Source of the DNA: a virus
Taxonomy: Duplodnaviria; Heunggongvirae; Uroviricota; Caudoviricetes
Reading direction: 5' to 3' (one strand)
Virus record (IMG/VR): IMGVR_UViG_2556921669_000003
Location: 1 to 64,000 of that record
DNA length: 64,000 bases
The notes under the pieces were generated by a model. That model was not told where the DNA came from, did not search any database, and worked only from the letters and a program-made list of their open reading frames with translations. Both the position numbers and the translations under genes were made by a program. Below are positions 1 to 64,000 of the stretch, one piece after another; within the stretch, counting starts at the first letter, position 1; each line of letters starts with the position of its first letter.

Positions 1-327
1 TCATGTGTCATGGTTGCCTCCTGGGTAGGCTCCGCCCGTGCTTGGGGTGGGTTCCTCGGCCCAATGATGCGTGGTGCCGAAATAGGTGGAGCCTTCCTTG
101 ATCGGAAAGGCTTCCATGACGCCCGGCACCTTCGATTGCGGGATTTCGACCATCAGCCGATTGTGGCCTTCGATCGAGAAGCGAGACTTCGCGATGCCGT
201 GCGCCATGAGAGCGTCGGCGTGATCCCGCGCGTCCTGGTTTTCGAGATAGCCGAGATCGACAATCACCGGCTTCGGTCCGTCGCCGTGGCTGGCATAGAC
301 CGTCTTGAGCATAAGGCTGCGGGTCAT
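1..327 (-). CDS. hypothetical protein (108 aa)
   Basis: Non-repetitive ORF; its ATG overlaps the stop of the upstream gene (ATGA coupling). Confidence 0.4.
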   Translation of the reverse strand: MTRSLMLKTVYASHGDGPKPVIVDLGYLENQDARDHADALMAHGIAKSRFSIEGHNRLMVEIPQSKVPGVMEAFPIKEGSTYFGTTHHWAEEPTPSTGGAYPGGNHDT

Positions 328-521
328 TCGTCACCGCCGATCGTGTTTCTGGTGGTGCGCCCAAGGATGCGACGGGCGATCCGGTCTTTTTCGTCGGCCA
401 GAACTTCCGCGATACCGGGGCCGCCCGGTTCGTCCCCCGACGCGAATTCTGCGTTGAGCACGTAGTTCGCGAAGTGTTCACGCAGCCATTGCCGCGCCTG
501 CCGTTTGGTCGTTTCAGCCAT
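324..521 (-). CDS. hypothetical protein (about 65 aa; start at internal ATG of the 324..641 ORF)
   Basis: Internal Met (MAETTKRQ...) preceded by a GGGGGCGATC SD-like sequence; the upstream part of the ORF is low-complexity. Confidence 0.3.
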   Translation of the reverse strand: MAETTKRQARQWLREHFANYVLNAEFASGDEPGGPGIAEVLADEKDRIARRILGRTTRNTIGGDE

Positions 522-891
522 GATCGCCCCCGGCGCCCTTTGATAATGTGGCGGAACCGCCCGCCTCTGCACTGTCTGCGATACGGGTGGTGGGAGGATG
601 GGCGTAGAGTGGGGTGATGGCTTCATATCCGCGCGGGACAACGCTTCCCGTAATTATCGTGTTCGGTCCACGCCCATTGCTTGGTGTAATCTCGCGAACG
701 ATCCACGCCACCGGCTCCGTCTGTTCGATAGAGAGAGCTGCGATCTGATTTTTTAGCGTTGATATCGTGTTGATCGCCCTCAACATGGTCACATTGTTCG
801 TGCCCTTCATGTCGAATGCCAGACGAACGGCGGTAAGTTTCCGGACAACCCCGTCCAGTTTCTCCGACAGTGTTTGCTCATCCCTGCGCAT
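514..891 (-). CDS. hypothetical protein (about 125 aa; real part of the 514..1284 ORF)
   Basis: The N-terminal 130 aa of the long ORF are Arg/Ser/Pro low-complexity; the sequence from MRRDEQTL onward is protein-like and preceded by GGAGG. Confidence 0.35.
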   Translation of the reverse strand: MRRDEQTLSEKLDGVVRKLTAVRLAFDMKGTNNVTMLRAINTISTLKNQIAALSIEQTEPVAWIVREITPSNGRGPNTIITGSVVPRGYEAITPLYAHPPTTRIADSAEAGGSATLSKGAGGDHG

Positions 892-1402
892 CGGAGCCTC
901 CATTGAGGAGAGTGCGGGCGCGGGCAAAGAGAGCGTTGGGGACGTAGTCCGCATCGTGGTAATCACACAGCTTTGAGAGAAACGCCTCCAGTTCGGCAAT
1001 GCGGGCCTCTGCCGCCTCGCGGCGCTTCTGTTCATAAAGGCAATCGCTTGCCATGTCTGTGGCAAGTTGCGTTTCCCGTTTCCTATCCAGCCCCATCGCC
1101 TCCGCCTTACGGGCCTCTGCGAGGATGGCGGACATGGCGACGGGGTTGCAGGCCGCGAGGTAGGCAGCATCAGCCGAATGCTTGAAGGTGGCGATCCGTC
1201 CGAACTTCTTGCCGTCCTTGATGGCGCTGAGGTCGTGAGATGTGTCCCACGTCGAAAATGGCGTGCCGACAGCCTCGGGTGCATAGCTCGGGTGGAATTG
1301 CCCCCAGCGGCCCGGCGTCACGCCTTCCAGCGCTTTCTCGATGAGCTCTATGGCCGCGCGCGCCGAGTCCCCCCGGCGCGCTTCGTTCACCTCAACCATC
1401 AC
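878..1402 (-). CDS. hypothetical phage protein (possibly Ead/Ea22-like)
   Basis: 174-aa non-repetitive ORF in an operon-like chain of overlapping stop/start codons. Confidence 0.45.
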   Translation of the reverse strand: MMVEVNEARRGDSARAAIELIEKALEGVTPGRWGQFHPSYAPEAVGTPFSTWDTSHDLSAIKDGKKFGRIATFKHSADAAYLAACNPVAMSAILAEARKAEAMGLDRKRETQLATDMASDCLYEQKRREAAEARIAELEAFLSKLCDYHDADYVPNALFARARTLLNGGSDAQG

Positions 1403-1635
1403 GCGGCCCTCCGCCCGTGATTGTCATTGCTTGCGGCCAGTTGCCGGGCAACACGCCGCAGGGCGCCGGCGATGACCTTGTTGCGGTGCGGCCAGCGGTC
1501 TTCGTGCCAATCGGCAACCAGCCCGAGCACTTCGGCGTTGTTCGTCGATGGCGACAGGTTCGCGATGACCTCGAGGCCGTCGCCGGTGTAGGTGCTGGCT
1601 TGGGGCTGGCGGATGGTGGCTTTGGGTTTTCTCAT
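1399..1635 (-). CDS. hypothetical protein (78 aa) ending ...ASNDNHGRRAA
   Basis: Start ATG preceded by CCACCCACCACATGAGGAGAAAACG, the window-wide CACCAC-SD module; C-terminal SNDN..AA motif. Confidence 0.5.
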   Translation of the reverse strand: MRKPKATIRQPQASTYTGDGLEVIANLSPSTNNAEVLGLVADWHEDRWPHRNKVIAGALRRVARQLAASNDNHGRRAA

Positions 1636-1674
1636 CGTTTTCTCCTCATGTGGTGGGTGGTACAAAAGTGCCGA

Positions 1675-1827
1675 TCAGTAGACGGGCTCGTCGCCATTTC
1701 GGGCTCGGAACACGAACTTCGCCCGAATGAACGGCCTTGGTTCGAAGGGCGGGACAACCAGTGGTCCGGGCTTGGACATGATCTTGTCGATCGTGTCGAA
1801 CAGGGCCTCTATGATGGGTGGCATCAT
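1675..1827 (-). CDS. small hypothetical protein (50 aa)
   Basis: ATGA overlap with the stop of the SPFH gene; MMPPIIEALFDTIDK... Confidence 0.3.
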   Translation of the reverse strand: MMPPIIEALFDTIDKIMSKPGPLVVPPFEPRPFIRAKFVFRARNGDEPVY

Positions 1828-2735
1828 TTCAGACCGCCCAGATTCAGCATCGGCACTGAACCGTTCGGAAGCATGGTGTTCGGCAATTTGCCGTCCCATC
1901 GTTCGGCCTGCGTGAGATCGACGAGATTCGGGTTCTCTCGCAGGGCATCTCCCCGCGCCTTGATCGCCTTGGCGGCAGCTTGCCCCTTGATTTCGATCGC
2001 CTGCGCCTCTGCTTGCGCAGCGCGTTCGGTGGCGTAACCCTGGGCGTCCGCGATCGCCCGCTGGCTGTCAGCCTGAGCCTTCGCTTGCGTTACGGTGATT
2101 TCCGCCTGAACCTTTTCCCGCTCAGCATTTTGACGGAGCTTCTGAACCTCGACCTCGGCCTGCATCCGCTGCTCGATTGACTTCTCATAGGCGTCGGAGA
2201 AATCGATGTTCTCGACCTGCACCGAGGCGACCACTACCGGTCCCGCGACTGCACGCTTTATGGCGCTCGATACTTCTGCCGACAGTCGCGCCCGGTCCTG
2301 CACCGCCGTGATGGCATTGAACTTGCCGAAGACAATCTCGACCTGCTCATTGACCTGACGATCAACAACACGGGTCTGCAGCGCGTCCAGCGAGCCGTAT
2401 TCCGAGTACACTCGTGAAACCAAGTCGGCGGGAACGCTGTAGGTCAGCGAGAGCCGCAACGTAGCGGTCTGCTGGTCCTTTGAATAGGCCTGCACACCGT
2501 CGTAGCTAATCGTGTGTTGCTGCACGGAGATCCGGCGAACGGCTTCGAGCCAGGGCAGTTTGAAGCCAAGTCCCGGTTGTGCGACGCCGATAACCGCGCC
2601 GTTGCGGAGCAGTACGCCGCGTTCGCCTTGATCGATGGTGTACCAGCTACCAAAAGCAACCGGCAAGCCGATGAAAGCGACGGCTACTCCGGTCAGCGCG
2701 AGTTTCAGAATTCTGGAATTGATGGGGTTCATCAT
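1824..2735 (-). CDS. SPFH/band-7 (prohibitin/HflC-HflK-like) membrane protein
   Basis: N-terminal TM segment, then the conserved band-7 core and a long Ala/Glu/Gln-rich coiled coil; start preceded by TAACCACCACCACACTGAGGAGACA. Confidence 0.75.
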   Translation of the reverse strand: MMNPINSRILKLALTGVAVAFIGLPVAFGSWYTIDQGERGVLLRNGAVIGVAQPGLGFKLPWLEAVRRISVQQHTISYDGVQAYSKDQQTATLRLSLTYSVPADLVSRVYSEYGSLDALQTRVVDRQVNEQVEIVFGKFNAITAVQDRARLSAEVSSAIKRAVAGPVVVASVQVENIDFSDAYEKSIEQRMQAEVEVQKLRQNAEREKVQAEITVTQAKAQADSQRAIADAQGYATERAAQAEAQAIEIKGQAAAKAIKARGDALRENPNLVDLTQAERWDGKLPNTMLPNGSVPMLNLGGLK

Positions 2736-2757
2736 TGTCTCCTCAGTGTGGTGGTGG

Positions 2758-2865
2758 TTAGCGCGGCAGGCTGGCGAGCGTGTCAGCCCAGACCGTCACG
2801 GCGACGATGAAGGCGCAGCCGGAGAGGCCGGCGCAGATGTCTTGGATGGCGTCGCGGAGCTTCAT
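2758..2865 (-). CDS. small hydrophobic peptide (35 aa, MKLRDAIQDICAGLSGCAFIVAVTVWADTLASLPR)
   Basis: GGAGGG SD; TGATG overlap with the upstream gene stop; sits between the SPFH gene and the 2865 gene. Confidence 0.3.
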   Translation of the reverse strand: MKLRDAIQDICAGLSGCAFIVAVTVWADTLASLPR

Positions 2866-3188
2866 CACACAACCCTCCGACCAGCCGCGCCAATCCGGGC
2901 ATAGACTTCGAAATCCCCGCCGACCTCGACGGAAAGCCGTGCCGCCTCAGCAAGCACAGAACCATCGTCGGGATGTTCGAACGGCATGCCGTTCGGCGTC
3001 ACGCGACCGTGTTCGCCACGACGAAACACGAAAAAGCCTCCGCCCAGCGTCTCGCCGCGGCGTGGCTTCTTGATTCCGCGGCCCGGCTTCGGCCGCCCAT
3101 GCTTTTTTGCCTTGTGGTCGGGACGCAACATCGGCTCGTCGCTGTGGACGCCGGCGCATACGAAATCGTCTTCAGAAAGTCTGAACAT
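2865..3188 (-). CDS. hypothetical protein (107 aa)
   Basis: Start preceded by a hairpin with a CCACCACC loop followed by CACCACATCGAGGAGACAACCA. Confidence 0.45.
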   Translation of the reverse strand: MFRLSEDDFVCAGVHSDEPMLRPDHKAKKHGRPKPGRGIKKPRRGETLGGGFFVFRRGEHGRVTPNGMPFEHPDDGSVLAEAARLSVEVGGDFEVYARIGAAGRRVV

Positions 3189-3247
3189 TGGTTGTCTCCT
3201 CGATGTGGTGGGGATTGCTGCCGGCCACCACCGGCAGCAATGGAGCG

Positions 3248-3481
3248 TCAGGCGGCGATCTTGGAAAGCGCGCTGGCAGCCTTTTTCGCGGGGGAAAGAT
3301 CTTCCGTGCTTACGATGGCGTAAAGCGCGCCGCCTGTTGCCTTGTTGATCTTGCCGAGCGCCGCCTTGGCGCTGTCGCCAAACATGGTGAGACCAACGAC
3401 CTGCTTGGGGTTCGTCTGGCCGGCGAGCTTGCCGTGGGTGTAGGTGCCGTACACGTCGACTGTAACTTTGTGAGTCATCAT
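3248..3481 (-). CDS. hypothetical protein (77 aa), ends ...KIAA
   Basis: GAGGAGAGAATGATG initiation region; first gene of the leftward operon. Confidence 0.5.
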   Translation of the reverse strand: MMTHKVTVDVYGTYTHGKLAGQTNPKQVVGLTMFGDSAKAALGKINKATGGALYAIVSTEDLSPAKKAASALSKIAA

Positions 3482-3537
3482 TCTCTCCTCTTGCCGCTAT
3501 GGGCGTGGTGTCGCACCTGGTGCAGTGCGTGAGGAGA

Positions 3538-3566
3538 GATATAGACCTTCAGATTTGTGGAGTCAA
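3538..3566 (-). promoter_or_regulatory. sigma70-like promoter of the leftward operon (-35 TTGACT, 17-nt spacer, -10 TATATC)
   Basis: Read on the minus strand just downstream of the repressor terminator; the spacer contains an ACAAAT half-site. Confidence 0.35.
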
Positions 3567-3589
3567 CAAAAAGTTTGTTTGTTAAACGA

Positions 3590-3605
3590 GGCCCGCAGCC
3601 GGGCC
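3590..3605 (-). terminator. hairpin GGCCCG-CAGC-CGGGCC after the repressor gene
   Basis: 6-bp GC stem immediately 3' of the 3612 stop on the minus strand, followed by a U-rich stretch. Confidence 0.3.
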
Positions 3606-3611
3606 GACGAA

Positions 3612-4289
3612 TCAATAAGCGCCGGCCTGCACGATCAGATGGACGCTCACGACGTCGTCCTTGTCGAATTCAATGGGGATCGGCGGATTGTACTGCTCGA
3701 GCGTCAGGCGCGCGCCTTTCCAGCCTGTGAACTTCTTCACGAACCCGCGCGGTGGTTCGTCTTCACTCCGTGCGCGAATCTGCACAACGACGTGGTCGCC
3801 GTGCCTGACCGGCTTCGTTGGGTGGACGTATGCGATCTCGCGAGGGTAGTAGCGCGGCACCATCGATTCGCCGTCCAGAAAAACGGCATACGCGCCCGGA
3901 ACGTTGATAAGTGAGGGGATGCAGGGCACCCAATCCAGGATCTGGCCGTTGAAAATGTACTCGCCGTCCGCGCCGCCAACGGCTTCACCAAGTACCGGCA
4001 TCATCTTCGGAAGAGCGTTTGTCGGCACCTGGTTCAATGGCACGATGGTGGCGTTCGGGGCGGGGGAGGGGCGCCTGCCTTTTCGCTCGTCGATGAGTCG
4101 CTTCATTTCATCTTCCGGTATCTGCAGGGCGGCCGCCACCTCTCGCCAGATATGCGACCCTTTCACCTTGCCGGTCATGAAATTGTTGATGTTTTGCTGA
4201 TCCGTGCCGACGGCGCGCGCCAGCTCTGACTCGTTGCCGCCAAACGCGGCGTTGAGGCGTTCCCGGAGTCGCTCTTCGAGGCTGTCCAC
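3612..4289 (-). CDS. CI/LexA-like repressor: N-terminal XRE HTH plus C-terminal S24 peptidase domain with intact Ser (GESM) and Lys
   Basis: HTH in the first 60 aa; C-terminal ...FLDGESMVP...VKKFTGW... matches the LexA/CI autoproteolysis module. Confidence 0.8.
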   Translation of the reverse strand: MDSLEERLRERLNAAFGGNESELARAVGTDQQNINNFMTGKVKGSHIWREVAAALQIPEDEMKRLIDERKGRRPSPAPNATIVPLNQVPTNALPKMMPVLGEAVGGADGEYIFNGQILDWVPCIPSLINVPGAYAVFLDGESMVPRYYPREIAYVHPTKPVRHGDHVVVQIRARSEDEPPRGFVKKFTGWKGARLTLEQYNPPIPIEFDKDDVVSVHLIVQAGAY

Positions 4290-4352
4290 TTTTTATCTCC
4301 GTATTTTTTCAAGCGTTTACCACTCAGGGCAACAAAAAACAAACAAAGAAAT

Positions 4353-4380
4353 TGACAAAGAATTTGTGAATCGGTAGGGT
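4353..4380 (+). promoter_or_regulatory. variant operator-promoter (TTGACAAAGAATTTGTGAATCGG TAGGGT)
   Basis: TTGACA -35 plus a degenerate copy of the ACAAATTTGT palindrome; faces into the ORF-poor region. Confidence 0.3.
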
Positions 4381-4830
4381 TCAGTCACAAGAAACGAGGA
4401 CCTAGCATCGAGACGGTGGAACAAACGCCAGATCAATGCGGGACACAAGAAGACCGGAATAGCAGCAAGACGTGAAATGCGAAAGGAGCGCGGCCATCCG
4501 GCCGTAGCAAAAAGCCCACTAGAGGCAACTGCCCACCAAGAGGCAAAGAAGGAGACGGCAACATGCGGCAAACCTCCCAGGACGATCGCAGAAGAAGACT
4601 GACGGAAAAGCGAGGAGGCAGAAGAAGATACGTAGGGCGGGCGAGGGGCCCGCCGTAAGGGCCGCCATGATGACGGCCCATTTCCTGAGCGCCCTTTGGG
4701 GAGTTGAGGAAATGTGAGACGGGCGTAGTGCCCGCAACCCCGACCGACCGCTGTGGCTGCAACTTGGCGGTCGGTCGGGGGAGGAGGATGGGCCGTCCGG
4801 GCAACGCCGGGCGGCTTTGCTATTTATAGG
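4381..4830 (+). ncRNA. candidate non-coding RNA (purine-rich, T-poor transcript) in the immunity region
   Basis: About 260 nt with roughly 8% T on the plus strand; no credible ORF; ends at the perfect 14-bp inverted repeat CCCCGACCGACCGC..GCGGTCGGTCGGGG (4738..4780) followed by a T-rich tract. Confidence 0.25.
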
Positions 4831-5212
4831 AGCCGCGACCATGGCCCTATCACCACGGAAGAGGAGAGGTCATGGGTATTCAGCAAAGACAGATGGCTTA
4901 TCTTCAAACAAAGAAGATTACGGTCGAGGCGCTGTTCGCGATGCGGGCAGTGTCTACGGCCGGTTTTCGTTTTTCCAGCGGCCACCAACCGCGCAAGGCT
5001 GCGGCCACCACCTAGCTCGAAAGAGAGACGCAGCCGGCCTGGCTGACCGCCAGGCGAAATTCAACCCCCTTCAAAAGTTGACCCTAAGGCCGGCACCACC
5101 CGCTTAGCAACCAGTGAAGGGGTCCCTACTAGGACGAGGAGGAGGCGTGATGAGCGCCAGAACTCAGTCCGTTCGATACCGCCACCACAGCGGCAAGGAG
5201 TTGTTACTATAA

Positions 5213-5229
5213 CGGTACAAATTTGTCAA
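5213..5229 (-). promoter_or_regulatory. operator-promoter copy on the minus strand (TTGACAAATTTGTACCG)
   Basis: 14/17 identity to the PR operator; lies immediately 3' of the repressor-2 stop and points leftward into the ORF-poor region. Confidence 0.35.
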
Positions 5230-5247
5230 GCGTCACGCTACGGCAGC

Positions 5248-5874
5248 CTATGTGGCCACAGCGGTGAGTCGCTCCGCAAGGACGATGACGTGGATCGCCT
5301 CGATCGGCACGTCGAACTCGACAGCCCGTCCGTATTGCGCCAGCCGCGCCTTGTCGCCGTCGATGGAGACGAGGCGGCCAATCCACGCCACGCCCTTGCC
5401 GCTATGCACGAAGACCTCGTTTCCGGGCTTGGGGAAGGGGCGGCTGTCCACCCAGACCCTACAGCCGTAGAGGAGGGCGGGCTCCATGACGTTCGTGTCG
5501 ACGCGGACCACGTAGCGCCCATACGGCACGTAATTCGGACCGTAGCCCGACATGGCCGGTTCGAACTTGAACTTGCCTTCCTTGCGGTCAGCGATCTTTC
5601 CCTTCTCCTGCACCGTATCAAGCGTCGACATGTCGAGGGCGGTTCCGGCGCGAGCTTTCGCTTCCTCAGCCAGGCCATCCACTTCGGCACGCGGCACGCC
5701 CAGAAAGTCAGCCAGCCCATCTCGAACATCGTCGCGTGGTATCGTCCCGCGCTTCCAGCTATTGTAGGTCTGCTGCATCCATCCGTACTTCTCGCCGACG
5801 GCTCTATCCGTGAGCTTCAGCGCCTTCTGTCGGTCGGAAAGCATGAGGGCGAGGCGTGTTTTCTTCTTCACCAT
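5248..5874 (-). CDS. second CI-like repressor: XRE HTH plus S24-like domain lacking the nucleophile Ser (NVMEP in place of xSMxP)
   Basis: HTH MLSDRQKALKLTDRAVGEKYGWMQQTYNSWKRG; C-terminal LexA-fold alignment places Val at the catalytic Ser position. Start taken at MVKKK; the annotated TTG start lies inside the operator. Confidence 0.75.
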   Translation of the reverse strand: MVKKKTRLALMLSDRQKALKLTDRAVGEKYGWMQQTYNSWKRGTIPRDDVRDGLADFLGVPRAEVDGLAEEAKARAGTALDMSTLDTVQEKGKIADRKEGKFKFEPAMSGYGPNYVPYGRYVVRVDTNVMEPALLYGCRVWVDSRPFPKPGNEVFVHSGKGVAWIGRLVSIDGDKARLAQYGRAVEFDVPIEAIHVIVLAERLTAVAT

Positions 5875-5894
5875 GGAGGACTCGCAGAAAAAGC

Positions 5895-5923
5895 TTGACA
5901 AATTTGTAAAATGGTACTATAAA
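5895..5923 (+). promoter_or_regulatory. PR-like early promoter with operator: TTGACAAATTTGTAAAA, -10 TATAAA
   Basis: Consensus -35, 17-nt spacer and -10; the perfect palindrome ACAAATTTGT overlaps the -35; divergent from the repressor gene. Confidence 0.5.
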
Positions 5924-5992
5924 ATTCGACTGTCGGCAAGTCCACCAGACTCCGACCTGCGCGCAAGCGCACCACCACGCAGAGGAGAAACG

Positions 5993-6280
5993 ATGACGAT
6001 CATCACCAGCGATACGCTGGCGGATATGCGTGCTTGCCTGAATCGAGGCGAGACCATCGCAACCATCGCCAGACGATACGGCCTGAAAGACATGGCTGTC
6101 TACCAGCGTTTGCGCCGCGATCTCGGTGGGCCGCCCATTCCCGGCCCCGCAAACGACAACAACCCAGGCCGCGTGACCCGGATGACGCCGCACAACGGCG
6201 GCTGCTCGACGACGAGCGGCAAGATGCCCGTGACCCTGGTTCGCGTCCCGTCGGTTGATGGGGTGGCGGTGGCGGCATGA
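5993..6280 (+). CDS. small HTH DNA-binding protein (Cro-like early regulator), contains PANDN, ends ...VAVAA
   Basis: First gene after PR; GAGGAGAAACG SD; RGETIATIARRYGLKDMAVYQRLRR resembles an HTH. Confidence 0.55.
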   Translation: MTIITSDTLADMRACLNRGETIATIARRYGLKDMAVYQRLRRDLGGPPIPGPANDNNPGRVTRMTPHNGGCSTTSGKMPVTLVRVPSVDGVAVAA

Positions 6281-6579
6281 GCGACACCAGCAACACGACG
6301 CAGTGCGACTGCGACTACTTCGAGTTCGGCGACTGGGTTCGCTCTCGCCAAAATCCCAATCTCACCGGGCAGGTGATCGGCGAGCGAGGCTGGGGTGAGG
6401 AGTACGAAGTGCGCCTCGCCGACGGCCTCACCAAGACCTGGTGGAAAACCATTGAAATCGAGCACGACCCGGACGGCTCTCCGCCGGCCATGGAAGATGA
6501 CGACACGAACGTCGTCCGTGTGGATTTCACCAAACGGCGCGAACTGCGCGAGGATACGACAACGGGAGGGGCTGCGTGA
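6277..6579 (+). CDS. hypothetical protein (100 aa)
   Basis: ATGA overlap with the previous stop; acidic non-repetitive sequence. Confidence 0.5.
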   Translation: MSDTSNTTQCDCDYFEFGDWVRSRQNPNLTGQVIGERGWGEEYEVRLADGLTKTWWKTIEIEHDPDGSPPAMEDDDTNVVRVDFTKRRELREDTTTGGAA

Positions 6580-7940
6580 TGTACCAGAAGGGTCAGAATG
6601 TCAGAATGACGCGCGACTGCGATTGCGGCGGCTTCAAGAAAGGCGACGTGTTTATGCTGTCGAGAAGCCACAAGAGCGTCGCTTTCTTCGTTGACGCCGA
6701 CGGCGATGACCGTTGCCTCGAGCACAGCTTCGAACTCATCCCCGCCCTCATCATCGAACCAGGCAAGCACTACCGCACCCGCTCGGGCAAGCCGACGGGG
6801 CGTGTAACGGTTGGTGACACCGGCTTCGAAGCGGTCGTTGACGGGCGCGTGCGGATCTTCGACAAGGCCGGCGGCGCAGTTCATGGCGACGACGACATCG
6901 TCGAGGCGTGGGTGCCGAAGGTTGGGGAGCGGGTCGTAGAGGCCGAACCGAAGCAATACAACTTCCTCCGACACTGGTTCGACTACTGGCGGAGCGTCGA
7001 GGGCGTCCTGACGGACAACTCCTTCGTCGTCACAAAGGTGTGTGGTGCGACCGTTCATTACAGCAACCGTGTTGATGGGAACGGCCCCATAGCCGACATC
7101 GCTGACCTCGAACCGCTGCCCGTTGCCACGCAACCGGCAGCCCCGACCCTGAAAATCGAGGCGGGCCGCTACTACAAGACCCGCGATGGGCGGAAGGTTG
7201 GGCCAATGGTGCGAGCCGAAAACTGGCTGGCAGGATTCTATGATTCGGCGCGCCTAATCACTGGTCAGCGATGGGAAGGGGACGGATCCTTTATCGAGGG
7301 CCAAATCTCGAACCTCGACCTCGTCGCCGAATGGCAGGAAACCACCAACGTCGGCGCCCAGGTCGACACGCTGGCCGAGGAATACGGCTCGCCGCATCCC
7401 AGCAATGACAACGCGGCCAAGCCGAAGTTTAAGAAGGGCGATCGGATCAAGCTGGCGGCAGTCCACGAAATGGCGGGATATGGCCGCTTGGATGGCGAAA
7501 CAGGCACAGTGCTGGAAGATTCTTCTGTGCCCTACGTGAAGTGGGACAGGGATGGCGCGAAGCTCGCCATCTTGGAGAAGGAGGCGGACCTCATCGCCAC
7601 CACCCCGACCGTCACCACCTCCGCCATCGTCGCCCTCATCGAAAACGGCCAGCCCAAGCCTGCAGCCGTCCCGCACGTCCACGCTTCGGAAGCTGCCGCC
7701 ACCACGGAGGCGAACCGACTTGCCGGCGTTCACAAGGGCAAGCGGTTCGGCGTGTTCGTGCTGACCACGACAGCGGAAGAGGCGGCTCCGACCTACCGGC
7801 ACGAATGGCAGCGGCTGGCCGTTGCCGGCAAGAAAATCGACGCCATCCGAGAGCTTCGCGGCTTGACCGGGATGCAGTTGAAGCCGGCCAAGGATGTCGT
7901 CGAGCACTTCGTTGCCTACCCGTACGGGCAGGCCGCCTAA
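6576..7940 (+). CDS. hypothetical protein with a C-terminal ribosomal L7/L12-CTD-like domain
   Basis: C-terminal AGKKIDAIRELRGLTGMQLKPAKDVVE closely parallels the L7/L12 CTD core ([24 protein letters not shown]); internal repeated GxYYKTRxGxxVG motifs; contains SNDN. Confidence 0.6.
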   Translation: MMYQKGQNVRMTRDCDCGGFKKGDVFMLSRSHKSVAFFVDADGDDRCLEHSFELIPALIIEPGKHYRTRSGKPTGRVTVGDTGFEAVVDGRVRIFDKAGGAVHGDDDIVEAWVPKVGERVVEAEPKQYNFLRHWFDYWRSVEGVLTDNSFVVTKVCGATVHYSNRVDGNGPIADIADLEPLPVATQPAAPTLKIEAGRYYKTRDGRKVGPMVRAENWLAGFYDSARLITGQRWEGDGSFIEGQISNLDLVAEWQETTNVGAQVDTLAEEYGSPHPSNDNAAKPKFKKGDRIKLAAVHEMAGYGRLDGETGTVLEDSSVPYVKWDRDGAKLAILEKEADLIATTPTVTTSAIVALIENGQPKPAAVPHVHASEAAATTEANRLAGVHKGKRFGVFVLTTTAEEAAPTYRHEWQRLAVAGKKIDAIRELRGLTGMQLKPAKDVVEHFVAYPYGQAA

Positions 7941-8005
7941 CTCAACACCACCTCACCACCACAACAACCTGCTGCTGGTCCGCCAGCAGCAGGCGAGGAG
8001 ACGAT

Positions 8006-8260
8006 ATGTCGAAATCACCGGAAGTCGTCATCATCCATGAGACCGTCGCCAAGTCATGGCTGCGCGATCTCTCCACCTTCACACTGTTCGCTGCGCTCAT
8101 CGGGCTTGGCGTCCTGCTGGATAGCGGCGCGATGCAATGGATGGGCGCCATCATCGCATTCATCACTATCGTTGCGCGGGCGTCAGGTACGCACGGGCGG
8201 AGCCGGAAGACTATCGCGCAAGCTCGCCAGTTCCTTGACGATCTGGAGACAGCCGCTTGA
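8006..8260 (+). CDS. small membrane protein (84 aa, 2 TM)
   Basis: Start after a perfect 11-bp hairpin and GAGGAGACGAT; hydrophobic helices; ends ...ETAA. Confidence 0.45.
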   Translation: MSKSPEVVIIHETVAKSWLRDLSTFTLFAALIGLGVLLDSGAMQWMGAIIAFITIVARASGTHGRSRKTIAQARQFLDDLETAA

Positions 8261-8523
8261 CCCACCACCACAAGGACCCACCCGCTACCGAGACGCCGCG
8301 CGACTGGTGCGGCACCAAACACGGCTCGCTCTACAAGCCCCGCCGCACGCTCAAGCGGGCTGCAACTGCCTTCGTAGCGGCTGGCCTCACCGGCTTCACC
8401 TACGCCTTGCTGCCCGTGGCGTTCGCTGTTGGCGGGGCGGGCATCGGGCTCTGGTATGTCGGCGCCAAGTTCTACCAATGGCTCGACGCCGACCGCTCTG
8501 ACGAGGAGCCTCTGCGGTCGTGA
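8257..8523 (+). CDS. small membrane protein (88 aa, TTG start)
   Basis: TTGA overlap with the upstream stop; TM helices AATAFVAAGLTGFTYALLPVAFAVGGAGIGLWYVGA. Confidence 0.35.
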   Translation: MTHHHKDPPATETPRDWCGTKHGSLYKPRRTLKRAATAFVAAGLTGFTYALLPVAFAVGGAGIGLWYVGAKFYQWLDADRSDEEPLRS

Positions 8524-8613
8524 AGACCGTCCCGCTTAGGCTCGTTGTCGCCTTCGCAATCCTGCTGGTCCTTCTGGATCTGCTGACGTGACCACCCACC
8601 ACATGAGGAGAAA

Positions 8614-9435
8614 TTGATGTCAGTCTTTGACAGACTTGAACAAAAGCGAAAGCCGAAAGCTCCGGTCCTTGCCGTCTACGGTACGCCGGGCGTCGGCAAG
8701 ACCAGCCTTGCCTCTGAATTTCCAGACCCGCTTTACCTCTATGTCAACGGCGAGGAGCCGCCGGATGGCGTCGACATGCCGTCGGATGAAATCACGTCGT
8801 TCAACGGCCTGCTCGATACCTTCGGCGACCTCCTGACGGAAAAGCACCCTTTCCGCACCGTCATCATCGACAGCCTGGACAAGGTCGAGCCGATGGTCTG
8901 GGAGGAAACGTGCGCCCGGAACGGCTGGGACAACATCGACAGCAATGACAAGGGGGCTCCCACGGCGTTCGGCAAGGGCTTCCTCGGGGCCGACGTCGAA
9001 TGGCGAGAATACCACAACGCCGTCAGCGCACTTTCGCGCGCCGGAATCTACGTGATCCAGATCCTGCACAGCCAGACTAAGGCGTTCAAGGACCCCCTCG
9101 TGGATGACTACGACCGATATCGTCCCAAACTTCAGACCCGAGCTCTCGATCTCGTCATCGAGAACTGCAAGGCGCTGCTGTTCCTGAACCGCCGCACGTC
9201 CGTCAAGCAGGTGGACAAGGGCTTCGGCAAGAAGGAAGCAAAGCCGGAAGGCATGTCGGGATCCGAGCGCATCATCCACACCGACGAGCGCGCCGGGTTC
9301 CTCGCGAAGAATCGGCTGAACGGCGCACCGGCGACGATCCCGTACAAGCCGGGGCAGGGGTTCGCCGAGTTGTCGAAGTACTTCGCGGCCAACGACAACG
9401 TGGCTGACGAGCATGAAGAGCGGGAGGCGGCGTGA
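8614..9435 (+). CDS. Sak4-like / AAA_24 family ssDNA-annealing ATPase
   Basis: Walker A GTPGVGKTS near the N-terminus; size and position (next to an SSB-like gene) typical of Sak4; C-terminus ...FAANDNVADEHEEREAA. Confidence 0.7.
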   Translation: MMSVFDRLEQKRKPKAPVLAVYGTPGVGKTSLASEFPDPLYLYVNGEEPPDGVDMPSDEITSFNGLLDTFGDLLTEKHPFRTVIIDSLDKVEPMVWEETCARNGWDNIDSNDKGAPTAFGKGFLGADVEWREYHNAVSALSRAGIYVIQILHSQTKAFKDPLVDDYDRYRPKLQTRALDLVIENCKALLFLNRRTSVKQVDKGFGKKEAKPEGMSGSERIIHTDERAGFLAKNRLNGAPATIPYKPGQGFAELSKYFAANDNVADEHEEREAA

Positions 9436-9677
9436 TGTTTGTGCTGCCCGTCATCGCCGCCGCAGCGGCAAGCACCGCAATGGCTAGCAGAGCCTCAATA
9501 ATGAGCACCCACATCGCAATGGCTGGCCGGAGGGACTGCCGACGTCCGGGCGGAGGTGGCGGCGTCCGCATCCACCAAGACAGCGGACACGCAGTCTCCG
9601 TCCCGGTCTCAGCCCCAACCTCCGAGCCTCAACGTGATCCGATCGAATTCGACTCGTCGGCTTGGACGGGGCGCTAG
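9432..9677 (+). CDS. questionable small ORF (81 aa)
   Basis: GTGATG overlap with the upstream gene; hydrophobic N-terminus then Arg/Gly-rich; moderate GC3. Confidence 0.2.
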   Translation: MMFVLPVIAAAAASTAMASRASIMSTHIAMAGRRDCRRPGGGGGVRIHQDSGHAVSVPVSAPTSEPQRDPIEFDSSAWTGR

Positions 9678-9680
9678 CCC

Positions 9681-9830
9681 ATGTTCGAACGCGACACATG
9701 GTTCGCCTGGTTCCCGGTCCCGGCCCGGACCGCCTACGGAACGCGCCTCGCATGGCTGGAAACAGTCTTCCGCGAGCGCTTTGTGACAGCCAGTACCGCC
9801 AGCAAGTGGCGTTACTACATCACCGCCTAA
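9681..9830 (+). CDS. small hypothetical protein (49 aa, Trp-rich; not on the ORF track)
   Basis: Protein-like sequence MFERDTWFAWFPVPARTAYGTRLAWLETVFRERF...; its stop TAA is followed by the CCACCACAGCAGGAGAAG module of the next gene. Confidence 0.3.
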   Translation: MFERDTWFAWFPVPARTAYGTRLAWLETVFRERFVTASTASKWRYYITA

Positions 9831-9852
9831 CCACCACAGCAGGAGAAGTAAG

Positions 9853-10425
9853 ATGGCAAATCTCGGCCAGCGATTTAACGCTCAGGACCACGATACCGAG
9901 CAGAGAGACTATGCCGAACTTCCGAACGGCATCTACCAGATGGAAATCGAGGCGTCCGACGTCGGCCCGACCAAGGCGGGCAGCGGCATGATTCTCAAGA
10001 CGACGAACGTCGTCATCGCACCGGACGCGTACAAGGGTCGCAAGCTCTTCAACAACTATAACCTCGAGAACCCGAATCCGCAGGCCCAGGAAATCGGCCA
10101 GCGCCAATTCGCCAGCCTTTGCCGCGCCATCGGCGTGGACAGCGTGGAAGACAGCGAGGACTTGCACTTCAAGTCCTTCACCGTGAAGGTCAGCCTCGGC
10201 AAGGCGCAGAACGGGTATCCGGCCCGCGCCGAAATCAAGTCCTACTACTTCCCCGACCAGGGCAACGTGCCGGAACCGGCGATTGATGCCGTCCAGCCGG
10301 CCGCACAGCCCACCGCCGCCAACGACAACCGGCGCCCCGCTGCCAACGACAACCACCAGCAACAATCGGCCGCCCGTCCGGCTGCGGCAGCAACCGGCGC
10401 GCGTCCGTGGGGGCAGAAGAAGTAA
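9853..10425 (+). CDS. putative phage ssDNA-binding protein; low-complexity C-terminal tail with two AANDN copies
   Basis: Position after the Sak4-like gene; acidic/aromatic core, then ...TAANDNRRPAANDNHQQQ... Confidence 0.4.
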   Translation: MANLGQRFNAQDHDTEQRDYAELPNGIYQMEIEASDVGPTKAGSGMILKTTNVVIAPDAYKGRKLFNNYNLENPNPQAQEIGQRQFASLCRAIGVDSVEDSEDLHFKSFTVKVSLGKAQNGYPARAEIKSYYFPDQGNVPEPAIDAVQPAAQPTAANDNRRPAANDNHQQQSAARPAAAATGARPWGQKK

Positions 10426-10610
10426 TGTTCGGTCTGATCGAAAAAGCGGTCCGAGTTACCGCCAACGTCGTCACGCTTCCCGTCTCGCTGGCGGCTGACG
10501 CTGTCACGTTGGGCGGCGAACTCAACGACCGGCGCCAGAGCTACACCGGCTCGAAGCTGAAGCGCATTGGCCGGGACGCTTCCGACATCGTCGAGGACGT
10601 TGCGGGCTAA
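10425..10610 (+). CDS. hypothetical protein (61 aa)
   Basis: TAATG overlap with the upstream stop. Confidence 0.35.
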   Translation: MFGLIEKAVRVTANVVTLPVSLAADAVTLGGELNDRRQSYTGSKLKRIGRDASDIVEDVAG

Positions 10611-10671
10611 CCACACCACGGCGGCTGGTTGCACCACAACCGGCCGCCACTTCACCACGAAAGAGGAGAGA

Positions 10672-11106
10672 ATGATGAAACGACTTATCCTGGCCGCCAT
10701 GCTTGCGGCCGTCACGGTCCTCGCCGGCTGCACCGACGACGACGCCAAGATCGCGTCTGCGAACATCACCAAGGCGGCCGACAACTTCGAGATCAATCGC
10801 CGCGTCGTGTTCTACAACGGCATCACCAACAGCTACATCCTGTCGGTCGAAGGACTTTGCTCCATGGACCTGAACAGCGCCGGCACGGCGTTCAACGTGA
10901 TCTGCAAAGTTGGTCCCAGCCAGTACAAGCGCCATACGCTCGTGCTTTCCGACAACACCAGCGCGTTCGTCGAGCAGTTGGAGCCGGCCAAGGCTAGCGC
11001 CTACCACTACCGCGTGACCTTCAAGCCGCAGGCCATCCTGCCCGACATCGACTTCCGGGGCGATGCTGGTGAGCTGACCACCAACAGCAGCGAGGCGAAC
11101 CAGTGA
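10672..11106 (+). CDS. lipoprotein (signal peptide plus lipobox LAGC), possible superinfection-exclusion moron
   Basis: MMKRLILAAMLAAVTVLAGCTDD...; start preceded by a hairpin with a CACCAC loop and AGAGGAGAGA. Confidence 0.6.
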   Translation: MMKRLILAAMLAAVTVLAGCTDDDAKIASANITKAADNFEINRRVVFYNGITNSYILSVEGLCSMDLNSAGTAFNVICKVGPSQYKRHTLVLSDNTSAFVEQLEPAKASAYHYRVTFKPQAILPDIDFRGDAGELTTNSSEANQ

Positions 11107-11930
11107 CCGACTACAAGGCAGAAGCCTCCAAAATAAAGCAAGCTTGCTACCCGATTCCCGGCGCGTTCGCTGCCGGTGGAGCGGTGACGAGCGTTTTCAC
11201 CGGCAAGCCCATCAACGACGTTGACGTCTATTTCAAGAGCCGGGAAGCCTTTGAGGCTGCGGTGGCCTCGGCGTACGACGAGGGCTGGTGGTGCGTCTCG
11301 TCATCGAAGCGCGCTGTCACCTTCAGCGACAATGGCGGCACGCCCGTCCAGTTCATGCATTTCGACTTCTTCCCGACGGCGCACGCAATCTTCGACGCGT
11401 TCGATTTCACAGCCGTCATGGGAGCGTTGGATTTCGACACGGGCGAATTCGTCTTCCATGACGACTTCCTGAAGCACAACTCGCAGCGGTTCCTGCGTTT
11501 CCACCCCGGCACCCGCTTCCCGCTGGCATCGGCAACGCGCGTCCTGAAATACCAAGGCCGTGGCTATACGATCGGCAAGGGCGACGTCCTCAAGATCGTT
11601 CTGGCGGGCCGCAAGGTGAAGCTGGAATCCTGGGACGACCTGAAGGACCAGATCGGCGGCGCATACGGCGAAAAGGTCGTGTTCGGGACCGAGGGCAAGG
11701 AGTTCACGCTCGACGCGGCCATCGACGCTCTTACCGTGGATGACGCTGGCAAGGAAATCTGGATCGCGAACGACAACGACGCCCAGCCAGGCAGCGCCAT
11801 CGAACTGCACCGCAGGCTTTCCGCGTTGAAGGACGAGCAGTTCGACGCCAGCCGGTTCGAGGATGGCGAAGATGGGGATGGCTGGCCCGTTGGCTACGAG
11901 CATCCCGCCCGCATTCGTTGGGCCGCCTAG
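11103..11930 (+). CDS. nucleotidyltransferase-fold protein (Pol-beta-type GGx12DVD motif)
   Basis: GGAVTSVFTGKPINDVDVYF matches hG[GS]x9-13Dh[DE]h; downstream acidic FDAFDF; contains IANDN; ends ...RIRWAA. Confidence 0.45.
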   Translation: MTDYKAEASKIKQACYPIPGAFAAGGAVTSVFTGKPINDVDVYFKSREAFEAAVASAYDEGWWCVSSSKRAVTFSDNGGTPVQFMHFDFFPTAHAIFDAFDFTAVMGALDFDTGEFVFHDDFLKHNSQRFLRFHPGTRFPLASATRVLKYQGRGYTIGKGDVLKIVLAGRKVKLESWDDLKDQIGGAYGEKVVFGTEGKEFTLDAAIDALTVDDAGKEIWIANDNDAQPGSAIELHRRLSALKDEQFDASRFEDGEDGDGWPVGYEHPARIRWAA

Positions 11931-12006
11931 ATCAACCTGCCGCATGGCCACCACCATGCGGCAATCACCACACCACGGTAGCTACCCGCTACGAGAGGAG
12001 ACACCC

Positions 12007-13059
12007 ATGCACCTTGTGATCCACAAGGAGGACCTGACGCGCGTCCTAGGCGCTGTCGCCAAGGTCGTCGAAAGCCGCAACACCATCCCAATCCTGTCCT
12101 GCGTCATGCTGACAGCAGCAGCAAGCGGCGGCGCTGGCGGCCTGTCCGTCATGGCCACCGACCTTGATATCCTCGCTACGGCCGGTGCGCCTGCGACCGT
12201 CAACGCAGCGGGCAGCACCTGCGTCGAAGCGAAGCTGCTCACCGATATCGCCCGCAAGGCGACCGGCGACATCACCATGATCCTGGACGGCGACAAGTTG
12301 GTCGTGAAGTCGGGCCGGTCTCGCTTCAGCTTGCAGACCTTGCCGTCGTCAGACTTCCCGGATCTTGGTACGCACAAGTACGACGCCGAATTCGAGACGG
12401 ACCTTGCCGCACTGTTCGCGCCGGTGGCGTTTGCGATCTCGACAGAGGAAACCCGTTTCTACTTGAACGGCATCTACCTCGAGCCGACCGCCGCCACGGC
12501 AACGGACGGGCACCGATTGGGTACCAATGCGGCCGACCTGCCGGAGTTCGCACCGGTCATCGTCCCGCGCAAGCTTGTCAGCCTCGTGCCGAAGGGCGCC
12601 GTGAAGGTCTCTGTCAGCCAGCAGAAAATCCGGTTGGAGACCGCGGCGCTCACGCTCACTTCGAAGCTGATCGACGGTACGTACCCGGACTATCGCCGCA
12701 TCATGCCGAAGCAGAACGACAAGCTCATCACTGTCGATCGTGACGCACTCATGAAGGCTGCGGACCGCGTTTCAACGGTGTCGTCCGAGCGTGGCCGCGC
12801 GGTGAAACTCAGCATCGCGCCCGGCTCGATATCCTTGGCCGTCAGCAGCGTGGATGCGGGTACGGCTGAAGACGAAATCGAGGCGGACTACAGCGGCGAA
12901 CCGCTAGATATCGGCTTCAATGCCGCTTACCTCAAGGAGCTTCTAGGCGCTCTTCCCGCTGGCGAAGTGACGATCGCACTGGCGGACAGCGGCTCGCCGA
13001 CGCTGATCAAGGGCGGAACAGAGGGGCTTTCGTTAGTTCTGATGCCCATGCGGGTGTAG
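12007..13059 (+). CDS. dnaN: DNA polymerase III beta subunit (sliding clamp), phage-encoded
   Basis: 351 aa with the three-domain DnaN architecture; start ATG after GAGAGGAGACACCC. Confidence 0.8.
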   Translation: MHLVIHKEDLTRVLGAVAKVVESRNTIPILSCVMLTAAASGGAGGLSVMATDLDILATAGAPATVNAAGSTCVEAKLLTDIARKATGDITMILDGDKLVVKSGRSRFSLQTLPSSDFPDLGTHKYDAEFETDLAALFAPVAFAISTEETRFYLNGIYLEPTAATATDGHRLGTNAADLPEFAPVIVPRKLVSLVPKGAVKVSVSQQKIRLETAALTLTSKLIDGTYPDYRRIMPKQNDKLITVDRDALMKAADRVSTVSSERGRAVKLSIAPGSISLAVSSVDAGTAEDEIEADYSGEPLDIGFNAAYLKELLGALPAGEVTIALADSGSPTLIKGGTEGLSLVLMPMRV

Positions 13060-13061
13060 GG

Positions 13062-13340
13062 ATGGCTAGGTTTCACGTCGATTACACCTTCCATGGCCGC
13101 GCCAGCCGGACAATCGAGGCCTCTTCGAAAGAGGAGGCCGAGGAGCGGATTGAGGCGGAAGTCAACTCTGATGACTTCGAAATCGATGCCGATGACATCG
13201 ACGATGTAAAATTCACTGTCGCAGAGATGCATCCCGTTACTCGCGATGGTCGCGAGTTGTGGACGACTTACGTCCGGGCTGGAGATGTGCGTGGACACCA
13301 GTCTGCGCTGGCATCGTCACCATTGTTCGGTGGCTCGTGA
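13062..13340 (+). CDS. hypothetical protein (92 aa)
   Basis: Acidic non-repetitive ORF. Confidence 0.45.
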   Translation: MARFHVDYTFHGRASRTIEASSKEEAEERIEAEVNSDDFEIDADDIDDVKFTVAEMHPVTRDGRELWTTYVRAGDVRGHQSALASSPLFGGS

Positions 13341-13642
13341 TGGCCGTCGCAGAGCCAAAGATGACGATGGTCACCGCATACTCAAACGATGATCCAGCTT
13401 GCCCCCATTGCGGGGCAAGCATGTGGGAGGCGACTACGACCCTGGGCCACCTATTGGTCGGATGGCCGCACGGCGGATTCATCCACACGCGGGCCGACGG
13501 CTACGCTCACGCAGGAGACTATCTCGAAATGGATTGCGTCGAATGCCACAAGCCATCCGCCGTTCGGTTTGGTGAGCAAGGTGGAGTGACCCTACTCGCG
13601 GCGAGAACGCATGCTGACGAGCTACTGGCGGGGACGGTGTGA
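13340..13642 (+). CDS. Cys/His-rich (zinc-ribbon-like) hypothetical protein
   Basis: CPHCG...CVEC spacing; GTGATG overlap with the upstream stop. Confidence 0.4.
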   Translation: MAVAEPKMTMVTAYSNDDPACPHCGASMWEATTTLGHLLVGWPHGGFIHTRADGYAHAGDYLEMDCVECHKPSAVRFGEQGGVTLLAARTHADELLAGTV

Positions 13643-13914
13643 TGGCGTGGCCCCCAGCAGACGGCAGCCCCTTCCGCCCCGCCAACGGCACGGAAGGCTG
13701 CATCTTCGAAAGCCGGTATTGCGAGCATTGCTCTCGCGATGCCGCCTTCCGGCAGGACATGGAGAACAATGACGGCTGCGAAATTCTCGCGGCCGCTCAT
13801 GCCGGCGAGCAACCGACGCAGTGGGTCTATCGCGGCGGCATGGGTCACTGCACCAACTTCAGCGATGACCCGGCCAATCCGATCCGCTGCCTCACGACGA
13901 TGGAGATGTTTTGA
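13639..13914 (+). CDS. Cys-rich hypothetical protein (91 aa)
   Basis: Overlapping start/stop; CIFESRYCEHC... Confidence 0.4.
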   Translation: MMAWPPADGSPFRPANGTEGCIFESRYCEHCSRDAAFRQDMENNDGCEILAAAHAGEQPTQWVYRGGMGHCTNFSDDPANPIRCLTTMEMF

Positions 13915-14195
13915 TGCACGTCACGAACCACGGCGGAATGCGCGTCCGCGAGCGTCTCGGTATCCCAAAGAAGGCAGTCGAACGCATGGCGGCACTCGCG
14001 CTGTCCGAAGGAAAGCGACATGCCGACTTTGCGGGATCGATGAGGCGCTACCTCGATGGGGTCTTCCTAGAGCATCGGAGCGCGAACAACCTTCGCGTGT
14101 ATGCGCAACACGTCTTCGTATTTAGTGGGGAGGCCCTAATCACGGCATGGCAATTACCGGCCAAGTACCGCAACAGCAAGGCGGTTCTGTCGTAA
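13911..14195 (+). CDS. hypothetical protein (94 aa)
   Basis: Overlapping start/stop chain. Confidence 0.4.
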   Translation: MMHVTNHGGMRVRERLGIPKKAVERMAALALSEGKRHADFAGSMRRYLDGVFLEHRSANNLRVYAQHVFVFSGEALITAWQLPAKYRNSKAVLS

Positions 14196-15136
14196 TGGCC
14201 CCCATCCCGAAGCCAACGCCGTCAACGCTGCGCCTCATCCAGCAGAAACTGGAAGAGGACGGCGACCAATGGGAGTCCGTCGGCATTCCGGCGGGCGACC
14301 TCGGTGTGGAATGTGATCGCGCCGTCTGGCTTGCCTTTCGGCGCGCGTCCACGCCGGAAGGCATCGACTGGCGAAAGCGCCGGATATTCCAGCGAGGTGA
14401 GATCGAGGAAGAACGCCTCCTTGATTTGCTTCGCCTTGCCGGGGTTGAGGTCTGGGGGCAGCAAGACCGTGTTCGTGCCGCTGGCGGCCACCTGAGAGGG
14501 AAGATTGACGGTCGGGCGCTTGGCCTGCTCGAGGCTCCGGCCAAGGAGCACGTCGTAGAGTGCAAGTCCGCGAAGCAGGAAGTGTTTCGGAAAGTGGCAA
14601 AGGAGGGCGTCAAGCTCGGCAAGCCTGAGCACTACGCGACTTTCCAGTTCTACATGTACGGCCTCGGCATCGACCGGGTGCTGTACCTCATGTCGAACAA
14701 GAACGATGAGGATATTCATTACGAGCGCGTCCCGTATGACGCCGAGTTCGCGATGCGCTTGGTCGCTCGCGCTGAACGGTTAATCAGCATGCCGACGCCA
14801 CCGGGCCGGTTATGCACGAAACGGGACGACTTTCGCGGGCAATTCTGCCGCCAGGCCGCGGTCTGTTGGGGCGAGGAGCGCCCGCGCGTTCATTGCCGCT
14901 CGTGCATCCACTCCACGCCGCTCATGCACGGCAACGCCGGGTGGGATTGTGCGCGATGGTCAAAGCCCCTGAGCCTGGACGAGCAGGATGAAGGGTGCGC
15001 CGCCCATTTGTTCGTCCCGGAAATGCTTGTCGGCTACGAACAAGTTGATGCGGACGAGGCGGCGGAGACCATCACATACAGAACACCGAGCGGCGACCTA
15101 TGGACCGACGGCGCGCCGCAGCAGGAAGCAGCATGA
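14195..15136 (+). CDS. PD-(D/E)xK nuclease with C-terminal Cys cluster (Cas4/RecB-like exonuclease)
   Basis: EHVVECKSAK (E-x-K) core motif plus CxxC...C...C near the C-terminus; ends ...QQEAA. Confidence 0.6.
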   Translation: MAPIPKPTPSTLRLIQQKLEEDGDQWESVGIPAGDLGVECDRAVWLAFRRASTPEGIDWRKRRIFQRGEIEEERLLDLLRLAGVEVWGQQDRVRAAGGHLRGKIDGRALGLLEAPAKEHVVECKSAKQEVFRKVAKEGVKLGKPEHYATFQFYMYGLGIDRVLYLMSNKNDEDIHYERVPYDAEFAMRLVARAERLISMPTPPGRLCTKRDDFRGQFCRQAAVCWGEERPRVHCRSCIHSTPLMHGNAGWDCARWSKPLSLDEQDEGCAAHLFVPEMLVGYEQVDADEAAETITYRTPSGDLWTDGAPQQEAA

Positions 15137-15462
15137 GCCGCAAGCCCCGCCCAATATGCCCGGTATGTGGACAGCGCGCCGTTCGCTCTGAGACGAAGTA
15201 CGGACTTCGGCACGACTGCTGTGGCCTCTGGTCGTGGGGCAACAAGCCGCTAGCCGACGCGGATACTCATAAGGCACGCAGCGAGGCGCACCGGGTCTTC
15301 GACGTGCTGTGGAGATCCGGCCACCTGTCCCGCGGCGAGGCCTACCAAGCCTTGTCATGGGCGACCGGCTGGCCGGAGGCGGACTGCCACATGATGCATA
15401 TGCCGAAAGAACGCGCCGCCCTCGTTCCTGCCGCCGTGCGCAGGATTTGGGCAGCGCTCTAA
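15133..15462 (+). CDS. zinc-finger hypothetical protein
   Basis: CPVCG...CC motif; ATGA overlap. Confidence 0.4.
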   Translation: MSRKPRPICPVCGQRAVRSETKYGLRHDCCGLWSWGNKPLADADTHKARSEAHRVFDVLWRSGHLSRGEAYQALSWATGWPEADCHMMHMPKERAALVPAAVRRIWAAL

Positions 15463-15516
15463 CCATCACCGCCCGGCACCACCAACGCCGGCCGACACCA
15501 CATAGAGGAGAAACCA

Positions 15517-16020
15517 ATGAACAAAACCAAGACAACTACCACTGCTACAGCCCGCCCCGCCGACTTCGATGCTCGCGTCATGACGTACATGCCCGGCCTT
15601 CGACGCTTGGCCGCGAAGCACGTCCCGCGTCCGTATCGTGAAGACCTCGTGAATGACACCGTCATGTACGCGCTGGAGAACTGGCGGAACTATCGCGAAA
15701 CCGGCGCCATGTGGTCGTGGCTGGAGTGGACGATGCGCGGCATCGTCACCAACGCCGCAAAGAAGGCAGCCACGCGCGACAAGCACGTCCGTTTCGTGCC
15801 GCTCACCCATCAGGATTCTGCTGTAGCGCCCGCACAGGAAGGCTATGTCCGGCTTTCCGAGACCCTGCGCGGCTTGGCGGCCCACCGCCACGGGACTGTG
15901 CTTATGCGGCGCGCTATGGGCGACACGCTGAGAGAAATAGCGGCCGACCGCGGCGCGACCAAGGAGTGGGTGCGCCAGATGGAAGTGGCCGCCCGCCGCG
16001 AACTGAGGGCAGCAGCATGA
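15517..16020 (+). CDS. ECF-type sigma-70 family sigma factor
   Basis: Region 2-like DLVNDTVMYALENWRNY and region 4 HTH LREIAADRGATKEWVRQMEVAARRELR; ends ...LRAAA. Confidence 0.6.
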   Translation: MNKTKTTTTATARPADFDARVMTYMPGLRRLAAKHVPRPYREDLVNDTVMYALENWRNYRETGAMWSWLEWTMRGIVTNAAKKAATRDKHVRFVPLTHQDSAVAPAQEGYVRLSETLRGLAAHRHGTVLMRRAMGDTLREIAADRGATKEWVRQMEVAARRELRAAA

Positions 16021-16181
16021 CCCGCCCAGTCGATGTTATCGGAGCCGACGCTGTTGCGGCGCTGCGCGCGGCCGGTTGGATCGTTGTCCGCGAGGACGCC
16101 ATCCGACTCGCGCAGGCGCACGCCCGGAGTGAGCTTAAAGATAGCCGCCAGCATTGTGAAGATCGGCCGGGGCAGGTGTGA
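16017..16181 (+). CDS. small hypothetical protein (54 aa)
   Basis: ATGA overlap with the sigma gene stop. Confidence 0.3.
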   Translation: MTRPVDVIGADAVAALRAAGWIVVREDAIRLAQAHARSELKDSRQHCEDRPGQV

Positions 16182-16558
16182 TGCGCATCATCTCAGAATC
16201 CGAATTCGCGGCCCGCATCCGTGCGTTGCTCGCCGACACCCGACCCAACGTTGGTAGCGTCACCGGTCCGGGGCGCTCCGGCGCTATCGCTGCTGTCTAT
16301 GCCAGCCATATCCTGGGCGTGCCGTTCATTCCCTATGGGAGCAAGGTGCCCACGCACCTCGGCAGCCTCCTGATTATCGACACGGCCATGGAGAGCGGGG
16401 CGACCCTGCGCAAGGCGGAGCGCCGCTACGCTGAGGCGAGTCCGGTCGTGCTGGCCTGCTATGAGGAGCCGCCGCGCGTGGCGTTCTGGTATGAGGCGCG
16501 CAAGCCGCAGCGGTATAGGCACGAGAATGATAATGGGCCGATGTGGGAGGTGGCGTGA
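16178..16558 (+). CDS. type I phosphoribosyltransferase-fold protein
   Basis: PRPP-binding signature LLIIDTAMESGATL; C-terminus ...RHENDNGPMWEVA. Confidence 0.55.
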   Translation: MMRIISESEFAARIRALLADTRPNVGSVTGPGRSGAIAAVYASHILGVPFIPYGSKVPTHLGSLLIIDTAMESGATLRKAERRYAEASPVVLACYEEPPRVAFWYEARKPQRYRHENDNGPMWEVA

Positions 16559-16956
16559 TGCGGCTAGTTGTTACTGGCGGGCGCGACTACCGCGACACGG
16601 AGCGCGCGTTCGCGGCGCTGGATGACCTTCACGCGCGCCGCCCCGTGACAGTGGTCATCGAGGGGGAGGCAGATGGCTTGGACAAGCGCGCCAAGGCATG
16701 GGCCAGGCGGCGCGGCATCGCGGTCGAGCCGTATCCCGCAACGTGGGATGACGTGGACCATCCGGCGGCTGTGGTGCGCTACCGCCGCGACGGCAAGCCG
16801 TACGACGCAAACGCAGGCCCGCGTCGAAACCAGCAGATGATTGACGATGGCCGCCCGGACTACGGGATGGTGTTTCCGGGAGGGGCTGGCACGGCAGACA
16901 TGCGCTGCCGGCTCGTTGCGGCTGGCGTGCCGTTTGAGGAGGTTGATCGTGCTTGA
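16558..16956 (+). CDS. LOG/SLOG-family (DUF2493/YspA-like) Rossmann-fold protein
   Basis: VVTGGRDY...D and PGGAGTADM resemble LOG-family motifs GGGxxG and PGGxGTxxE. Confidence 0.5.
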   Translation: MRLVVTGGRDYRDTERAFAALDDLHARRPVTVVIEGEADGLDKRAKAWARRRGIAVEPYPATWDDVDHPAAVVRYRRDGKPYDANAGPRRNQQMIDDGRPDYGMVFPGGAGTADMRCRLVAAGVPFEEVDRA

Positions 16957-18727
16957 ACTCCGCTATTATCAACGCGCCAGTTTGGACGCATTGTATTCCT
17001 ACTGGCGCAATGGCGGCGGTAACGGCCTCATCGTGCTGCCAACCGGTGCTGGTAAGGCATTAGTTATTGCTAAATTAATTGAGGAACTGCTGGCCGACTA
17101 TCCGGACATGCGGATTCTCAACGTCACGCATTCCGCCAGTCTGGTAGGCCAAAACTTCGAGGAGTTCATTAAGCTCAGCCCGTTCGCGCCCGCTGGCATC
17201 TACTCGGCCGGCCTGAACCGCAGGGATGCGCACGCTCAGATTCTATTCTGCGGCATCCAGTCCATCTGGAACAAGGTCGACCAGCTTGGCCCGATTGATC
17301 TCGTCATTGTCGATGAGGCGCACGCCATCTCGCGGAACGCGAACACGCAGTATGGACAGTTCTTCAAGGCGGTTCGTGTCGCCAATCCGGACAGCCGAAC
17401 CTGTGGTACGACGGCCACCGACTACCGCATGGATTCTGGCCGTCTGACGGACGATCTGGAAGACGACGAGCCGCTTGCTGGTCTCGCCACCTTGCCGGAG
17501 TTCTACGATCCAGAAGTCGACTTGGTGAAGCCCGCCAAGTTCAAACTCTTCGACGACGTCGTGTATGAAATCGGCATCGGTGAACTGATCGAGCAGGGCT
17601 ATCTCACTCGCCTCACGAGTGCACGCACCGCATCGAAGATCGACCTAAAGGGCGTTGGCACACGCGGTGGCGAATACATCCCAGGCCAGATTTCTGCCGC
17701 TGCGGAACGCATCATCGAGGAGGCCGTGGCTGAGGACATGGTTCTGTCAGAAGGACGGCGAGCCGGTCTGTTCTTCAGCACGAGCAAGGACAACGCCAAC
17801 CACGTCGCGGAAGCAATCCGCCGGCACGGCCGGACCTGCGCCGTCCTGACAAGCGACAACGCGCACCAGACCAAGGAGATTTTTGAAGGCTTCCGGTCCG
17901 GTAAATACTGGGCGATCAGTTCAGTTTCAATGATCACAACGGGCACCAATTTCCCCTTCGTGGATTTCATCAGCTTGATTCTGTCGACGAAAAGCGCTGG
18001 AAAGTTGGTCCAGATATTGGGCCGCGGCACGCGCAACTCACCGGGGAAGACGGAATGCCTCATCGCGGACCATGGGAAGAATTTGGCCTACCATGGGCCG
18101 ATCGACCAGATTCGACCAAAGCCGCCCGGCAGCGGCGACGGAGAGGCGCCCCGCAAGACTTGTCCGTCTGAAGAGACGCCAGGTGCGGTGCGTGACGAGA
18201 ACGGCAACTTTGGCTGCGGGGAAAACATCCACGCTTCCGCCAAGACGTGCCACTGCTGCGGCTATGTCTTCCCGCCGAGCGAGGACGTGAAGATCACCGC
18301 GCAGGCCGCGGATGCGCCGGTGCTGTCCAATGCCCCGGCGGAATCCCGCATCGTCCGGAAGCGGACCTTCTGGCACCACGAAGGGAAGGGGGGCAAGCCG
18401 GACAGCGTCAAGGTGGTATACACCATAGGCATGAGCCTGGTTTCCGAATGGCTTTGCCCTGAGCATGAAGGCTATCCGCGCAGCAAGTCACAGCGATTCT
18501 GGAAGAAACATGGCGGAAGCACACCGTACCCTAAGACCGTCATGGAGTGGCTATCGCGCCAAAACGAACTGGCCGAGACGGCAGAGGTGTTGGTTGCCCC
18601 CCGCGATAAATACTGGGACGTGAAAGAATGGATCGTTAGTGTGGCGGCCAACGACAACGTGCCGGCTGCGGCAAATGAAAACCACTCAAAGCTTGAATGG
18701 GCGATGGACGACTCCATACCTTTCTAG
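16949..18727 (+). CDS. SF2 (DEAH) DNA helicase with internal Cys4 zinc ribbon; C-terminus ...AANDN...AMDDSIPF
   Basis: Walker A LPTGAGKAL, DEAH box VIVDEAHAI, motif VI QILGRGTR; GTG start after GAGGAGG; last six residues resemble the SSB C-terminal tip DDDIPF. Confidence 0.75.
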   Translation: MLELRYYQRASLDALYSYWRNGGGNGLIVLPTGAGKALVIAKLIEELLADYPDMRILNVTHSASLVGQNFEEFIKLSPFAPAGIYSAGLNRRDAHAQILFCGIQSIWNKVDQLGPIDLVIVDEAHAISRNANTQYGQFFKAVRVANPDSRTCGTTATDYRMDSGRLTDDLEDDEPLAGLATLPEFYDPEVDLVKPAKFKLFDDVVYEIGIGELIEQGYLTRLTSARTASKIDLKGVGTRGGEYIPGQISAAAERIIEEAVAEDMVLSEGRRAGLFFSTSKDNANHVAEAIRRHGRTCAVLTSDNAHQTKEIFEGFRSGKYWAISSVSMITTGTNFPFVDFISLILSTKSAGKLVQILGRGTRNSPGKTECLIADHGKNLAYHGPIDQIRPKPPGSGDGEAPRKTCPSEETPGAVRDENGNFGCGENIHASAKTCHCCGYVFPPSEDVKITAQAADAPVLSNAPAESRIVRKRTFWHHEGKGGKPDSVKVVYTIGMSLVSEWLCPEHEGYPRSKSQRFWKKHGGSTPYPKTVMEWLSRQNELAETAEVLVAPRDKYWDVKEWIVSVAANDNVPAAANENHSKLEWAMDDSIPF

Positions 18728-18729
18728 TC

Positions 18730-18758
18730 TTGACAAATTTGTAAAACAGTACTAAGTT
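18730..18758 (+). promoter_or_regulatory. operator-promoter copy TTGACAAATTTGTAAAA
   Basis: Exact 17-mer copy 3 nt after the helicase stop, followed by the CACCACATAGAGGAGAGA module of the next gene. Confidence 0.45.
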
Positions 18759-18806
18759 TCGGTTTCGCGCCTACCAAGCGCACGACTGCACCACATAGAG
18801 GAGAGA

Positions 18807-19244
18807 ATGATGAATCGTGAGAGAAGATGCCGGCTTGAACAATCAGGCGCACGCATTGAAAGCCTGATCTGGATTCCCGGCGCGACGGCAAGCGACGTGT
18901 TGCCGGGCGGCCTTAAAGATGCGATTTCCGAGGACCTCTACGAGAACAATGAGCAGGTCCTCTCAAAGGTGCCCGGCCTCGCTCACATTCTGACGAGCAA
19001 TGAGAGTCCGGATTTCGAGGAAGTTGCGGAAATCCTGTGCGATGTCGATGGCTTTCTGGCGCAGATCGCAGCGCCAATCCCAACGAAATTCTACGAAGGC
19101 GGCGGGTTCTCGTATAGCTGGGGCTACTACCAGACCAAGTGGGTTCACGCCGACAACCTTGATGAGTTGACCGCCTTGGCTGAAGAGTTCGGTAAGGATG
19201 TGGTCGAGCGAGCCCGCGCGAATGAACTGGCGGATGCAGCATGA
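18807..19244 (+). CDS. hypothetical protein (145 aa) under operator-promoter control
   Basis: Acidic protein; ends ...ELADAA. Confidence 0.5.
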   Translation: MMNRERRCRLEQSGARIESLIWIPGATASDVLPGGLKDAISEDLYENNEQVLSKVPGLAHILTSNESPDFEEVAEILCDVDGFLAQIAAPIPTKFYEGGGFSYSWGYYQTKWVHADNLDELTALAEEFGKDVVERARANELADAA

Positions 19245-19741
19245 CCGCCCGCAACATCTGGTTCATCAGCGACACCCATTTCGGCCACAACAACATCCTC
19301 GGCTATTGCCGCCCGCAGTTCGCCAACCTGGAAGAGATGGAGCAAACCATCATCGCCCGGTGGAATGCTGCGGTGAAGCCGCAGGATCTGGTCTATCACC
19401 TCGGCGATTTCGCATGGAAGACGGCGGACGCGAAGCGCGTTCGTCCGCTCTTGAACGGCTCGATCCGCCTCGTGGTCGGCAATCACGACGACATTCCATC
19501 ACTCGCTGCGGCCGGGCTTTTCCAGCGCATCTACCTCTGGAAGCAGTTTCGCGAGATCGGCTTCACCGCCTCGCATATCCCGATGCGGCTGGACCAGTTG
19601 CGGCACGGCGCGAAGAACCTCCACGGTCATGTCCACGGCGACTTGACCGGCCTTGAACCGTTCCACCGAGATGTCTCCGTCGAGAGCACGGGCTTTTGGC
19701 CGGTGCACTGGGATGATGTCGTCGCTTGGGCGGCAGCCTAA
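19241..19741 (+). CDS. calcineurin-like metallophosphoesterase (lambda-PPase/NinI-like Ser/Thr phosphatase)
   Basis: Motifs DTHFGH, GDF, GNHD, HGHVH; ends ...VVAWAAA. Confidence 0.75.
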   Translation: MTARNIWFISDTHFGHNNILGYCRPQFANLEEMEQTIIARWNAAVKPQDLVYHLGDFAWKTADAKRVRPLLNGSIRLVVGNHDDIPSLAAAGLFQRIYLWKQFREIGFTASHIPMRLDQLRHGAKNLHGHVHGDLTGLEPFHRDVSVESTGFWPVHWDDVVAWAAA

Positions 19742-19761
19742 CCACCACCACCGAGGAGACA

Positions 19762-20568
19762 ATGATGACAAGAACCCAAGGCGCCCCCGCTCTTGCTGCC
19801 ACCGCGCCCAACTTCAATCCCATGGCCGTCGCCAACACCGGCCCAGGTCACAACAACCCACCCGCCGAGCCGACGCCCTTCGATCTTCTCAAGCAGGAGA
19901 TCGAAGACCTCTACTCGACGGCCAAAGACTTCTGCGACGGCGAGCCGATCGATTCCGAGGCTATGGCCACCGTCATCACGGAACTGCATGACCGCATCCA
20001 CGAGTGCGGCAAGCGGGCCGAGGCGCTGCGCGTCGATGAGAAGAAGCCGCTCGACGACCAGATCGCGGAGATCCAGACCAAGTTCCACCCGCTGATCGGC
20101 AACACGAAGTCCGGCAAGGGCAAGGTCATCCTGGCGAAGGACGCCTGCCAGACGCTGCTGACTCCATGGCGCCAGAAGGTGGCGGCTGAAAAAGCGGCTG
20201 CCGCGGCAAAGGCTGCCGCAGAAGCAGAGGCCGCCCGCCGTACCGCTCAGGAAGCTATGCAGGCCAGCGCCGGCAATCTTGCCGAACGGGAAGCCGCAGA
20301 AGAGCTGCTGGCGGACGCCAATCGGCTGGAGAAGGGCGCGCGCCGGGCGGACAAGGCGGCGACTACCGGGCTGGGGCTGCGGACCGTTTGGGTGGCTGTG
20401 CTTGAAAATGAGGAAGTTGCGATGGACTGGCTGTGGGCGCGCGCCAAGGACGAAGTGCTGGCCGTTGCTCAGCGGAATGCCGATGAGGCTGTGCGCGCTG
20501 GCCTGCGGAAGGTGCCGGGGTTCCGGGTGGTTGAGGAGAAAGTGGCTGCTGCGGGACGGGCAGCATGA
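19762..20568 (+). CDS. hypothetical protein (268 aa, Ala-rich coiled coil)
   Basis: Start after TAACCACCACCACCGAGGAGACA; ends ...AAAGRAA. Confidence 0.45.
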   Translation: MMTRTQGAPALAATAPNFNPMAVANTGPGHNNPPAEPTPFDLLKQEIEDLYSTAKDFCDGEPIDSEAMATVITELHDRIHECGKRAEALRVDEKKPLDDQIAEIQTKFHPLIGNTKSGKGKVILAKDACQTLLTPWRQKVAAEKAAAAAKAAAEAEAARRTAQEAMQASAGNLAEREAAEELLADANRLEKGARRADKAATTGLGLRTVWVAVLENEEVAMDWLWARAKDEVLAVAQRNADEAVRAGLRKVPGFRVVEEKVAAAGRAA

Positions 20569-20786
20569 TGACGCACGAAGAAGCCATGGACATCATCAAG
20601 AGTGCAACGGCGTCCGACCGCGAGGCGGTTCGTGCCACTGCGCAACTTGTGCTCGCCGCCGTCAAGGCTGCGGGTGCCCTCAGTCTAATGCCCGCGCCTC
20701 ACCTTCCCAAATCCGGCCTCCTGCTGATGGTGCACCCCGAGGTTTATGAGCAGGTGCGACCGCTGACGAAAGAGGATGCAGCATGA
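20565..20786 (+). CDS. hypothetical protein (73 aa)
   Basis: ATGA overlap; ends ...KEDAA. Confidence 0.4.
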   Translation: MMTHEEAMDIIKSATASDREAVRATAQLVLAAVKAAGALSLMPAPHLPKSGLLLMVHPEVYEQVRPLTKEDAA

Positions 20787-21433
20787 CCGACACCTACAAA
20801 CCCGACCAAGACACCTTCCTGCGCGACGTGGCCGACCACAAGATGACCGGCCACGTCATTGACGGCGTCTACCGCCACATCACCTTCGGCCGTCCGGGGT
20901 CTTCGACCTATCGGTTCCACATCACGACGTGGCCCGGATATCTCTGCATCAGCGGCGACATGGGCTGCTTCGTCTTTTCGCGGCTCACCGACATGTTCGA
21001 GTTCTTCCGCGATAAGTGGATCAACCCTTGCTACTGGGCGGAGAAAATCCAGGCGACCAACAAGCACGGCGGACATCGCAAATTCAGTGACGACCTTTTG
21101 AAGCAGGCCGTGGCAAACGATTTCGAGCGGTGGGTCTTCGAGTCCGACGAGCAAAAGGCCGAGGCGTGGAAGGAGATCGACGACGAGTGGGGCGGCCTTT
21201 TCTACAGTGCCTGCGGTAGCGACCACCACCACGCCATTCGTGAGGTCATGGACTGGAAGTGCCCGATCACCGGTCAGCGGTTCGAAGACTTCTATGAGCA
21301 CGATCTGGAGGACTACACCTATCACTACATCTGGTGCTGCCGGGCGATCCTCTGGGGCATCGAGCAATTCGATGCCGGACGGGCGGCTATCGAGGCTGCG
21401 AATGACAATGAGGAAGCGAGGGTGGCGGCGTGA
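20783..21433 (+). CDS. hypothetical protein (216 aa), C-terminus ...EAANDNEEARVAA
   Basis: Trp/Cys-rich globular protein; the C-terminus is the closest match in the window to the alphaproteobacterial SsrA tag ANDNYAEARLAA. Confidence 0.5.
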   Translation: MTDTYKPDQDTFLRDVADHKMTGHVIDGVYRHITFGRPGSSTYRFHITTWPGYLCISGDMGCFVFSRLTDMFEFFRDKWINPCYWAEKIQATNKHGGHRKFSDDLLKQAVANDFERWVFESDEQKAEAWKEIDDEWGGLFYSACGSDHHHAIREVMDWKCPITGQRFEDFYEHDLEDYTYHYIWCCRAILWGIEQFDAGRAAIEAANDNEEARVAA

Positions 21434-21639
21434 GCGACCTGAAGCACAAGACGCCGGCCGAGCTCCGTGCCGAAATCACCAGCATCTCGAGATGGCGGGC
21501 CGGCAAGGAGAGGGAAGCCACCGAGAAGGAGGCGCTGGCCGCATCTCTGCTTGTTGAGGCCAGTCAATTGCGACAACGGGCGCACAACATGGGGCAGTGC
21601 GAGGCGTGGGCGCGAATCTATTTGGCGGAGAAGACATGA
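21430..21639 (+). CDS. hypothetical protein (69 aa, GTG start)
   Basis: GTGA overlap. Confidence 0.35.
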   Translation: MSDLKHKTPAELRAEITSISRWRAGKEREATEKEALAASLLVEASQLRQRAHNMGQCEAWARIYLAEKT

Positions 21640-21878
21640 CCAAAACCATCATGATCGATAATGGCCGTACCGGCATGCAGCTTGCCCGCCTTGCTGCTAC
21701 CAGAAGAACACCCCCGCCCACCCGCGCCGAGACGCCGGCCGTGCAGCTCGAAATCGCAGCCATGTGGCTGCACGAGGCGGCGATGCGACTGACCGAGCTG
21801 AAGCACGTGGACTTGTCGATGAACCTGACGCGCGTCGGGCATGATTGTGAAGCGATGGCGAGGAGGGCAAGTCAGTGA
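21636..21878 (+). CDS. hypothetical protein (80 aa)
   Basis: ATGA overlap. Confidence 0.35.
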   Translation: MTKTIMIDNGRTGMQLARLAATRRTPPPTRAETPAVQLEIAAMWLHEAAMRLTELKHVDLSMNLTRVGHDCEAMARRASQ

Positions 21879-22213
21879 ACACGGTGACGGAAAAAGTGAA
21901 AACGTACGGCTATGACGGTGATGCAGACCTGCCGCGCTCTCTAGTCGACGCCGTTCAGACGCTCAGCGAGGACTTGCTTTCGATTCCCGCCGAGTACCGA
22001 GAGGACGCTGAAATCGATTTCGAGCCGGGCTTTGAGTATGGCGAGTCCTATGCCCGAGTCCGCATCACCTATGAGCGACCGGAGACCCCGGAAGAGACGG
22101 CTGAGAGGCTTGCCGGTGAGCGCGGGCATTGGGAGGGGCAATTGAACCAGGCGCGGTCTCGCGTCGATTACTGCCTGGCGCAGATTGATGGGCTGGGTGA
22201 GGGGAGGGCATGA
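21875..22213 (+). CDS. hypothetical protein (112 aa)
   Basis: Acidic, non-repetitive. Confidence 0.4.
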   Translation: MNTVTEKVKTYGYDGDADLPRSLVDAVQTLSEDLLSIPAEYREDAEIDFEPGFEYGESYARVRITYERPETPEETAERLAGERGHWEGQLNQARSRVDYCLAQIDGLGEGRA

Positions 22214-22587
22214 CCCTCTACCTCTACGATCCCGGCTTCTGCGAATACACACCACAGCCATCGTTGGACGCCGCCATGACCGCCGCAACCACCCTCATCA
22301 GCGCCTACCGTGATCAGTGCGGCCCGGAGTGGCCGGAATATGTCGAGGGCATCATGATCTGCGATTCCACCTACCCGGAAGAGGCGGAGGTTTTGGCGCG
22401 CTCAGTCGAGCACAATCGGATTGAGCGGCCCGACGACGTAGACGAAGACGGTTATTCGCCCTCCTGCGACCTGTGGTTCAATCAGGTCGATTTCTATGTC
22501 GACTATAGGATGGAAATCGTCTGCATCACCGTAACGAACCAAGAGGTGCCGCTGATCGCTCCGATGTTTTCGCACTTGGCCCGATAA
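22210..22587 (+). CDS. hypothetical protein (125 aa)
   Basis: ATGA overlap. Confidence 0.4.
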   Translation: MTLYLYDPGFCEYTPQPSLDAAMTAATTLISAYRDQCGPEWPEYVEGIMICDSTYPEEAEVLARSVEHNRIERPDDVDEDGYSPSCDLWFNQVDFYVDYRMEIVCITVTNQEVPLIAPMFSHLAR

Positions 22588-22699
22588 CCCGGCATTATCG
22601 TTCATAAGGCTTGTCGAAACGACCAGTGCGCTTATAGCGCCAAAAACCACCGATTTCCGCACGCTACCAATGTGCGGGACACCACACTGAGGAGAAGAG

Positions 22700-24004
22700 A
22701 TGACGAGCATTACGATGCACGACGGCAGAGTCGTGCTGCACCAGGCTGACTGCCGCGAAGTCCTGCGCGGGCTAGCCGACAACTCGATTGATAGCGTCGT
22801 GACGGACCCCCCGTATGCGCTGGTCTCCATCCAGAAGCGTTTCGCAAACAGCCCCCGCAGCGAGACGACTGAGAACCCGGTGAATCCGTATGGACGCACC
22901 GGGCGCGGCTTTATGGGCAAAACTTGGGATAACGGCGAGACCGCATTCAGCGAGGCGTTCTGGGCCGAAGTGCTGCGTGTTCTCAAGCCTGGCGGCCACG
23001 TCGTCGCATTCTCAGGCACGCGGACATATCACCGCATGGCCGTTGCGATCGAGGATGCCGGGTTCGAAATCCGCGATCAGTTGGGCTGGGTTTATGGGTC
23101 TGGGTTTCCGAAGTCGCACAACCAGCATGGAGATTGGGAAGGTTGGGGCACGGCCCTGAAACCGGCATGGGAACCGATCTGCTTGGCGCGCAAGCCGCTG
23201 GCCGGGACGGTTGCGGCCAACCTCGACGAGTGGGGCGTGGGGGCAATCAATGTCGATGGATGCCGGATCGGCGATGAGGAACGTTTCAACCCTTCCGCCA
23301 GCCACAACGAGACCTACGGCCAGTTCAAGGGTGCAGAGGATGGCGGCCCGTCCGCCATCGGCCGCTGGCCAGCCAACATCGTCCACGACGGCAGCGATGA
23401 GGTGTTGGCGGCGTTTCCGGACACGAAGAGTGGTCTGATGAAGGCCGGGACTCTGCGAGCGGCGCAGGACGCGCCGGGTTCCGTCGTGTATGGCGTCTAT
23501 GGCGGTGATGCTGCCAAGGCAGACACTTATGGCGACTCCGGATCCGCCGCCCGCTTCTTCTACTGCGCCAAGGCTAGCCGTGCTGACCGGGATGCTGGGT
23601 TGGAGCACCTGCCGAAAAAAGCAGGCGGCATGGTTTCCGAGACCAGCGGTCAGCATATTACTCGCCGGGAGGCCGACTACAAGCCAGAGCCTCGCGCCAA
23701 CACCCACCCGACCGTCAAGCCCACCAGCCTCATGCAGTGGCTCTGCCGCCTCGTCACACCGCCCGGCGGCGTCATTCTGGACCCGTTCATGGGCTCGGGC
23801 AGCACGGGCAAGGCTGCCGTGCTCGAAGGATTCCAGTTCGTCGGCTGCGAGCGCGAAGATGAATACATGCCGATCGCCACGGCTCGCATCGCGTGGGCAA
23901 TCGGGGCGGCCAGCAAAGAGGAGCGCCCCGCAGAGCGGCCAGCAGTTGCCCCGCAACAGCCCGCCGCGAATGACAATGACCTGTTTTCGGCGGCGGCAGC
24001 ATGA
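22700..24004 (+). CDS. beta-class N6-adenine/N4-cytosine DNA methyltransferase (CcrM-like, orphan)
   Basis: Motif IV VVTDPPY near the N-terminus and motif I FMGSGSTGKAA near the C-terminus (circularly permuted beta class); C-terminal tail ...QQPAANDNDLFSAAAA. Confidence 0.8.
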   Translation: MTSITMHDGRVVLHQADCREVLRGLADNSIDSVVTDPPYALVSIQKRFANSPRSETTENPVNPYGRTGRGFMGKTWDNGETAFSEAFWAEVLRVLKPGGHVVAFSGTRTYHRMAVAIEDAGFEIRDQLGWVYGSGFPKSHNQHGDWEGWGTALKPAWEPICLARKPLAGTVAANLDEWGVGAINVDGCRIGDEERFNPSASHNETYGQFKGAEDGGPSAIGRWPANIVHDGSDEVLAAFPDTKSGLMKAGTLRAAQDAPGSVVYGVYGGDAAKADTYGDSGSAARFFYCAKASRADRDAGLEHLPKKAGGMVSETSGQHITRREADYKPEPRANTHPTVKPTSLMQWLCRLVTPPGGVILDPFMGSGSTGKAAVLEGFQFVGCEREDEYMPIATARIAWAIGAASKEERPAERPAVAPQQPAANDNDLFSAAAA

Positions 24005-24384
24005 CAAGGCTCCCCGGCAAGCCAATCCTCCCGATCGCGCCGACCGAAGACGAGCACGGCAACCCGACCGTCTGTCGCGTCTGCTCCATGCGGGCGTTCG
24101 GCGTAGGGGTCGGATACCAGCATCGCGGCGACAAGGATCCAGGCTACCTCTGCCTCGAATGTGCCGCCCTCATCGAAACCGTCCGCGACATGCGGCGGTT
24201 CGATCTTTACGAACTCAAGGCGCTCGACGGATGCCTGGAAGAGCTTGGCGCAATCATCGATGAGCGTGGCATTTCCGATCTGAACCACTTCGATGAGCTT
24301 GATGCCAAGATGATGTGCAAGCGCATCGTGATGGCGTTCGGGGACACGTTGCGGCGGTTGTTGCGGAGCGAGGCGCCTTTCTAA
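24001..24384 (+). CDS. hypothetical protein (127 aa)
   Basis: ATGA overlap with the methyltransferase stop. Confidence 0.4.
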   Translation: MTRLPGKPILPIAPTEDEHGNPTVCRVCSMRAFGVGVGYQHRGDKDPGYLCLECAALIETVRDMRRFDLYELKALDGCLEELGAIIDERGISDLNHFDELDAKMMCKRIVMAFGDTLRRLLRSEAPF

Positions 24385-24445
24385 ATCGCGACTCCGCGGC
24401 ACGGCCCACCAACCCGTACCGCTTCACCACATGAGGAGTAGATGA

Positions 24446-24640
24446 TCACCAATCCAACCCTGCCGCCCTCAGGCGCTCCCATGCGTGAAGCAGCACAGGG
24501 ACCCACGGCGGTATTTCGCGGTCACCGGCCTTCCATCGTCGAACTGTTCGCGCGTCCACACCGCTGTGGCGTGCGAAAGCCGTTTGCCAGTTTGGGCCAA
24601 AGAGGGCGGCACAACGTGTTTCCAGATCGGCAGGGGTCAC
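24446..24640 (-). CDS. HTH DNA-binding protein (64 aa), second gene of the opposite-strand cassette
   Basis: ARHSGVDARTVRRWKAG helix-turn-helix; ATGA-type overlap with the upstream gene. Confidence 0.45.
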   Translation of the reverse strand: MTPADLETRCAALFGPNWQTAFARHSGVDARTVRRWKAGDREIPPWVPVLLHAWERLRAAGLDW

Positions 24641-24864
24641 AGCGCGGCCACGTAGACTTCAATGACGCGAACCTCGGCGTTTGTCTCGCGGCTCTTCAGG
24701 ACCTTGCCGACTTTGCGCTTCTCGCCAATGGCGTAGTTCTCAGCCTGACCGCGCGTCTCTGTCTCGAACTTTCGGCTGGTGCCGTCAGCGAAGAGCGTGA
24801 CGACTTCGAACTGCTTCGGAGCGGCAAGGCGGCGGGCAAGCAGTGCGGCGATTTCGGGGCTCAC
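24637..24864 (-). CDS. hypothetical protein (75 aa), first gene of an opposite-strand cassette
   Basis: High GC3; GTG start after TTCACCACCACCACAGAGGAGACCGAC on the minus strand. Confidence 0.4.
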   Translation of the reverse strand: MSPEIAALLARRLAAPKQFEVVTLFADGTSRKFETETRGQAENYAIGEKRKVGKVLKSRETNAEVRVIEVYVAAL

Positions 24865-24894
24865 GTCGGTCTCCTCTGTGGTGGTGGTGAATTA

Positions 24895-24923
24895 CATATA
24901 GGACCATTGGTCCTAATTAGCAA
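24895..24923 (-). promoter_or_regulatory. minus-strand promoter (-35 TTGCTA, -10 TATATG) whose 17-nt spacer is the palindrome TAGGACCATTGGTCCTA
   Basis: A perfect 8+1+8 palindrome exactly fills the spacer, upstream of the 24864 cassette. Confidence 0.4.
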
Positions 24924-24994
24924 GAACTATTTTTGGAGTGCAGCATGACCCCACTCAAAACAGCCATGTCCTACGTCGCGGCGGGGGGAACGCC

Positions 24995-25480
24995 ATGACC
25001 TACACAATCAAAGCTATCCCAACGACCTACGCTGGCGTCAATTTCCGCTCCCGCCTCGAAGCGCGATGGGCAGCTTTCTTCGATCTGTGCGGATGGAAGT
25101 GGGACTATGAGCCATTAGACTTGGAAGGATGGGCGCCGGATTTCTTGCTCAGGACGGTCCTCGGCCCAGTGCTGGTAGAGGTGAAGCCCTATGACGTTGT
25201 GGCCAAACTGGACGAGGAATTGGCGCGCGGCCCGTCGGTCGGTCGAATTTCGGAATACGATAAGGCGGCCAATCACGGAAAGCATCACCAGGTTCTTTAT
25301 CTGGGATTGTCTCCACTTTCCGACGGATATCCTGTCGGCTTCCCCGCAATCCCGCCTCTAAACGCACCATATCCCTATGCCGTGATGCTAGACGCCATAA
25401 CAGTCAACCGGCCTGAACACCTTTGGGCGGAGGCGGGAAATATCGTGCAATGGCATCCATCAAGGAGGGCCGCAGCCTAA
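24995..25480 (+). CDS. PD-(D/E)xK restriction-endonuclease-fold nuclease (phage-associated)
   Basis: APDFLL ... LVEVK (D...ExK) arrangement; ends ...SRRAAA. Confidence 0.45.
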   Translation: MTYTIKAIPTTYAGVNFRSRLEARWAAFFDLCGWKWDYEPLDLEGWAPDFLLRTVLGPVLVEVKPYDVVAKLDEELARGPSVGRISEYDKAANHGKHHQVLYLGLSPLSDGYPVGFPAIPPLNAPYPYAVMLDAITVNRPEHLWAEAGNIVQWHPSRRAAA

Positions 25481-27603
25481 TGGCAAAGCTGAACTTCAAG
25501 ATTCCCGCGTGGGAAAAGTCCGCAGTCGAAGTCGCCCGCTCATACATTGCAGCGGGCATAGCCGTTTTTCCGTGCCGAGAGCAGGACGGCGAGGGGATTG
25601 ACCACTCGACGGGCGAGATCGTCGACTTTCCTGAAAAGTCGCCGTTGACGGCGCACGGGCTCAAGGACGCGACAACGTCCCGCCGCATCATCGATATCTG
25701 GTTTGGCGAGAGACACCCTACGGCCGCCATCGGCGTTCCTACCGGCGAAAAACTCGGCGGGTGGGTCCTCGATATCGATAGACATGGCGATAGGGACGGC
25801 CATGCGTGGCTGGCCGAGATGGAGACAAGGCACGGCCGGCTGCCTGCCACCGCTCGCGCCACAACGGCGAACGGCGGCACGCACATATTCTTCGCCCATC
25901 ATCCTGGCGTCCGTAACCGTGCCGCGCTAGCTCCCGGCGTAGACACTCGAGGAGATGGCGGATATGTCCTGGCGCCCGGTAGCGTCATGGCTGACGGACG
26001 CCGATACGCTTGGATCGATCATGACGGGTCCGATATGCCCGCGTTCGAGCCCGCGCCGGAATGGCTGCTTGAACTCGTCCTGCCGAAGGCTCCCGAGCCG
26101 GCCGCCACAACCAAGCGCGAATACACCTATCAGCCGGAGCCCAACACCGGTGCTGAGCGGTATGCGTCTCGCGCGTTCGAAATGGAACTGGACCGGCTTG
26201 CATCCGCCCCCAAGGGGCAGCGCGGGCAACAACTGTTCTCCAGCGCTTGCTCTATCGGGGAGTTGGTGGCAGCCAACCTAGTGTCCCGGTCGGAAGCCGA
26301 AGCGGGCCTCTATGATGCCGCGGCGTCAAACGGTCTGGTTGCTACCGATGGTGAGCGGCAATGCCGGGACAAGATCCGACGTGGCTTGGACAAAACAGCC
26401 AATTCACCGCGGCAGATACCGGAGCGGCAGCACGACAATGACAACACGACGCCCATACCGTCGGACACCATTGATGCGCTGGTTGCGAAGGCGAGGGCAA
26501 AAGTGGCGGGAGGAGTGCCAGATGATGAGCCGGACGAACCCGTCGCCCAACCCAAGAAGCGCGGGCGCTTCGAACTAACGTGGTTCGACGAAATCGAGGA
26601 AGGCAAGCCGAAGGAGACAATCCTCAAGGGGTGGTTGGGCGTAGGGGAGTTCACGACCATTTCCGGTCTGCCCGGCACCGGCAAGAGCGTCGTGACGACG
26701 GACCTTGCTTGCCATATAGCTGCCGGTATGGATTGGCACGGGCTGCCAGTGCGGCAGGGCCTGGTCGTCTACGTGGCCGCTGAGCGCAAGAAGCTCACGG
26801 AGCGGCGCATGATGGCGTTCCGCTCTTATCATGGCGTCAAGGACGTGCCGCTGCTCGTGGTTGGCGGTATGCTGGACTTCACCCGTGATGAGAAGGACGC
26901 CGAAGCAATCATCGGTGTCATCCGGGAGGCGGAAACCATCACCGGCCACAAGTGCGTCTGGGTGATCATCGACACGCTTACTCGCGTGTTTGGTGCCGGC
27001 GACCAAAACGCCAGCAAAGACATGGTGAAGTTCGTGCGGTCATGCGACCTCATTCTCACCGAAACCGGGTCGCACGTTACAGCCATCCACCACAGCGCCT
27101 GGAGCGGTGAGCGAGGCAAGGGCGCGATCGATCTCGACGGTGCGGTGGATGCGAGCTTCATGGTCAAAAAGGATGGCAACCGACACAAGCTGGTCTGCGA
27201 CGGAACGAACGACGGGGAGGAGGGTGATGTACTGTCCTTCACCATGAAGTCGGTCGAAGTAGGTCGCGGTGAAGACGGCGAGCCGACAACGGCGCCCGTC
27301 GTGGTGAAGGCTGGAGAAGAGCAGACACTGACCAGCGGCTCACTCAAGGGGTACAAGGGTGACGTATTGGCTGCTCTGCGTGTGGCTATCACGGCCGATG
27401 GTGTGGAGCCTGACGGCCATGCCTTCCCCGATGATATTCTCGTTGTCGATGAGCCTACGTGGAAAAAGCACTTCTTCGCCGGGCGGGATATGGACATCGC
27501 CACGGTAGCGGCCACGGCGAAGAAGCAGTTCCAACGGGCACCGGCAGACCTCGTGAAGGCCGGCCATGTCAATCAAATCGGCCAATGGTATTGGCCTGCT
27601 TAG
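25480..27603 (+). CDS. replication protein: bifunctional primase-polymerase (PrimPol) N-terminal domain fused to an AAA_25/RepA-like ATPase
   Basis: N-terminus IAVFPC...LTAHGLKDAT...WVLDIDRHGD (prim-pol); Walker A GLPGTGKSV in the C-terminal half; followed by iterons. Confidence 0.8.
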   Translation: MAKLNFKIPAWEKSAVEVARSYIAAGIAVFPCREQDGEGIDHSTGEIVDFPEKSPLTAHGLKDATTSRRIIDIWFGERHPTAAIGVPTGEKLGGWVLDIDRHGDRDGHAWLAEMETRHGRLPATARATTANGGTHIFFAHHPGVRNRAALAPGVDTRGDGGYVLAPGSVMADGRRYAWIDHDGSDMPAFEPAPEWLLELVLPKAPEPAATTKREYTYQPEPNTGAERYASRAFEMELDRLASAPKGQRGQQLFSSACSIGELVAANLVSRSEAEAGLYDAAASNGLVATDGERQCRDKIRRGLDKTANSPRQIPERQHDNDNTTPIPSDTIDALVAKARAKVAGGVPDDEPDEPVAQPKKRGRFELTWFDEIEEGKPKETILKGWLGVGEFTTISGLPGTGKSVVTTDLACHIAAGMDWHGLPVRQGLVVYVAAERKKLTERRMMAFRSYHGVKDVPLLVVGGMLDFTRDEKDAEAIIGVIREAETITGHKCVWVIIDTLTRVFGAGDQNASKDMVKFVRSCDLILTETGSHVTAIHHSAWSGERGKGAIDLDGAVDASFMVKKDGNRHKLVCDGTNDGEEGDVLSFTMKSVEVGRGEDGEPTTAPVVVKAGEEQTLTSGSLKGYKGDVLAALRVAITADGVEPDGHAFPDDILVVDEPTWKKHFFAGRDMDIATVAATAKKQFQRAPADLVKAGHVNQIGQWYWPA

Positions 27604-27651
27604 ATGCTGCATTAATGCATTGCTTCGCTCTGTCGCCATGCATTTCTTGCA

Positions 27652-27894
27652 GGGACAAGCGGGACAAGAAAAAACGGCCTTGTCCCGCTGTTTGTCCCGC
27701 TAATATACGAGTTTCGGGACAAGGCCGGGACAAAGATCGAAAAATCGGCGTAAGTAAAATCAACCACTTACGAGTAGTTTTGTCCCGTTTGTCCCTTTTG
27801 TCCCGGACATTTGTCCCCGGAAGCACCTCTAGGGACAAAACTCCACACCCCTTTAGGGGTGGGGTTTGTCCCGAGCTTGTCCCGGCCGATTGAA
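27652..27894. repeat. replication origin iterons: about 13 copies of GGGACAA/TTGTCCC in both orientations plus the palindrome CACCCCTTTAGGGGTG
   Basis: Dense 7-mer repeats read directly, immediately 3' of the PrimPol gene; no ORF. Confidence 0.6.
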
Positions 27895-27954
27895 GAAACG
27901 AAAAATAAGCCACCCCGGCCTCACCAGCCAACCACCACCACAGAGGAGATCACG

Positions 27955-28461
27955 ATGGCCCGCTCCACCACCAAGCAAACCCAAACCACCCGCATCAACG
28001 GCAAGCGTGTCCGTATCGTCACGACGGACGGCAAGGTCGCCATCCAGGCAGCCCCGCCGCTCGAAAGCGATCTACAGGCTGCACAAGTCGTCGCGCTGCG
28101 CCGCATGCCGGAACACCGTGATCGGTTCGTCATAGCCGGCGACATGAACGCGGAACGCCGTGGGCCGAAGGCGCGAGCGATTGCCCTCGCGACCGGTATG
28201 GCTTCCGGCGAGCCGGACCTGCGCGTCTATGCGGAACGCGGCAGGCTGTTGCTGATTGAGAACAAGGTCGGCAATCCGGCGACTGGGGGTGGCGGCAAGC
28301 TCAGCCCGGCGCAGAAGCTGCGGCACGACGATCTGGGGCGGCTCGGCTACCGTGTCGAGGTGGTTCGGTCCATGACACCCGAAGACGCCGCACAGCGGGC
28401 CGTGAGCCTGGTGCGCGAATGGCTGGCGGCCAATGACAACCACCGCGAGGAAAAACCTTGA
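27955..28461 (+). CDS. VRR-NUC domain nuclease
   Basis: ...LLLIENKVGNPATGGGGKLSPAQK... fits the VRR-NUC core; C-terminus ...WLAANDNHREEKP. Confidence 0.55.
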   Translation: MARSTTKQTQTTRINGKRVRIVTTDGKVAIQAAPPLESDLQAAQVVALRRMPEHRDRFVIAGDMNAERRGPKARAIALATGMASGEPDLRVYAERGRLLLIENKVGNPATGGGGKLSPAQKLRHDDLGRLGYRVEVVRSMTPEDAAQRAVSLVREWLAANDNHREEKP

Positions 28462-28486
28462 CAAATTTGTAAAAACGATCTATATA
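28458..28486 (+). promoter_or_regulatory. operator-promoter copy TTGACAAATTTGTAAAA, -10 TATATA
   Basis: Exact 17-mer overlapping the upstream stop codon. Confidence 0.45.
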
Positions 28487-28529
28487 TCATCGGCGGCTAC
28501 CAACCGCAAGCACCACGATAGAGGAGAGA

Positions 28530-29150
28530 TTGATGACGAGACGGGATTTGTATTTCGCCGTTGAGGGCGGCAGGACGCTGGAAATTGCCAGGAAGCATGT
28601 GGCGGAGCGTGCTGCGGTGGAGGAAGTCAATCGCGCGCTGGCCAAAGAGCTCGGGGCCGAGCGGTACGCGGTCGATTTCTTAACGGGCGTACTGTGCGGC
28701 GTCATTTTCCCCGGCAAGCCGCACGCCGATTTCAAGAAGCCAAACAAGAATGGAGTTTCCAGTCCTCGCGCGAGAACCGCGTGGGATGCGCGTCTCGCCT
28801 CGATGAAGGGATATGACAGGCGCGGCTTTTCGCTTGCAAAGGCCCTAGGCGTGCCGACGGACATCTCATACCGCAAGGGTGACGCAGTGCGCGGCGGCTC
28901 GGCCATTGCTGGCGGCTTCTCGTCCGGTGTTGGCTTCCTCTACCTCTCCGAAGACGGCCCGTTTGCACTCTACGTCCCGGATGTAGCGTATGTTGTCGCT
29001 GACTATGAGGATCGGGGCTACACCGTCTGCGACGAGTGCAAGAACTTCAAGCCTGAGTTCGACGGTGCGCGCCCAATCCTGAAGGAAGAGTGGGAGTTGG
29101 TCGTCGCTCGTCACAAGTTGGCTGAGGCTGAGAAGAAGGTGGCGGCATAA
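28530..29150 (+). CDS. hypothetical protein (206 aa), ends ...EKKVAA
   Basis: CACCACGATAGAGGAGAGA initiation module. Confidence 0.5.
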   Translation: MMTRRDLYFAVEGGRTLEIARKHVAERAAVEEVNRALAKELGAERYAVDFLTGVLCGVIFPGKPHADFKKPNKNGVSSPRARTAWDARLASMKGYDRRGFSLAKALGVPTDISYRKGDAVRGGSAIAGGFSSGVGFLYLSEDGPFALYVPDVAYVVADYEDRGYTVCDECKNFKPEFDGARPILKEEWELVVARHKLAEAEKKVAA

Positions 29151-30049
29151 TGGTACGTCATTCTTCCCTCGCAGATCAGCTCACTGCGCTTCGCTCTTAC
29201 GTCACCGAGCCGGACCATGAGCCGGAGCCCGTTCAAACCAACTGGACCACGGTGCCGGGCAACGACAACGACCCTGAAGACGTTGAGGACCTACACGTCG
29301 AGCGCCGCTGGCGCATGAAGCCTTCCGTCGAAGAGATCATGCGGCAAGTCGCGACGGGCGATATTGAGTGTAACGACGCGGGGCAGGTGGTGCGCATAGG
29401 CAAACTCCACTTCAGCGACGGCACGCAGACCGAGGCGGGCTTTAAACTGGTCATGGGCGAGCCAGTGGCTGCACGCATCAGGATGCCGGTCGGCGCGATG
29501 CTCGGAACGAAGGACGCAGAAGAGGGCCAACTTGGCGGCGAGGTGGATCCCCAACACATCACGGCCAGCAACGAGTACTTCGCCGCGGCGTTCGATGTTA
29601 AGCCCCGCGCCTACAAGTCGGGTGGTCGGAGAAAGCGGGGACGGAATATCAGCCACGCTGAGGCGAAGGCGATGCTTGCCGAGGCTTATGCCAACACGGA
29701 CATGTCCAAGGTTACGTTCACGCGATACCCCGACGGCCTGCCGGCCGGCTCGCCGAAAGTGTCTGAGAATTTCCTCGGGCTGCAGAAGACCACATGCGGC
29801 GATAGGGGCTCGACCATGTGGCAGGACATTGTGTCGGCGAAGGCGGACAGGAAGGAATGGTTCGACGCCGTCGACGCCTTGAAGGCAAAAGACCGCGAAG
29901 TGCTGGAAGCGGCGAAGACGGCGAGGACCATGAGGGCAGTTGGCGTTTCCATGGGGTACACAGGCAAGACGGCCGAGCGGCGAGGGAAGCGCGCATTGAT
30001 CGCCGCGAATGACAACCTCATGGCGGCAATTGACGCATACGCGGCCTGA
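29150..30049 (+). CDS. hypothetical protein (299 aa) with N-terminal PGNDN and C-terminal ...IAANDNLMAAIDAYAA
   Basis: TAATG overlap; strongly SsrA-like C-terminal tail. Confidence 0.5.
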   Translation: MVRHSSLADQLTALRSYVTEPDHEPEPVQTNWTTVPGNDNDPEDVEDLHVERRWRMKPSVEEIMRQVATGDIECNDAGQVVRIGKLHFSDGTQTEAGFKLVMGEPVAARIRMPVGAMLGTKDAEEGQLGGEVDPQHITASNEYFAAAFDVKPRAYKSGGRRKRGRNISHAEAKAMLAEAYANTDMSKVTFTRYPDGLPAGSPKVSENFLGLQKTTCGDRGSTMWQDIVSAKADRKEWFDAVDALKAKDREVLEAAKTARTMRAVGVSMGYTGKTAERRGKRALIAANDNLMAAIDAYAA

Positions 30050-30775
30050 CTGTCCCTTTCCGCAATCTCGGCGGGTGTATAGGTGAAGGGGTGTCGCAAC
30101 TACGTTGCGCGCCCCACACCTATCCGGGCGCACAGATTGTTTTGCGACGGACGCTCGGCCAGCGATGAGCCGGGCGTAACTATCCCACCTGCCGACGCGA
30201 GCCGCATGGCCGCGTTTGCAGGGGCGGAAGCCCCAAGGGGTTTTCGCGAAATCTAGAGGAGATGACGATGAAAACGACGACCTTTTCGCTGCGAGGCATC
30301 GAGACGGTGGTGATGCGTGGTGATGGCGGGACGATTTTCCATCGCGGCGTCGATATCGGCGCAATTCGGCGCGGTCCTGGCCCTATCAAGATCTAATCAG
30401 CGGAGCCGGGTTCACCCACACGGCTCTCGCCCACGAAGATGCTGCGGACCGGTGACGGTTGCCGCCATAGGGCTATCAGCCGCAGTGCAAGCGCGGACGC
30501 CGACTAACGATGCACGTTGACTTGCGCGTGCATCCATCTTCGTGCCTCTTCCCCATCCCCTGGCGCCTCCTCTCTCCTCGGCGACAGGTGATCGTGCGGC
30601 TGCTCCTCCGTTCTGCGGAGTTGAGCGGCCGCTTTTGTGTTCATGTCACGGCCACCGCCTCTGCGCCATGCGCATGTGTTCGGAGCTTGCCGATGGTGCA
30701 GTCATGCTGCATCGTGGCCTTCTTCTTCGCGCTATATGCGCTCTCCCGGCACCGGGCGTTCGTGGTGCACTCTTT

Positions 30776-30851
30776 TGCGGGCTAGAGAAACGGTATCTCG
30801 TCGGGCTCATATCCCGAAGACACCCGGTTCGACTCCGGGGCTCCGCAACCA
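30776..30851 (+). tRNA. tRNA-like element, anticodon CAU (Met; initiator-like GGG/CCC anticodon stem), acceptor stem with one bulged U, encoded CCA
   Basis: Hand-folded. D arm GAGA-aacggta-TCTC, anticodon arm TCGGG-ctCATat-CCCGA, variable loop 5 nt, T arm CCCGG-TTCGACT-CCGGG, acceptor UGCGGGC/GC(U)CCGCA, then A-CCA. Coordinates ±1. Confidence 0.4.
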
Positions 30852-30868
30852 CTTTCAGGACCGCGCCC

Positions 30869-31486
30869 ATGTCGGCAATCCAGATCAGTTGGCACGGCAA
30901 CGGCCTGAAGCTTCTTGAGCGTGCCACCGAAGCACTCGGCTCGGAAGCCAAAGGCAAGCGCGCGTTTGCCATGGCGCTCAACAAGACCATCCGCACGGTC
31001 AACACCGATGTGAAGCGCGCTCTGGCTGCGCAGATGGGGATGACCCAACGGCTCGTTGTCAAGCACGGCGGCATGGTGATCAAGCCGGCGTCTGCCGGCA
31101 ACCTCAATGCGCTGATAGATGTACGAGGCGGCTACATGCCGCTTAAGGACTTCAACCCGTCGCAGGGTCGCAAAGGTGTTCGTGCAGGCGCATGGGGAGT
31201 GCGTCGCCTGTATGACGGTACATGGATCAACCGAGGCAAGCGTGCTGCGTCTGGCATAGGGCCGGCGGCCAAAGCTAGCGCGGGCGGACACGTCTTCAAG
31301 AACACTGGCAAGTTTAACAAGGTCTCCAAGCGCAAGAACGGTATTGAGGCTCTATGGGGTCCGGCTGTTCCCGTCGAAGTCGTGAAGGACGAGAGCGCCA
31401 AGACGTTCTATCGGATCGCCGACACGCGCATGCCTCTCGAGATAGAGCGCGCGATCAAGGCGCTGACCAAGGGTGTTATCAGTTAA
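30869..31486 (+). CDS. lambda gpZ-like tail completion protein
   Basis: AFAMALNKTIRTVNTDVKRALAAQMG...VIKP parallels lambda Z (AAMAINRVASSAISQSASQVARETKVRRKLV...). Confidence 0.5.
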   Translation: MSAIQISWHGNGLKLLERATEALGSEAKGKRAFAMALNKTIRTVNTDVKRALAAQMGMTQRLVVKHGGMVIKPASAGNLNALIDVRGGYMPLKDFNPSQGRKGVRAGAWGVRRLYDGTWINRGKRAASGIGPAAKASAGGHVFKNTGKFNKVSKRKNGIEALWGPAVPVEVVKDESAKTFYRIADTRMPLEIERAIKALTKGVIS

Positions 31487-31538
31487 AGCATTAAATGAAG
31501 AAATTTTCGTAATATTGCGATTTTCTTCAAAAAAGGCG

Positions 31539-31567
31539 TTGACATGGGTTCGGATATGGGGTATGAT
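31539..31567 (+). promoter_or_regulatory. consensus-like sigma70 promoter ahead of the packaging/head operon (TTGACA, 17 nt, TATGAT)
   Basis: Located in an AT-rich patch between the gpZ-like gene and terS. Confidence 0.35.
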
Positions 31568-31687
31568 GTGATGGGGCACTGCATGCCGGACGCCCCCACC
31601 TTAGGGACCGTACCCCGTTTCTGACCCCCTGCGGGTACGCAGCCGCCGATTGTCTGCGATTATAGATTTTGAAAAGGGGGTAACACC

Positions 31688-32311
31688 TTGTTACCTGTTG
31701 CGATGAATCAGGCCGGCTTTGCGGCCCATCGGCGCGTGAGCCGAAAGACCGTCACCGGCTGGAAACAGAGGGGGTTGCTCGTTCTCCTCCCTGATGGCCA
31801 GGTGGATGTTGCCGCTTCGGATCGCGCACTCGAGCGTCACGGCATTTCGTTACCCAAGGTAACAGCCCTAGAACCGGACGACGACCAGGTAACGCCCGAA
31901 GCCTCCCTTGAGGAGGAAGCCCGTCTCCTGGTGTCCGCAGACGGCGAAGAGCTACTTTCGAAGGCGGAAGCCGAGCGTCTAAAAGAGAACTACGCGGCTC
32001 GCTTGAAGCAGCTCGAATATGACCGTGAGGTCGGGCTCGTCGCGGAGATCGACGATGTCGTCGCCGCGGTCGCGAGCGAATACGCAATTGTCCGTAACAG
32101 ACTGCTGGGCATCGGCTCCAAGGTGGCGCCGTCCGTCGCCGTGCTGAATTCGGCGGAGGAGATCAAGGCCCTTATCGACAAAGAGGTGGCGCGCGCTCTG
32201 GGGGCTTTGACGGTGGATGTCCATGGAGAACAGGACTTCGGCAAGGTCCGAGAGTCGATACAGAAGCGGTTCGGACCAGCTTCTGAAGAGGCTGCGCCTA
32301 GCCCGCAGTGA
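31688..32311 (+). CDS. terS: terminase small subunit (N-terminal HTH DNA-binding domain plus oligomerisation domain)
   Basis: Immediately upstream of and overlapping terL; N-terminus NQAGFAAHRRVSRKTVTGWKQRGLL; preceded by the inverted repeat GGTAACACCTTGTTACC. Confidence 0.6.
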   Translation: MLPVAMNQAGFAAHRRVSRKTVTGWKQRGLLVLLPDGQVDVAASDRALERHGISLPKVTALEPDDDQVTPEASLEEEARLLVSADGEELLSKAEAERLKENYAARLKQLEYDREVGLVAEIDDVVAAVASEYAIVRNRLLGIGSKVAPSVAVLNSAEEIKALIDKEVARALGALTVDVHGEQDFGKVRESIQKRFGPASEEAAPSPQ

Positions 32312-34190
32312 GGCTCTCAAAGCCCCGCCGATACTGACTCTCAGCCAGTGGGCGAATGAATACGCCTATCTTTCGCGCGAGAACAGCGCTGATACGGGCA
32401 AATACGAGTCGTTCGGCTACCAGAATGGCATGATGGATGCGGTCACGGACCCGTCTGTCTCGCGGATTACGGTCATGAAGAGTGCCCGCGTCGGGTACAC
32501 GAAAATGATTGACCACATGGTTGGATATCACATCCACCAGGATCCGGCGCCCATGATCATCGTTCAGCCCACCGAGGCTGACGCGCTCGACTACAGCGAC
32601 CGTGAAATCGCGCCGATGCTGCGTGATACGCCGGTTCTGGCCGAGACAGCGGGGGATCTGAGCAAGCGATCGTCAAAGCAGACGCTGGCCGTTCGCTCAT
32701 TTCGCAACGGCGCGTCGATCAAGTTCATCGGTGCGAACAGCCCGAACGGCTTCCGCCGCGTCACGGCCCGCATCGTCGCGTTCGACGAGGTGGACGGCTA
32801 CCCGGAACAGGGCGCCGGCGATGACGGCGACCAGATCTCGCTCGGCGAAAAGCGCACCGAGACGTTTTGGAACAGCAAGATCATTCTTGGGTCGACGCCT
32901 CTCGTTAAGGGGGTTAGTCGCATCGAAAAATCGTGGGAAGCAAGCGACCAGCGCCGCTACCATGTCCCGTGTCCCCATTGTGGTGTCAAACAGACGCTGA
33001 AGTGGGAGAACTTCAAGTGGGACAAGGCCGAGAACGGCAAGCACCTTCCGGAAACGGCTCACTTCCGCTGTGAGGCGGAGGGGTGCGGCAAGCGGATCGA
33101 GGAACACGATAAGAAGTTCATGATCGACAATGGCGAGTGGGTGGCTGAGAAGTCATTCAACGGTCATGCCGGTTTTCACATCTGGACGGCTTACAGCCTC
33201 TTCCCGAAGGCCGCCTGGCGGTTCCTCGCGGCGGAATGGCTCGAAGTCTATAAGGACGAGAACCGGAAGAAGTCGTTCATCAACCTGACGCTGGGGCTTC
33301 CGCATCAGGAAGTCGTCAACGTAGCCGATCCGGACGTTCTGAAGCAGCGCTGTGAGCCTTATAACTGGGAAACGCTACCTTCCGACGTGCAGTTCATCAC
33401 AGCCGGAGCGGACACACACCCTGGGCGTCTCGAAGTGACGCTTGTTGGGTGGGGTAAGGACGAAGAGGCGTGGGTAGCGCGGCACGAGGTGCTGGACGGC
33501 GATGCCTCGAACCTGCAGGTGTGGCGAGAACTGGACGAGCTGCTGGCGACACCGTGCGAAACTGACGATGGCCGGAAGCTGTTGGTGCAGGCTGTCTGCA
33601 TAGACAGCGGCGGCCACAACTCCGAAATGGTCCACAAATACGCTCGTGAGCGCAAACGGCGCCGGATTTATTCTATTATCGGCCGCGGCAACCCGAATCC
33701 AAAGGCTCCGCGCATGATCTGGCCCAAAACGGCCAGCCGAACGAAGAATTCCGGCGACAAGCCCTATGTGATCGGTGTCGATACGGCAAAGGACGAGCTT
33801 TCGTCCCGTTTGGCGATCGTCCCGCATGAAGAGCATCCGACGCCTCGCTCCATCCACTTTCCGGACATGCAGTACAGCCTGAGCGCCGATTACTTCGACC
33901 AATTGACGGCAGAACACGCTGTTACGCGGAAGAAGGGCAGTCTTACGACCCGAAAATGGGAAAAGAAGACTGTCGGCGCGCGAAACGAGGCCTGGGACTG
34001 TCTGGTTTACGCACTGGCGGCTCGCATGTCTCTTCCGAAGAAGCTCAGCAAGGCTCCGAAGGCGCCGCGTGCTGGGGGCGCGCCCCGTCCAGAGCCGGCA
34101 AACGACAATCGCGAGCCGGAAGCGCGCACAGAGAAACCGGTTGAACCCGCTAAAAAGCGAGAACGCAGGCGGTTTGGAGCCTATAAATGA
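32217..34190 (+). CDS. terL: terminase large subunit (lambda gpA family)
   Basis: Long collinear similarity to lambda A (e.g. VMKSARVGYTKMI vs VVKSARVGYSKML); C-terminal tail contains EPANDN. Confidence 0.9.
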   Translation: MSMENRTSARSESRYRSGSDQLLKRLRLARSEALKAPPILTLSQWANEYAYLSRENSADTGKYESFGYQNGMMDAVTDPSVSRITVMKSARVGYTKMIDHMVGYHIHQDPAPMIIVQPTEADALDYSDREIAPMLRDTPVLAETAGDLSKRSSKQTLAVRSFRNGASIKFIGANSPNGFRRVTARIVAFDEVDGYPEQGAGDDGDQISLGEKRTETFWNSKIILGSTPLVKGVSRIEKSWEASDQRRYHVPCPHCGVKQTLKWENFKWDKAENGKHLPETAHFRCEAEGCGKRIEEHDKKFMIDNGEWVAEKSFNGHAGFHIWTAYSLFPKAAWRFLAAEWLEVYKDENRKKSFINLTLGLPHQEVVNVADPDVLKQRCEPYNWETLPSDVQFITAGADTHPGRLEVTLVGWGKDEEAWVARHEVLDGDASNLQVWRELDELLATPCETDDGRKLLVQAVCIDSGGHNSEMVHKYARERKRRRIYSIIGRGNPNPKAPRMIWPKTASRTKNSGDKPYVIGVDTAKDELSSRLAIVPHEEHPTPRSIHFPDMQYSLSADYFDQLTAEHAVTRKKGSLTTRKWEKKTVGARNEAWDCLVYALAARMSLPKKLSKAPKAPRAGGAPRPEPANDNREPEARTEKPVEPAKKRERRRFGAYK

Positions 34191-35857
34191 ATTTCATAGA
34201 TAGGCTTTTTGGCCGTTCCGCCGCTCCGAAACGGGCGCGGGCGCAGTATCTGCGCGACAATAGCTCAGGAATCCTGACCATGAGGCGCGCCGTCACCCGT
34301 GATGGCGCGTCTGCAGTGCGTGAAAGCGCCGAGCGTGCCTCGGCCCTGGCATGGGACTTCATCCGAAATTCCGGCTGGATCGCCGGCGCCGTTGACCAGA
34401 TCATCACCGATACTATCGGCGACGAACTGAAGCTGAGTGCGCGGCCGAAGTTGGCGCGGCTGGGCTGGTCGGCTGAGGAAATCACGGTATGGTGCCGTCT
34501 AGTTGAGGAGGAGTGGTATCTCCACGTATGGAGTGCGCGGGAGTACAGCCTTGACGGCTCGTCAACGCTTGCGGAGCACCTCGACGGCGTGATGCGCTTC
34601 TACATGGCGAGTGGCGAGGCTTTCGGCGCGGTCGACTTCATGCCGATCAGCATGCGCAAGCGTCACGGCGTGACAAGCGGCACGAAGGTTTCCTTGATTG
34701 CGCCTCACCGCGTGAAGCGGGAGACGGACGAGTACAATAACCTCGACCAGGGTGTCTTTCTTGATCCCGAATTGAGGCGGCCCGTCCAGTATCGGACAGT
34801 GGCGCGCAAGGATGGGCAGGATTTCGACCTCGATATCCCGGCATGGAACGGCCCGCTCAGGCGCGTCATCCACGTCATGGACCGGGGGGAAAATCCGGAC
34901 AGCGTCCGCGGCATTTCGCTGCTGGCACCAGTCGCGAAAGTGATCGCGCAGTTTGACCAGCTTGCTGATGCCACCTTGACGACGGCGCTGATTCAGACGG
35001 CTTTTGCGGCGACGATTAAGTCGCCAGAGCCGTCAGTCGATGCGTTTCAGGCGATTTCCGAGCTTGAAGACGACGACGCCGACCTTGCCGGCGACCTTCG
35101 CGATATCTGGGCGGCTCGCATCGAGGCGCTTTCCGAAAAGGGCATCTCCATGGGCGACCATGGCAAGATTAATCATCTTGGCCCCGGCGAAGAGTTCCAC
35201 ATCCACACGGCGGCGACGCCGGGCAACAACTACCTCCCGTTCTCGCAGAACCTCCAGCGTGAAATCGCACGGCGGCTAGGCATCACGTTTGAATCGTTCG
35301 CAATGAACCATTCCAACGCGAACTATTCGTCGGTGCGGATGGCCATGTCGTCGATCTGGCCGATCGTGAAGCGGCGCCGCGAGCGCATTGCTGCTCCGTT
35401 CTGTCAGGCGGTCTACGAAAACTGGCTGGACGAGATGATCGGCTCCGGCCGCATTCCATTCAAGGGTGGCTACGCTGCCTTCGCCGCGAACCGGGCACTT
35501 GTCTGTGACGCGGAGTGGCCCGGTCCGGCTCAGCCGGTGGCCGACGACTATAAGGCCGTCATGGCGGCTGCCAAGCGCGTCGAACTCGGTCTTTCCTCGA
35601 TGGAAGACGAAGCGGCGCTCATGGGCAGGGATGCCAGCGTGACGCGCGAGAAGATCGCAGCCGAAATCATCGACATGGAAGCCAAGCGGATCCCCATTCC
35701 GTTTGGGCGCAGTGTCGGTGGTGGCGGTCCGAGCGGTGCGGCGATGCCTTCAGAGGGCAGGGCGGCCGGTGCACAGGCGAGAATGGAGGCCGAATTGCTG
35801 AAAGAGCTTGAGGACTCCTTGACCGCAGACGGCAAGACAAGGGCGGAGGCCGCATGA
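34187..35857 (+). CDS. portal protein (lambda gpB family)
   Basis: 556-aa protein directly after terL with the lambda-type portal order; ends ...TRAEAA. Confidence 0.85.
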   Translation: MNFIDRLFGRSAAPKRARAQYLRDNSSGILTMRRAVTRDGASAVRESAERASALAWDFIRNSGWIAGAVDQIITDTIGDELKLSARPKLARLGWSAEEITVWCRLVEEEWYLHVWSAREYSLDGSSTLAEHLDGVMRFYMASGEAFGAVDFMPISMRKRHGVTSGTKVSLIAPHRVKRETDEYNNLDQGVFLDPELRRPVQYRTVARKDGQDFDLDIPAWNGPLRRVIHVMDRGENPDSVRGISLLAPVAKVIAQFDQLADATLTTALIQTAFAATIKSPEPSVDAFQAISELEDDDADLAGDLRDIWAARIEALSEKGISMGDHGKINHLGPGEEFHIHTAATPGNNYLPFSQNLQREIARRLGITFESFAMNHSNANYSSVRMAMSSIWPIVKRRRERIAAPFCQAVYENWLDEMIGSGRIPFKGGYAAFAANRALVCDAEWPGPAQPVADDYKAVMAAAKRVELGLSSMEDEAALMGRDASVTREKIAAEIIDMEAKRIPIPFGRSVGGGGPSGAAMPSEGRAAGAQARMEAELLKELEDSLTADGKTRAEAA

Positions 35858-36072
35858 GCATAGACCACTGTGCCGAGGCGGTCCGCCTCCGCGCGCTGCT
35901 TGTCGCCATCGCGTCCGGTGACGGCGTCCAGCAAGCCCGCTTCGGCGAGGACGAAGTGCGGTACTTCGCGGCCGACAAAGCCGAGTTGAAGCAGCAAATC
36001 GCCTACCACGAGAGCATCTGCGCCGGAAAGCGCAGGAGGTTCGCGGTTCGTGGCCGTTTTCGCGCCTACTGA
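35854..36072 (+). CDS. gpW-like head-tail joining protein
   Basis: 72 aa, basic C-terminus, position between portal and protease. Confidence 0.4.
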   Translation: MSIDHCAEAVRLRALLVAIASGDGVQQARFGEDEVRYFAADKAELKQQIAYHESICAGKRRRFAVRGRFRAY

Positions 36073-36084
36073 CAGGAAAATAGT

Positions 36085-37149
36085 ATGACTGTTCAAGTCA
36101 ACGGCCAGGAGGTGACACTTTCTGGCACGGTCGGCGTCGATTGGTTTGACGACGGCTTCACGCATGCGGAGGTCGTGACCGCGCTTGCCGGGCTGGATGG
36201 CGACATCACGGTCCGGCTGAATAGCGGTGGCGGCATTGCAGCCGACGGCGCAGCTATTCATGCGGCGCTGGCGACTTACGACGGCAGCGTGCACATCGTG
36301 ATTGAGGGCATTGCGGCCAGCGCCGCCAGCCTGATTGCGATGGCGGGTGACCGGATCACCATGGCCGACGGCGCCGTGATGATGATCCACGACCCGCTCA
36401 ACGTCACGTACGGCAATTCTGCGGACCACGCGAAGACCATCGAGGAACTCGAGGCCTACGCCACCGCCTACGCCAAGGTCTACGCGCGCCGCAGCGGCAA
36501 GCCAGCCGCGGAATGCCGCGACATCATGAAGGCGGAGACCTGGTACGACGGCGATGAAGCCGTCGCGGCGGGCTTTGCCGATGACACGGGTGAGCAGAAG
36601 GCCAAGCCGATCGCCGCTTATGACTACCGCGCCTATGCAAACGCTCCGAAGCGTTTCGCCGCTCAGGCCAAGGCCAAAGGTTGGTCGATGGCGAAGGTTA
36701 ACACAGAGGCGGCCCCGTCCGCTGCCAATCAGAAGGATTCTGACATGAACGACAAAGAACGTGCGGACGCGCTTGCTGCCGAACTCGCCACGCTCAAGGC
36801 TGAAACGGCCACCGCCGAAGCCAAGGCGAAGGCCGATCTGGACGCCGCAACGGCCGCTACCGCTGACGCCGTAAAGGCTGACCGAGAACGCCGCGCCGCC
36901 ATCATGAAGCTTGATGAGGCCAAGGGCCGCGAGGCGCTTGCCGAACACCTGTTCGCGGCCGGCAACACCGTCGAGCAGGCCAAGGCTACGCTGGCAGTTG
37001 CTCCCGCGGCCAATGCTGAGACGCCTGAGAACTACGAAGCCACCCGCATGGCTGGCGCTGAACTCAATGGCGGTGGCGACAAGCAGACCGACACCAAGGC
37101 CTCGTGGTCCAAGGTCATCGCACGCGCTAACAAGCGCTTCAACAAGTAA
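36085..37149 (+). CDS. prohead protease (S49/ClpP-like) fused to an Ala-rich scaffold-like C-terminal domain (lambda C/Nu3-like)
   Basis: SGGG...IAASAASLIAMAG...MMIHDP protease core, then a long coiled-coil C-terminus. Confidence 0.8.
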   Translation: MTVQVNGQEVTLSGTVGVDWFDDGFTHAEVVTALAGLDGDITVRLNSGGGIAADGAAIHAALATYDGSVHIVIEGIAASAASLIAMAGDRITMADGAVMMIHDPLNVTYGNSADHAKTIEELEAYATAYAKVYARRSGKPAAECRDIMKAETWYDGDEAVAAGFADDTGEQKAKPIAAYDYRAYANAPKRFAAQAKAKGWSMAKVNTEAAPSAANQKDSDMNDKERADALAAELATLKAETATAEAKAKADLDAATAATADAVKADRERRAAIMKLDEAKGREALAEHLFAAGNTVEQAKATLAVAPAANAETPENYEATRMAGAELNGGGDKQTDTKASWSKVIARANKRFNK

Positions 37150-37166
37150 TCGGAAGGTGTGTCTAG

Positions 37167-37826
37167 ATGACCATTCTCACTGAGGGCCGCCACGCCGGCG
37201 AATTCATCCTGTCCGAGGGCGACGCGGGTTACAGCCGCGACAACCTCAAGATCGCGGCGGAGCAGACCGTCGAACCCGGCACGGTTCTCGCCGCCAAGGT
37301 TGTTCTGGCCGACGCCACTTCGGCAGCCTCCGCTGCAGCCGGCAACACGGCATCGTCTGGCACGATTGCCATGGACGCCACCCCGCTGACCTCCGCCGCA
37401 AAGAACGGCCGCTACGTTGGTGTCGCTTCCGCCGCCACCAAGGTCGACTGGACCGATCCAGACGGTGTGCAGATCGGCGTGTCGACGCACGGCTCGCTGT
37501 TCAATAAGGGCGGCATCCGCTTCACCATCACGGCTGGCGGCACACCGAACGTCGTTGGCGACACCTTCTACGTCGACGTCGGCGTCGAACCAGGCGACCT
37601 GCAGTACGTGGTCTACGACCAGGATGGTACGGACGGTTCGCAGGTGGCCAAGGCTATCGCGATCAGCGGCGTGACCACTGGCGTCGGTGCTACCGCAAAG
37701 GTCGCGGGCATCACGCGCATGGCGCAGGTCAAGGGCGCTGCTCTTGCTTGGCCGGCGGACATCACGGCGGCCGAAAAGGCGCTTGGTGTTAGCCAGCTTG
37801 CGGCCCAGGGCATCATCGTCCGCTAA
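37167..37826 (+). CDS. head decoration protein (gpD-like) candidate
   Basis: Position between protease and capsid gene; Ala/Gly/Thr-rich with a gpD-like C-terminus. Confidence 0.4.
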   Translation: MTILTEGRHAGEFILSEGDAGYSRDNLKIAAEQTVEPGTVLAAKVVLADATSAASAAAGNTASSGTIAMDATPLTSAAKNGRYVGVASAATKVDWTDPDGVQIGVSTHGSLFNKGGIRFTITAGGTPNVVGDTFYVDVGVEPGDLQYVVYDQDGTDGSQVAKAIAISGVTTGVGATAKVAGITRMAQVKGAALAWPADITAAEKALGVSQLAAQGIIVR

Positions 37827-37896
37827 CGGACGCTCCTCCCAGACAATCCCCATTACGGCCACCCATCGGGTGGCCTTTATTTTAGGAGCTTCCTAA

Positions 37897-38295
37897 ATGA
37901 CTATGCTCAATATCTTCAAGGATGACGCGTTCAGCCTCACTTCGCTGACCGACTCCATCAACGAGATCGAGTACCGCTCGAGCCGAATTCAGGAGTTGGG
38001 CCTTTTCGAGGAAAAGGCAGTTGCCACGACCACGATTGCGATCGAGCGCATCGGCGACAAGATCCAGCTCGTTCCCCCGGCACCTCGTGGCGGTAAGGGT
38101 GACGTGAAGGAAAAGCAGAAGGCAACTGCCAAGCCCTTCGCGATTCCCCACTTTCCTCGCGAATGGTCCGTGTTGGCCGATGAAGTTCAGAACGTCCGCG
38201 CATTCGGCTCCGAGTCTGAAGTCGAAACGGTCATGTCCGTTGTCCTTGACAAGATCATGGACAACATGGCCGACATCGATGTGACGCATGAGTAT
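37897..38295 (+). pseudogene. major capsid protein (lambda gpE family), 5' portion (aa 1-133), interrupted by the insertion
   Basis: N-terminal similarity to lambda E stops at ...DIDVTHEY; the ORF then reads through AT-rich foreign sequence (..SGVSLKYRKKPRIYNN..). Confidence 0.75.
38284..38295. repeat. attL core: ACGCATGAGTAT (direct repeat, in frame T-H-E-Y)
   Basis: Identical 12-mer at 51772..51783, each at the break point of the capsid reading frame. Confidence 0.6.
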
Positions 38296-38465
38296 TCTGG
38301 GGTTAGCCTCAAATATAGAAAAAAACCACGAATATACAACAACTTAGCTCGGCGCAAGTCGGGCTATTTTGTTGCCCGACGGGCAACAACCTCCCCGAAC
38401 AAAAACAATGACTTACGGAAAGTCCGGGCAAACCCGCGCGACTTTCTTGCGACAAGGATTGCAGC

Positions 38466-38666
38466 ATGAGCACCAACGAAAAGGCTGACCTCCTTTATGG
38501 GGTGGCCAGCATCGCCAAGCACTTGGGCATTACCGAACGTCGAGCGCTCTACCTGAAGGAAAAGGGAAGCATTCCCACCTTCCAGATCGATCGTACCGTC
38601 TGTGCCCGAAAGACCAGCCTCAACGCTTGGCTTGCCGAGCAGGAAGCGAAGGGGAGGGGCGAATGA
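38466..38666 (+). CDS. xis: AlpA-family excisionase / DNA-binding regulator
   Basis: 66 aa; LLYGVASIAKHLGITERRALYLKEKGSIPTF is a typical AlpA/Xis winged HTH; sits about 170 nt inside the left junction after arm-like repeats (TTGTTGCCCG-A-CGGGCAACAA). Confidence 0.7.
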   Translation: MSTNEKADLLYGVASIAKHLGITERRALYLKEKGSIPTFQIDRTVCARKTSLNAWLAEQEAKGRGE

Positions 38667-38950
38667 CGAGGGGCCGCACCAAGGAAGCGCAGGACGCCTT
38701 CATTCAGAAGTTGCTTCACCCCGAAGCCGCCCCGGTGGAAGCCGACATTCCGCAACCGGATCCCGCGCCGCAAGAGGACGAGGAAGGCACGGATTATGAC
38801 CTGACCTTTGAGCAGATGAGCGTTGACCAGCTAAACGCGGTCCTCGCATGGAACGAAGGTGACGCCCAGATGACCTTGGACTTCCTTGCTGAGTTTCGCC
38901 CGTATGTGGAGGCCCGTCGCCGCGGCGAGCCCGTGAGGTGGCAGGAATGA
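38663..38950 (+). CDS. hypothetical protein (95 aa)
   Basis: ATGA overlap with the xis stop; acidic. Confidence 0.4.
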   Translation: MTRGRTKEAQDAFIQKLLHPEAAPVEADIPQPDPAPQEDEEGTDYDLTFEQMSVDQLNAVLAWNEGDAQMTLDFLAEFRPYVEARRRGEPVRWQE

Positions 38951-39153
38951 ATGCCATGGAGCGCATCTTGGCCGCCATGGCGGAAGGCCGGAGGAACGAC
39001 CCACCACATGAAGAGCTAAGTCTGCTGGACGCGCTTCGCTGCATGCTCCCGGCGGCGGAAGCGGATGCGGCGGAATCGCAAGGCCAACTTGATTTCTTGC
39101 GCGCGGAAATCGCCAAACTTGAGGCGGCGAAAGAGGAATCGGAGATGACGTGA
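38947..39153 (+). CDS. hypothetical protein (68 aa)
   Basis: ATGA overlap. Confidence 0.4.
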   Translation: MNAMERILAAMAEGRRNDPPHEELSLLDALRCMLPAAEADAAESQGQLDFLRAEIAKLEAAKEESEMT

Positions 39154-40394
39154 CATACCAAGAAGGTTCACGGGAGGAGTATGAGGCACACCTCGCTTCA
39201 ATTAGCGATGCGGAATGGAAGCGCCGCACTCAGGACGCCGTATGGTTTTCCAAAGACCCGCCCCGCCTTGGACCGGACCCGCCGCTGACCTTCCACAAGA
39301 ACTTCACGGCAATCCAGCCCAAACGGTATGTGGTGGGCGACTTCCTCGCGGAAGGCGAGGTGTCATGTTTCTTCGGTGAGCCCGGCGCGACTAAGGGCAC
39401 CATTGCGGTGGACATTGCCTGCCACGTCGCGGCCGGTCTGCCTTGGATGGGCCGCACGGCAGGGGGGCACCTTGACCCTTGGGAGAGGAAGGCGCTGGGC
39501 AAGGAGAGTATGCCGGCGGGCGTGCTCTATATCGCGCTCGAGCGCTCTACCCAGGTACAGCGCCGCGTTGAAGCGTTCACGGATGAGCACGGAATTCAGG
39601 AACCACTTGACCTTGCTATATGGTCCGGTCCGCTCGATCTAGTTGGTAGCGAAAGAGACGACATCCTCTCCGCCGTCTACGCGCATGAGCGAGCGCAGGA
39701 GGAGGACGAGGAAGGCGAGGGTAGCTACCGCGAAGTGCGACTCGTGGTGATTGACACCCTTGCCCGCGCCTTCGGCTCCGGTTCGGATAGCGGCGGCGAA
39801 GAGACGGCGGCGGTGGCGAGAAAGTTTGAGCGCGTTCTCCGGTTCCGTCCTGACCTGCATATCTTGGTGGTGCACCATACCCCGATAGGTGATGACTCCC
39901 GCCTTCGCGGCCACGGCAACCTGCTTGCCGCCTTTGACCAGACGGTGCGGGTACGCAAGCACAAGGTAGGTTCCACCGCCACGGTGATGAAGGACAACGA
40001 CACGGCGGAAGAGGGCAAAGCCCGGTTCGCCTATGCGCTCAAGAGTCGCGTCATCCACGTTGCCAAGGACGGCAAGGAAACCACCGCGCCTGTTGTGGTG
40101 CCGCTCCCGGCCGAGGCCGTCAAGCACGCCATGCCGAAGGTCAGCGTGAAGGCGGCGGGACCGAAGGCCAGCAAGAGCGAGCAACCGCTCCTAGATGCTC
40201 TTGAGGGGTTGGGTGGCTCTGCCACCGAAGCGGACTGGCGAGTGGCGTTTGATGCCGCAAGGCAGGATGGCCTATCACCAAGCGCTCACCGAAAGCGCTG
40301 GTCCGTCGGCCGGCCCGCCCTAGAGGCGAAGGGGCTGGTCCAAAAGGATTCCGAAGGGCGTTACCGCGTTACCGTTACCAACGTTACGGAATAA
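39150..40394 (+). CDS. RepA-like / AAA_25 replication initiator-helicase loader of the inserted element
   Basis: GEVSCFFGEPGATKGTIAVDIACHVAAGLPWMG parallels the helper PrimPol C-domain GEFTTISGLPGTGKSVVTTDLACHIAAGMDWHG; C-terminal wHTH-like region; GTGA overlap. Confidence 0.7.
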   Translation: MTYQEGSREEYEAHLASISDAEWKRRTQDAVWFSKDPPRLGPDPPLTFHKNFTAIQPKRYVVGDFLAEGEVSCFFGEPGATKGTIAVDIACHVAAGLPWMGRTAGGHLDPWERKALGKESMPAGVLYIALERSTQVQRRVEAFTDEHGIQEPLDLAIWSGPLDLVGSERDDILSAVYAHERAQEEDEEGEGSYREVRLVVIDTLARAFGSGSDSGGEETAAVARKFERVLRFRPDLHILVVHHTPIGDDSRLRGHGNLLAAFDQTVRVRKHKVGSTATVMKDNDTAEEGKARFAYALKSRVIHVAKDGKETTAPVVVPLPAEAVKHAMPKVSVKAAGPKASKSEQPLLDALEGLGGSATEADWRVAFDAARQDGLSPSAHRKRWSVGRPALEAKGLVQKDSEGRYRVTVTNVTE

Positions 40395-40510
40395 GAATGG
40401 TAACGCTTTTGGTAACGTAACGTTTTCAGACGGGGTTAGGGCGCACAGCGTTACCAACGTTACCGTTACTACCCCCCTCTTTAGAGGGGGAGTAAGTAAC
40501 GTAACGCTTG
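40360..40510. repeat. satellite origin: about 10 GGTAACG/CGTTACC iterons plus the palindrome CCCCCCTCTTTAGAGGGGG
   Basis: Iterons begin within the last codons of repA (..RVTVTNVTE) and continue for about 120 nt with no ORF. Confidence 0.5.
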
Positions 40511-40550
40511 GTGCGCTTCGCCCCGTGAAAAATCCGTAAGGGTGAAGATC

Positions 40551-40862
40551 ATGGAAATTGATGATGTAGAGCTCGCTGTCTCTCGGGCTTTGCGGGATGG
40601 CGCAGGAAACAAACCCGCGCAAGAATTCGGATTTGCTATCCAGCCCTTCCGGGGCACGCGCCTATGTGGCGGCGAGTTTGAGGACGCCGTGGCCGTTGTC
40701 GGCGTGCACTTCAACGGCAAGGGTGACTACAGCTTCATTTGTGTCGCGTCGGACGGCGTGGGCGAGACCTACGTCACTCAGGAGGAGAACCTTCTGGGCG
40801 TGGATCTTCCTTACGGCTTTCCACCGGCTCCGGCGCAGGACGCCAACCCGTCTGATCCATAG
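40551..40862 (+). CDS. hypothetical protein (103 aa)
   Basis: Follows the ori; AGGGTG SD. Confidence 0.4.
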   Translation: MEIDDVELAVSRALRDGAGNKPAQEFGFAIQPFRGTRLCGGEFEDAVAVVGVHFNGKGDYSFICVASDGVGETYVTQEENLLGVDLPYGFPPAPAQDANPSDP

Positions 40863-41016
40863 CCGCCATGAGCAAGGCGAGGAGGCGAGGAACGTCTCGC
40901 GTCCCGCTCTCAAACTCCGAAATGCGGACCTTGCTTCCGTACCCCAGAAGCGCCGCAAGCGCCTCCTGCTTATAGCCGAGGCGCTTGCGGATTGCTTTGA
41001 ACTCTTCGCTGGTCAT
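40774..41016 (-). CDS. XRE-family HTH transcriptional regulator
   Basis: LGYKQEALAALLGYGSKVRISEFESGTRDVP helix-turn-helix. Confidence 0.6.
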   Translation of the reverse strand: MTSEEFKAIRKRLGYKQEALAALLGYGSKVRISEFESGTRDVPRLLALLMAAMDQTGWRPAPEPVESRKEDPRPEGSPPE

Positions 41017-41231
41017 CGTGCGGCCCGCAGGTAATCCATGCCATAAACGTCAATGGTCCAATCGCCGTCTTCGGCGACTTCCATGGCCTGCATTACCAGC
41101 TTCCAAGCCTTTTCGCGAGAGACTTCGCGGTACACGTCACCGTCGACCTTCACGTCAAATGCATAGACCTTGCACTGGCCGTCGAAGCGGCGGGTGATGT
41201 TGACCTTGATGTCTGCGGTGCCGGTGTTCAT
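41013..41231 (-). CDS. small hypothetical protein (72 aa) co-transcribed with the XRE regulator
   Basis: GGGAGAG SD; ATGA overlap with the XRE gene; its promoter carries the GTAACGCATTTGCGTAAC palindrome. Confidence 0.45.
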   Translation of the reverse strand: MNTGTADIKVNITRRFDGQCKVYAFDVKVDGDVYREVSREKAWKLVMQAMEVAEDGDWTIDVYGMDYLRAAR

Positions 41232-41259
41232 TTCGCTCTCCCTTGCCGTTGGATTATTA

Positions 41260-41277
41260 GTAACGCATTTGCGTAAC
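41260..41277. promoter_or_regulatory. 18-bp palindromic operator GTAACGCATTTGCGTAAC in the spacer of the regulator-operon promoter (-35 TTGCTA)
   Basis: Reverse-complement copy (20/21 identity) of the site in the integrase promoter at 50358..50375. Confidence 0.45.
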
Positions 41278-41395
41278 TTTAGCAAGGGCGAATTTCAAGA
41301 ATTCGGTGCCGCATTCGTCTCCTGCGGACGGTGCCGGGCCGGGGAGTCGCGTCTCCTCTTTCTCCTCGGCCACCCCTTCAACAATAGGAAATCAC

Positions 41396-42337
41396 ATGAA
41401 CCACGTTGACCAAGAAAGGCTTGAGGCGCACGCCAAGGGCCTCCCTCTCCAAACCCGGCGCAAGCTGCCCGCGCTCATTGACGCCTCCGTTGACGCCATG
41501 ACGGCGTTCGGGGGTGCCAATGACACTGCCCGCGAAGCTCATACGGCTTACATTGATTCGCGGCTCCGCTTTATCAACCGCTGGAACGTCGAAGAGGCAC
41601 AAGCTCCTACCGGCGAACCAATCTTCACCTACGTGCCTGCCCGAAGGAACGAAGTGCCTGAGTTTCGCTTTGAAAGCGAACGTGAAGGCGTCATCGAGAA
41701 ATGGCAGGTCTGGCAGCGCCGAAAGCGTGCGCGGGACAAGGCAGACGTTGTTCGCGCGGGCAACGAATATCTTCAGGATATCCTGGGCTGGCTCCGCGAC
41801 AATCCCGGCCCCTTCAAGTCGGCCGCCATGCCGCCGGCGAAACTCGGTAAAGGCCAGACGCACCACCAGGCAGTGGAAGATATCCGCGAACGTCTGATCC
41901 GCATTGACGAGAAAGTCGCGGCCACAGAGTACGCTCCGACGCCGGCCGAAGACCTGATAGCCCGCGCCCATGCTGCCGTTGATGACTTAGCCCACCGGGG
42001 CAAGGTCCATATCTATACCAACAACCGGGACGGCTCGCCGGTGAACCTTTCGGGGAGCGGCAGGCTGACAGGCGTGACGGGCATTCTGCCAGAAACTCTG
42101 GTCTGGCTCCTGGCCGATGAAATCAAGGCCAGCGTTTCCGCCAAGATCCGCGAAGTCGCGTCCAAGGACGCAATCAGCGACTTTGACCGCGCTGCCGAAC
42201 TGTCCGCCCTAGCCGCTGACAAGCTTGCTTTGGAGCGGCTGGAAGAAGCCCACATTCTCGCGGCCGCCGAAATCGGCCAAATCATCCACCGACGCCGTGA
42301 AGCCAATCCGCGCGCAATTCTGGAACTTGAAGCATGA
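41396..42337 (+). CDS. hypothetical protein (313 aa) upstream of the satellite protease
   Basis: Start ATG after AGGAAATCAC; ATGA overlap with the downstream protease gene. Confidence 0.45.
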   Translation: MNHVDQERLEAHAKGLPLQTRRKLPALIDASVDAMTAFGGANDTAREAHTAYIDSRLRFINRWNVEEAQAPTGEPIFTYVPARRNEVPEFRFESEREGVIEKWQVWQRRKRARDKADVVRAGNEYLQDILGWLRDNPGPFKSAAMPPAKLGKGQTHHQAVEDIRERLIRIDEKVAATEYAPTPAEDLIARAHAAVDDLAHRGKVHIYTNNRDGSPVNLSGSGRLTGVTGILPETLVWLLADEIKASVSAKIREVASKDAISDFDRAAELSALAADKLALERLEEAHILAAAEIGQIIHRRREANPRAILELEA

Positions 42338-42957
42338 TCCAACTCGACATGATGGGCACGGTGGGCGAAGATTTCGACGCTGCAACCGTCAAGTTTGCCC
42401 TTGCGCAAGGTGGTGACGTGCATGTCACCCTCAATAGCGGGGGCGGGTTCGCGGCAGAGGGCGCCGCTATCTATGCCTTGTTGGACGCGCACCCCGGCCG
42501 GGTTCGCGTGGATATTGTTGGCATTGCGGCCAGTGCTGCAAGTCTCATTGCCATGGCGGGCGACAGCATCGTCATGTTTGATGGCGCGGTCATGATGATT
42601 CATGATCCGCTCAATATCACCATTGGCAACTCGGCGGCCCACGCCAAGACCATCGAGGAACTGGAAAGCTATGCGAAGGCATATGCGGCGATCTATGCCA
42701 AGAGAGCGAAGATCAGTCCTGCTGCGGCGCGAGCAATCATGCAGGCAGAAACTTGGTATGACGGCGAAGCCGCCGTGAAAGCCGGGTTCGCAACTGCCAA
42801 GTCTTCGAACGCTTCTGCCGCTTGGGCGAAGTTTGACTATGACAAATACCAAAAGGGTGCGGCGGCTGTAGCCGGTGCGAGCAGCACGCGTGCATCATGG
42901 AAACAGACAATCATGCGCCGCAAGGCATATGAAGACGCATTCGTAATCAGGGGATAA
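42334..42957 (+). CDS. S49/ClpP-like prohead-protease paralog (no scaffold domain)
   Basis: LNSGGGFAAEGAAIYALLDAHPGRVRVDIVGIAASAASLIAMAGDSIVMFDGAVMMIHDPLNITIGNSAAHAKTIEELESYAKAYAAIYAKRA is about 60% identical to helper protease 36085 residues 40-150. Confidence 0.7.
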   Translation: MIQLDMMGTVGEDFDAATVKFALAQGGDVHVTLNSGGGFAAEGAAIYALLDAHPGRVRVDIVGIAASAASLIAMAGDSIVMFDGAVMMIHDPLNITIGNSAAHAKTIEELESYAKAYAAIYAKRAKISPAAARAIMQAETWYDGEAAVKAGFATAKSSNASAAWAKFDYDKYQKGAAAVAGASSTRASWKQTIMRRKAYEDAFVIRG

Positions 42958-42962
42958 ATCAC

Positions 42963-43250
42963 ATGGCTACCACTCGACTATTCAATCTGCCCGCTGATGC
43001 ATGGACGCTTGTTGCGTCCGGTGCGGCCAGCATAACCATCAAGCCTATCACCAACGTGGCTATCCGTGCCTATGTCGGTCGTACCCTGCTGGAGGATACC
43101 AATGAGGCGCTTACCCTTGGCGGCCTGGGGGCTGTGCTAACGCTGGATAACCCGTCCGACGCTGACCATGTGTACCTCAAGCCAGCAGAGCGCACAGAGG
43201 TAGAGGTAGGCGTGGGCATGGCTTATCGCGCCTTGCTGCCGGGGGCCTGA
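42963..43250 (+). CDS. hypothetical protein (95 aa), possibly capsid-associated
   Basis: Directly after the protease paralog. Confidence 0.4.
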   Translation: MATTRLFNLPADAWTLVASGAASITIKPITNVAIRAYVGRTLLEDTNEALTLGGLGAVLTLDNPSDADHVYLKPAERTEVEVGVGMAYRALLPGA

Positions 43251-43383
43251 CCCGCCCCTGGCATAGGGACCGTTTGGCCTGTCCAAACCGATAGCGGGCG
43301 CGACACCCTCGCCGGTCGGACTTTATCTAGTTCAAAAACAGGGTAACAGAATGCGGACACCCCCGAAAATGGAGGCGAAACCC

Positions 43384-43578
43384 ATGGTTGCATACTTCGT
43401 CAACCAAGCGGCCTACGCCGAACACCAGAAGGTTTCAAGAAAGACTGTAACCATCTGGAAACAAAAGGGATACCTTGTTTTGAATTCGGCAGGACGAGTC
43501 AATGTCGCCGCATCAGATAAGCGTCTTTTGGACGCCTTCGGCGAACGTCGCCGCGTGTTACCCCCTGTCCGCAGGTAA
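43384..43578 (+). CDS. TerS N-terminal (HTH DNA-binding) domain paralog, stand-alone 64 aa
   Basis: VNQAAYAEHQKVSRKTVTIWKQKGYLVLNSAGRVNVAASDKRL vs helper TerS MNQAGFAAHRRVSRKTVTGWKQRGLLVLLPDGQVDVAASDRAL; GGAGG SD. Confidence 0.5.
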   Translation: MVAYFVNQAAYAEHQKVSRKTVTIWKQKGYLVLNSAGRVNVAASDKRLLDAFGERRRVLPPVRR

Positions 43579-43618
43579 CACCAACTGCGGACACCCCCAT
43601 CACCTTCACCATCCACGA

Positions 43619-43640
43619 CCCGCCGAAGCGCGGGTTTTTT
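43619..43640 (+). terminator. rho-independent terminator CCCGC-cgaagc-GCGGG plus TTTTTTGTTG
   Basis: GC stem followed by a T6 run, after the TerS-domain paralog. Confidence 0.5.
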
Positions 43641-43661
43641 GTTGTCCAGAAAGGACCACCC

Positions 43662-43928
43662 ATGACCGTAACCTACACCCTCCGCACTCCCGTTGAACAT
43701 GCTGGCACGACCTACCAGGAACTGACATTCCGCGAGGCCACGACGGGCGACATGATTGTTGCTGACAAGTTCGACGGCCCGAACGGCAAGCTCATCGCCA
43801 CCTTCGCCGCCATGTCTGACGTGCCGCTGCCCGCCTTCAAGAAGGTGAGCATGCGCGACTTCAACAAGATCGTCCTGGCGGTGGCTGACCTCATGGGGGA
43901 GGACGAAGCGGCGGATGGCGCGGCCTAG
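43662..43928 (+). CDS. tail assembly chaperone (lambda gpG-like)
   Basis: 88-aa acidic protein immediately upstream of the tape measure gene. Confidence 0.55.
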   Translation: MTVTYTLRTPVEHAGTTYQELTFREATTGDMIVADKFDGPNGKLIATFAAMSDVPLPAFKKVSMRDFNKIVLAVADLMGEDEAADGAA

Positions 43929-44121
43929 TCGCGGTCATCGCCTCAGAGCTCAATACCCCGATTCACGTCATTGAGCAGTGGCCGCCTGACAAGACCCTCG
44001 ACTGGTATCAGGCGGCCATTGAACTCATTGCGCTGAAGAACGGGCAGCATCCCCCCGAGCCATCTGAGGCTCACACGGCCATGAGCGCCACCATAAAAGC
44101 GAAAAAGGAAGCGCGGCATGA
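43928..44121 (+). CDS. gpT-like extension, probably expressed as a G-T fusion by -1 frameshift
   Basis: The -1 frame after the G stop is open and encodes ...VIEQWPPDKTLDWYQAAIELIALKNGQ..., typical of tail assembly protein T; slippery site not confidently identified. Confidence 0.35.
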
Positions 44122-46559
44122 GTAAAAGGTCCGCAGAACTCGTCCTGTCTCTCACCGATAAGGTGAGCGGCAGGGCGAAAGGCGTCCATGCCGCCCTTGC
44201 CAAACTCCAGATGATGGCGGCCCGTAATGCAGCCGCCATGGACGCCATGCAGAGCCGCATGGTGACTGCTGTCGCTATGGGCTACACCCTGGCCCAGAGC
44301 CTGAGCGCGCCTATCAAGTCGGCCGTGGCGTTCGAATCAAAGCTGGAGGATATCGGCCAGAAGGCGGACATTCCCCAGAAGCGCCTTGCGGAATTGGGGA
44401 AGCAGCTTCGGATTGTCGGGCGGGAGACGAACCAGGCCGGATCCGAAATGGCGAAAGGGATGGATACCCTTCTCGGTCTTGGTGCCTCTGAGGGTGACGC
44501 GCTGAAGCTCTTGCCCAATATCGGCAAGGCGGCTTTTGCCTACAAGGCCAGCATTGAGGACCTGAGCGCCGCCGGCTATTCCACCCTGAGCAATCTGAAG
44601 GTTCCGGCAGATCAATTCGGCAAGTCCCTAGACGCCATGGCTACGGCCGGAAAAATGGGCGCCTTCGAACTCAAGGACATGGCCCAGTATTTTCCTGCCC
44701 TTGGCGCGGGATATCAAGCACTTGGTCAGACCGGCGTGCCGGCCGTTGCCGACCTTTCGGCAGCCCTGCAGGTGGTTCGCGGGGCGACAGGTGATTCCGC
44801 CTCGGCCGCGACAAACCTCGGCAACGTCCTGCAGAAGATCAACTCGCCCCAGACAGTCAAAGCCTTCAAGAAACTGGGCGTGAACCTCGAGCGCGAGCTG
44901 AAGAAGCGTGCCGAAGCTGGCATGAGTCCAATCGAGGCCATCGCGGACATCACCAACAAGACCCTGAAGGGTGACCTCAGCAAGCTTGGCAATCTTTTCG
45001 AGGATTCACAGGTCCAGCAGGGCCTTCGTCCGCTCATCCAGAACATGGAGGAATACCGTCGTATCCGGGCGGCGGCCATGGCAGCGTCTGGCACGGTTGA
45101 GTCCGACTTCCAGCGCCGTATGAAGACATCGGAAGGAGCGCTTCTGCGGATGCAGGCCGCCCTGGAGAACGTATCTGCCTCCATCGGTGCAGCCCTGTTG
45201 CCCGCCCTCAATCAGGTGATCGACAAGGTTGCGCCCGTTGTCACCGGGATTGCTGACCTTGCGGAACGGTATCCCGAAGCCACCTCCGCAATCGTCGCCG
45301 CAACGGCTGCTGTGGTGGGCTTCAACGTTGCAATGACGGCCACCCGGTTCGCCTTCCTGTGGACGAAGGGCGGTATCCTGTCCATGGTGATTCCGGTGGC
45401 GCGGTTGGCCACCCACTTCGGCACGGCGGCGACGGAAGCCGTTGCGCTTCAGCGGTCCCTCAAGGCGCTCTCCACGTCGAAAAACGCCGGCATGGCCGCC
45501 ATGCTTGACGGGGGTCTCAACGGCGCGGGCCTAACCAAGCTTGAAACGGTTCGTACCGCTCTTGGTGGCATGGCCGCCGCCGTGCCGGGCGTTACCGCAA
45601 TCGGCGGGGCTCTCAGTACCGTTGGTGCTGCACTGGCCACCATCTCCGCGCCGGCATGGTTCGCCATTGGCGCGGGTGTTGCTCTTGTTGCCGGTGCTGG
45701 CCTTGCGCTCTGGCAAAACTGGGATCGTATCAGCAGCATAGTGACAGGCGTTGCTCGCGCGATCGGCGAGGAACTTCAGCCTGCCATCGACTTTCTATGG
45801 CCGGTGCTCGATCCCTTCGCGCAGTCGTTCTCCGCATTGGGGGATGCTGCAAAATGGGCGTGGGAGCAGTTCAAAGAGGCGGCTAGCTGGCTCGGCTCGT
45901 TGTTCCAGTCGAATGACCTGACGCGCCAGCACCAAATGGTCATCGAGGACAACGCCTATGCCGTAACCCGCAAGCTTATCGACGGCTTTAAAGCGCTGAA
46001 TTCTGCGATGTTCCAGGCCGGCGTGGACATGATTCAGGGCATCATTGATGGCGTCGTGGCCAAGGCGGGCGAACTTCTGGCTTGGTTTACCTCCCTGCCG
46101 GACAAAATCAGGGCGGCGATCGGCAGGATCGATCTCAGTAACATCATCTCGTGGCCAAAAATGCCGACATGGCTTGGAGGCGGCGAAGAAGCTCCTGCAC
46201 AAAAGCCAGCCGTCGACGGAGCTCGCGCCAAGGGCGGCCCAGTCCGGAGCGGTGGGCTCTATGTCGTTGGCGAGCGCGGGCCGGAGTTGTTCAGTCCCGG
46301 CAGCGGCGGGATGATCAGCCCGAACGACGCCTACCGGGCAGCAGCAGCCGGTGCGTCCAGTGGTGGCGGTTCCCGTTCTGGCGGCGGCGGAAACACTTTC
46401 AACATCCAGCCAGTAATTCACATCCCCGTAAATGCACCAGTTGGCGGCGATCCCGACGCATTCGCGCGAAACGTTTCCGACAAGGTGGGCGACTACGTCA
46501 TACGGCAGCTTGAGGGCTCCTTTGGATTTGAGCTGGCAGACAACATGACCTACAGGTGA
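44118..46559 (+). CDS. tail tape measure protein (813 aa)
   Basis: Long Ala/Gly/Leu-rich alpha-helical protein with TMP core motifs, after the G/GT chaperones. Confidence 0.85.
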   Translation: MSKRSAELVLSLTDKVSGRAKGVHAALAKLQMMAARNAAAMDAMQSRMVTAVAMGYTLAQSLSAPIKSAVAFESKLEDIGQKADIPQKRLAELGKQLRIVGRETNQAGSEMAKGMDTLLGLGASEGDALKLLPNIGKAAFAYKASIEDLSAAGYSTLSNLKVPADQFGKSLDAMATAGKMGAFELKDMAQYFPALGAGYQALGQTGVPAVADLSAALQVVRGATGDSASAATNLGNVLQKINSPQTVKAFKKLGVNLERELKKRAEAGMSPIEAIADITNKTLKGDLSKLGNLFEDSQVQQGLRPLIQNMEEYRRIRAAAMAASGTVESDFQRRMKTSEGALLRMQAALENVSASIGAALLPALNQVIDKVAPVVTGIADLAERYPEATSAIVAATAAVVGFNVAMTATRFAFLWTKGGILSMVIPVARLATHFGTAATEAVALQRSLKALSTSKNAGMAAMLDGGLNGAGLTKLETVRTALGGMAAAVPGVTAIGGALSTVGAALATISAPAWFAIGAGVALVAGAGLALWQNWDRISSIVTGVARAIGEELQPAIDFLWPVLDPFAQSFSALGDAAKWAWEQFKEAASWLGSLFQSNDLTRQHQMVIEDNAYAVTRKLIDGFKALNSAMFQAGVDMIQGIIDGVVAKAGELLAWFTSLPDKIRAAIGRIDLSNIISWPKMPTWLGGGEEAPAQKPAVDGARAKGGPVRSGGLYVVGERGPELFSPGSGGMISPNDAYRAAAAGASSGGGSRSGGGGNTFNIQPVIHIPVNAPVGGDPDAFARNVSDKVGDYVIRQLEGSFGFELADNMTYR

Positions 46560-47104
46560 GGATCAACATGGCAGGAACACTAGATGGGCTTCTCCGAAGC
46601 ATGGGGGAACGCATTCAGGATCTGGAGCGGCGGAACAATAATCGCCGCCGCACCGGCACCATTGCGGAAGGCCCTGATGAAAAGGGCCGGTATCGCGTCA
46701 ACATCTCAAAACAGGCCAGGGCGGATCAGCCGTATCTGACGCCATGGATACGCCCTAAGACCGTCGGGGCCGGCGCGGTCAAGATGGACGTGGTTTACGC
46801 CATTGGAGAGCAGGTCGATATTGTCTCAGAGAACGGGGATCTTACAGATGCCCGTATCGATTTCGGGATGTATTCCGACGACAACCCGCGCGAGAATGGC
46901 GAGAACGTGCCGCTCCGGCTGAAGGTAGGCGACTCCATCATCGAGGTGAGCGGGGGGGGCATCACCCTGAAGGCCACCAAGATCGTCCTAGACGGCACCG
47001 TGCACCTTGGAGGCGAAGGTGGGCAACTCCTCCACCGTAAGGGGGACGCAGATAGCGACGGCGATACGGCAGTCGGTTCGGCCAGCCGAGTCTACGCGGT
47101 GTAA
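46556..47104 (+). CDS. gpV-like baseplate spike/hub protein paralog
   Basis: N-terminal OB-fold region similar to helper gpV (53889); C-terminal 35 aa [41 protein letters not shown] is nearly identical to the helper copy. Confidence 0.65.
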   Translation: MRINMAGTLDGLLRSMGERIQDLERRNNNRRRTGTIAEGPDEKGRYRVNISKQARADQPYLTPWIRPKTVGAGAVKMDVVYAIGEQVDIVSENGDLTDARIDFGMYSDDNPRENGENVPLRLKVGDSIIEVSGGGITLKATKIVLDGTVHLGGEGGQLLHRKGDADSDGDTAVGSASRVYAV

Positions 47105-47106
47105 TC

Positions 47107-47754
47107 ATGCTCAAAATCGACATCAAGGGCGACGGTCTCGCCCTCTTCACCAAGGCGACGGCGGCCCTCAAGTCGCCCCGCAAGGCCGGCCAAGTCTTCA
47201 GCCGCGCCATCAATGAAACCGGACGGGTTGGGGGCACGGCTGCCGCCCGCGCTCTTGCCGTACAAACCGGACTGCCCCGCAAGACCACACTGAAGGCCGT
47301 GCGCCGCAACGTGTCGAAGTCGACTCCCGCCACCCTCTCCTATGTGATCCACGGACAGGGTGGCGACGTGAGCCTGAAATACTTCAAGCCGCGCGAAACC
47401 AGGGCCGGTGTAAGCGCCGCCCCGCGCGGCGTGCGGCAGGTATTTCCCGGTTTGTTTCAGAGGGCTGGCTGGTGGCCGAAACGTGTCGACAAGCCTGCCT
47501 GGAACAGGCAGATCTTCGTCCGCATTGGCGATGGCCACAGTTACAATCTCGCCAAGTCAAACCCGTTTGTGAAGTCCGGTCAGCAGAAGCGTGAGCGCGT
47601 CGGCACCAAGTTCGCCAAGCAAAAATCAGGCGTATTTATCCCAGTCGAGATGCTTCGCGGGGAGACGGCCAAGGTTTGGGATCAGACGTCCGCGCGCCTC
47701 GAGCCTCGGGTGATCCACCATATCAACCGGATGACGGGCGGGTTGTTCACATGA
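47107..47754 (+). CDS. gpZ-like tail completion protein paralog
   Basis: Collinear weak similarity to helper 30869 and lambda Z. Confidence 0.45.
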   Translation: MLKIDIKGDGLALFTKATAALKSPRKAGQVFSRAINETGRVGGTAAARALAVQTGLPRKTTLKAVRRNVSKSTPATLSYVIHGQGGDVSLKYFKPRETRAGVSAAPRGVRQVFPGLFQRAGWWPKRVDKPAWNRQIFVRIGDGHSYNLAKSNPFVKSGQQKRERVGTKFAKQKSGVFIPVEMLRGETAKVWDQTSARLEPRVIHHINRMTGGLFT

Positions 47755-47886
47755 TCACGGCAACCTCGGCAACACGGGCAACGGCGTTGCCGAGGTTGCC
47801 GGGCCTGTGCCTAGACCGACGCCGGGGCGTCCGACCCGCATTGGCCCCGTTGGGGCTGGAACAGTCTCTAACCCACCGGGGGTCTC

Positions 47887-48123
47887 ATGATCCGCATAAG
47901 CCACATGAACCCGGCGCGCGGCAGGATCGCCGCAACATTCACGGCAACGGTTGGGGAGCTAGTGCTCCCCGGCTGCGCCTTGATCAGGCGGGACGGCGGC
48001 TTCGGCTTGTCGGTGCCGCGCCTGACTGGCGAAGGCGGGACGCGGCGAGCCCCGCTATCCGATGCAATGGAAGCAGAACTTCTCAGGGTGGCAATAGCCA
48101 CGCACACAACCTCGGAGCAATGA
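47887..48123 (+). CDS. hypothetical protein (78 aa)
   Basis: Follows a perfect 16-bp inverted repeat (about 47757..47800). Confidence 0.35.
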   Translation: MIRISHMNPARGRIAATFTATVGELVLPGCALIRRDGGFGLSVPRLTGEGGTRRAPLSDAMEAELLRVAIATHTTSEQ

Positions 48124-48503
48124 TGACCAAATTCACCATTTCTAATATGAAGCCCTCACATCATGCCGGCAGCACGCTTGCCACCTTTAATGTGCACCTG
48201 CGCGAATTAGGGATTAGCCTGCGCGGGATCACCCTGTCCCGTCCTTCGCACGTCCCCGTGCCTGAGACGCGGCTATACTTCCCTGACCAAAGGAAGGTAA
48301 GCGACACCGCATACTACATCGGTCCCTGTGAACTTCGAACCAGGATCGGCGCCGCTGCTTGTGCCGCTTACACGGCAATGACGGGGGAGCCCGCATCATT
48401 CATTCCGAAAGAGGCAATCGACGACAGCACCGAAGATGAGGCTGCCGGCATGATGCGCTTCATTGGCGCGGAAAACGAAACGCTGCGCAAGGCGGGGATC
48501 TAG
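48120..48503 (+). CDS. hypothetical protein (128 aa)
   Basis: ATGATG start overlapping the upstream stop. Confidence 0.4.
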   Translation: MMTKFTISNMKPSHHAGSTLATFNVHLRELGISLRGITLSRPSHVPVPETRLYFPDQRKVSDTAYYIGPCELRTRIGAAACAAYTAMTGEPASFIPKEAIDDSTEDEAAGMMRFIGAENETLRKAGI

Positions 48504-48512
48504 GAGAACACC

Positions 48513-48848
48513 ATGAACGCAATCGAACGTTGGTCAGCTATCATGGCGCTGCCCGAATACAACGAACAGCTTCATGCTATGGCTGCGCTGCTCTTCAAGG
48601 ATGAGCAGTTGTCGGTAGAGCAGGTGCAAGCAACGCTTGCTGTGGCGAAGCGAAGCGCGCCGGCTGCCAGCAAGGTGGAGACGCCTGAGAGCTATGACGC
48701 CTATAGGGCACGGATGGCGCAGGCCGCTGGCGACGAGCTAGAAATTGCGGGCGCACGACTTAGTGACGGTCGCTCAGCCAAGGACATCTCCACGAAGGCA
48801 CTCTGGGCCAAGGCCATTGCCGAGGTCAATGCGCGCCGCCAACCTTGA
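48513..48848 (+). CDS. hypothetical protein (111 aa)
   Basis: Non-repetitive; its stop lies inside the next operator-promoter copy. Confidence 0.45.
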   Translation: MNAIERWSAIMALPEYNEQLHAMAALLFKDEQLSVEQVQATLAVAKRSAPAASKVETPESYDAYRARMAQAAGDELEIAGARLSDGRSAKDISTKALWAKAIAEVNARRQP

Positions 48849-48873
48849 CAAATTTGTAAAAGGATACTATGCC
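48845..48873 (+). promoter_or_regulatory. operator-promoter copy TTGACAAATTTGTAAAA inside the satellite
   Basis: Exact 17-mer identical to the helper PR operator; followed by the CACCACAAGAGGAGACT module. Confidence 0.45.
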
Positions 48874-48919
48874 TCTTGATGCCGGTGCACCAACCCGGCA
48901 ATCACCACAAGAGGAGACT

Positions 48920-49075
48920 ATGATGACCGACGAACGCAGAATGTCTGCCCTTAAGCTTGTCATTGAGGCGCGGCGGCTTTGGGGCAACACGGTTGCTCAA
49001 GAGCTATGGCGGCACTTAGGACTGCCAGCGGTTCCAGCCATGCTGTTGCCACCATGTGCGGTGGAGAAGGACTAA
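48920..49075 (+). CDS. small hypothetical protein (51 aa) under the helper-type operator
   Basis: MMTDERRMSALKLVIEARRLWGNTVAQELWRHLGL... Confidence 0.4.
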   Translation: MMTDERRMSALKLVIEARRLWGNTVAQELWRHLGLPAVPAMLLPPCAVEKD

Positions 49076-49083
49076 CGGGAGAA

Positions 49084-49106
49084 CCCGGCTTCGGCCGGGT
49101 TTTTTA
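49084..49106. terminator. bidirectional rho-independent terminator CCCGGC-ttcg-GCCGGG plus TTTTTT
   Basis: Located between convergent genes 48920 (+) and 49104..49409 (-). Confidence 0.45.
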
Positions 49107-49409
49107 TTGTTTGGTCTTGTATTCCGGACGGGCCTTCGCCGGCGGCTTGAAGGAAGCGCAAGCCTCGTCTACGGATGGCGCGCGGGCGTACTGCTCCCTG
49201 ATATAGGTCCGGTCCTTCGCCACCAACTGGGGGTCTGATCCGTTGATGGTCATGCTCGCCACCATGACCCCCAGGGAATGCTCCTGGCTGAAGTCGCAAT
49301 GAGCGACCATCCATTCAAGGGCAAGCGCGCCTTGCAGGTGCGTGAACTCCTCCGCATGCGCGGGGGCGGCGAGGGCAAGGGCGGCTGCTAGCGGAAGAGC
49401 GATTCTCAT
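49104..49409 (-). CDS. secreted small protein (signal peptide MRIALPLAAALALAAPAHA)
   Basis: GGGAGGA SD; Sec-type signal peptide plus an 80-aa mature domain with 2 Cys; opposite strand to its neighbours. Confidence 0.5.
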   Translation of the reverse strand: MRIALPLAAALALAAPAHAEEFTHLQGALALEWMVAHCDFSQEHSLGVMVASMTINGSDPQLVAKDRTYIREQYARAPSVDEACASFKPPAKARPEYKTKQ

Positions 49410-49901
49410 ATTTGTATCCTCCCTAAAATTAGTGACGCGCGAACCGCCCGTCCTTGCCGGGACGGGTGTTGCGTTTGTGAACGAATAGGGTGAATATGTT
49501 CGCGGAGCTTCAGAACTCCCGCATCGGTCCCTTGCCGGGGATTGCGATGCTAACCGCGATAGGCGTGCGCTGCGGCTTGCCGGCCGAGGTACGCTGAAAA
49601 CTTGACGAGACAACGCCGTTGTCCCGACCGGCTCACTATTGCCGGGAAGGCCACGGTCGTCAAGAGGTAACTCTTGGCCTTGCATAAGCCCGAAAGGGTG
49701 AAGGTCGTGGCGCATGTCTTCGCGGGCATGTTCTGAACTTCCCGGCGCCAGCCTGCTGCTGGCTTGCCCTTCACGTTCGCCTTCAGAAGCGCCGTGACGG
49801 AAGTAACCGCGAGCAAAATCTCTATGCACAAGAGCCTATATTTTGAAAGCCCACCTCCCGCATTCCAGCGTGAGGAGGAAGAGCCTTCCGACGTTCCAAG
49901 A

Positions 49902-50261
49902 ATGGCGGAGCTATCCAGCCGGTTGCGCACCTCCATGAGGGACTACGCGCCAATGCCCGACGCTGCCATGAACGACATGAACCGCGCCCACACCGCCGTG
50001 ATCCATGCGCTCATAGCCGCGCCTATTTCCAAATCCCGTGACGTGGCATGCAAGCTTCGCGTCCTAGCTGATCTTGTTGAGGGGGACGAAGGCGGCGTGC
50101 TGGTCCATGAGGAGGACATGCTTGTGGCGTGCCTCCATGACCTTGGGGCCTTGCGTATCCGTGACGCGCTTACGCTCGGCTTTGGCTGGGTTGAGAGCAT
50201 CTATGGTGATCTCCTTCAACTTCGTGGCGGCGGGTTTAGCGAACTCGACGTAGCGGGATAG
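49902..50261 (+). CDS. hypothetical protein (about 120 aa)
   Basis: Internal Met of ORF 49764; the upstream part lacks coding character. Confidence 0.4.
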   Translation: MAELSSRLRTSMRDYAPMPDAAMNDMNRAHTAVIHALIAAPISKSRDVACKLRVLADLVEGDEGGVLVHEEDMLVACLHDLGALRIRDALTLGFGWVESIYGDLLQLRGGGFSELDVAG

Positions 50262-50357
50262 CTCCGCCGGTGCCGGTGCTCGCGTAGTGCCGGCCAAGAG
50301 AGGGCCGTCCGCTTCATATGGAGGCGGGCGGTCTCTTTCGTTTTAGGGGTTGCAAAA

Positions 50358-50375
50358 GTTACGCAAATGCGTAAC
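50358..50375. promoter_or_regulatory. 18-bp palindromic operator GTTACGCAAATGCGTAAC in the integrase promoter spacer (-35 TTGCAA)
   Basis: Same architecture and sequence as the site at 41260..41277 in inverted orientation. Confidence 0.45.
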
Positions 50376-50401
50376 ATGGCGTTATCAGATTTCGATAGGA
50401 G

Positions 50402-51751
50402 ATGATCATGGCTAGTGTAAGAAAGCGGTTCCCGGATGACCCGAAGTCGCCTTGGGTTTGCGACTATGTAGATCAGTCGGGCACGCGCCGACTAAAGACG
50501 TTCAAGATGAAGAAGCTCGCCGACGCTTTTCGGATGAAAATGGAAGCGGAGATATCTGAGGGCATTCACACGTCAGACAGAGAAAGCGTGACGGTCGCAC
50601 AGGCCGCCGACGCCTTTATCAGGGACTGCGAACGGCGACACCACATAGGTGACGAGATGTCCGGTTCGTCCCTGGCCGCTTACCGTGGCGCCGTAAAGGT
50701 CGTGAAGCTTCGGTTCGGCAGCATGCTGGTGAAAAACCTGACAACCATTGCCGTGCAGGCGTGGGTGGACGAGTTGTCGGTGCAAAGGAAGCGCAACACC
50801 CTCCACAGTAGGTATCGCGCGCTTCGCATGATATTGACGTTTTCGGTGCGCAAGGGATGGATCAAGCGAAGCGTGCTCAAGGACGAACCGGCCCGTCTGC
50901 CGGCACTCGGCAATGAGCGGGTCCGAATTCCAACGAAGGCTGATATCGTCAAGGTCATCGACGCTACGCGAAAGGAAAAAAAGCCCGGCCGACATTACAA
51001 CACCGTCCTAGTCAACCGCGCGATTGTGCTGCTTGGCTTTCACTGCGGAATGCGTATCGGTGAGATAGCAGGACTCCAGTGGGAGAACGTCGATTTTACC
51101 AATGACACCGTTGCCGTGCGTCACAGTCATTCGCGCGAAGACGGGTTGAAGGCGCCGAAGTCATCTGCGGGGAATCGAGATATTCCCATGTCTCCCGATG
51201 TGCGGGCGGCACTCATGGACTTGTGGCAATACTGGACATTGAGGGCGCGTGTCGTGAAACTTGACGCGGGCGGCTACTCCAAGGGCAAGTGCACGCCGAA
51301 GGCGACATTCACCCGTCGCCGCAATCAGTTGGAACGGGCGCTTGCGCAGCCGTTCTCGGCGCACGAAGTTGATGAACCTCTTGAAGGTTTCGTCATGCGT
51401 TCAATTGCCGCCAACGGCCGGCACGGCTTTGAGCATTATGACCCGGCCGGGGTGGCAAACCTGCAAGCGTCCAACTGGCACACAATCATGTCGGACGCCG
51501 GCCTTCTAGACGACGACGGAAAACCTCTGTTCTCTTCGCACAAGATGCGACATGCGGCAGTCAGCCTCATGATTGAAAGCGGGCTTCCCGCACTCAACCT
51601 AAAGACGGTTATCGGTCACAAGAATATCAACACCACGATGTCCGTTTACGCGCATCTATTCCCTGATGATCAGCGCTCCAAGATCGCCATAGAAGGGATT
51701 GCGGCGGCCTTGGACGCGACAAGGGTGCGACAAAATAACGTAAGTATCTGA
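50402..51751 (+). CDS. int: tyrosine site-specific integrase
   Basis: C-terminal catalytic region with the R...HxxR...Y pattern (..HKMRHAAVSLM...MSVYAHL); 20 nt inside the right junction. Confidence 0.85.
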   Translation: MIMASVRKRFPDDPKSPWVCDYVDQSGTRRLKTFKMKKLADAFRMKMEAEISEGIHTSDRESVTVAQAADAFIRDCERRHHIGDEMSGSSLAAYRGAVKVVKLRFGSMLVKNLTTIAVQAWVDELSVQRKRNTLHSRYRALRMILTFSVRKGWIKRSVLKDEPARLPALGNERVRIPTKADIVKVIDATRKEKKPGRHYNTVLVNRAIVLLGFHCGMRIGEIAGLQWENVDFTNDTVAVRHSHSREDGLKAPKSSAGNRDIPMSPDVRAALMDLWQYWTLRARVVKLDAGGYSKGKCTPKATFTRRRNQLERALAQPFSAHEVDEPLEGFVMRSIAANGRHGFEHYDPAGVANLQASNWHTIMSDAGLLDDDGKPLFSSHKMRHAAVSLMIESGLPALNLKTVIGHKNINTTMSVYAHLFPDDQRSKIAIEGIAAALDATRVRQNNVSI

Positions 51752-51771
51752 ATTACTTAGCTGTCAGAATA

Positions 51772-51783
51772 ACGCATGAGTAT
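51772..51783. repeat. attR core: ACGCATGAGTAT
   Basis: Second copy of the 12-mer; in frame with the downstream capsid C-terminal reading frame. Confidence 0.6.
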
Positions 51784-52422
51784 CACCGTCTCGGCGCCAT
51801 TCAGGGCCTCGTGACCTACGCTGACGGGACGACGCTTGATCTTTTCAGCGAATTCGCTGTCTCGCAGGCCGCAGAACTCGACTTCGATCTCGACAACGCC
51901 AACCCAGCGGAAGGCGTACTTCGCAAGGCTTGCTCCAATGTCGTCCTCAGCACGCGCAACGCGATGGGCGGCTCGCCGTTTGCTCGCGTTCACGCATTTG
52001 TGGGTGACACGTTCTTTGACCAGTTGATTTCCCATAAGGAAGTCCGCGAGACCTACAAGGGGTGGTCGGAAGCCGCCATCCTTCGTGATAGCTACGTCAG
52101 TCCTGATCGAGGCGGCAACGACATCTTCTCCTTCGGTGGCATCGCGTTTGAGCGGTACGGCGCAGCCACCTCTGTAGGCGACGGCGCCAAGATCGGCATA
52201 GAGGCTACCAAGGCGAAGTTCTTCCCGGTCGGCGCCCGTGGCATGTTCAAGACGTATTACGCGCCGGCTCCGTACATGGAGACGGTGAACACGCTGGGTC
52301 GTCCGTTCTACGCCAAGCAGGCTCTGCTTGACCTGGACAAGGGCGTCTACGGCGAAACGCAGATGAACGCTCTGGACATCTGCACACGTCCGAAGGCGCT
52401 GATGCGCGCCAAGAACACCTAA
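51784..52422 (+). pseudogene. major capsid protein (lambda gpE family), 3' portion (about 212 aa)
   Basis: Collinear with the C-terminal half of lambda E; reading frame continuous through the 12-mer; fusion with 37897..38295 gives a 345-aa protein (lambda E is 341 aa). Confidence 0.75.
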
Positions 52423-52453
52423 CGAATGAAACGGGCGGCAGGAGGCCGAAATA

Positions 52454-52837
52454 ATGCCAGTTGCTGCCCGTTTTCACGACCTGCGCGACAAAGTGCTGGC
52501 CGGTGTGGACCATGTCTTCGCCGAGCCAGTGCGCTTGTCGTTCTTCAAGAGTGGGGTGCTGGACCCATCAAGACCAGCGATTGAGATCGAAGCCGTCTTC
52601 CGGGTCGGCGAGGGGAAGACGACCAGCGTAGACGGCGGCCGGGCGCAAAGCTGGCGCAGCCGGATCGTCGCCGACAAGGCGCAACTGCACATCGATCGGG
52701 CCGCTTATAGCGGGCCGCAGCCTAATACTGGCGACAAGGTCCGCGCCCTAGCGAGGCACGGCCAGCCGTGGTTTGAAGTCGCCGACGTCGATGACCGCAG
52801 CCACACACGGCTGGTTTTGAATTTGAATGAGGCGTAG
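52454..52837 (+). CDS. putative head completion / head-tail adaptor protein
   Basis: Position directly after the capsid gene; 127 aa. Confidence 0.4.
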   Translation: MPVAARFHDLRDKVLAGVDHVFAEPVRLSFFKSGVLDPSRPAIEIEAVFRVGEGKTTSVDGGRAQSWRSRIVADKAQLHIDRAAYSGPQPNTGDKVRALARHGQPWFEVADVDDRSHTRLVLNLNEA

Positions 52838-52841
52838 GTCG

Positions 52842-53033
52842 ATGGCAGCCACTCCGAAGGATTGGATGAAGCCGTTCCTGCTTCTGGCGAACTCCGATGG
52901 CGTCCGTGCGTTCTACCGCGAGATGCCAAGCGAACAACTCGTTTGGCTGCGCAGCCAGCTTCCGAACGCCTCGGTTGATGAGTTTGAGCAACCCGACAGG
53001 CAACGCGTCGTAGAGTTCCGCACTTATAGCTAG
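52842..53033 (+). CDS. small hypothetical virion-module protein
   Basis: Internal ATG of ORF 52827. Confidence 0.3.
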   Translation: MAATPKDWMKPFLLLANSDGVRAFYREMPSEQLVWLRSQLPNASVDEFEQPDRQRVVEFRTYS

Positions 53034-53040
53034 GTGATCA

Positions 53041-53892
53041 ATGTCCCTGAATCGCATCGCAGCCCGCATCGCCGCGGTGCGGGCCCTGCGTGGGCGCACG
53101 CTGGTGGGCGACAACGTGCTGGACAGCCAGATTGGCGCGCTCGATGTCGCTGCCGACGGCTCGCTCCGGACCGATGAGGACCGCCCGTTTATCTCAGTCT
53201 ACGCCGACGCGGCGAAGTCTGACGACAACGTGTTGCGGTCTTGGGTCGACAACGGCCCTACCGAGTTTCTGTTCGAGATGGGCATCACGGCCGCCCATAC
53301 TGAAATGGACGAGGCCACTGGCGAGACGACACTACTGGGTGTCGGGATTCCGGCGACTGACGCCAACTTTGAGTTCACGTTGGACGTGGTTGCGCGCCAG
53401 GTAGGCGACACACTGACCGACCCGAAAAACGAATGGGCGGAGATATTCCGCAAGTTCCTGCGCGGCATCGATCGCATCGAGCGTGCCAGAACCAGCGGCG
53501 ACGGTTCCGGCATTCGCTTGGCCGCGCAGCAGCTAAAAGTCACTGGCGACCTAATTGCCGACCCCGTTCGCGGCGTGGAGCTGAAGCCGGCTCACCCGCT
53601 GGCCATGTTCTTCGCGAAGGCGGCTACGGTGACGGTGCCTAATCCTGCACACGATCCTGACGACGAGAACAGTCCCGCCACCATTCCAGATCCGGTTGTG
53701 GCCGCCCAGGTCACACTCATGCAAGCGCAGCTCTTCGCCAACGAATTCCAGTGGCAGACGGACATGCGCCGCTACGGCATGACGCGCACCGAGGCCGACA
53801 ATCTGCTTCTCATTCCGCCAACGGGCGCCGAGGCCGACATCACCGTCGTGAACGTCGATGCTTCGCCAGCCACGCCGGTAGGTGCACCGTGA
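53041..53892 (+). CDS. hypothetical virion-module protein (283 aa)
   Basis: Between head and baseplate genes; GTGA overlap with gpV. Confidence 0.4.
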
Positions 53893-54422
53893 TCCCGAAC
53901 ACGATTGAAGGTCAAATTGCTGACCTTTACCACCGGCACGCAGAGAGTGAGCGGCGCGCCCGCAATCGCAAGCGCACCGGCACGGTGGTCGAAGGGCCGG
54001 ACGACAAGGGCCGGTATCGGGTGAAAATCTCCGAGCAGGGCGGCACGCCGTACCTGTCTCCATGGGTAAAGCCTAAGACCTACGCCGCCGGCGGGGTCAA
54101 GATGGACGTGGTCTACACCGTAGGCGAGCAGGTCGATCTGGTTTCCGAAAGCGGCGACCTGACCGATGCCGTTATCGAGATGTCGACCTATTCCGAGGCG
54201 AACGCCCGCGAAAACACCGGCAACGTCCCGCTGCATATCAAGATCGGCTCGACGGTGATTCAGGCGGGCGGTGATGGCGTGACGATTACCGCCGGCAAGA
54301 TCGTGCTGGATGGCGAGGTTCATCTGGGCGGTGAGGGCGGTCAACTGCTCCACCGCAAGGGCGACGCCGACAGCGATGGCGACACGGCCGTGGGCTCTGC
54401 GACGCGGGTCTACGCGGTCTAG
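53889..54422 (+). CDS. gpV-like baseplate spike/hub protein (helper copy, GTG start)
   Basis: P2-like order V-W-J-I follows; OB-fold N-terminal domain plus conserved C-terminal tip. Confidence 0.7.
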
Positions 54423-54453
54423 TTTCTGGCTTCGGCCAAAAAGGACACCCCAC

Positions 54454-54828
54454 ATGGCCGATTCAACCGGCGTGAACGCGGCCACTGGCGCTGCGCTCAC
54501 GGGCTGGGCGCATGTCCAGCAGTCAATCAGCAAGATCCTGCGGACGCCGATCGGCTCCCGTGTCATGAGGCGCGATTTCGGTTCGGACCTGCCGGACCTG
54601 GTCGACGCGAAGATGACGCAGCGCAACGTGCTGGCGGTCTATTCCGCCGCGGCCACGGCAATTGCCCGCTGGGAGCCTCGCTTCCGCATGCGCGGCGGGG
54701 CGGTCCAGCGCGCCGAGGCGACCGGGCTCCTGGCTCTCGCGATTTACGGAACCTATTACCCGCGCGGCCATCTCGGCGACTACACGGTCGCAGAGGACGC
54801 CACGGCGCGGGTTGTTTTTGAGAGGTAG
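54454..54828 (+). CDS. gpW / gp25-like baseplate wedge protein
   Basis: 124-aa protein with GPW_gp25 lysozyme-like fold features (..RMRRDFGSDLPDLVD..). Confidence 0.7.
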   Translation: MADSTGVNAATGAALTGWAHVQQSISKILRTPIGSRVMRRDFGSDLPDLVDAKMTQRNVLAVYSAAATAIARWEPRFRMRGGAVQRAEATGLLALAIYGTYYPRGHLGDYTVAEDATARVVFER

Positions 54829-54830
54829 GC

Positions 54831-55721
54831 ATGGCTGACGCGGCGAGTTCGCTGGACCTATCGTCTTTGTCTGCGCCAATCATAATCGAGCAAATCGATT
54901 ACGAGGTGATCTTTCAGCGATATGTCGCCAAATTCAAGGAAATCTGGGCAGTATTGCGGGCGGCCAATCCAGACCTCCCGGACTATGATGTCCAGATGCT
55001 GGAGACTGATCCGGCCATTGTAATCAAGCAGGCTGCGGCGTACGTCGAGGCACTCCTCCGCGCAGATGGCAATGACAAGGCCAAGGGTCTGCTACTGGCT
55101 TACGCCACCGGCTCGGCGCTCGACCACATCCTGGCAACGTATCACAGAACGCCCCGACTGCCGAACGAAAGTGACGACGCCTATCGCGCGCGCGGTCAGT
55201 TGGCGCCCGAGGCCATGGCAGATCTCGGAGTGACCCATGGGGGTTACATATTTCGCGTTCGCACGGCGTTCTCAAACGAGATCAAAGACGTTCGGCCGAT
55301 CCGACGAGGCGCGGGGCGCATCGAACTCCGGGTCCTTGGGAAGAGCGAAACGGGCATCGTTCCAAGCGCGACACTTGCGGCAATCATTCGCTCGTTCGAG
55401 CCGGAGCACGCGACACAGTCGACCGACATCCTCACGGTCATGCAGGCCGATATCGATGAGCGGCACGTCACGATTAACCTGAAAATACCCCGTGGGCCCG
55501 ACCCGGCGTCCGTTAAGGCCGCATCGCGCAAGAAGCTCGATGCGTATGCAGCGGCGGTCCACCAAATCGGTTCAGGCCTCTATGTCGACGCTCTTTATGC
55601 GGCGGCGCATGTCTCTCCCGTTATTACCGTCGCCATCACTGGCCTTTCGGCAGATGTGCTGCCGCGTCCGGAAGCCGCAATCAAGCTGGTCATAGACGAC
55701 GTCCTGACAGAGGTACTGTGA
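54831..55721 (+). CDS. baseplate protein J (P2 gpJ-like)
   Basis: 296 aa after gpW; conserved gpJ N-terminal region. Confidence 0.75.
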   Translation: MADAASSLDLSSLSAPIIIEQIDYEVIFQRYVAKFKEIWAVLRAANPDLPDYDVQMLETDPAIVIKQAAAYVEALLRADGNDKAKGLLLAYATGSALDHILATYHRTPRLPNESDDAYRARGQLAPEAMADLGVTHGGYIFRVRTAFSNEIKDVRPIRRGAGRIELRVLGKSETGIVPSATLAAIIRSFEPEHATQSTDILTVMQADIDERHVTINLKIPRGPDPASVKAASRKKLDAYAAAVHQIGSGLYVDALYAAAHVSPVITVAITGLSADVLPRPEAAIKLVIDDVLTEVL

Positions 55722-56932
55722 TGACCAGCCCTGCCACGTTGCTTCCTTCCAACTCCGGTCTTTACGAAAAGGCAGTTGCCGAGAGCATCGAGATCGATCC
55801 CGCCGTTCTTGCGCCGATCGGTACGATGGCCGACCCGTTGAGGATACCGGCGTCAGCCCTGCCGCATCTCGCGTGGGGCTGGTCTACGGATTACTGGCGG
55901 GACGGGTGGCCGGAGCATCGCAAGCGTCAGGTGGTTCTGGAGCAGCCGGCGTTTCACCGCCTGAAAGGTACGATCGCCGCAGACCGGATGGCGTGCGACT
56001 ACGCAGATGCCGAACTGATCAACTATCACCTGCCGCGCGACGGTTTCATGATCGGTCGGTCTCCCACGCCGGAGGCCTACGAAGCATGGCTGCGCGCGCT
56101 CCCCGAGATCCGCATCTATCCGCTTCCGCCACGCGCAACGAAGTCTCCGCCTCTGGGTGGAGCGGTCGGACGTCATCCTGTGTTTCGTGGCTCTCCGGTC
56201 CCGCAGGCGCGCCGGGCGGAACTGCGCAAAGGCGACCAGGTGGTGGCGCTTGTCGTCTCCGGGGAGACGTTCGATCCGGACGGCCAAGCGCTTGCCGAGA
56301 TCGAGCGCGTCTCGGTTCCAGCGCCACCAGAGATAACCCTTGCGGCAGGGCGGGGAAAATTTAGTAGGCCGATCGGCAAGCCGGCATCCACGCGACGCGT
56401 GTTTGATTTCGACTGGCGGCCCACCTCGCGCGATCCGTTCGACCTGAAGCCGGGCGTTCCGTCGCTGGTGCCCGCCGAAGCGCACCCCCGCATCGTGCCG
56501 ATTTCGCGACCAAGCCGTGGTTGGCGCGTTGCCGTGGGCCGCACGTCGATGGGTGGAGCTGTTTCCCCGGCTCCGGCACGGGCGGACTTCTATCTAGCGC
56601 TCCGAGTGGCTGACGGAACCGGCCCTTCCGGCTCGCGGCCTCGCACAGGTTCGGTCGGTCGATCCAGGATGCCTCGTGCGCCATTCACTAAGGAACTGGC
56701 GGTGCTGGTCGCAAGACCGAGCAAGCGAGGATTTCCGTTCTCTGGGCGCCGCATCGCGCCGGACCCGGCGGCAAAAACCAAAGACGTATTGTCCGCAATC
56801 GCGAGCGCACAGAGCGCGCGCGATGTCGTGACCGTCAACTTCAACGTTGTTCGCGAACTCACCGTGGCGGACCTCAATGACATCGATGAGACCACCCGCA
56901 TCGGCGCGGTGAAACTCATGAGCAGGAGATAG
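55718..56932 (+). CDS. tail protein I (P2 gpI-like)
   Basis: Position after J; N-terminal conserved region; ATGA overlap. Confidence 0.6.
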   Translation: MMTSPATLLPSNSGLYEKAVAESIEIDPAVLAPIGTMADPLRIPASALPHLAWGWSTDYWRDGWPEHRKRQVVLEQPAFHRLKGTIAADRMACDYADAELINYHLPRDGFMIGRSPTPEAYEAWLRALPEIRIYPLPPRATKSPPLGGAVGRHPVFRGSPVPQARRAELRKGDQVVALVVSGETFDPDGQALAEIERVSVPAPPEITLAAGRGKFSRPIGKPASTRRVFDFDWRPTSRDPFDLKPGVPSLVPAEAHPRIVPISRPSRGWRVAVGRTSMGGAVSPAPARADFYLALRVADGTGPSGSRPRTGSVGRSRMPRAPFTKELAVLVARPSKRGFPFSGRRIAPDPAAKTKDVLSAIASAQSARDVVTVNFNVVRELTVADLNDIDETTRIGAVKLMSRR

Positions 56933-56936
56933 GCTT

Positions 56937-59285
56937 ATGTATCAGCGCGTCACCATTGGTGAAGGCGAGCACTTCCGCGAGCAGGATGTGTCGAATCTCG
57001 GCACGTTCCCGCAGGTTGGGGACGAGATGCTCACTGAAGACTGGCTGGGCACGGCTCGCTATCGCGGCTTTGCGACGGTTAAGGATGGGCAGAATGCCGC
57101 CGTGGTTTCGACCGGCGCGGCCTACGTGAACTTCCGGCAATACGCCCTGGAGGCAGCTGTAACGATCAGCCTTGTCGCGGAAAAGCCGCTGATCGCCGGG
57201 CAGAAACGCGTTGTCATCCTCGCCGCACAAGGCGTTGATGATCGTCCGGCACCCGCCACTTCGCGCGATAAGACGGTGGAGGTGCCGGATGGTGCCGGCG
57301 GCACGACCACGCAGGACATCGTCGTAACGACATCGCCATATGTGCGCAACGTCGTCGAGGTGGCTAAGCTCGCGAGCGGCCTTTCGACGCAGGAACTCGA
57401 CCCCGTCGTTCCGGCCAACGTCGTCCCGTTCTGCCGTATCGTGCTGGACGTCAACGGCATCGTGGGCGATCCGGAAATGCTCGACGACCACCGCATCAAG
57501 TCGGTCAACGATCTCGACGCGATCATCTCGCAGCAGGGTGCCGTTTTGGACGTCGTGCGCGGTGAGGTTCAGGCACTGCGGAACGATCTGGTTGGCATTT
57601 CCGGTTTCCTGAAGTCGACCGTCAGCTATGCCACGCTTGACCAGATTATCTACGACGTCGCCACGCTGAAGGATGTCAATGATATCGGCGACACCGGCGC
57701 GCCCTATGCACTCGATCGCCTTGCCAACGACAGCGAGGTCAACACCGCGCATCCGGACTTCAAGGGTCGTGTCGACGAGGGCTTGCAGGCGCCCTATGCG
57801 GCGGAGGACCGCGTTCCGCTCTCGCTGTTCAACGCCAATGACATCCGCCTGATGCACCAGGACAAGGGCGTCCTGTTCCCTGCCTACGATCCGGAGATCG
57901 GGCATATCGTTCATTCGACGGGCCAGACCGCGCCGCTCGGCGGAACGGTGACGCAGACCATGCAGCTCGTGCGCATGCACATGACCCGTGTTCGTATCCG
58001 CTATGGCGGCTACTACCACTACATGAACCCGCTGCTCTGGCACCCTCTGCGCTACCAGACGGACATCGTTTACCGCGTGTGGGCGCAGCAGGCCGAGGCG
58101 TTTGCATACCCCTACGGCTACTACATCAACCGCTACCCGTACTGGAACCGCTACTGGCGCTATGGCGTCATCGTGGACCGGTACGTCTACAGCTACGACG
58201 TCTGGCGCAAGACGAACCTGACGATCCAGGGCGTCATCAAGGGCCAGACCTGGCTTCAGTCGCAGGAACGCTATATTCCGGCGATCCGTCTCGGCCTTAT
58301 CAACTGGGAGAACGGCGCGGAGATAACTGTCGCGCTCTGCAAGCTGCGCGCCGATGGTTCACCGGACCCGGAGAAGGTGCTTCAGACGGTCACGCTTACC
58401 TCGTCCAGCTTCGTGCGTTACGTGCGCGGCAAGGACGCCACTATGACGCGCTTTGCCTTCCCGGTTCCGGCCCATGTCGGCCGTGAAGGCGTCGGCTACC
58501 TGACTTCTGTCACGGGTAACGTCACCGTGGCCATGGCGACGGGCGACCAGTTCCTTGGCGGAAACTACTTCGAAAGCACGGACGGCAACTTCTTTGTCGG
58601 ATCGATCACGCAGGACATGGCCCATGCCGTGGAGTACTGCAAGTTCCGCGCGACGACGCTCGACGTTCGCCTCAACAATCTGTCCCTTTCCGGCGGCGTC
58701 CAGAACGTCGACATCAACTGCCCGGCCATCGTTCCGGACAATACCGGCGTTGCCTGGCAGGCCAACTCGGGCGGCGCATGGAAGACGATGGCGAACCTGC
58801 CCGCAGACGAAACCGCACCCGATCCGGACCCTACCGAAGTGTTCGGCGTGGGGACCACGGCGACCTATGACTTCCGGGCCTTCCTGACGGGTAATGAGTG
58901 GGTGATGCCGGTACTTGAGCTTTCGGGTTCGGAACGCACCGCGTTCCGGTCGGATGACGACGTCCATTACATCAGCATTCCGCGCTCGGTCCCCTCTGGC
59001 ACCACGTGGGCGAAGGTTGTCGTTACAGCGACGATCCCGAAGTACGATGCGGTACGTCACACGCTTAGCGCCAAGATCCACCATGGCACGGCGCTGACGA
59101 CGGTCGTCAATCCCGATGGTGCGCCGGTCATCAAGCCTGTTCCGGAGAACAACGCCGTCGAGGTGACGTGGGAATTCACGGTTGATCCCGCAAACGACGT
59201 CTATGAGACGCACGTGCTGGCTGCAACCAACAACATCGCTTTCCCGATTGCGGTCTCTAAGGTGTTTAGCAAGGTAATCGAATAA
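56937..59285 (+). CDS. tail fiber / host-specificity protein (782 aa)
   Basis: Large beta-rich protein after the baseplate genes; aromatic-rich central region. Confidence 0.5.
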   Translation: MYQRVTIGEGEHFREQDVSNLGTFPQVGDEMLTEDWLGTARYRGFATVKDGQNAAVVSTGAAYVNFRQYALEAAVTISLVAEKPLIAGQKRVVILAAQGVDDRPAPATSRDKTVEVPDGAGGTTTQDIVVTTSPYVRNVVEVAKLASGLSTQELDPVVPANVVPFCRIVLDVNGIVGDPEMLDDHRIKSVNDLDAIISQQGAVLDVVRGEVQALRNDLVGISGFLKSTVSYATLDQIIYDVATLKDVNDIGDTGAPYALDRLANDSEVNTAHPDFKGRVDEGLQAPYAAEDRVPLSLFNANDIRLMHQDKGVLFPAYDPEIGHIVHSTGQTAPLGGTVTQTMQLVRMHMTRVRIRYGGYYHYMNPLLWHPLRYQTDIVYRVWAQQAEAFAYPYGYYINRYPYWNRYWRYGVIVDRYVYSYDVWRKTNLTIQGVIKGQTWLQSQERYIPAIRLGLINWENGAEITVALCKLRADGSPDPEKVLQTVTLTSSSFVRYVRGKDATMTRFAFPVPAHVGREGVGYLTSVTGNVTVAMATGDQFLGGNYFESTDGNFFVGSITQDMAHAVEYCKFRATTLDVRLNNLSLSGGVQNVDINCPAIVPDNTGVAWQANSGGAWKTMANLPADETAPDPDPTEVFGVGTTATYDFRAFLTGNEWVMPVLELSGSERTAFRSDDDVHYISIPRSVPSGTTWAKVVVTATIPKYDAVRHTLSAKIHHGTALTTVVNPDGAPVIKPVPENNAVEVTWEFTVDPANDVYETHVLAATNNIAFPIAVSKVFSKVIE

Positions 59286-60436
59286 TGGCTAACAACCCCG
59301 CTTCACTGCTCGAAGTCCGCGACAGTTTGCTGCTCGACGCGGTGAAGCGGGCGCTCAGCCAGCTTCACGAGCGGACGGAAGCTGTAGAGGCCTCGACTGC
59401 CGCACTCAAAGTTGGGCAGGTGCAGGCCGTCGATGATCTCGTGGCGCAAATCACGACGAACTTTTCTGACTTGTTCACAGATGCATCCGTCGTGGTAAGT
59501 GCCCTTCAGGAGGGCCACTACACCTCGGCCGATATCGACGGTCCGGTGATTTTCGATGTGCAGAACGGGCTTTCCCTCTCGCTCGACGTCTCCGGCCCGA
59601 TCGGTTTTTCGCCGGCTCCGATCGTCATGATCGGCCGCAAGGCCAATCGGGACGATCTGGCCGTCTGCCGTGTCGTGAGCTGGAGCAAGGAGACAAACAC
59701 CCTTGTCGTCGACGTCCTTGCTGTCGCGGGCGACGACGGGCCGCATGTCGATTGCTACGTCGAGGTCGGGCTTCTGTCCGCTCTGGGCGAAGCTGCGATG
59801 CTGGAACAGGTGCAGGCGCTCCTGGTCGAGACGCAAGGCGTGCGCGATGTTGCGGCAGGACATGCCGGCGCGGCGTCCAGTTCCGCTGATGTCGCAGCCG
59901 GGCATGTCGTCGCAGCTGGTGAGGAGCGCGAGGCGGCCGAGACCGCGCGTGACGCGGCCGAAGGTTCCGCTGACGCCGCGCTTGGCTTCCGCGACGAAGC
60001 CGCCGGTCACGCTGAAGCCGCCGAGGATGCGGCGGCGCTGGCTGCGACTTTCGTCCCCTCGAATTTCTACAACAAAGGCGAGGTCGATGACGCGCTGTCT
60101 GCGCGCGACGACAATATATCGGAGGTCGCTACTGCTATCGCCGATGCAAGAGCAGATGCCGCCACTGTCATTGCCGAGGACGTCACTGCCGTCGCCGGCG
60201 ACAAGCTCATTGTCAATTCGGCAGGCGGTGCGATCGTTGTCACCCTCCCGTCCGCGCCTGCCGCCGGCACGCCCGTCCGCGTGTTTCGAGATGGCGCCAG
60301 CAACGTCACGATCGCGCGCAATGGCTCGACGATCGAGGGCGCGTCTGAAGACCTCGTCCTCGACGAGGACAAACGCGGCGTTCGGATGACGTACCTGTTT
60401 GGGACGTGGAAAGCTTTTCCAGAGGTGCTTGCATGA
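59285..60436 (+). CDS. tail fiber protein with Ala-rich AAGHA fibre repeats
   Basis: Repeated A-A-G-H-A..S/A..A motif typical of P2 gpH-like fibre repeats; TAATG overlap. Confidence 0.5.
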   Translation: MANNPASLLEVRDSLLLDAVKRALSQLHERTEAVEASTAALKVGQVQAVDDLVAQITTNFSDLFTDASVVVSALQEGHYTSADIDGPVIFDVQNGLSLSLDVSGPIGFSPAPIVMIGRKANRDDLAVCRVVSWSKETNTLVVDVLAVAGDDGPHVDCYVEVGLLSALGEAAMLEQVQALLVETQGVRDVAAGHAGAASSSADVAAGHVVAAGEEREAAETARDAAEGSADAALGFRDEAAGHAEAAEDAAALAATFVPSNFYNKGEVDDALSARDDNISEVATAIADARADAATVIAEDVTAVAGDKLIVNSAGGAIVVTLPSAPAAGTPVRVFRDGASNVTIARNGSTIEGASEDLVLDEDKRGVRMTYLFGTWKAFPEVLA

Positions 60437-61461
60437 ATTACTCCACTCTTTTCGGTTCTACGGCGGCGGGCGGCGTCGAGTATCAGTTTGTCCTGTCGGC
60501 CAGGACGTGGACAGCCCCGCGCGATTGCACGGTAAAGATTTCCGCGTTCGGCGCGTCCGGCAGTGGCGGCGTGTTGCGCCGCGCCGGTGGCAATGCGACG
60601 GGCGGCGGTGCTGGTGCGCGTTGCACCAAAACGGTGAAGCTCAAGGCTGGCGATGTGTTGACCTTGACGCCCGGTGCGGGCGGCGCGGCCGTCACAACGA
60701 CAAATGGCGTCGTTCAGGGCAACTCCGGCGGAAACACCACCGTGACCGGTCCGGATGGATTGAACCTGTCTGCCGGCGGCGGCGAAGGCGGCAAGGCGAA
60801 TGCCGATGGAACCGTGGCTCTTACGGGCGGTGCGGGTGGGCTGGCAACGGGTGGCGACGAGAACGTTGCGGGCGGGCGCGGTGGAAACATTTCCGCTGCC
60901 TCGCAGGCGTCTTATCTAAGAGCGAGCGGCGGCGGAGCGCTTCCACTCTTTGATGTCGGACATCGCGGTGGTGACATCGCTAGCAATAGTAACATGATGT
61001 CCACCGGCGGCGCTGGCGTCGGGGGTAATGGCGGAGATACCAGCGGTTCTCTTGGAGCAGTGACCGGCGGCGGAAGCGCCCATGGCAGTGCGCCCTCTAC
61101 CAATAACTCCACTCCCGGCGAAGGTGCCGGCGTATTCTCTTCGTTTGCGGTCCTCGTAGAGTGGATACGAGGTATCGGCGCAGGGTCGGCTGGCGTGAGC
61201 GGAGCAGGCGTAGCAGCGTCACCTGGCGGCATCGGCGCGGGGGGTGGCGGCTCGACCGCTTCCGGCACCTCCACGACATCCGGCGGTCCCGGCCTCTTCG
61301 GCGGCGGCGGCGGTGCGTCCAGTTCAAGCTCGGCCACCGCGCTCGCGAAAGGTGGAGCCGACGCGGTCTGCGGCGGTACGGGCGGTGCTGCCTCATCGAC
61401 CGGCTCTTCCGCGACCTCGGAAAAGGGCGGCGACGGCTTCATCCTCTTGGAGGTCTATTGA
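60433..61461 (+). CDS. glycine-rich tail fiber / collar-like protein
   Basis: GGAGG/GGxG repeats throughout; ATGA overlap. Confidence 0.4.
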   Translation: MNYSTLFGSTAAGGVEYQFVLSARTWTAPRDCTVKISAFGASGSGGVLRRAGGNATGGGAGARCTKTVKLKAGDVLTLTPGAGGAAVTTTNGVVQGNSGGNTTVTGPDGLNLSAGGGEGGKANADGTVALTGGAGGLATGGDENVAGGRGGNISAASQASYLRASGGGALPLFDVGHRGGDIASNSNMMSTGGAGVGGNGGDTSGSLGAVTGGGSAHGSAPSTNNSTPGEGAGVFSSFAVLVEWIRGIGAGSAGVSGAGVAASPGGIGAGGGGSTASGTSTTSGGPGLFGGGGGASSSSSATALAKGGADAVCGGTGGAASSTGSSATSEKGGDGFILLEVY

Positions 61462-61844
61462 TGCGGTACAAAATCTTCGACAGCGAAGGAAACCACGTCA
61501 ACTCGATCGTCGCTGATGAGGCTTTCGTAGAGGAGCATTTTCCCGGTCGATACGAGCTTTTGCCAGAGCCGCCTGTTCCCCCTCCGCCTGTGCCTGGCCC
61601 CCTTTCGCCGATCTCGCCGCGCCAGATGCTGATCGGTCTCCTGTCGATCGGCATCACCGAGGCGATGGTGCTCGCTGAGCTGGAAGCCATTGCGGACCCG
61701 CAGGAGAGGGCTATCGCCTTAATCGAATGGCAGCGTGCCGGGACCATTGATCGCGGCCACCCACTCGTTGACGAGCTTGCCGCGACCTTCGAACTTCCGC
61801 CCGAACAGGTCGATGATTTGTGGCGGTGGGCGGCAGGGCTTTAA
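61461..61844 (+). CDS. tail fiber assembly chaperone
   Basis: MRYKIFDSEGNHV... N-terminus typical of tfa proteins; directly after the fibre genes. Confidence 0.5.
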   Translation: MRYKIFDSEGNHVNSIVADEAFVEEHFPGRYELLPEPPVPPPPVPGPLSPISPRQMLIGLLSIGITEAMVLAELEAIADPQERAIALIEWQRAGTIDRGHPLVDELAATFELPPEQVDDLWRWAAGL

Positions 61845-61866
61845 CCCCCATCCAAAGGACACTCTC

Positions 61867-61998
61867 ATGACCCGCATCCTCGCGGCGGCTCTGTGCTGCC
61901 TGCTTTTGGCTTCCTGCGGTTCGCTCAGCGACCGCCAGCGCGACGCCGATTGGGGTCAGTCTGGCGGCGTCCTCAACTACACGGAGCGCACCCGATGA
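61867..61998 (+). CDS. small lipoprotein (43 aa, lipobox LASC)
   Basis: MTRILAAALCCLLLASCGS... Confidence 0.35.
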   Translation: MTRILAAALCCLLLASCGSLSDRQRDADWGQSGGVLNYTERTR

Positions 61999-62303
61999 TC
62001 GGTGAATTCAAAATCGACAAGTCGTTCTTCGGGCACATCCTCGAAAGCCAGCTTATCGCCATCATCATGGCGGCCATCCTCAGCCCATGGTTCGCCCTCT
62101 GGCCCGCCTACCTCATGGGCGGCGCGCTCGGCGTGGCCTTCTATGTTGGCCGTGAGAAGCGCGACACCGAGACCGGCCTCAAGCTTGACGCCGGCTCGCC
62201 CAAGGCGTGGCTGCTCATGTGGCGGCGCTGGTCGAACCTTACCGACGTCGCCGGCCCCATCCTGGCCTATGGCGCGGGCTGGGCAGTTTATCTGCTCCAA
62301 TAG
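61995..62303 (+). CDS. small membrane protein (3 TM), holin-like
   Basis: ATGA overlap with the lipoprotein gene; three hydrophobic helices. Confidence 0.35.
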   Translation: MIGEFKIDKSFFGHILESQLIAIIMAAILSPWFALWPAYLMGGALGVAFYVGREKRDTETGLKLDAGSPKAWLLMWRRWSNLTDVAGPILAYGAGWAVYLLQ

Positions 62304-62341
62304 CGTTCACGTCTAGCCCCATCCACACACCACCGCACTAA

Positions 62342-62366
62342 CCCGCCCCACCAAGGCGGGTTTTTT
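62342..62366 (+). terminator. rho-independent terminator CCCGCC-ccaccaa-GGCGGG plus TTTTTTGTTG
   Basis: GC stem, 7-nt loop, T6 run; followed by the CACCACACACTACGGAGGAGG module of the sheath gene. Confidence 0.5.
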
Positions 62367-62414
62367 GTTGCCCGCACAGCCGGGCTTTCACCACACACTA
62401 CGGAGGAGGCCCGC

Positions 62415-64000
62415 GTGGTCGATCTTTCCTATAAACACGGCGTGACGGTCGTCGAAAGCCCGGACACGCCGTCGCTTCTGCGCGCCGTGAATTTCGGCAT
62501 CACGTTCTTCAACGGCACTGCGCCGGATGCTGACGACGCGACCTATCCGCTCAATACCCCGACGCTCGTAACGTCGCTTTCCAAGGCCAGCCTCCTTGGC
62601 GACAGCTACCTCAAGTCGGCGCTGGAAACCTACTTCGGCGAGGGCGGTTCCTATGCGATCGTCAACCGCGTTGCGGTGGGCGCTGACGCGGACGAAACGC
62701 AGGCCAACCTTATTGGTGATGCCTCCGCCAAGACCGGCATCTATGCCGCTCTCCGCGCCAAGGCGCTTCTCAGCTACCAGCCGCGCGTCCTCGTTTCCGA
62801 AGGCGACACCGGCACCTACACCGAGGACGGTGTTGTGTCGGTCACGCTGACCAACAACGGCAACGACTACACGTCTGCGCCGAGCGTCAGCTTCTCCGGT
62901 AGCGGCGACGCCGCGGCAACCGCGACAGTCAACAAGCACCGCGTCTCGGCTATCACGATCGTCAACGCCGGCCAGGACTACGCGACCGCCCCGACGCTTA
63001 CCATTGCCGCTCCGCCGGCTGGCGGCGTGCAGGCCACCGCGACCTGCACCGTGGCCGATGGCGCGATCGACGCCATCACGATCACCAACAAGGGTTCCGG
63101 CTACCTGACCGCTCCGGCCATCACGGTCGAAGGTGGCGGCGGCAACTCGGCAAGCCTGACGGCTGTTCTCGGCGGCCCGCTCACCGGTATCACGGTCACG
63201 GCGGCTGGCGAGAACTACGTATCCACGCCGACGGTCACGATTTCCGGCGGCGGCGGGTCCGGTGCGACGGCCATCGCCAACCTCGGCGACGTGGCAAACG
63301 CCTTCGTCTCTGCCTTCAACACCGTAGCGCCGCAGCTTCGCGCCCGCGCTTATGTGGAAGGCCCGAACACGACTGACGCCGAAGCGGTCCGCTATCGCAA
63401 CACGATCAACGGCGGTCGCGTTCTCGTCATCGACCCGAAGACGTTGAAAAACGTCAACGGAACGCCAGTCATCAAGCCTGTCGCTCCGGTCTTCGCAGGT
63501 GTGCGCGCCCGCGTCGTGGCTTCGGCGGAAGGCGTGTCTGGCTCGGTCTCTAACAAGAGAATCAGGACCATCGACGGCGTCGCCCGCACGGTGCAGTACC
63601 CCGGCGATGCGAACTACCTCAACGAAAACTGCGTCAACACGATCATCAACGAGCGTGGCGGTTTCCGCACCTGGGGTTCGCGTCTCGCGACGGATGACGA
63701 GATCTGGCAGTTCGACTCGGTCCGCGCCACGGCCGACATGATCAACGAGGCGCTTGAAGACCTCTACTTCAAGTACGTGGACCGCAAGTTCACGAAATAC
63801 AACCTCAAGATGATGATCGAGGACGGCAACGCCGCGCTTCGTGTCTTCCAATTCAACGACGACATCCTCGGCGGCCGTGTTTGGCTGTCCGATCTGAACG
63901 AGCCCACGCTCAACGCGCAGGGCAAGGTCTTCCTTGATGTCGAGTTCGAGCCGGTCGGGCTGATGGAGCAGATCCACGTCACGACCTACCGGAACATCGC
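62415..64000 (+). CDS. contractile tail sheath protein (partial, GTG start, runs off the window); contains four tandem inserted repeats of about 30 aa
   Basis: Open plus-strand frame, not on the ORF track; N-terminus VVDLSYKHGVTVVESPDTPS...ITFFNG and C-terminal ...NTIINERGGFRTWGSR... are sheath-like. The track's 62388..63977 ORF is antisense. Confidence 0.7.
   Translation, partial: MVDLSYKHGVTVVESPDTPSLLRAVNFGITFFNGTAPDADDATYPLNTPTLVTSLSKASLLGDSYLKSALETYFGEGGSYAIVNRVAVGADADETQANLIGDASAKTGIYAALRAKALLSYQPRVLVSEGDTGTYTEDGVVSVTLTNNGNDYTSAPSVSFSGSGDAAATATVNKHRVSAITIVNAGQDYATAPTLTIAAPPAGGVQATATCTVADGAIDAITITNKGSGYLTAPAITVEGGGGNSASLTAVLGGPLTGITVTAAGENYVSTPTVTISGGGGSGATAIANLGDVANAFVSAFNTVAPQLRARAYVEGPNTTDAEAVRYRNTINGGRVLVIDPKTLKNVNGTPVIKPVAPVFAGVRARVVASAEGVSGSVSNKRIRTIDGVARTVQYPGDANYLNENCVNTIINERGGFRTWGSRLATDDEIWQFDSVRATADMINEALEDLYFKYVDRKFTKYNLKMMIEDGNAALRVFQFNDDILGGRVWLSDLNEPTLNAQGKVFLDVEFEPVGLMEQIHVTTYRNI

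Follow-up and report, generated by a model that had tools for sequence, protein, structure and literature searches.

How does a prophage come to carry its major capsid gene in two pieces, and what is the DNA that lies between them? The window analysed here, that is the whole stretch of 64,000 nt, corresponds to contig AYLZ02000109.1 of the draft genome of Shinella sp. DD12. The interrupted prophage, termed the helper below, is a lambda-headed, P2-tailed myovirus of the Aurantimonas phage AmM-1 type. Its head and tail modules flank the two capsid fragments as follows:

31602..37875, + strand: helper head module upstream of the capsid gene
37897..38295, + strand: helper major capsid gene, 5′ part, codons 1–133
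38284..38295, + strand: attL core, left copy of ACGCATGAGTAT, an exact 12-bp direct repeat
51772..51783, + strand: attR core, right copy of the same exact repeat
51784..52422, + strand: helper major capsid gene, 3′ part, codons 134–345 plus stop in the rejoined frame
52454..64000, + strand: helper tail module downstream

The head module comprises a cos-like motif, small terminase (31688–32311), gpA-type large terminase, lambda-type portal, ClpP protease-scaffold and gpD-type decoration protein genes, and a terminator before the capsid gene. The tail module contains gpV, gp25/W, J, I and fibre genes, and a tail sheath gene that crosses the window end.

An earlier note on this DNA had proposed that the capsid fragments are halves of a single family member, that a 12-mer marks both break points in frame and that deletion of 38296..51783 would restore a 345-aa ORF. 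All three proposals held. Joining 37897–38295 to 51784–52422 with 38296–51783 removed gave 345 aa followed by a stop codon, and in the suggested comparison with the family profile the rebuilt protein matched positions 1–329 of 329 of Pfam Phage_cap_E in a single stretch spanning both fragments (E = 4.4e-90). ACGCATGAGTAT has exactly two copies in the window, each encoding Thr-His-Glu-Tyr in the capsid frame, whereas none would be expected by chance (100 shuffles). These 12 bp are all that the two ends have in common: the left fragment enters unrelated sequence and forms a fusion ORF of 190 aa that ends at 38469; the right fragment lacks a start codon and has in-frame stops ahead of it. The gene is split in frame at codons 130–133 by an insert of 13,488 bp (38296–51783) and so, as the note had also stated, no full-length helper capsid protein can be made while the element is integrated. 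The rebuilt capsid aligned without gaps across the junction to two intact 345-aa homologues, P0001 (95% identity) and P0002 (86%). The latter comes from a Rhizobium laguerreae prophage that is collinear with the helper and in which the capsid gene is unbroken. The proposed search for an intact gene thus succeeded in a relative; an allele at 100% identity was not found in the protein database.

Because the source is a draft genome, the junctions might reflect two unrelated contigs joined during assembly. We regard this as extremely improbable, since a separate Logan assembly (SRR1519328) contains the same integrase/capsid-C junction, making it common to two independent assemblies, and exact in-frame 12-bp repeats lie at both ends. 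In addition, when the two ends are joined, the resulting attP region is collinear with int–alpA regions that are contiguous in two related loci, L004 and L010.

The genes nearest the junctions, together with the left part of the element, encode candidate functions for integration, excision, replication and regulation:

38345..38366, + strand: terminator-like hairpin, then T-run, just inside the left end (also in L004 and L010)
38466..38666, + strand: AlpA/HTH_17-type excisionase-regulator candidate, 66 aa (phrog_18541)
38627..39153, + strand: two small ORFs, 107 aa and 71 aa, between alpA and repA
39150..40394, + strand: RepA-like AAA_25 ATPase, replication initiator/helicase candidate (AAA_25, 6e-25; phrog_906, phrog_6012)
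40355..40510, unstranded: candidate origin, direct and inverted GTTAC/GTAAC units that form two clusters around a G/C hairpin
40774..41285, − strand: divergent XRE-family HTH regulator (40774–41016; HTH_31, HTH_3) and 90-aa ORF (41013–41285)
50402..51751, + strand: tyrosine integrase, 449 aa (annotated 447; Pfam Phage_integrase; phrog_1, 2e-54)

The spacings given in the earlier note were confirmed: 20 nt separate the integrase stop from the right repeat, and 170 nt separate the left junction from the alpA start. The integrase is 100% identical to a Shinella sp. DD12 protein. The rebuilt attP reads CAGAATA-ACGCATGAG-TATTCTG, with paired 7-bp inverted repeats around the overlap region, and the locus shows the defining features of a tyrosine-recombinase element: a catalytic-domain integrase beside the att site, identical core repeats and inverted core-type sites in attP. 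Excision is predicted to leave the attB junction ATCGATGTGACGCATGAGTATCACCGTCTC and to produce a circular form with the attP junction GTCAGAATAACGCATGAGTATTCTGGGG. Consistent with the predicted attP form, L004 and L010 are circularly permuted, in the order int, variable core, terminator, alpA, repA. The match of AlpA to Pfam HTH_17 (E = 0.005) falls below the curated cut-off; its homologues (40–84% identity) adjoin related integrases. The hairpin would come after the integrase gene in the circular form. In the integrated form it separates alpA from the junction, and transcription from the helper late operon may not read past it.

The profile matches also bear out the proposed RepA-like and XRE genes. 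RepA shares 82% identity with its L004 counterpart (tblastx) and 27% with the AAA_25 part of the helper prim-pol protein, and homologues of XRE (69%) and the 90-aa ORF (62%) adjoin a related integrase in L180. The iteron origin that had been suggested stood in part: at least 12 short GTTAC/GTAAC units are arrayed at and beyond the repA 3′ end, but the candidate origin contains no long iterons. The 107-aa and 71-aa ORFs had no family matches in Pfam or PHROG.

The remainder of the element consists largely of morphogenetic cargo, and all its major genes are on the + strand, the same as the helper late operon:

41306..42337, + strand: orf343, long-helix protein (annotated 313 aa from 41396), satellite-family hallmark and scaffold-like candidate
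42334..42957, + strand: ClpP-type head maturation protease, 207 aa (profile matches)
42963..43250, + strand: orf95, small beta-rich protein (80% identical in L004)
43251..43272, + strand: cos-like motif, a C-rich run and then TAGGGACCG, 87 nt upstream of the mini-TerS start
43351..43578, + strand: mini-TerS, 75 aa, homologue of the N-terminal DNA-binding part alone of the helper small terminase (phrog_57)
43662..43928, + strand: tail assembly chaperone (TAC), P2 gpE-like (Phage_TAC_7, 4e-12)
44118..46559, + strand: tape measure protein (TMP), 813 aa (PhageMin_Tail; phrog_28, 4e-83)
46556..47104, + strand: gpV-like baseplate spike (Phage_base_V)
47107..47754, + strand: tail completion/Neck1 protein, gpZ-like (phrog_27)
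48123..48848, + strand: orf126 and orf111 (orf126 65% identical in L013)
48844..49105, + strand: helper-type promoter/operator CTTGACAAATTTGTAAAA (18-mer match) with palindrome ACAAATTTGT, shared leader and RBS, small ORF and terminator
49104..50334, unstranded: accessory region

Several of these proteins are, as the earlier note recognised, paralogues of helper virion proteins. The protease is 58% identical to the N-terminal half of the helper protease-scaffold (36109–36636) and orf111 is 43% identical to its C-terminal scaffold part (36886–37137). Mini-TerS is 63% identical over 43 aa to the helper small-terminase N-terminus (31703–31831), and the element and helper gpV (53883–54416) share 65% protein and 71% DNA identity. 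The tail-completion protein is 28% identical to the helper protein at 30878–31483, and 45% identical to the product of an R. laguerreae prophage gene adjoining the small-terminase gene. The helper TAC and TMP genes lie outside the window, and paralogy of these two is assumed from phage AmM-1. The AlphaFold2 (AF2) model of orf343 (pLDDT 86) consists almost entirely of long helices and had no fold match in the PDB. The orf343 family has 2,938 cluster representatives and no Pfam or PHROG family; one homologue, in L030, is separated by 16 nt from an E-family capsid gene downstream of it. For orf95 (AF2 pLDDT 71), structure matches were weak and cupin-like.

Two further sequences tie the element to its helper. 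TAGGGACCG occurs only in the motif at 43251–43272 and at 31602, the latter 86 nt upstream of the helper small-terminase start, and the position of the cos-like motif is kept in L001, L004 and L013–L015. The promoter/operator 18-mer is identical at helper positions 5894, 18729 and 28457, i.e. the element holds one copy of a promoter/operator that heads three helper operons; it is also found in L001, L014 and L016. The small ORF behind it runs from 48869 or ∼48920 to 49075. Beyond it, the accessory region contains a secreted-type 100-aa ORF (49104–49409, minus strand), an ORF of ∼155–165 aa (49764–50261) and a strong terminator (50302–50334), with no PADLOC, Pfam or PHROG matches.

Could the element be a small temperate phage in its own right, nested within another prophage? 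Its protease, TAC, TMP, spike and tail-completion genes would fit, and PhageMin_Tail was counted as a prophage signature in a study of helper-embedded satellites (PMC10111431). However, Pfam and PHROG searches of every ORF found no large terminase, portal, major capsid, tube, sheath, baseplate wedge, fibre or lysis genes in the element, and 13.5 kb is too small, so we consider an autonomous nested phage highly unlikely. Lacking large terminase, portal, capsid, tube, sheath and lysis genes, the element depends on a helper, and its earlier description as 'autonomous' was overstated. Like satellites in general, it is without its own essential virion genes and has an integration/excision and replication module. 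We conclude that the 13,488 bp are probably a helper-dependent phage satellite, inserted by its own integrase at the 12-bp core in the capsid gene.

As judged from the junctions, excision of such a satellite is predicted and must restore the capsid gene. The life cycle would run as follows. In the lysogen, the helper regulator of the ACAAATTTGT promoters would also silence the satellite copy. Upon induction, this promoter would fire, the XRE block would be lifted, and AlpA and Int would excise the satellite, which RepA could then replicate from the GTTAC array. Excision would rejoin the capsid gene, such that helper capsid protein appears only once the satellite is free. Helper terminase may then package the satellite via the cos-like site and mini-TerS, and the satellite protease, orf343, orf111 and the TAC–TMP–spike set probably remodel helper heads and tails to fit a genome ∼0.28× the helper size.

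The same arrangement might instead serve the bacterium, with the element locking the prophage by regulated gene integrity and its morphogenetic genes being remnants. With the capsid gene disrupted, helper capsids cannot form, and satellites commonly interfere with helpers. Yet PADLOC detected no defence system in the element, and the cos-like site, mini-TerS and morphogenetic set conserved across relatives suggest the element's own transfer, which leaves a bacterial lock very unlikely.

Relatives of the satellite occur both inside other prophages and in chromosomes. The same layout splits large terminase (TerL) genes: related integrases abut the truncated-TerL 3′ part in L034/L127, L126 and L147, and for L034 the evidence extends to both junctions, alpA and the rebuilt TerL. 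The L034 element is full of IS-like genes and its orf343 is truncated, indicating that embedded copies can decay. Chromosomal family members resemble the element in cargo but have other integrases and sit between ordinary chromosomal genes, outside any prophage. In the closest relative, metagenome loci L013/L014, the shared cargo includes orf343 (70%), the ClpP protease (90%), mini-TerS, TMP and orf126, as well as the cos-like motif and the TTGACAAATTTGT promoter. Islands in Hoeflea sp. Naph1 (CP177286; L016) and Mesorhizobium sp. YIM 152430 (L017) share orf343 (41% and 31%, respectively) and the TAC and TMP genes, and that of Hoeflea also has the promoter. No satellites in Hyphomicrobiales turned up in literature searches; the shared promoter and cos-like motif provide search signatures for them.

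The decayed L034 copy raises the question of whether the present insertion is a dead end, i.e. a secondary-site accident in a now-cryptic prophage whose composite neither excises nor makes particles. The exact insertion is known from one genome only, the excised form is absent from the record as far as the protein database goes, and many truncated-looking helpers and off-target integrations have been reported for helper-embedded satellites (PMC10111431). Nevertheless, the two repeat copies do not differ by a single base, and the capsid halves align to an intact homologue at 95% identity without insertions or deletions. Comparison with relatives shows both of these halves to be of full length, as are int, alpA, repA and every helper head and tail ORF seen. 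Moreover, related integrases are found repeatedly in head genes, which argues for tropism rather than accident. A dead-end insertion is therefore unlikely, and a helper-dependent satellite remains our preferred reading.

That relatives of the integrase split TerL genes in other prophages points to an independent alphaproteobacterial lineage. Whether this satellite is the first recognised member of such a helper-embedded lineage, one that retargets among head genes and whose cargo remodels the myovirus head and tail, we consider evenly balanced. Under that proposal, the AlpA-integrase targets are residues 130–133 of capsid E here and residues ∼110 and 122 of the large terminase elsewhere, possibly also the portal and a late intergenic site in Azospirillum; the cargo comprises scaffold-like orf343, the protease, the truncated small terminase and the TAC–TMP–spike set.

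Compared with known systems, the element resembles P4-type and PICI/SaPI capsid-size redirectors in being about a quarter to a third of helper genome size, in having its own integrase, excision regulator and replicon and a putative helper-type packaging signal (the cos-like motif), and in encoding proteins related to helper head-assembly proteins. In contrast, those satellites integrate at chromosomal sites, capsid remodelling is only inferred here, and no Sid, Psu, Delta or CpmA/B homologues were detected with PHROG. The capsid, portal and head-tail connector proteins that cf-PICIs encode were likewise not detected in the element. As in phage regulatory switches (regulated gene integrity; comK and sigK elements), a coding gene is interrupted and precise excision restores its frame, but here the gene that is split is itself part of another mobile element, and the benefit likely goes to the satellite instead of the cell.

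Although the earlier note found no described family that fits, helper-embedded PICIs (HE-PICIs), some of them in capsid gene E, were described in Enterobacterales in 2023 (Tommasini, Mageeney and Williams; PMC10111431). The founding member, Eco567.11capE of E. coli NRG857c, interrupts a lambda-E-family capsid gene, and 491 more cases are spread over 14 sites in late genes. Excision was measured experimentally, and the survey found phage surroundings in Enterobacterales alone (PMC10111431). The lambda-E-family capsid gene, the commonest HE-PICI target, is also the target here, and in both cases attP holds no replacement sequence, so that the target gene is restored on excision only. Both also combine an AlpA-type gene with a tyrosine integrase, carry captured helper late genes and presumably use helper cos packaging. 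The parts differ, however. The element integrase scored 17.7 bits (E = 0.72, BLASTP) against the NRG857c 11capE integrase, below the 400 bits that delimit the 11capE clade (PMC10111431), and the doubled TGTATTGC found ∼81 bp upstream and 132 bp downstream of the HE-PICI attP centre is missing, its one copy in the window (6953) lying outside the element. HE-PICIs are ordered integrase-AlpA, Bro, primase replication and late genes, with the integrase at the upstream end, whereas this element runs alpA, repA (AAA_25), xre, late genes and int, with the integrase at the downstream end and no Bro or primase domain (Pfam, PHROG). The insertion site is at ∼119 on the Phage_cap_E profile rather than 80, the element is without its own capsid gene, and it has TAC, TMP and spike genes, while PhageMin_Tail matched no model satellite in PMC10111431. 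Finally, its host is an alphaproteobacterium and its helper a myovirus. If the element is active, satellite embedding in a helper structural gene evolved at least twice, with integrases lacking detectable pairwise similarity, on different satellite backbones and in different bacterial classes. Embedding would then be a general answer to two satellite needs, helper linkage and the timing of helper capsid after the satellite's own release; a tail-remodelling set (TAC, TMP, spike) would be added to known satellite cargo, and the large unannotated orf343 family would gain its first functional handle. By its integrase, attP motif and gene order, the element lies outside the published HE-PICI family, as a new lineage that follows a known embedding strategy with unrelated parts in another bacterial class.

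The 64-kb window has exactly two copies of the 12-mer ACGCATGAGTAT (0 expected by chance), located at 38284-38295 and 51772-51783, and both read THEY in the capsid frame. An ORF that opens at 37897 specifies 133 residues resembling capsid protein, up to DIDVTHEY, and then runs into unrelated sequence of lower GC. On the right side, the frame entering 51772 reads THEY-HRLGAIQG and is open until the stop codon at 52420-52422. When 37897-38295 is fused to 51784-52422, the product is a 345-aa protein that covers positions 1-329 of the 329 in the Pfam Phage_cap_E profile in one stretch (E=4.4e-90), confirming the proposal of the earlier note that the two halves belong to one family and that the 12-mer lies in frame at both break points. 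The search of other genomes for an uninterrupted allele, which the same note had suggested, recovered intact, ungapped 345-aa homologues from the protein database (95% and 86% identical), and the alignment is gap-free across the junction, which lies inside a conserved T-x-EY-x-R-x-GA-x-QG motif. The 86% homologue is encoded in a Rhizobium laguerreae prophage whose gene order matches that on both sides of the insert: small and large terminase, portal, protease, decoration protein and capsid, with the same tail genes following. An identical integrase/capsid-C junction is present in the Logan assembly of SRR1519328, which is separate from Shinella sp. DD12 contig AYLZ02000109.1, the contig to which the window corresponds. 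Together, these results demonstrate a precise, in-frame, site-specific insertion of 13,488 bp into the capsid gene. The junctions predicted after excision are attB = ATCGATGTGACGCATGAGTATCACCGTCTC and attP = GTCAGAATAACGCATGAGTATTCTGGGG.

Upstream of the insert, the flanking (helper) prophage encodes a small terminase, a gpA-type large terminase, a lambda-type portal, a ClpP-type protease with a C-terminal extension and a gpD-type decoration protein. Its gpV, gp25/W, J, I and fibre-like genes lie 3′ of the insert, and a tail sheath gene reaches past the window end. With no tube or tape measure gene following the capsid gene, a tail-less or podovirus-type helper was considered; this was refuted by the sheath gene and by the gene order of Aurantimonas phage AmM-1, in which the tube, chaperone, tape measure and U/X/D genes are placed after the fibre genes. 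AmM-1 is a myovirus and the closest cultured match to the helper tail genes. The helper has a P2-like tail module after its fibre genes, and since the AmM-1 tape measure comes after the fibre genes, the helper's own is probably located beyond the window. The early genes include a candidate S24-type repressor (3612-4289) together with the helper's own DNA polymerase III beta clamp, small sigma-70-family factor, N6/N4 DNA methylase and prim-pol/AAA_25 replicase. A tRNA-Met gene (30776-30851) lies within a long ORF called at 30542-31486, and therefore the helper gpZ-like tail-completion gene probably starts near 30866. The decoration gene and the capsid start are separated by a strong hairpin of terminator type (37857-37875; GGCCACCCATCGGGTGGCC and then a T-run).

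Helper loci
11863-13059, DNA polymerase III beta clamp
15517-16020, small sigma-70-family factor
22700-24004, N6/N4 DNA methylase
25423-27603, prim-pol/AAA_25 replicase
31688-32311, small terminase with N-terminal HTH, upstream of the insert

Genes and sites of the insert
38345-38366, terminator-like hairpin
38466-38666, alpA-type gene
38627-39153, two small ORFs
39150-40394, AAA_25 RepA-like protein
40355-40510, array of GTTAC/GTAAC units
40774-41285, minus strand, divergent XRE gene and 90-aa ORF
41306-42337, orf343
42334-42957, ClpP head protease, 207 aa
42963-43250, orf95
43351-43578, mini-TerS, a 75-aa small-terminase N-terminal homologue
43662-43928, tail assembly chaperone (TAC)
44118-46559, tape measure (TMP), 813 aa
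46556-47104, gpV-like spike
47107-47754, tail-completion protein
48123-48848, orf126 and orf111
48869-49075, small ORF behind a helper-type promoter
49104-50334, accessory region
50402-51751, tyrosine integrase

The int, alpA and repA genes of the element are intact. No element ORF matched a large terminase, portal, major capsid, tube, sheath or lysis protein; the element is thus unable to build a virion alone and depends on its helper, and the earlier description of it as autonomous does not hold. Since an Rfam scan of 37.5-52.6 kb returned no matches, no P4-type immunity RNA was found, and a PADLOC scan of the unassigned ORFs of the element detected no defence genes. The orf95 model was of moderate confidence with weak cupin-like matches, and orf95 showed no similarity to the helper decoration protein. 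Among cultured phages, the integrase gave nothing beyond distant Thermus and Bacillus phage matches.

In agreement with the earlier observation that the element carries versions of helper virion genes, six of its proteins are paralogues of helper proteins, five of them virion-related and the sixth RepA.

Element proteins and their helper paralogues
ClpP protease, N-terminal half of the helper protease-scaffold protein, 58% identity
orf111, C-terminal scaffold part of the same helper protein, 43% identity
gpV-like spike, helper gpV, 65% identity
mini-TerS, N-terminal part of the helper small terminase, 63% over 43 aa
Tail-completion protein, helper gpZ-like protein, 28% identity
RepA, AAA_25 part of the helper prim-pol protein, 27% identity

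Two short sequences also tie the element to its helper. The motif TAGGGACCG, following a C-rich run, has only two copies in the window. One precedes the start of the helper small-terminase gene by 86 nt, and the other precedes that of mini-TerS by 87 nt. Satellite relatives and the R. laguerreae prophage carry the motif at the equivalent position, and it is a candidate packaging (cos) signal. The 18-mer CTTGACAAATTTGTAAAA, which contains a perfect -35 hexamer overlapping the palindrome ACAAATTTGT, heads three helper transcription units (5894-5911, 18729-18746 and 28457-28474), with a fourth, diverged helper copy facing leftward (5213-5230, minus strand). The element has a single copy (48844-48861) with a leader and ribosome-binding site similar to those of the helper. 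Further copies of the 18-mer occur in the R. laguerreae prophage and in relatives of the element that reside in chromosomes of other genera. It is plausible that this shared promoter/operator is a way for the element to sense the regulatory state of the helper, with the S24 repressor (3612-4289) and the sigma factor (15517-16020) as candidate regulators. The promoter-like cassette TTGACAAATTTGT(A), in which the palindrome ACAAATTTGT spans the -35 hexamer and spacer, recurs at these window positions and is exactly conserved across genera, in Shinella, Rhizobium and Hoeflea as well as in metagenomes, both in prophages and in satellite-like islands (comparison loci L001 at 740 and 1480; metagenomic L014 at 4365 and 7681; Hoeflea L016 at 8233, 15771 and 15818).

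When the element ends are joined, attP has 7-bp inverted repeats around the overlap (CAGAATA-ACGCATGAG-TATTCTG). Two metagenomic loci, L004 and L010 (integrases 61% and 37% identical, respectively), carry in contiguous order the integrase, a variable core, a terminator hairpin, GCGCGACTTT..TGCGACAAGGA and alpA, followed in L004 by repA and downstream genes. This arrangement is a circular permutation of the Shinella element, i.e. the unintegrated form. The core sequences differ, as expected if the targets are not the same, and the L004 core had no informative match in the sequences examined for its target. In many relatives alpA is present as two paralogues: the first precedes int and is translationally coupled to it, and the second follows the attP region (L004 209-502 and 2089-2292; L010 5750-5929 and 7320-7496; also L041 and L043). 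The Shinella element has one alpA only, closest (84%) to the int-coupled paralogue. An HNH region upstream in another locus, L005, was ruled out as a homologue of the right end of the element, as there was no similarity.

The closest relatives of the morphogenetic block are ∼10-12 kb islands with other integrases among ordinary chromosomal genes. These include the metagenomic L013/L014 island (orf343 70% and protease 90%, plus mini-TerS, TMP and orf126) and islands in Hoeflea sp. Naph1 and Mesorhizobium sp. YIM 152430. Therefore, the backbone is of a conventional chromosomal satellite type, onto which the Shinella member acquired a helper-targeting integrase. Only 16 close homologues of orf343 were present among 5.8 billion proteins, and a profile search gave 2,938 cluster representatives, none belonging to a Pfam or PHROG family; phage and plasmid collections and a single-sequence IMG/VR search returned none. 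The AF2 model of orf343, of good confidence (pLDDT 86), is nearly all long helices and had no significant match in the PDB. In L030 (IMGVR_UViG_2784746739_000005, 10001-11941), a member of the orf343 family precedes a full-length Phage_cap_E capsid gene by 16 nt; both lie in a small island with its own integrase, which may be a capsid-encoding relative of the family. Scaffold genes are classically positioned directly upstream of the capsid gene. We infer a scaffold-like function for orf343.

Parts of the element also occur in other contexts. In two 7-14 kb contigs (L011/L012; IMGVR_UViG_3300006048_000035 and 3300050490_000058), the alpA-repA module (RepA 55% identical) adjoins genes for an HK97-type capsid, a large terminase, TMP_3 and a GTA-gp10-like protein. 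These contigs represent another kind of small phage-like element with the same replication module. In L180 (IMGVR_UViG_3300050490_000032, 1063-2308), a 30%-identical integrase is immediately preceded by homologues of xre (69%) and of its neighbour orf90 (62%).

Related integrases suggest that late-gene targeting is recurrent. One IMG isolate genome has a 63-kb predicted prophage (L034/L127; IMGVR_UViG_2630968760_000001) in which the gpA-type large terminase is broken near residue 125 into parts that lie 16 kb apart (3131-3535 and 19530-20249). The intervening DNA has an alpA homologue at its left, a truncated orf343 homologue, IS-like genes and a 37%-identical integrase that ends ∼45 nt before the right junction; both junctions carry the 7-bp repeat GATGCGG, and the rebuilt QPTVPDA|EDFGSGEIAPMLRDTP matches the helper large terminase. 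A second genome (L126; IMGVR_UViG_2551306538_000004, 4535-6007) has the same right junction. Elsewhere, related integrases adjoin a large terminase truncated at about residue 110 (L147, 7155-7300) and a portal lacking its N-terminus (L145, 7161-7300). For L126, L145 and L147 the flanks covered one half of the gene, and these cases are suggestive of split genes. In Azospirillum brasilense CP059450.1 (L027, 4683-11191), a ∼6.5-kb low-GC island between prophage head and tail genes contains an alpA homologue, a pRha-type gene and AT-rich cargo ORFs, is closed at the right by a 39%-identical integrase and is bounded by the 9-bp repeat GATTGATTT. The integrase clade of the element shows signs of a tropism for head genes. 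A related integrase also lies by a weak ClpP fragment beginning at about residue 110 (L146, 7265-7435). In a 52-kb metagenomic phage contig (L009), two paralogous tape-measure-like genes (3711-5795 and 11440-13494) flank an integrase-bearing insert, around which no direct repeats were found.

We propose the following course of excision, replication and packaging for the element. The satellite promoter at 48844 would be controlled by a helper regulator, and on induction AlpA and Int would excise the element, which RepA would replicate from the GTTAC array. As excision would rebuild the capsid gene, helper capsid would be made only after satellite release. The satellite would then be packaged by the helper terminase, with its protease, orf343, orf111 and TAC-TMP-spike set fitting helper heads and tails to a smaller genome (∼0.28x the 47.8 kb of AmM-1). 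Since a terminator-like hairpin precedes alpA, transcription running in from the helper late operon may require antitermination; otherwise the element may use promoters of its own.

The earlier interpretation was largely right, except for the word 'autonomous' and the claim that the element maps to no described family. Helper-embedded PICIs (HE-PICIs) were described by Tommasini, Mageeney and Williams in 2023 (PMC10111431), with a founding case, Eco567.11capE, inside a lambda-E-family capsid gene. That study measured 11capE excision after mitomycin C, listed 491 further cases over 14 late-gene sites and found relatives of the 11capE integrase in phage surroundings in Enterobacterales only (PMC10111431). 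In the literature searched, 'helper-embedded' otherwise appeared in a preprint of that study and in four documents with a single use each, and the Shinella DD12 genome paper does not mention phage. Like HE-PICIs, the Shinella element brings no replacement sequence, has an AlpA-type gene and a tyrosine integrase, and has captured helper late genes. In contrast, its integrase scores 17.7 bits against that of 11capE and sits at the downstream end, the attP motif TGTATTGC is absent, and it is without a Bro zone, a primase or its own capsid gene. Its tape measure is of the PhageMin_Tail family, which matched none of the model satellites of the study, and its insertion site corresponds to roughly position 119 of the Phage_cap_E profile, an estimate based on the alignment of 13-344 to 1-329, rather than 80. 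The element therefore follows the HE-PICI strategy yet fails the defining markers of that family, and is a helper-embedded satellite from a different integrase clade, a different backbone and a different bacterial class.

Follow-up and report, generated by a model that had tools for sequence, protein, structure and literature searches.

The window, the whole 64 kb stretch of viral DNA that was analysed, contains a 13.5-kb element (about 38296-51783) that is a helper-embedded satellite and interrupts a Shinella prophage in its major capsid gene. Shinella is a genus of the Rhizobiaceae (Alphaproteobacteria), and the XRE-type regulator, the integrase and a 313-aa protein of the window each have a 100% identical counterpart in Shinella sp. 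DD12, the integrase being named 'site-specific integrase' there. An earlier sequence-only reading had used the term satellite. The insert itself, the att repeats and the restoration of the capsid frame on joining the flanks bear this term out. When 37897-38295 is joined to 51784-52422, an intact 345-aa capsid E reading frame results, with Pfam Phage_cap_E positions 1-122 to the left of the insert and 132-329 to the right. In the flanks, terminase, portal, protease and gpD genes are found upstream and baseplate genes downstream. Among the scanned element ORFs, several of which match nothing, no capsid, portal or TerL families were found in Pfam or PHROGs. The main features of the element are as follows.

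38284..38295, no strand: attL core ACGCATGAGTAT, 12-bp direct repeat, one of a repeat pair
38466..38666, + strand: AlpA/Xis-like HTH_17 gene at the left end (weak Pfam HTH_17 match, E 0.005; PHROG_18541, E 5e-12)
40774..41016, - strand: XRE/Cro-CI-type HTH gene, 80 aa, second in its operon, the proposed repressor (Pfam and PHROG matches)
41013..41231, - strand: first gene of that operon, 72-aa acidic protein (homologues 5' of the XRE gene in L098, L001 and L060-L064)
41396..42337, + strand: gene of the 313-aa protein, first of a divergent late/morphogenesis operon (start set by alignment)
50408..51751, + strand: tyrosine integrase (int), 447 aa (Pfam PF00589, E 8.4e-18; PHROG integrase, E 3.4e-54)
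51772..51783, no strand: attR core ACGCATGAGTAT, the other repeat of the pair

Two properties by which helper-embedded PICIs (HE-PICIs) are recognised were found here. The insertion has left 12-bp repeats around an element whose removal gives an intact Phage_cap_E frame, and the key genes are co-oriented with the interrupted late gene. The alpA-like gene, an AAA_25 rep gene, the 313-aa gene and int all lie on the + strand like the capsid gene, as do the genes 3' of the 313-aa gene, which encode a ClpP-like head protease, a tail assembly chaperone, a tape measure protein and others. The genes of the XRE operon are the only assigned element genes that are opposed to it. In the circular form, the AlpA/Xis-like gene lies just 3' of int and attP.

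Integrase and XRE operon

The integrase is a tyrosine recombinase, as it combines the catalytic domain match with conserved catalytic residues: across 16 homologues, H378, R381, H404 and Y414 are invariant and R216 is nearly so. Its Pfam scan yielded PF00589 only and no Arm-DNA-bind_3, a domain that several other integrases in related loci do have. The missing match suggests that the integrase may belong to a clade different from the P4-related one of the HE-PICI 11capE.

The gene boundaries proposed earlier are correct, 41013-41231 for the small ORF and 40774-41016 for the XRE gene, and the two genes overlap by ATGA. Residues 5-45 of the XRE protein match Pfam HTH_31 (27.5 bits, cut-off 27) and HTH_3 (25.6 bits, cut-off 23), narrowly above the curated thresholds that place it in the XRE family; it also matches PHROG_14076 'transcriptional regulator' (E 3.3e-14). 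Its similarity to solved XRE proteins is weak (PDB profile matches with E 0.006-0.8, to HipB, P22 C2, 434 repressor, C.BclI and Aca3), and the HTH families that it matches are those whose characterised members, such as HipB, P22 C2, 434 repressor and C.BclI, are dimeric palindrome-binding repressors. As is typical of the family, a dyad-symmetric sequence overlaps the promoter of the gene itself; this was seen in the window, in the related elements L098 and L096 and among prophage homologues, which represent five distinct sequences. The protein contains no cleavage or sensor domain that could be recognised, and the rest of the window holds no XRE paralogue. Its AlphaFold monomer model is of low confidence (pLDDT 61), and across eight aligned XRE sequences the residues of the recognition helix could not be matched in any simple way to the bases of the half-sites.

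Membership of the MqsA/HipB-family type II antitoxins was considered for the XRE protein and rejected. Its best NCBIfam matches, to the HTH domains of MqsA-family and HipB/Y4mF-family antitoxins, all stay below cut-off (TIGR03830, 29.2 bits versus 61.8; TIGR03070, 21.3 versus 71.65), and the TIGR03830 match covers the HTH part only (profile positions 65-118), the zinc-binding N-terminal domain of MqsA being missing. The 72-aa protein (pI 4.95) has no match in Pfam, PHROG, NCBIfam or PDB, nor any to a toxin or anti-defence family.

A palindrome in two putative promoters

The + strand at 50358-50375 reads GTTACGCAAATGCGTAAC, in which two 8-nt arms flank a central AA with perfect dyad symmetry. 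At 41260-41277 the + strand reads GTAACGCATTTGCGTAAC, with GTTACGCAAATGCGTTAC as its reverse complement. The two sites had been described as one palindrome and its reverse complement. A common palindrome is indeed present, matching at 17 of 18 positions, but the second site is not the exact reverse complement of the first (GTTACGCAAATGCGTAAC versus GTTACGCAAATGCGTTAC), and the right arm of this - strand copy is imperfect. The similarity extends beyond the 18-nt palindrome to a block of 26 nt, identical at 24 positions (TTGC[A/T]AAAGTTACGCAAATGCGT[A/T]AC; 50350-50375 on the + strand, 41285-41260 on the - strand), which takes in the -35-like hexamer TTGC[A/T]A and is the longest inverted repeat found across 37.8-52.5 kb. 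The pair is rare: with up to three mismatches allowed, no copies of the palindrome besides these two were found in the whole 64 kb, and shuffled sequences gave a mean of 0.01 matches, with 0/100 shuffles attaining the observed count. The sites and the signals around them are arranged as follows.

50302..50344, + strand: terminator-like hairpin, 14-pair stem and T-run, just upstream of the int promoter (equivalents with T-runs in L098 and L096)
50350..50355, + strand: -35-like hexamer TTGCAA of the int promoter, by reading (TTGTAA in L098 and TTGCAA in L096, by alignment)
50358..50375, + strand: putative int-promoter operator, 8+2+8 dyad (matching dyad at the same position in L098 and L096)
50372..50377, + strand: candidate -10 TAACAT of the int promoter, 16-nt spacer, overlapping the right dyad arm (4/6 versus TATAAT)
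41280..41285, - strand: -35-like hexamer TTGCTA of the XRE-operon promoter (aligns with TTGCAA in L098, TTGCCG in L096 and TTGAC[A/C/G] in prophage homologues)
41260..41277, - strand: putative XRE-operon operator, 17/18 versus the int site
41257..41262, - strand: candidate -10 TACTAA of the XRE-operon promoter, 17-nt spacer, overlapping the dyad (same position as TAGTTT/TAGCTT in L060-L064)

In both window promoters the palindrome occupies spacer positions 3-17. The suggestion that it fills a 17-nt spacer therefore holds for most of that spacer and fails at the ends, as the palindrome begins 2 nt past the -35-like hexamer and extends 3 nt into a -10 hexamer set at 17-nt spacing. An alternative -10 candidate for int, AACATG, has a 17-nt spacer. 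The -10 candidates are weak at both window promoters, and a simple sigma-70 consensus scan called zero promoters at the int site or the XRE-operon site. A ribosome-binding site and a start codon lie directly downstream of each: the int site is 32 nt 5' of the ATG at 50408, with AGGAG at 50397-50401, and the XRE-operon site is 28 nt 5' of the ATG of the small ORF (41231-41229). As the terminator-like hairpin directly upstream of int is kept in the window element, L098 and L096, and would shield int from upstream transcription, int needs a promoter of its own.

Paired sites in related elements

Paired sites were compared in the three elements where this integrase type occurs together with an XRE homologue, namely the window element, L098 and L096. 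The latter two are syntenic with the window element and have a palindrome at the same place in both promoters. Within each locus, the sequence that best matches the XRE-promoter dyad, apart from that dyad itself, is the dyad of the int-operon promoter. In 6/6 promoters the dyad begins exactly 2 nt past a TTGNNN -35-like hexamer and is closely followed by a ribosome-binding site and a start codon. L098, whose XRE protein is 83% identical to that of the window, has kept the window's palindrome. L096, with 56% XRE identity, has GTAACGG-N4-CCGTTAC at both sites instead of GTTACGC/GCGTAAC. Its two sites have identical arms and differ from each other in -35 hexamer, linker and central 4 nt, so the change common to both is confined to the dyad arms. 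Paired sites were found in these three elements only and the concerted change in one lineage only (L096), and the change therefore represents a single evolutionary event. L096 has no small first gene, and the dyad at its XRE promoter is still present. Its AlpA/Xis-like gene, 78% identical to that of the window, sits between the palindrome-bearing promoter and int and so shares their operon; a putative control of excision alongside integration is seen directly only in this element.

Homologous XRE operons were also found in unrelated Rhizobiaceae prophages (L001, L002 and L060-L064; seven loci, five distinct sequences). These have a TWACG-N6-CGTWA dyad at the same promoter position, most of them with a second dyad about 33 bp upstream. 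The prophage homologues have the dyad in their own promoter only, and in the complete prophages another HTH gene adjoins int. In L002 the dyad is retained though the small gene upstream of XRE has been replaced. Six loci with integrase relatives yielded no XRE homologue (L099, L110, L111 and L125-L127), and in these no such promoter or palindrome was found 5' of int. Sequence comparison thus supports the view that the palindrome travels with the XRE gene.

We consider it probable that both 18-bp dyads are operators of one element-encoded repressor, the 80-aa XRE protein. The sequence-only reading had proposed that this protein co-regulates its own operon and int, and four lines of comparison support such a role: the paired sites, their concerted change in L096, the linkage of dyad and XRE gene, and the absence of the palindrome 5' of int where no XRE homologue was found. 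Points that count against it are the weak promoter hexamers, the small number of paired elements with a single concerted change, the lack of a readable link between recognition helix and half-site, a right arm that varies among the window and L098 sites while the left arm does not compensate, and the fact that a transcribed palindrome would also form a hairpin.

The 26-nt block could also be a duplicated promoter cassette whose copies are alike by descent only, bound by a factor other than XRE (a host factor or the 72-aa protein, the latter by itself or complexed with XRE) or left unregulated at int. The four window and L098 sites do share their orientation to the gene (central AAAT on the coding strand), the -35 hexamer and the AA linker, and in most of the homologous operons XRE and the 72-aa gene are transcribed together. 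However, the L096 promoters differ in -35, linker and centre yet have the same arms, as selection on the dyad predicts and simple descent does not. The dyad is also kept in L096, which lacks the 72-aa gene, and in L002, where that gene has been replaced, whereas an XRE gene is present in every case. The helper prophage part of the window holds no further copy of the site. A cassette of this kind is, in our estimate, quite unlikely.

It is highly improbable that the palindromes act as hairpins, either as 5'-UTR stem-loops for mRNA stability or translation or as cruciforms, rather than as protein sites. Each would, if transcribed, give a 7-pair stem with a 4-nt loop, and the symmetric arm changes of L096 would also keep the stem. 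Yet promoters of eight distinct sequences all have the dyad after a conserved -35-like hexamer and before the -10 region, which should place it upstream of the transcription start, and the terminator immediately 5' of the int promoter leaves no space for an earlier start. In the four window and L098 sites the right arm varies (TAAC, TTAC, TATC, GTAC) without compensating change in the left arm, which leaves uncompensated mismatches in 3/4 of them, and the predicted fold of the XRE-promoter region is no more stable than that of shuffled sequence (z = -0.59).

Proposed switch and known systems

If the sites are promoters and the XRE protein binds them, as we infer, a dimer bound to the dyad, which separates the -35-like hexamer from the start of the -10, would turn the promoter off by competing with RNA polymerase. 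At 41260-41277 the effect would be negative autoregulation of the bicistron (72-aa gene, then XRE), and at 50358-50375 repression of the integrase gene, which the terminator would insulate from upstream transcription. On entry into an XRE-free cell, both promoters would fire and Int would be made. Accumulating XRE would then turn down int and XRE, and the recombinase of the integrated element would stay silent. Release might come from a helper-encoded or co-transcribed anti-repressor, or from helper late transcription that reads through the co-oriented element and bypasses repression.

ICEBs1 ImmR and lambda CI (PL/PRM) are examples, from an integrative element and a temperate phage, of XRE/Cro-CI-type immunity repressors that autoregulate and control recombinase promoters. 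The arrangement read here from sequence alone is similar: a small HTH protein, with putative dyad operators over promoter elements at its own and the int promoter (int plus xis in L096). Unlike them, the window XRE has only 80 aa, without peptidase or sensor domain, and no partner resembling ImmA was found. There is one putative operator per promoter rather than an array, and int lies outside the repressor operon, 9 kb away. SaPI Stl, the master repressor of phage-inducible chromosomal islands, is much larger and acts at the stl-str divergent region. By analogy, the window XRE would also be a satellite-encoded HTH repressor at a divergent control region that silences the island, presumably until a helper-derived signal arrives. 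This likeness is one of arrangement only; the window has a second putative operator copy at the distant int promoter, and we know of no helper-encoded anti-repressor for this element.

MqsA, HipB and Aca autorepressors resemble the window operon in having the HTH gene second in a bicistron and inverted repeats over the promoter. The bicistron could thus primarily be a toxin-antitoxin or anti-defence (acr-aca-like) cassette in which the HTH protein shuts its own strong promoter, the int copy being a secondary co-option. This overlaps partly with control by XRE as proposed above and differs only in the purpose of the module; we think it unlikely. Consistent with it are a variable small first gene before a conserved small HTH gene with ATGA overlap, a promoter with a pair of inverted repeats in the prophage homologues, best NCBIfam matches (sub-cut-off) to MqsA- and HipB/Y4mF-family HTH domains, and HipB and Aca3 among the weak PDB matches. 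The complete prophages, where a different HTH gene adjoins int, have putative operators at the module's own promoter only. Against it, the 72-aa partner is no recognisable toxin or Acr and is acidic, unlike most small toxins; the XRE protein has no zinc-binding domain of the MqsA kind and reaches none of the curated NCBIfam cut-offs; and L096 has kept both putative operators without the first gene. The window also differs from these autorepressors in that its putative operator is duplicated at the integrase promoter.

The closest likeness of the element as a whole is to HE-PICIs such as 11capE in E. coli (Tommasini, Mageeney and Williams 2023, PMC10111431). Both 11capE and the window element interrupt a lambda-type major capsid gene E and provide no replacement gene fragment, and the content is alike: int, an AlpA-like gene, a replication gene with an ori-like repeat cluster, and captured late genes. 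However, the window insertion is at about Phage_cap_E position 122-132 instead of 80, and int is at the downstream end, with attP between int and alpA. The published description gives no analysis of an XRE repressor or of operators, the term 'operator' being absent from its text (0 occurrences), and its HE-PICI set is confined to Enterobacterales (PMC10111431). The switch proposed here would be of an ordinary type; the element that hosts it is unusual, as a helper-embedded arrangement so far described only in Enterobacterales is here found in a Shinella prophage.

A satellite within the helper capsid gene

The region 38284-51783 is a helper-embedded satellite whose insertion splits the helper prophage's major capsid gene. 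The genes and sites that define the element and its surroundings are listed here.

Features of the helper head region and the embedded element
32217-34190, rightward: large terminase, lambda-type head gene
34187-35857, rightward: portal, lambda-type head gene
36085-37149, rightward: ClpP-type protease, lambda-type head gene
37167-37826, rightward: gpD, lambda-type head gene, with the major capsid gene E next
37897-38295 and 51784-52422, rightward: halves of the split major capsid gene E, with capsid profile matches
38284-38295 and 51772-51783: att cores, 12-bp direct repeat ACGCATGAGTAT
Left end of the element, in order: AlpA/Xis-like gene, AAA_25 replication gene, GTTACC repeat cluster, leftward XRE operon
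Rightward operon of the element: 313-aa protein, ClpP-like head protease, tail assembly chaperone, tape measure, gpV-like, neck-like
Right end of the element: terminator, then int
40774-41016, minus strand: XRE-type HTH gene, 80 aa with an N-terminal HTH, Pfam scores just over the curated cut-offs
50408-51751, plus strand: tyrosine integrase gene (int), catalytic residues conserved in the family alignment

Capsid profile positions 1-122 are encoded from 37897 to approximately 38300 and positions 132-329 in 51811-52422, and the baseplate genes come after this right half. When the flanks are joined across ACGCATGAGTAT, they form an uninterrupted 345-aa capsid reading frame, and the intervening 13.5 kb are therefore an integrated element. 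No capsid, portal or large terminase was recognised among the genes of the 13.5-kb element. Shinella sp. DD12 has proteins with 100% identity to the XRE, integrase and 313-aa proteins of the element. In the helper prophage, a tRNA-Met gene (30776-30851) lies just 5' of the packaging genes, and the tRNA was the sole match in an Rfam search. Among the genes of the large helper early region (1-30000) are those for a DnaN-like sliding clamp, a helicase, a DNA methylase and a Prim-Pol/AAA_25 replicase.

The integrase is rare, and all other integrases recovered by our searches are only distant relatives. Identity to the closest homologues is 61% and thereafter approximately 40%, and two of them sit in elements that are syntenic with this one. 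Genome contigs scanned with the integrase contained no close relative (best matches 20-47% identical, in short partial segments), and the 80 loci from a metagenome scan with the integrase alignment all lacked both XRE homologues and the promoter dyad described below. Homologues with 38-42% identity adjoin a Phage_capsid_4 gene in L099 (10001-11347), lie between the TerL/head-completion genes and the portal-protease-capsid genes in L110 (8579-9871), and lie directly 5' of tail genes in L111 (2328-3623). These positions among late genes hint at a second integrase lineage with tropism for prophage late genes.

Just 3' of the AAA_25 replication gene, approximately 12 GTTACC/GGTAAC repeats form a dense cluster of two opposed groups (40358-40515) that is probably the replication origin of the element. 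The repeats are kept in the syntenic relative L098, and L096, another syntenic relative, has GTAATT repeats at the same place. Near the left end, a terminator-like hairpin (38345-38366) lies between attL and the alpA-like gene, and the conserved motif GCGCGACTTTCTTGCGACAAGGA (38436-38458), which contains a GCGAC direct repeat, lies immediately 5' of the alpA-like start codon, as it does in L096 (about 2055-2080). In the leader of the late operon that encodes the 313-aa and ClpP-like proteins, a pyrimidine tract and GGCCACCC follow a conserved hairpin, GGGGAGTCGCGTCTCCTC, within 41336-41376. This hairpin region is near-identical in L098 and L096; it resembles a terminator or a regulatory site, at which helper-dependent activation or antitermination could act.

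With 70% identity to its closest homologues, the 313-aa protein (41396-42337; homologues P0078-P0094, L100-L109) shows much stronger conservation than the integrase does. A small family of satellite-like elements, comprising 18 clusters from Rhizobiales-type genomes (Hoeflea, Mesorhizobium), is defined by this protein; its members encode a tail assembly chaperone, a tape measure protein and, usually, a ClpP-like protease, and their neighbours are ordinary host genes. As the integrases and regulators of these elements differ, their integration and regulation modules are mosaic. Viral and metagenome contigs scanned with the 313-aa protein alignment gave no matches.

A dyad shared by the putative integrase and XRE-operon promoters

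The putative int promoter contains GTTACGCAAATGCGTAAC at 50358-50375 on the plus strand, a perfect dyad in which two 8-nt arms flank a central AA. The XRE-operon promoter contains GTTACGCAAATGCGTTAC at 41260-41277 on the minus strand, with 17 of the 18 bases the same. The sequence-only reading had described the second site as the reverse complement of the first; with 17/18 matching positions the two are near-identical, and that phrase was therefore one base off. It had also placed the dyad in the spacer between the -35 and -10 hexamers. The dyad does start 2 nt 3' of the -35-like hexamer, but it is more than spacer fill, since at 17-nt spacing its end lies 3 nt inside the -10 hexamer.

The block shared by the two sites spans 26 nt (24/26 identical, TTGC[A/T]AAAGTTACGCAAATGCGT[A/T]AC), takes in the -35-like hexamer and the AA linker, and is the longest inverted repeat detected between 37.8 and 52.5 kb. 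At three or fewer mismatches, the two sites are the sole copies in the 64 kb, where shuffling gives an expectation of 0.01. The possible -10 hexamers (TAACAT or AACATG upstream of int, TACTAA upstream of the XRE operon) are weak, and a simple sigma-70 consensus scan called no promoter at either site. An RBS and a start codon follow shortly 3' of each dyad, with the int ATG (50408) 32 nt and the small-ORF ATG (41231-41229) 28 nt downstream. Directly 5' of the int site is a strong terminator-like hairpin that ends in a T-run (50302-50344). The exact 16-mer AAGTTACGCAAATGCG had 12 matches in IMG/VR, none of them in related elements; one lay in a low-GC phage, 5' of an unrelated HTH gene, and another 5' of a Ner-like gene. 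The motif alone is therefore uninformative in a very large database.

Both sites have counterparts in the syntenic relatives. L098, whose integrase and XRE proteins are 40% and 83% identical to those of the window, has TTGTAAAAGTTACGCAAATGCGTATC 5' of int and TTGCAAAAGTTACGCAAATGCGGTAC 5' of the small-ORF-plus-XRE operon. L096/L097 (integrase 61%, XRE 56% identical) has TTGCAAAAGTAACGGAAGACCGTTAC 5' of an alpA-like-plus-int operon and TTGCCGTTGTAACGGCAATCCGTTAC 5' of a monocistronic XRE gene. In all three elements (window, L098 and L096), the best match to the XRE-promoter dyad elsewhere in the locus is the int-promoter dyad, and a terminator precedes the int promoter; an alignment of the six promoters places the dyad 2 nt 3' of the hexamer in each. 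In L096, the arms at both sites are GTAACGG/CCGTTAC in place of GTTACGC/GCGTAAC, and its two sites differ from each other in the -35 hexamer, the linker and the central four bases. This sequence pattern is what would be expected under selection on the contacts of one dimeric protein.

The two sites might alternatively be copies of a promoter cassette that has no shared regulation or is bound by another factor. This explanation is disfavoured by the L096 sites, which have the same arms in the context of differing hexamers, linkers and centres, and by the retention of the dyad in the absence of the 72-aa gene that precedes XRE in the window. Folding alone would allow the palindromes to act as an RNA hairpin, but the dyads sit inside promoters, a terminator lies upstream of the int promoter, and the differences in the right arm are uncompensated, so we disfavour this explanation as well. 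The likeliest explanation is binding of both dyads by an XRE dimer, which would thereby block the two promoters; its basis is three elements and one concerted change.

Other candidate factors were rejected. A single protein for the operator and the GTTACC iterons (40358-40515), which share GTTAC, is out because the L096 iterons are GTAATT whereas its operator still has GTAAC/GTTAC. A helper-encoded regulator that uses the sites is out because the remainder of the window has neither a further copy of the site nor a paralogue of XRE. CtrA, LexA and FNR-type boxes were discarded by inspection, as their half-site spacing and sequence do not fit.

The XRE protein and the distribution of its putative operator

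The XRE protein matches a PHROG annotated as transcriptional regulator. Its family profile gave weak PDB matches to HipB, P22 C2, 434 repressor, C.BclI and Aca3, antitoxin HTH domains of the MqsA and HipB types matched below threshold, and no cleavage or sensor domain was recognisable. The gene is translationally coupled through an ATGA overlap to the upstream gene for the 72-aa protein, which is acidic and matched no family and nothing in a PDB profile search. This bicistron was possibly a toxin-antitoxin or acr-aca-like pair in origin, which is compatible with XRE binding both sites. AlphaFold confidence was low for both proteins (pLDDT 61 for XRE, 63 for the 72-aa protein), too poor for fold searches, and no simple code between recognition-helix residues and half-site bases was derivable from eight aligned XRE sequences. 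A conserved 106-aa ORF (40542-40862, plus strand) runs towards the XRE gene, with which it shares 89 nt at the 3' end, an overlap also present in L098 and L096. The C-terminal tail of the window XRE falls within this overlap; it is poorly conserved and extends 15-18 residues beyond the 62-65-aa prophage homologues.

XRE homologues that are 63-76% identical over the first 60 residues occur in complete Rhizobiaceae prophages (L001, L002, L060-L064), always between the replication and packaging modules and divergent from the late operon. Their promoters consist of TTGAC[A/C/G], 2 nt, and a TWACG-N6-CGTWA dyad that runs into a TAGTTT-like -10, the proximal dyad copy in L063/L064 being one base off. 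All except L002 have a second dyad approximately 33 bp upstream, and L002 retains the dyad although the first gene of its operon is unrelated. The integrase promoters of these prophages contain no dyad copy. Loci with integrase relatives in which no XRE homologue was found (L099, L110, L111, L125, L126, L127) have no hexamer-plus-dyad upstream of int, only a hairpin and an RBS. As the dyad is missing at int both where no XRE homologue was found and in the prophages with XRE, the putative int-promoter operator is specific to elements with both, that is, limited to those that combine this integrase type with the XRE module.

In the window, a second small dyad, CGAATTTCAAGAATTCG (41288-41304), lies shortly upstream of the XRE-promoter -35 and occupies the position of the upstream second operator in the prophage homologues. 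Its sequence is unrelated to the main operator, and its conservation in L098 and L096 is partial.

Control of excision and comparison with known satellites

An XRE dimer on each dyad would repress the XRE operon itself as well as int, and in L096 this repression would cover the AlpA/Xis-like gene along with int. Entry into a cell without XRE would result in a burst of Int followed by shut-off, and in the integrated state the recombinase would be silent. Apart from the XRE operon, the assigned genes of the element are co-oriented with the helper late operon. Late transcription from the helper could therefore circumvent the repressor, as has been proposed for HE-PICIs, i.e., helper-embedded phage-inducible chromosomal islands (PMC10111431). 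As terminator-like hairpins are present at 38345-38366 and 50302-50334, such read-through would need antitermination. We tentatively suggest, as a possibility that we consider rather unlikely, that control has two layers in an undescribed alphaproteobacterial lineage of helper-embedded satellites, with the operator pair as the half that acts in trans, and in which excision is driven in cis by helper read-through. Under such control, a non-cleavable XRE would permit an integrase burst and then lock int (alpA plus int in some relatives) off, and late read-through from the helper would drive excision in cis, rebuilding the helper capsid gene.

The proposed regulatory device is conventional: a small HTH repressor would act through one operator at the promoter of its own operon and a second at that of the recombinase gene. 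In temperate phages and integrative elements, it is standard for a repressor to control a recombinase promoter in addition to its own, and the finding is accordingly of modest intrinsic surprise. Value is added by the setting, a helper-embedded satellite in an alphaproteobacterium with a distantly related integrase. Two 18-bp sites and one 80-aa protein would make up a defined and easily tested switch, and as this switch sits in an element whose excision restores the helper capsid gene, the timing of excision relative to helper induction is open to experiment.

The helper-embedded satellite layout has been described for enterobacterial PICIs by Tommasini, Mageeney and Williams (PMC10111431), whose survey found helper-embedded elements in Enterobacterales only and gives no operator analysis. 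The element described here documents such satellites beyond Enterobacterales, in a soil/rhizosphere lineage. It differs from the elements in that survey in its position in the capsid gene and in having int at the opposite end. Whereas Bro-type proteins and RNA repressors have been described in enterobacterial PICIs, the control module here is a probable XRE repressor.

Follow-up and report, generated by a model that had tools for sequence, protein, structure and literature searches.

The region 42334..47754 of the analysed stretch of DNA (the window, 64,000 nucleotides) probably serves as late module in a 13,488-bp satellite of Shinella sp. DD12, which is inserted in the major capsid protein gene of a temperate AmM-1-like myovirus (the helper) and integrated itself there by means of a tyrosine integrase. 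The satellite spans 38296..51783, and the same 12-bp direct repeat, ACGCATGAGTAT, is found at both of its ends (Table 1). Joining the two capsid parts (37897..38295 and 51784..52422) across the repeat restored a full-length gene of the lambda-E type, whose 345-aa product covers the whole Phage_cap_E profile (1-329/329, E 4e-90); the inserted satellite proposed in an earlier note on this DNA was thereby borne out. In sequence terms, the integration appears precise and reversible. The element is co-oriented with the helper late operon, with all its major genes on the + strand, and its ORFs, with start and stop codons that overlap, are all intact. At the left border, the ATG of the HTH gene at 38466 overlaps the TGA of a truncated capsid read-through ORF (37897..38469; ATGA, read from the sequence). 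Pfam and PHROG searches of the ten main element genes gave no match for capsid, portal, large terminase (TerL), sheath, tube, wedge or fibre, and Pfam and PADLOC scans of the smaller element ORFs gave no match. Lacking such virion genes, the element is a phage satellite, not a prophage. The virion genes that it lacks are all present in the surrounding prophage.

The helper was identified as an AmM-1-like myovirus by its synteny with AmM-1 and Pyei1. Their genomes measure 47.8 kb and 50.2 kb respectively, and helper-type genomes of this kind are about four times as long as the satellite. A second record (L003), identical to the window over the overlap, extends past the window end and there carries the sheath, tube, TAC_7 chaperone, a 724-aa tape measure, gpU, gpX and gpD. 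The helper tape measure was therefore found where it had been expected, downstream of the window, while the helper gpV and gpZ-like genes both lie inside the window. Every satellite paralog has its own helper copy, which rules out that 43.6-47.8 kb holds the sole tail genes of the helper. Pairwise alignment showed each proposed pair to be homologous, and three pairs were added to those already proposed: the chaperone, the tape measure and the scaffold C-terminus.

Table 1. Features of the satellite and of the helper prophage, in window coordinates.
Feature	Position	Strand	Evidence or remark
Helper gpZ-like tail completion	30869..31486	+	Minor_tail_Z E 4e-7; phrog_27 E 2e-19
Helper TerS	31688..32311	+	paralog of TerS-N; position same in AmM-1 and Pyei1
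Helper protease-scaffold	36085..37149	+	CLP_protease E 8e-21
Helper major capsid gene, N-terminal part	37897..38295	+	Phage_cap_E once joined to 51784..52422
attL core ACGCATGAGTAT	38284..38295	+	same 12-mer at both insertion ends; within helper capsid codons T-H-E-Y
AlpA/excisionase-like HTH gene	38466..38666	+	HTH_17 E 0.005; phrog_18541 E 5e-12
Replication protein, AAA_25, primase/helicase-like	39150..40394	+	PF13481 E 6e-25; phrog_906 E 3e-28
Putative replication origin, CGTTAC/GTAACG repeat cluster	40349..40517	.	direct and inverted repeats; candidate role
313-aa all-helical protein	41396..42337	+	AF2 pLDDT 86
ClpP-type prohead protease, no scaffold domain	42334..42957	+	PF00574 E 1.5e-17; NF045542 E 5e-41
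Conserved 95-aa protein	42963..43250	+	79% identity in L005
Putative cos-like packaging site TAGGGACCGT	43264..43273	+	after C-rich tract, 87 nt upstream of terS-N; candidate role
Stand-alone TerS N-terminal DNA-binding domain (TerS-N), 75 aa	43351..43578	+	phrog_57 E 2e-6
Tail assembly chaperone, E-like	43662..43928, with -1-frame extension 43889..44125	+	Phage_TAC_7 E 4e-12
Tape measure, 813 aa	44118..46559	+	PhageMin_Tail E 1e-21; phrog_28 E 4e-83; TIGR01760 E 4e-32
gpV-type central spike	46556..47104	+	Phage_base_V PF04717 E 6e-7; PF21930 E 5e-4
gpZ-like tail completion/Neck1	47107..47754	+	phrog_27 E 2e-13
111-aa mini-scaffold	48513..48848	+	resembles helper scaffold C-terminus
Helper-type promoter/operator motif, 51-aa ORF (48920..49075) and terminator (49078..49105)	48841..49105	+	
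Tyrosine integrase	50408..51751	+	PF00589 E 8e-18; 100% match to Shinella sp. DD12 protein
attR core ACGCATGAGTAT	51772..51783	+	second copy of 12-mer
Helper major capsid gene, C-terminal part	51784..52422	+	remainder of same Phage_cap_E gene
Helper gpV spike	53889..54422	+	177-aa Phage_base_V gene in L003

The tail-core cassette consists of the chaperone, tape measure, spike and gpZ-like genes. The satellite chaperone is 45% identical to that of the helper, and its -1-frame extension, with a G-run at 43895, is conserved and homologous to the helper's. The tape measure belongs to the PhageMin_Tail/TP901 family and shares 21% identity with the helper protein over about 400 aa. That the element possesses a full tape measure with its own chaperone, as first proposed, is upheld by family profile matches and by the homology of both proteins to those of the helper. 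The spike follows the P2 gpV-type pattern, an N-terminal OB-fold Phage_base_V domain and then a trimerisation/apex region, and the family profile matches P2 gpV 3QR8, and 4S37, with E 3e-11. By blastp within the window, the satellite and helper gpV are 64.6% identical over 175 aa (E 8e-82). At their C-termini the amino acids are about 97% identical, whereas the third codon positions are only about 35% identical; this combination indicates long-term purifying selection. Of the two explanations in the earlier note for the near-identical C-terminus, recent recombination was ruled out by the third positions. The proposed pairing of the gpZ-like genes at 47107 and 30869 was confirmed at 28% identity over 222 aa (blastp E 3e-16). 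Pfam Minor_tail_Z matches 4 of the 9 members of this gpZ-like family; the helper copy passes the GPZ threshold and the satellite copy has no match. The structure model of the satellite gpZ-like protein reached a pLDDT of 35.

Paralogs of head and packaging genes accompany the cassette. The satellite protease and the helper protease-scaffold are 58.5% identical over 176 aa (blastp within the window, E 5e-35), in agreement with the earlier estimate of about 60%, and share identical active-site motifs (GIAASAAS and MMIHDP). As had been noted, the scaffold part is missing from the satellite copy (207 aa vs 354 aa), which retains a C-terminal TRASW motif. The mini-scaffold aligns with helper residues 268-351 (43% over 104 aligned positions, blastp E 1e-10), and a C-terminal TKA(S/L)W motif is common to it and the helper scaffold. 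TerS-N is 58% identical to helper TerS residues 1-48 over 48 aa (blastp E 2e-15), so the stand-alone copy of this domain was correctly recognised. Its start is more likely 43351 than 43384, as first given, because the GGGTAACA spacing matches that of the helper TerS start. Among its relatives, L091 has a conserved version of 68 aa, and L088 and L089 have versions of 163 aa; TerS-N may have a role in packaging or serve as decoy or regulator. An exact copy of TAGGGACCGT lies at 31602, 86 nt upstream of the helper terS. The motif also precedes terS-type genes in Pyei1 and L171-173, and AmM-1 and L101 contain it as well.

The chaperone-tape measure-spike-gpZ cassette was found in three other satellites at 66-87% identity. 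In all three TerS precedes the cassette, which follows a P4-type integrase and a Prim-Pol in L088, follows a Topo-VI-like protein and AAA_25 in L089, and lies within a 12.7-kb IMG/VR element in L091. The cassette is thus common to satellites that differ in their integrase, replication and head modules. Against these three, dN/dS was 0.06-0.15 for the tape measure (about 0.10), gpV (0.06-0.10) and gpZ-like gene (about 0.10), at a near-saturated dS of about 1.1-2.4. Strong purifying selection thus acts on the satellite tail genes, which are all intact. A similarly compact architecture, about 12.7-13.5 kb in size, is seen again in L091 and partly in L005, which was read up to and including the 95-aa gene. 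More widely, small islands with chaperone and tape measure but neither sheath nor tube were found in Mesorhizobium, Hoeflea, Agrobacterium, Rhizobium and metagenomes. The tape-measure satellites L171/L172, L174, L176 and L177 occupy chromosomal sites, not prophages, and in L008, L090 and L177 a capsid gene is combined with chaperone and tape measure.

Among known satellites, the helper-embedded PICIs (HE-PICIs) lie within late genes of prophages, capsid gene E among them, and themselves carry late genes that they have captured (Tommasini, Mageeney & Williams 2023, PMC10111431). Our element shares with the 11capE type, which targets the lambda-like capsid gene E, the co-orientation with the late operon and a short flanking identity block, here the 12-bp repeat at 38284 and 51772. 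It further resembles the HE-PICIs, of which an E. coli example was inspected, in having AlpA-like and replication genes together with a late zone made up of diverged homologs of helper late genes. On the other hand, its integrase falls outside the 11capE integrase clade: BLASTP against the integrase of the E. coli HE-PICI E:Phage_cap_E:80 (L175 14231-15466) gave E 0.77, i.e. no similarity. The gene order agrees in part: it is int/AlpA, Bro, replication and late in HE-PICIs, and our element has the AlpA-like gene, the replication gene and the late zone in this sequence, with int at the far downstream end. Pfam and PHROG searches detected no Bro-type gene in the element, and no C4/isrK RNA was found. 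The integration site is at capsid residues 130-133 (THEY), compared with the KPKHE site of E:Phage_cap_E:80 (PMC10111431). Unlike HE-PICIs, the element has an alphaproteobacterial host and a myovirus helper with a P2-type tail, and its late zone has a tail-core cassette and lacks capsid and decoration genes. Helper-embedded satellites thereby extend beyond Enterobacteria, via an integrase unrelated to the inspected enterobacterial type. Judged by sequence comparison, this unrelated integrase is evidence for convergence on holding a helper late gene hostage.

The closest parallel to the cassette is PLE, the satellites of Vibrio cholerae phage ICP1, which encode a chaperone, a tape measure and a hub of their own and use these to build chimeric tails (Mathur, Boyd et al. 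2026, PMC12987554). PLE virions contain the satellite tape measure and hub to the exclusion of the phage's; a tape-measure difference of 95 aa goes with tails shorter by 10 nm, and tmp deletion lowers transduction by 96-99.9% (PMC12987554). In gene content our element is alike, with its own chaperone, tape measure and baseplate-centre protein and a contractile-tailed helper. The identities of these proteins to the helper's are 20/20/41% in PLE and 45/21/65% in the element, and the tape-measure difference is about 90 aa in both. Sheath, tube and fibres come from the helper in PLE, and likewise, as far as genes tell, in the element. By contrast, the element has a gpV spike in place of the PLE hub BhuB and adds a gpZ-type completion protein, and its helper is temperate with the satellite embedded. 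Putative tape measure genes are also carried by some cf-PICIs and by EPIPs (PMC12822802). The element does not belong to the cf-PICIs: Pfam and PHROG detected no capsid, portal, head-tail connectors, TerL or HNH, only the 75-aa TerS N-domain, and without capsid, portal and large terminase genes it cannot form its own capsid. As in capsid-size redirection through scaffold mimicry by SaPI CpmB, with the 80alpha scaffold, and by P4 Sid, its mini-scaffold and protease share the helper scaffold C-terminal motif.

The element combines helper embedding with a chimeric-tail gene set, each of which is already published separately. The earlier remark that no description of such a combination had been seen is outdated in view of PLE chimeric tails (PMC12987554), EPIPs (PMC12822802) and embedded satellites (PMC10111431). 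Two recent satellite strategies are nevertheless extended to another bacterial group with a temperate helper, and the element and its relatives provide an independent, naturally replicated case of tail swapping in a different bacterial class from PLE. The replaced parts are more numerous than in PLE and sharply bounded: the tail axis only, with a spike tip identical to the helper's. This suggests that the tape measure is co-adapted, as one unit, with the parts that it contacts directly. The benefit of chimeric tails is still to be deciphered according to the PLE authors (PMC12987554), and the present case offers a tractable comparison for why satellites swap the tail core. With the balance even for and against, the element could represent both a widespread, undescribed Rhizobiales family of tail-core-cassette satellites and an independent alphaproteobacterial integrase clade that targets prophage late genes. 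The hallmark of the family would be chaperone and tape measure, often a gpZ-type gene and in Shinella also the spike, rather than a capsid or packaging gene, and the cassette would move as a block between unrelated integrase and replication backbones. The sites seen for the integrase clade, which would be unrelated to the inspected enterobacterial HE-PICI type, are capsid gene E and two in terL. If this is true, tail-core replacement and helper embedding would be general convergent strategies, not peculiarities of PLE and enterobacterial PICIs.

We infer the excision, packaging and virion composition of the satellite from its genes. Upon helper induction the satellite would excise, and only afterwards could helper capsid protein be made. 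Head assembly would be remodelled by the scaffold-less protease, the mini-scaffold and the 313-aa helical protein; the first two both retain the C-terminal motif of the helper scaffold, by which they would bind the capsid. The outcome would probably be capsids suited to 13.5 kb, and it is equally possible that concatemers are packaged into full-size heads. The helper terminase would package the DNA via the cos-like site adjoining the TerS DNA-binding domain. The axial core of the helper tail would be swapped, namely the tape measure with its chaperone, the bottom spike and the completion protein of the upper end, while the helper would supply sheath, tube, hub, wedges and fibres, giving chimeric tails as in PLE/ICP1. 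The satellite tape measure presumably fits the helper tube and hub despite only 21% tape-measure identity, because the AmM-1-like myophages L093 and L098 natively use, after sheath and tube, a tape measure 42% identical to it over the full length, so that the type is natural to related myophages. The predicted satellite tails exceed those of the helper by about 10-13 nm in length; the change of tail length envisaged earlier is plausible from the 813-aa and 724-aa tape measures. A change of host range, raised in the same place, is unlikely, given that satellite and helper have an identical spike tip and that the element lacks fibre and baseplate-wedge genes.

The paralogs might also serve mainly in interference, as dominant-negative competitors that poison helper tail and head assembly or divert it, protect the host population and bias the output. 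Interference is common in satellites, PLE11 also carries an anti-tape-measure factor (PMC12987554), and helper-like interaction surfaces are kept in the spike C-terminus and the scaffold C-terminal motif. We nevertheless regard this as unlikely to be the main role: the full set, including the chaperone frameshift product, is conserved as a block across satellites and exceeds the need of interference, and the PLE satellite tape measure is structural and required for transduction (PMC12987554). Interference and a structural role are in any case compatible with each other. Very improbable is a decaying nested prophage fragment with inert virion-gene relics. The phage-type structural genes and the similar tape measures of full AmM-1-like myophages would agree with such a fragment, but all ORFs are intact, dN/dS is 0.06-0.15 at near-saturated dS, and the compact architecture recurs. 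The backbone is moreover satellite-like (integrase, AlpA-like gene, replication gene and iteron cluster), and the integration looks precise and reversible.

If the cassette is structural, its benefit might lie at DNA delivery, in entry into helper lysogens past tape-measure-directed superinfection exclusion or in ejection tuned for a small genome. HK97 gp15 mediates a tape-measure-dependent exclusion of DNA entry, and in lambda the positioning and ejection of DNA involve gpZ as well as the tape measure. Both precedents count in favour, as does the location of attB within a helper prophage gene, by which productive recipients must be helper lysogens. We consider a benefit of this kind distinctly unlikely, however: the related satellites at chromosomal sites imply that the cassette is not tied to the embedded lifestyle, and no gene for exclusion was recognised among those of the helper.

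The remaining genes of the element add to the links with its relatives. No family match was obtained for the 95-aa protein in Pfam, PHROG and PADLOC scans, and no fold match for the AF2 model of the 313-aa helical protein. The latter has only 16 homologs, and those contexts that could be read (L171/L172 and L174) all carry chaperone and tape measure. The replication protein is 81% identical to its copy in the sister element L005, and the CGTTAC/GTAACG repeats lie at and just past the end of its gene. The CTTGACAAATTTGTAAA motif of the promoter/operator region occurs 4 times in the helper as well, and in other satellites.

By its gene content, the insert in the helper capsid gene classifies as a phage satellite, not a prophage. 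It encodes an AlpA-like HTH protein, an AAA_25 replication protein with a cluster of CGTTAC/GTAACG repeats directly after its gene, a 313-aa helical protein, a protease, a 95-aa protein, a stand-alone TerS N-terminal domain (TerS-N), a tail cassette (chaperone, tape measure, gpV spike and gpZ-like protein), a mini-scaffold, small unknown ORFs and a tyrosine integrase. Family scans of the element detected no capsid, portal, TerL, sheath, tube, wedge or fibre gene, leaving the virion gene set incomplete. The 107-, 95-, 125-, 111-, 51-, 101- and 165-aa ORFs had no match in Pfam, PHROG or NCBIfam; the small cargo ORFs had no PADLOC hit, and an Rfam scan of the element (E up to 0.1) was likewise negative. 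The 313-aa protein yielded a confident AF2 model, for which Foldseek searches of PDB and BFVD returned nothing below E 0.3. For the gpZ-like protein, the AF2 model from two sequences reached a pLDDT of 35 and was discarded, and the profile of the protein had no match among PDB sequences.

The surrounding prophage belongs to contig AYLZ02000109.1 of Shinella sp. DD12 (GCA_000496935.2). Its late region starts at about 30.8 kb on the plus strand and follows the order of two myoviruses, Aurantimonas phage AmM-1 and Paracoccus phage Pyei1: gpZ-like tail completion, TerS, GpA-type TerL, portal, ClpP-type protease-scaffold, gpD decoration and lambda-E-type capsid genes, then two conserved unknowns, gpV, gpW, gpJ, gpI and fibres. 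The two capsid parts, when rejoined, gave a 345-aa protein matching the whole of Pfam Phage_cap_E (1-329/329, E 4e-90); in sequence terms, the capsid gene is reversibly split. To follow the helper past the window end we used locus L003, which is identical to the window across a 14.7-kb overlap and adds 6.4 kb. There the fibre genes are followed by sheath, tube, an 89-aa TAC_7 chaperone, a 724-aa tape measure, gpU, gpX and gpD. A 529-aa minus-strand ORF, for which no record was found, was rejected as a gene because it shadows the sheath gene of the helper, which is cut off by the window end. Between its tape measure and gpU, the helper has a minus-strand ORF and a gene for a secreted SNase-type nuclease, which interrupt the tail module; homologs of the nuclease are also present 3' of the tail cassette in L088, an island in another Shinella chromosome. 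The prophage also contains a tRNA-Met gene, a short way upstream of its gpZ-like gene.

Features of the element, its helper and the comparison loci (window positions unless a locus is named; identities of paralogs are satellite versus helper)
Feature	Position	Strand	Detail
Helper capsid, N-terminal part	37897..38295	+	
Helper capsid, C-terminal part	51784..52422	+	
12-mer ACGCATGAGTAT, both junctions	38284-38295 and 51772-51783		
Satellite element	38296..51783		13,488 bp
Truncated capsid ORF, integrated state	37897-38469		58 sense codons into satellite
AlpA-like gene	38466-38666		
313-aa protein	41396..42337		
Protease			58.5% over 176 aa, E 5e-35 (helper protease-scaffold)
TerS-N	43351..43578		75 aa; 58% over 48 aa, E 2e-15
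Chaperone	43662..44125		45%
Chaperone extension, -1 frame	43889..44125		78 codons
Tape measure	44118..46559		813 aa; 21% over ~400 aa
gpV	46556..47104		64.6% over 175 aa, E 8e-82
gpZ-like	47107..47754		28% over 222 aa, E 3e-16
Mini-scaffold	48513..48848		111 aa; 43% over 104, E 1e-10 (helper scaffold C-terminus)
Motif CTTGACAAATTTGTAAA, helper prophage	5230	-	
Motif CTTGACAAATTTGTAAA, helper prophage	5894, 18729, 28457		
Motif CTTGACAAATTTGTAAA, satellite	48844		
GCGACAAGG repeats	51715-51735 and 38455-38463; L005 1840-2090		
tRNA-Met gene	30776-30851		
529-aa ORF (rejected)	62388..63977	-	
Helper tail module break	L003 17958-18784		~window-equivalent 67241-68068
Satellite variant	L101 1-14868		14.9-kb IMG/VR contig
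Chaperone and tape measure island	L176 13885-17590		Agrobacterium tumefaciens
Chaperone and tape measure island	L177 18781-20691		Rhizobium grahamii
Integrase relative	L020 11195-14066		36-38% identity
Integrase relative	L076 11195-13063		31% identity
Integrase relative	L010 11134-12636		36-38% identity

The earlier note had described the element as carrying diverged paralogs of helper virion genes, an observation that was confirmed; its interpretation was partly supported. When all plus-strand ORFs were compared with each other by blastp, the protease, TerS-N, gpV and gpZ-like pairs it had listed were each borne out (family scans supported the gene names), and a further pair emerged between the mini-scaffold and the helper scaffold C-terminus. 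Since the helper carries its own chaperone and tape measure downstream, the satellite genes are second copies and not, as the alternative would have it, the prophage's sole ones. Satellite and helper share the protease active-site motifs GIAASAAS and MMIHDP, and a C-terminal motif reads TRASW in the satellite protease, TKASW in the helper scaffold and TKALW in the mini-scaffold. The -1-frame extension of the satellite chaperone is homologous to that after the helper chaperone, whose slippery site is the canonical G GGA AAC, so the G/GT-style arrangement is conserved.

We then considered the cassette in other elements. Its four genes recur together, at 66-87% amino-acid identity, in L088 (P4-type integrase and Prim-Pol backbone), in L089, an island in the same chromosome with a Topo-VI-like protein and AAA_25 backbone, and in L091, a 12.7-kb IMG/VR element. 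Tape measure, gpV and gpZ had pairwise dN/dS values of 0.06-0.15 and a synonymous divergence of about 1.1-2.4; for the short chaperone gene, dN/dS was 0.14-0.34. These comparisons show tail-core genes that are duplicated, conserved and common to several satellites, and indicate that the cassette is functional and modular. The 313-aa protein accompanied chaperone and tape measure wherever genomic context was readable; hhalign detected no homology between its family and the same-position proteins of L091 and L088. TerS-N is 163 aa long in L088 and L089 and 68 aa in L091, and the short form in L091 argues that the stand-alone domain is conserved, not accidental. More diverged tape measures (39-48% identity) are paired with a chaperone in small islands that have an integrase but neither sheath nor tube; the islands come from Mesorhizobium, Hoeflea, Agrobacterium tumefaciens, Rhizobium grahamii and metagenomes. 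Some of them add a gene for a capsid protein, a gpZ-like protein or a gpD-type hub. L101, which encodes an integrase, a distant 313-aa relative, tape measure, gpD-type hub, gpZ-like protein and TerL and has a cos-like motif, is a satellite variant replacing the hub, not the spike. Two islands (L176 and L177) adjoin defence-type genes, namely a KAP NTPase with a HEPN AbiU2 gene and a Thoeris-like SIR2/TIR pair. In the AmM-1-like myophages L093 and L098, a tape measure of the satellite type (42% over full length) is native, after sheath and tube, so a helper-like phage was probably the source of the cassette; in L144, the nearest helper relative, the tape measure is mosaic. The cassette is plausibly compatible with the helper tail.

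The near-identical gpV C-terminus had been read as a sign of recent recombination or of selection. The amino-acid match held: over the last ~40 residues, satellite and helper agree at ~97%. At third codon positions, however, the agreement is only ~35%, which rules out recent recombination at the 3' end and points to purifying selection. Nor did blastn of element against helper reveal a long near-identical tract (best match gpV, 71%), and thus there was no sign of recent gene conversion. This C-terminus is common to the DD12 helper and the Shinella-type satellite spikes (4/4). We rejected it as a family-wide invariant because the spikes of Pyei1, AmM-1 and comparison locus L008 do not have it, which makes it a constraint specific to the lineage. 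If P2 gpV (3QR8) is taken as a guide, it would form the distal apex, not the hub-binding end; therefore the host-range change that the earlier note had thought possible is unlikely to come about through gpV.

The 10-mer TAGGGACCGT follows a C-rich tract 87 nt upstream of terS-N and is repeated exactly before the helper terS, at a distance of 86 nt. It also lies upstream of terS in Pyei1 and of a TerS-N-like gene in L171-173, and occurs in AmM-1 and L101 and, in variant form, in L088, L089 and L091. We interpret it as a putative shared packaging site. In the mechanism we propose, the helper could make capsid protein only once the satellite has excised, as has been argued for helper-embedded PICIs (HE-PICIs). 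Heads would be remodelled by the scaffold-less protease and by the mini-scaffold mimicking the helper scaffold C-terminus, and packaging would proceed through the cos-like site. Tails would be chimeric: the tape measure and the proteins contacting it (chaperone, spike below, completion protein above) would come from the satellite and the remainder from the helper. Because the satellite tape measure is 89 aa longer, satellite tails are predicted to be roughly 10-13 nm longer; in PLE11, a 95-aa difference changed the tail by 10 nm (PMC12987554).

The earlier suggestion that such a combination had not been described is outdated. Helper-embedded satellites were reported from Enterobacteria in 2023; among them are elements that sit in the lambda-type capsid gene E and have captured late genes in their 'late zones' (PMC10111431). 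By contrast with our element, the one E. coli HE-PICI that we inspected is inserted elsewhere in the capsid gene, and the two integrases have no detectable similarity (E 0.77). Satellite chaperone, tape measure and hub build chimeric tails in the 2026 PLE/ICP1 study, which also noted putative tmp genes in other satellites (PMC12987554), and EPIPs carry a tape measure gene too (PMC12822802). What is new here is embedding and own tail-core genes in one element, the added spike and gpZ, the alphaproteobacterial host, the temperate myovirus helper and the evidence for a broad Rhizobiales family; our literature search turned up nothing on tape-measure-bearing satellites of Rhizobiales.

Several smaller observations concern regulation and integration. 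The promoter-like motif CTTGACAAATTTGTAAA, containing the palindrome ACAAATTTGT, is followed by a short spacer and a TAnnAT-type -10 hexamer. The satellite copy precedes the 51-aa ORF and a strong terminator, and the motif also occurs in satellites of other hosts (L088, L091, L171-174); this sharing may reflect a regulator common to satellite and helper. In the integrated state, the TGA of the truncated capsid ORF and the ATG of the AlpA-like gene share the sequence ATGA; translation of this satellite excision/activator gene may thereby be coupled to late expression of the helper. The GCGACAAGG repeats, found also in the sister element L005, flank the att core and are likely arm-type recombinase sites. 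The core of L005 differs, probably indicating another target site. Integrase relatives occur in Methylobacterium soli, a Hyphomicrobiales MAG and Azospirillum sp. A26, with terL frames without an N-terminus directly after them. These frames resume at a common (Y/H)LTPY site ~20 aa before Walker A in L020 and L076, and near helper TerL residues 270-315 in L010.
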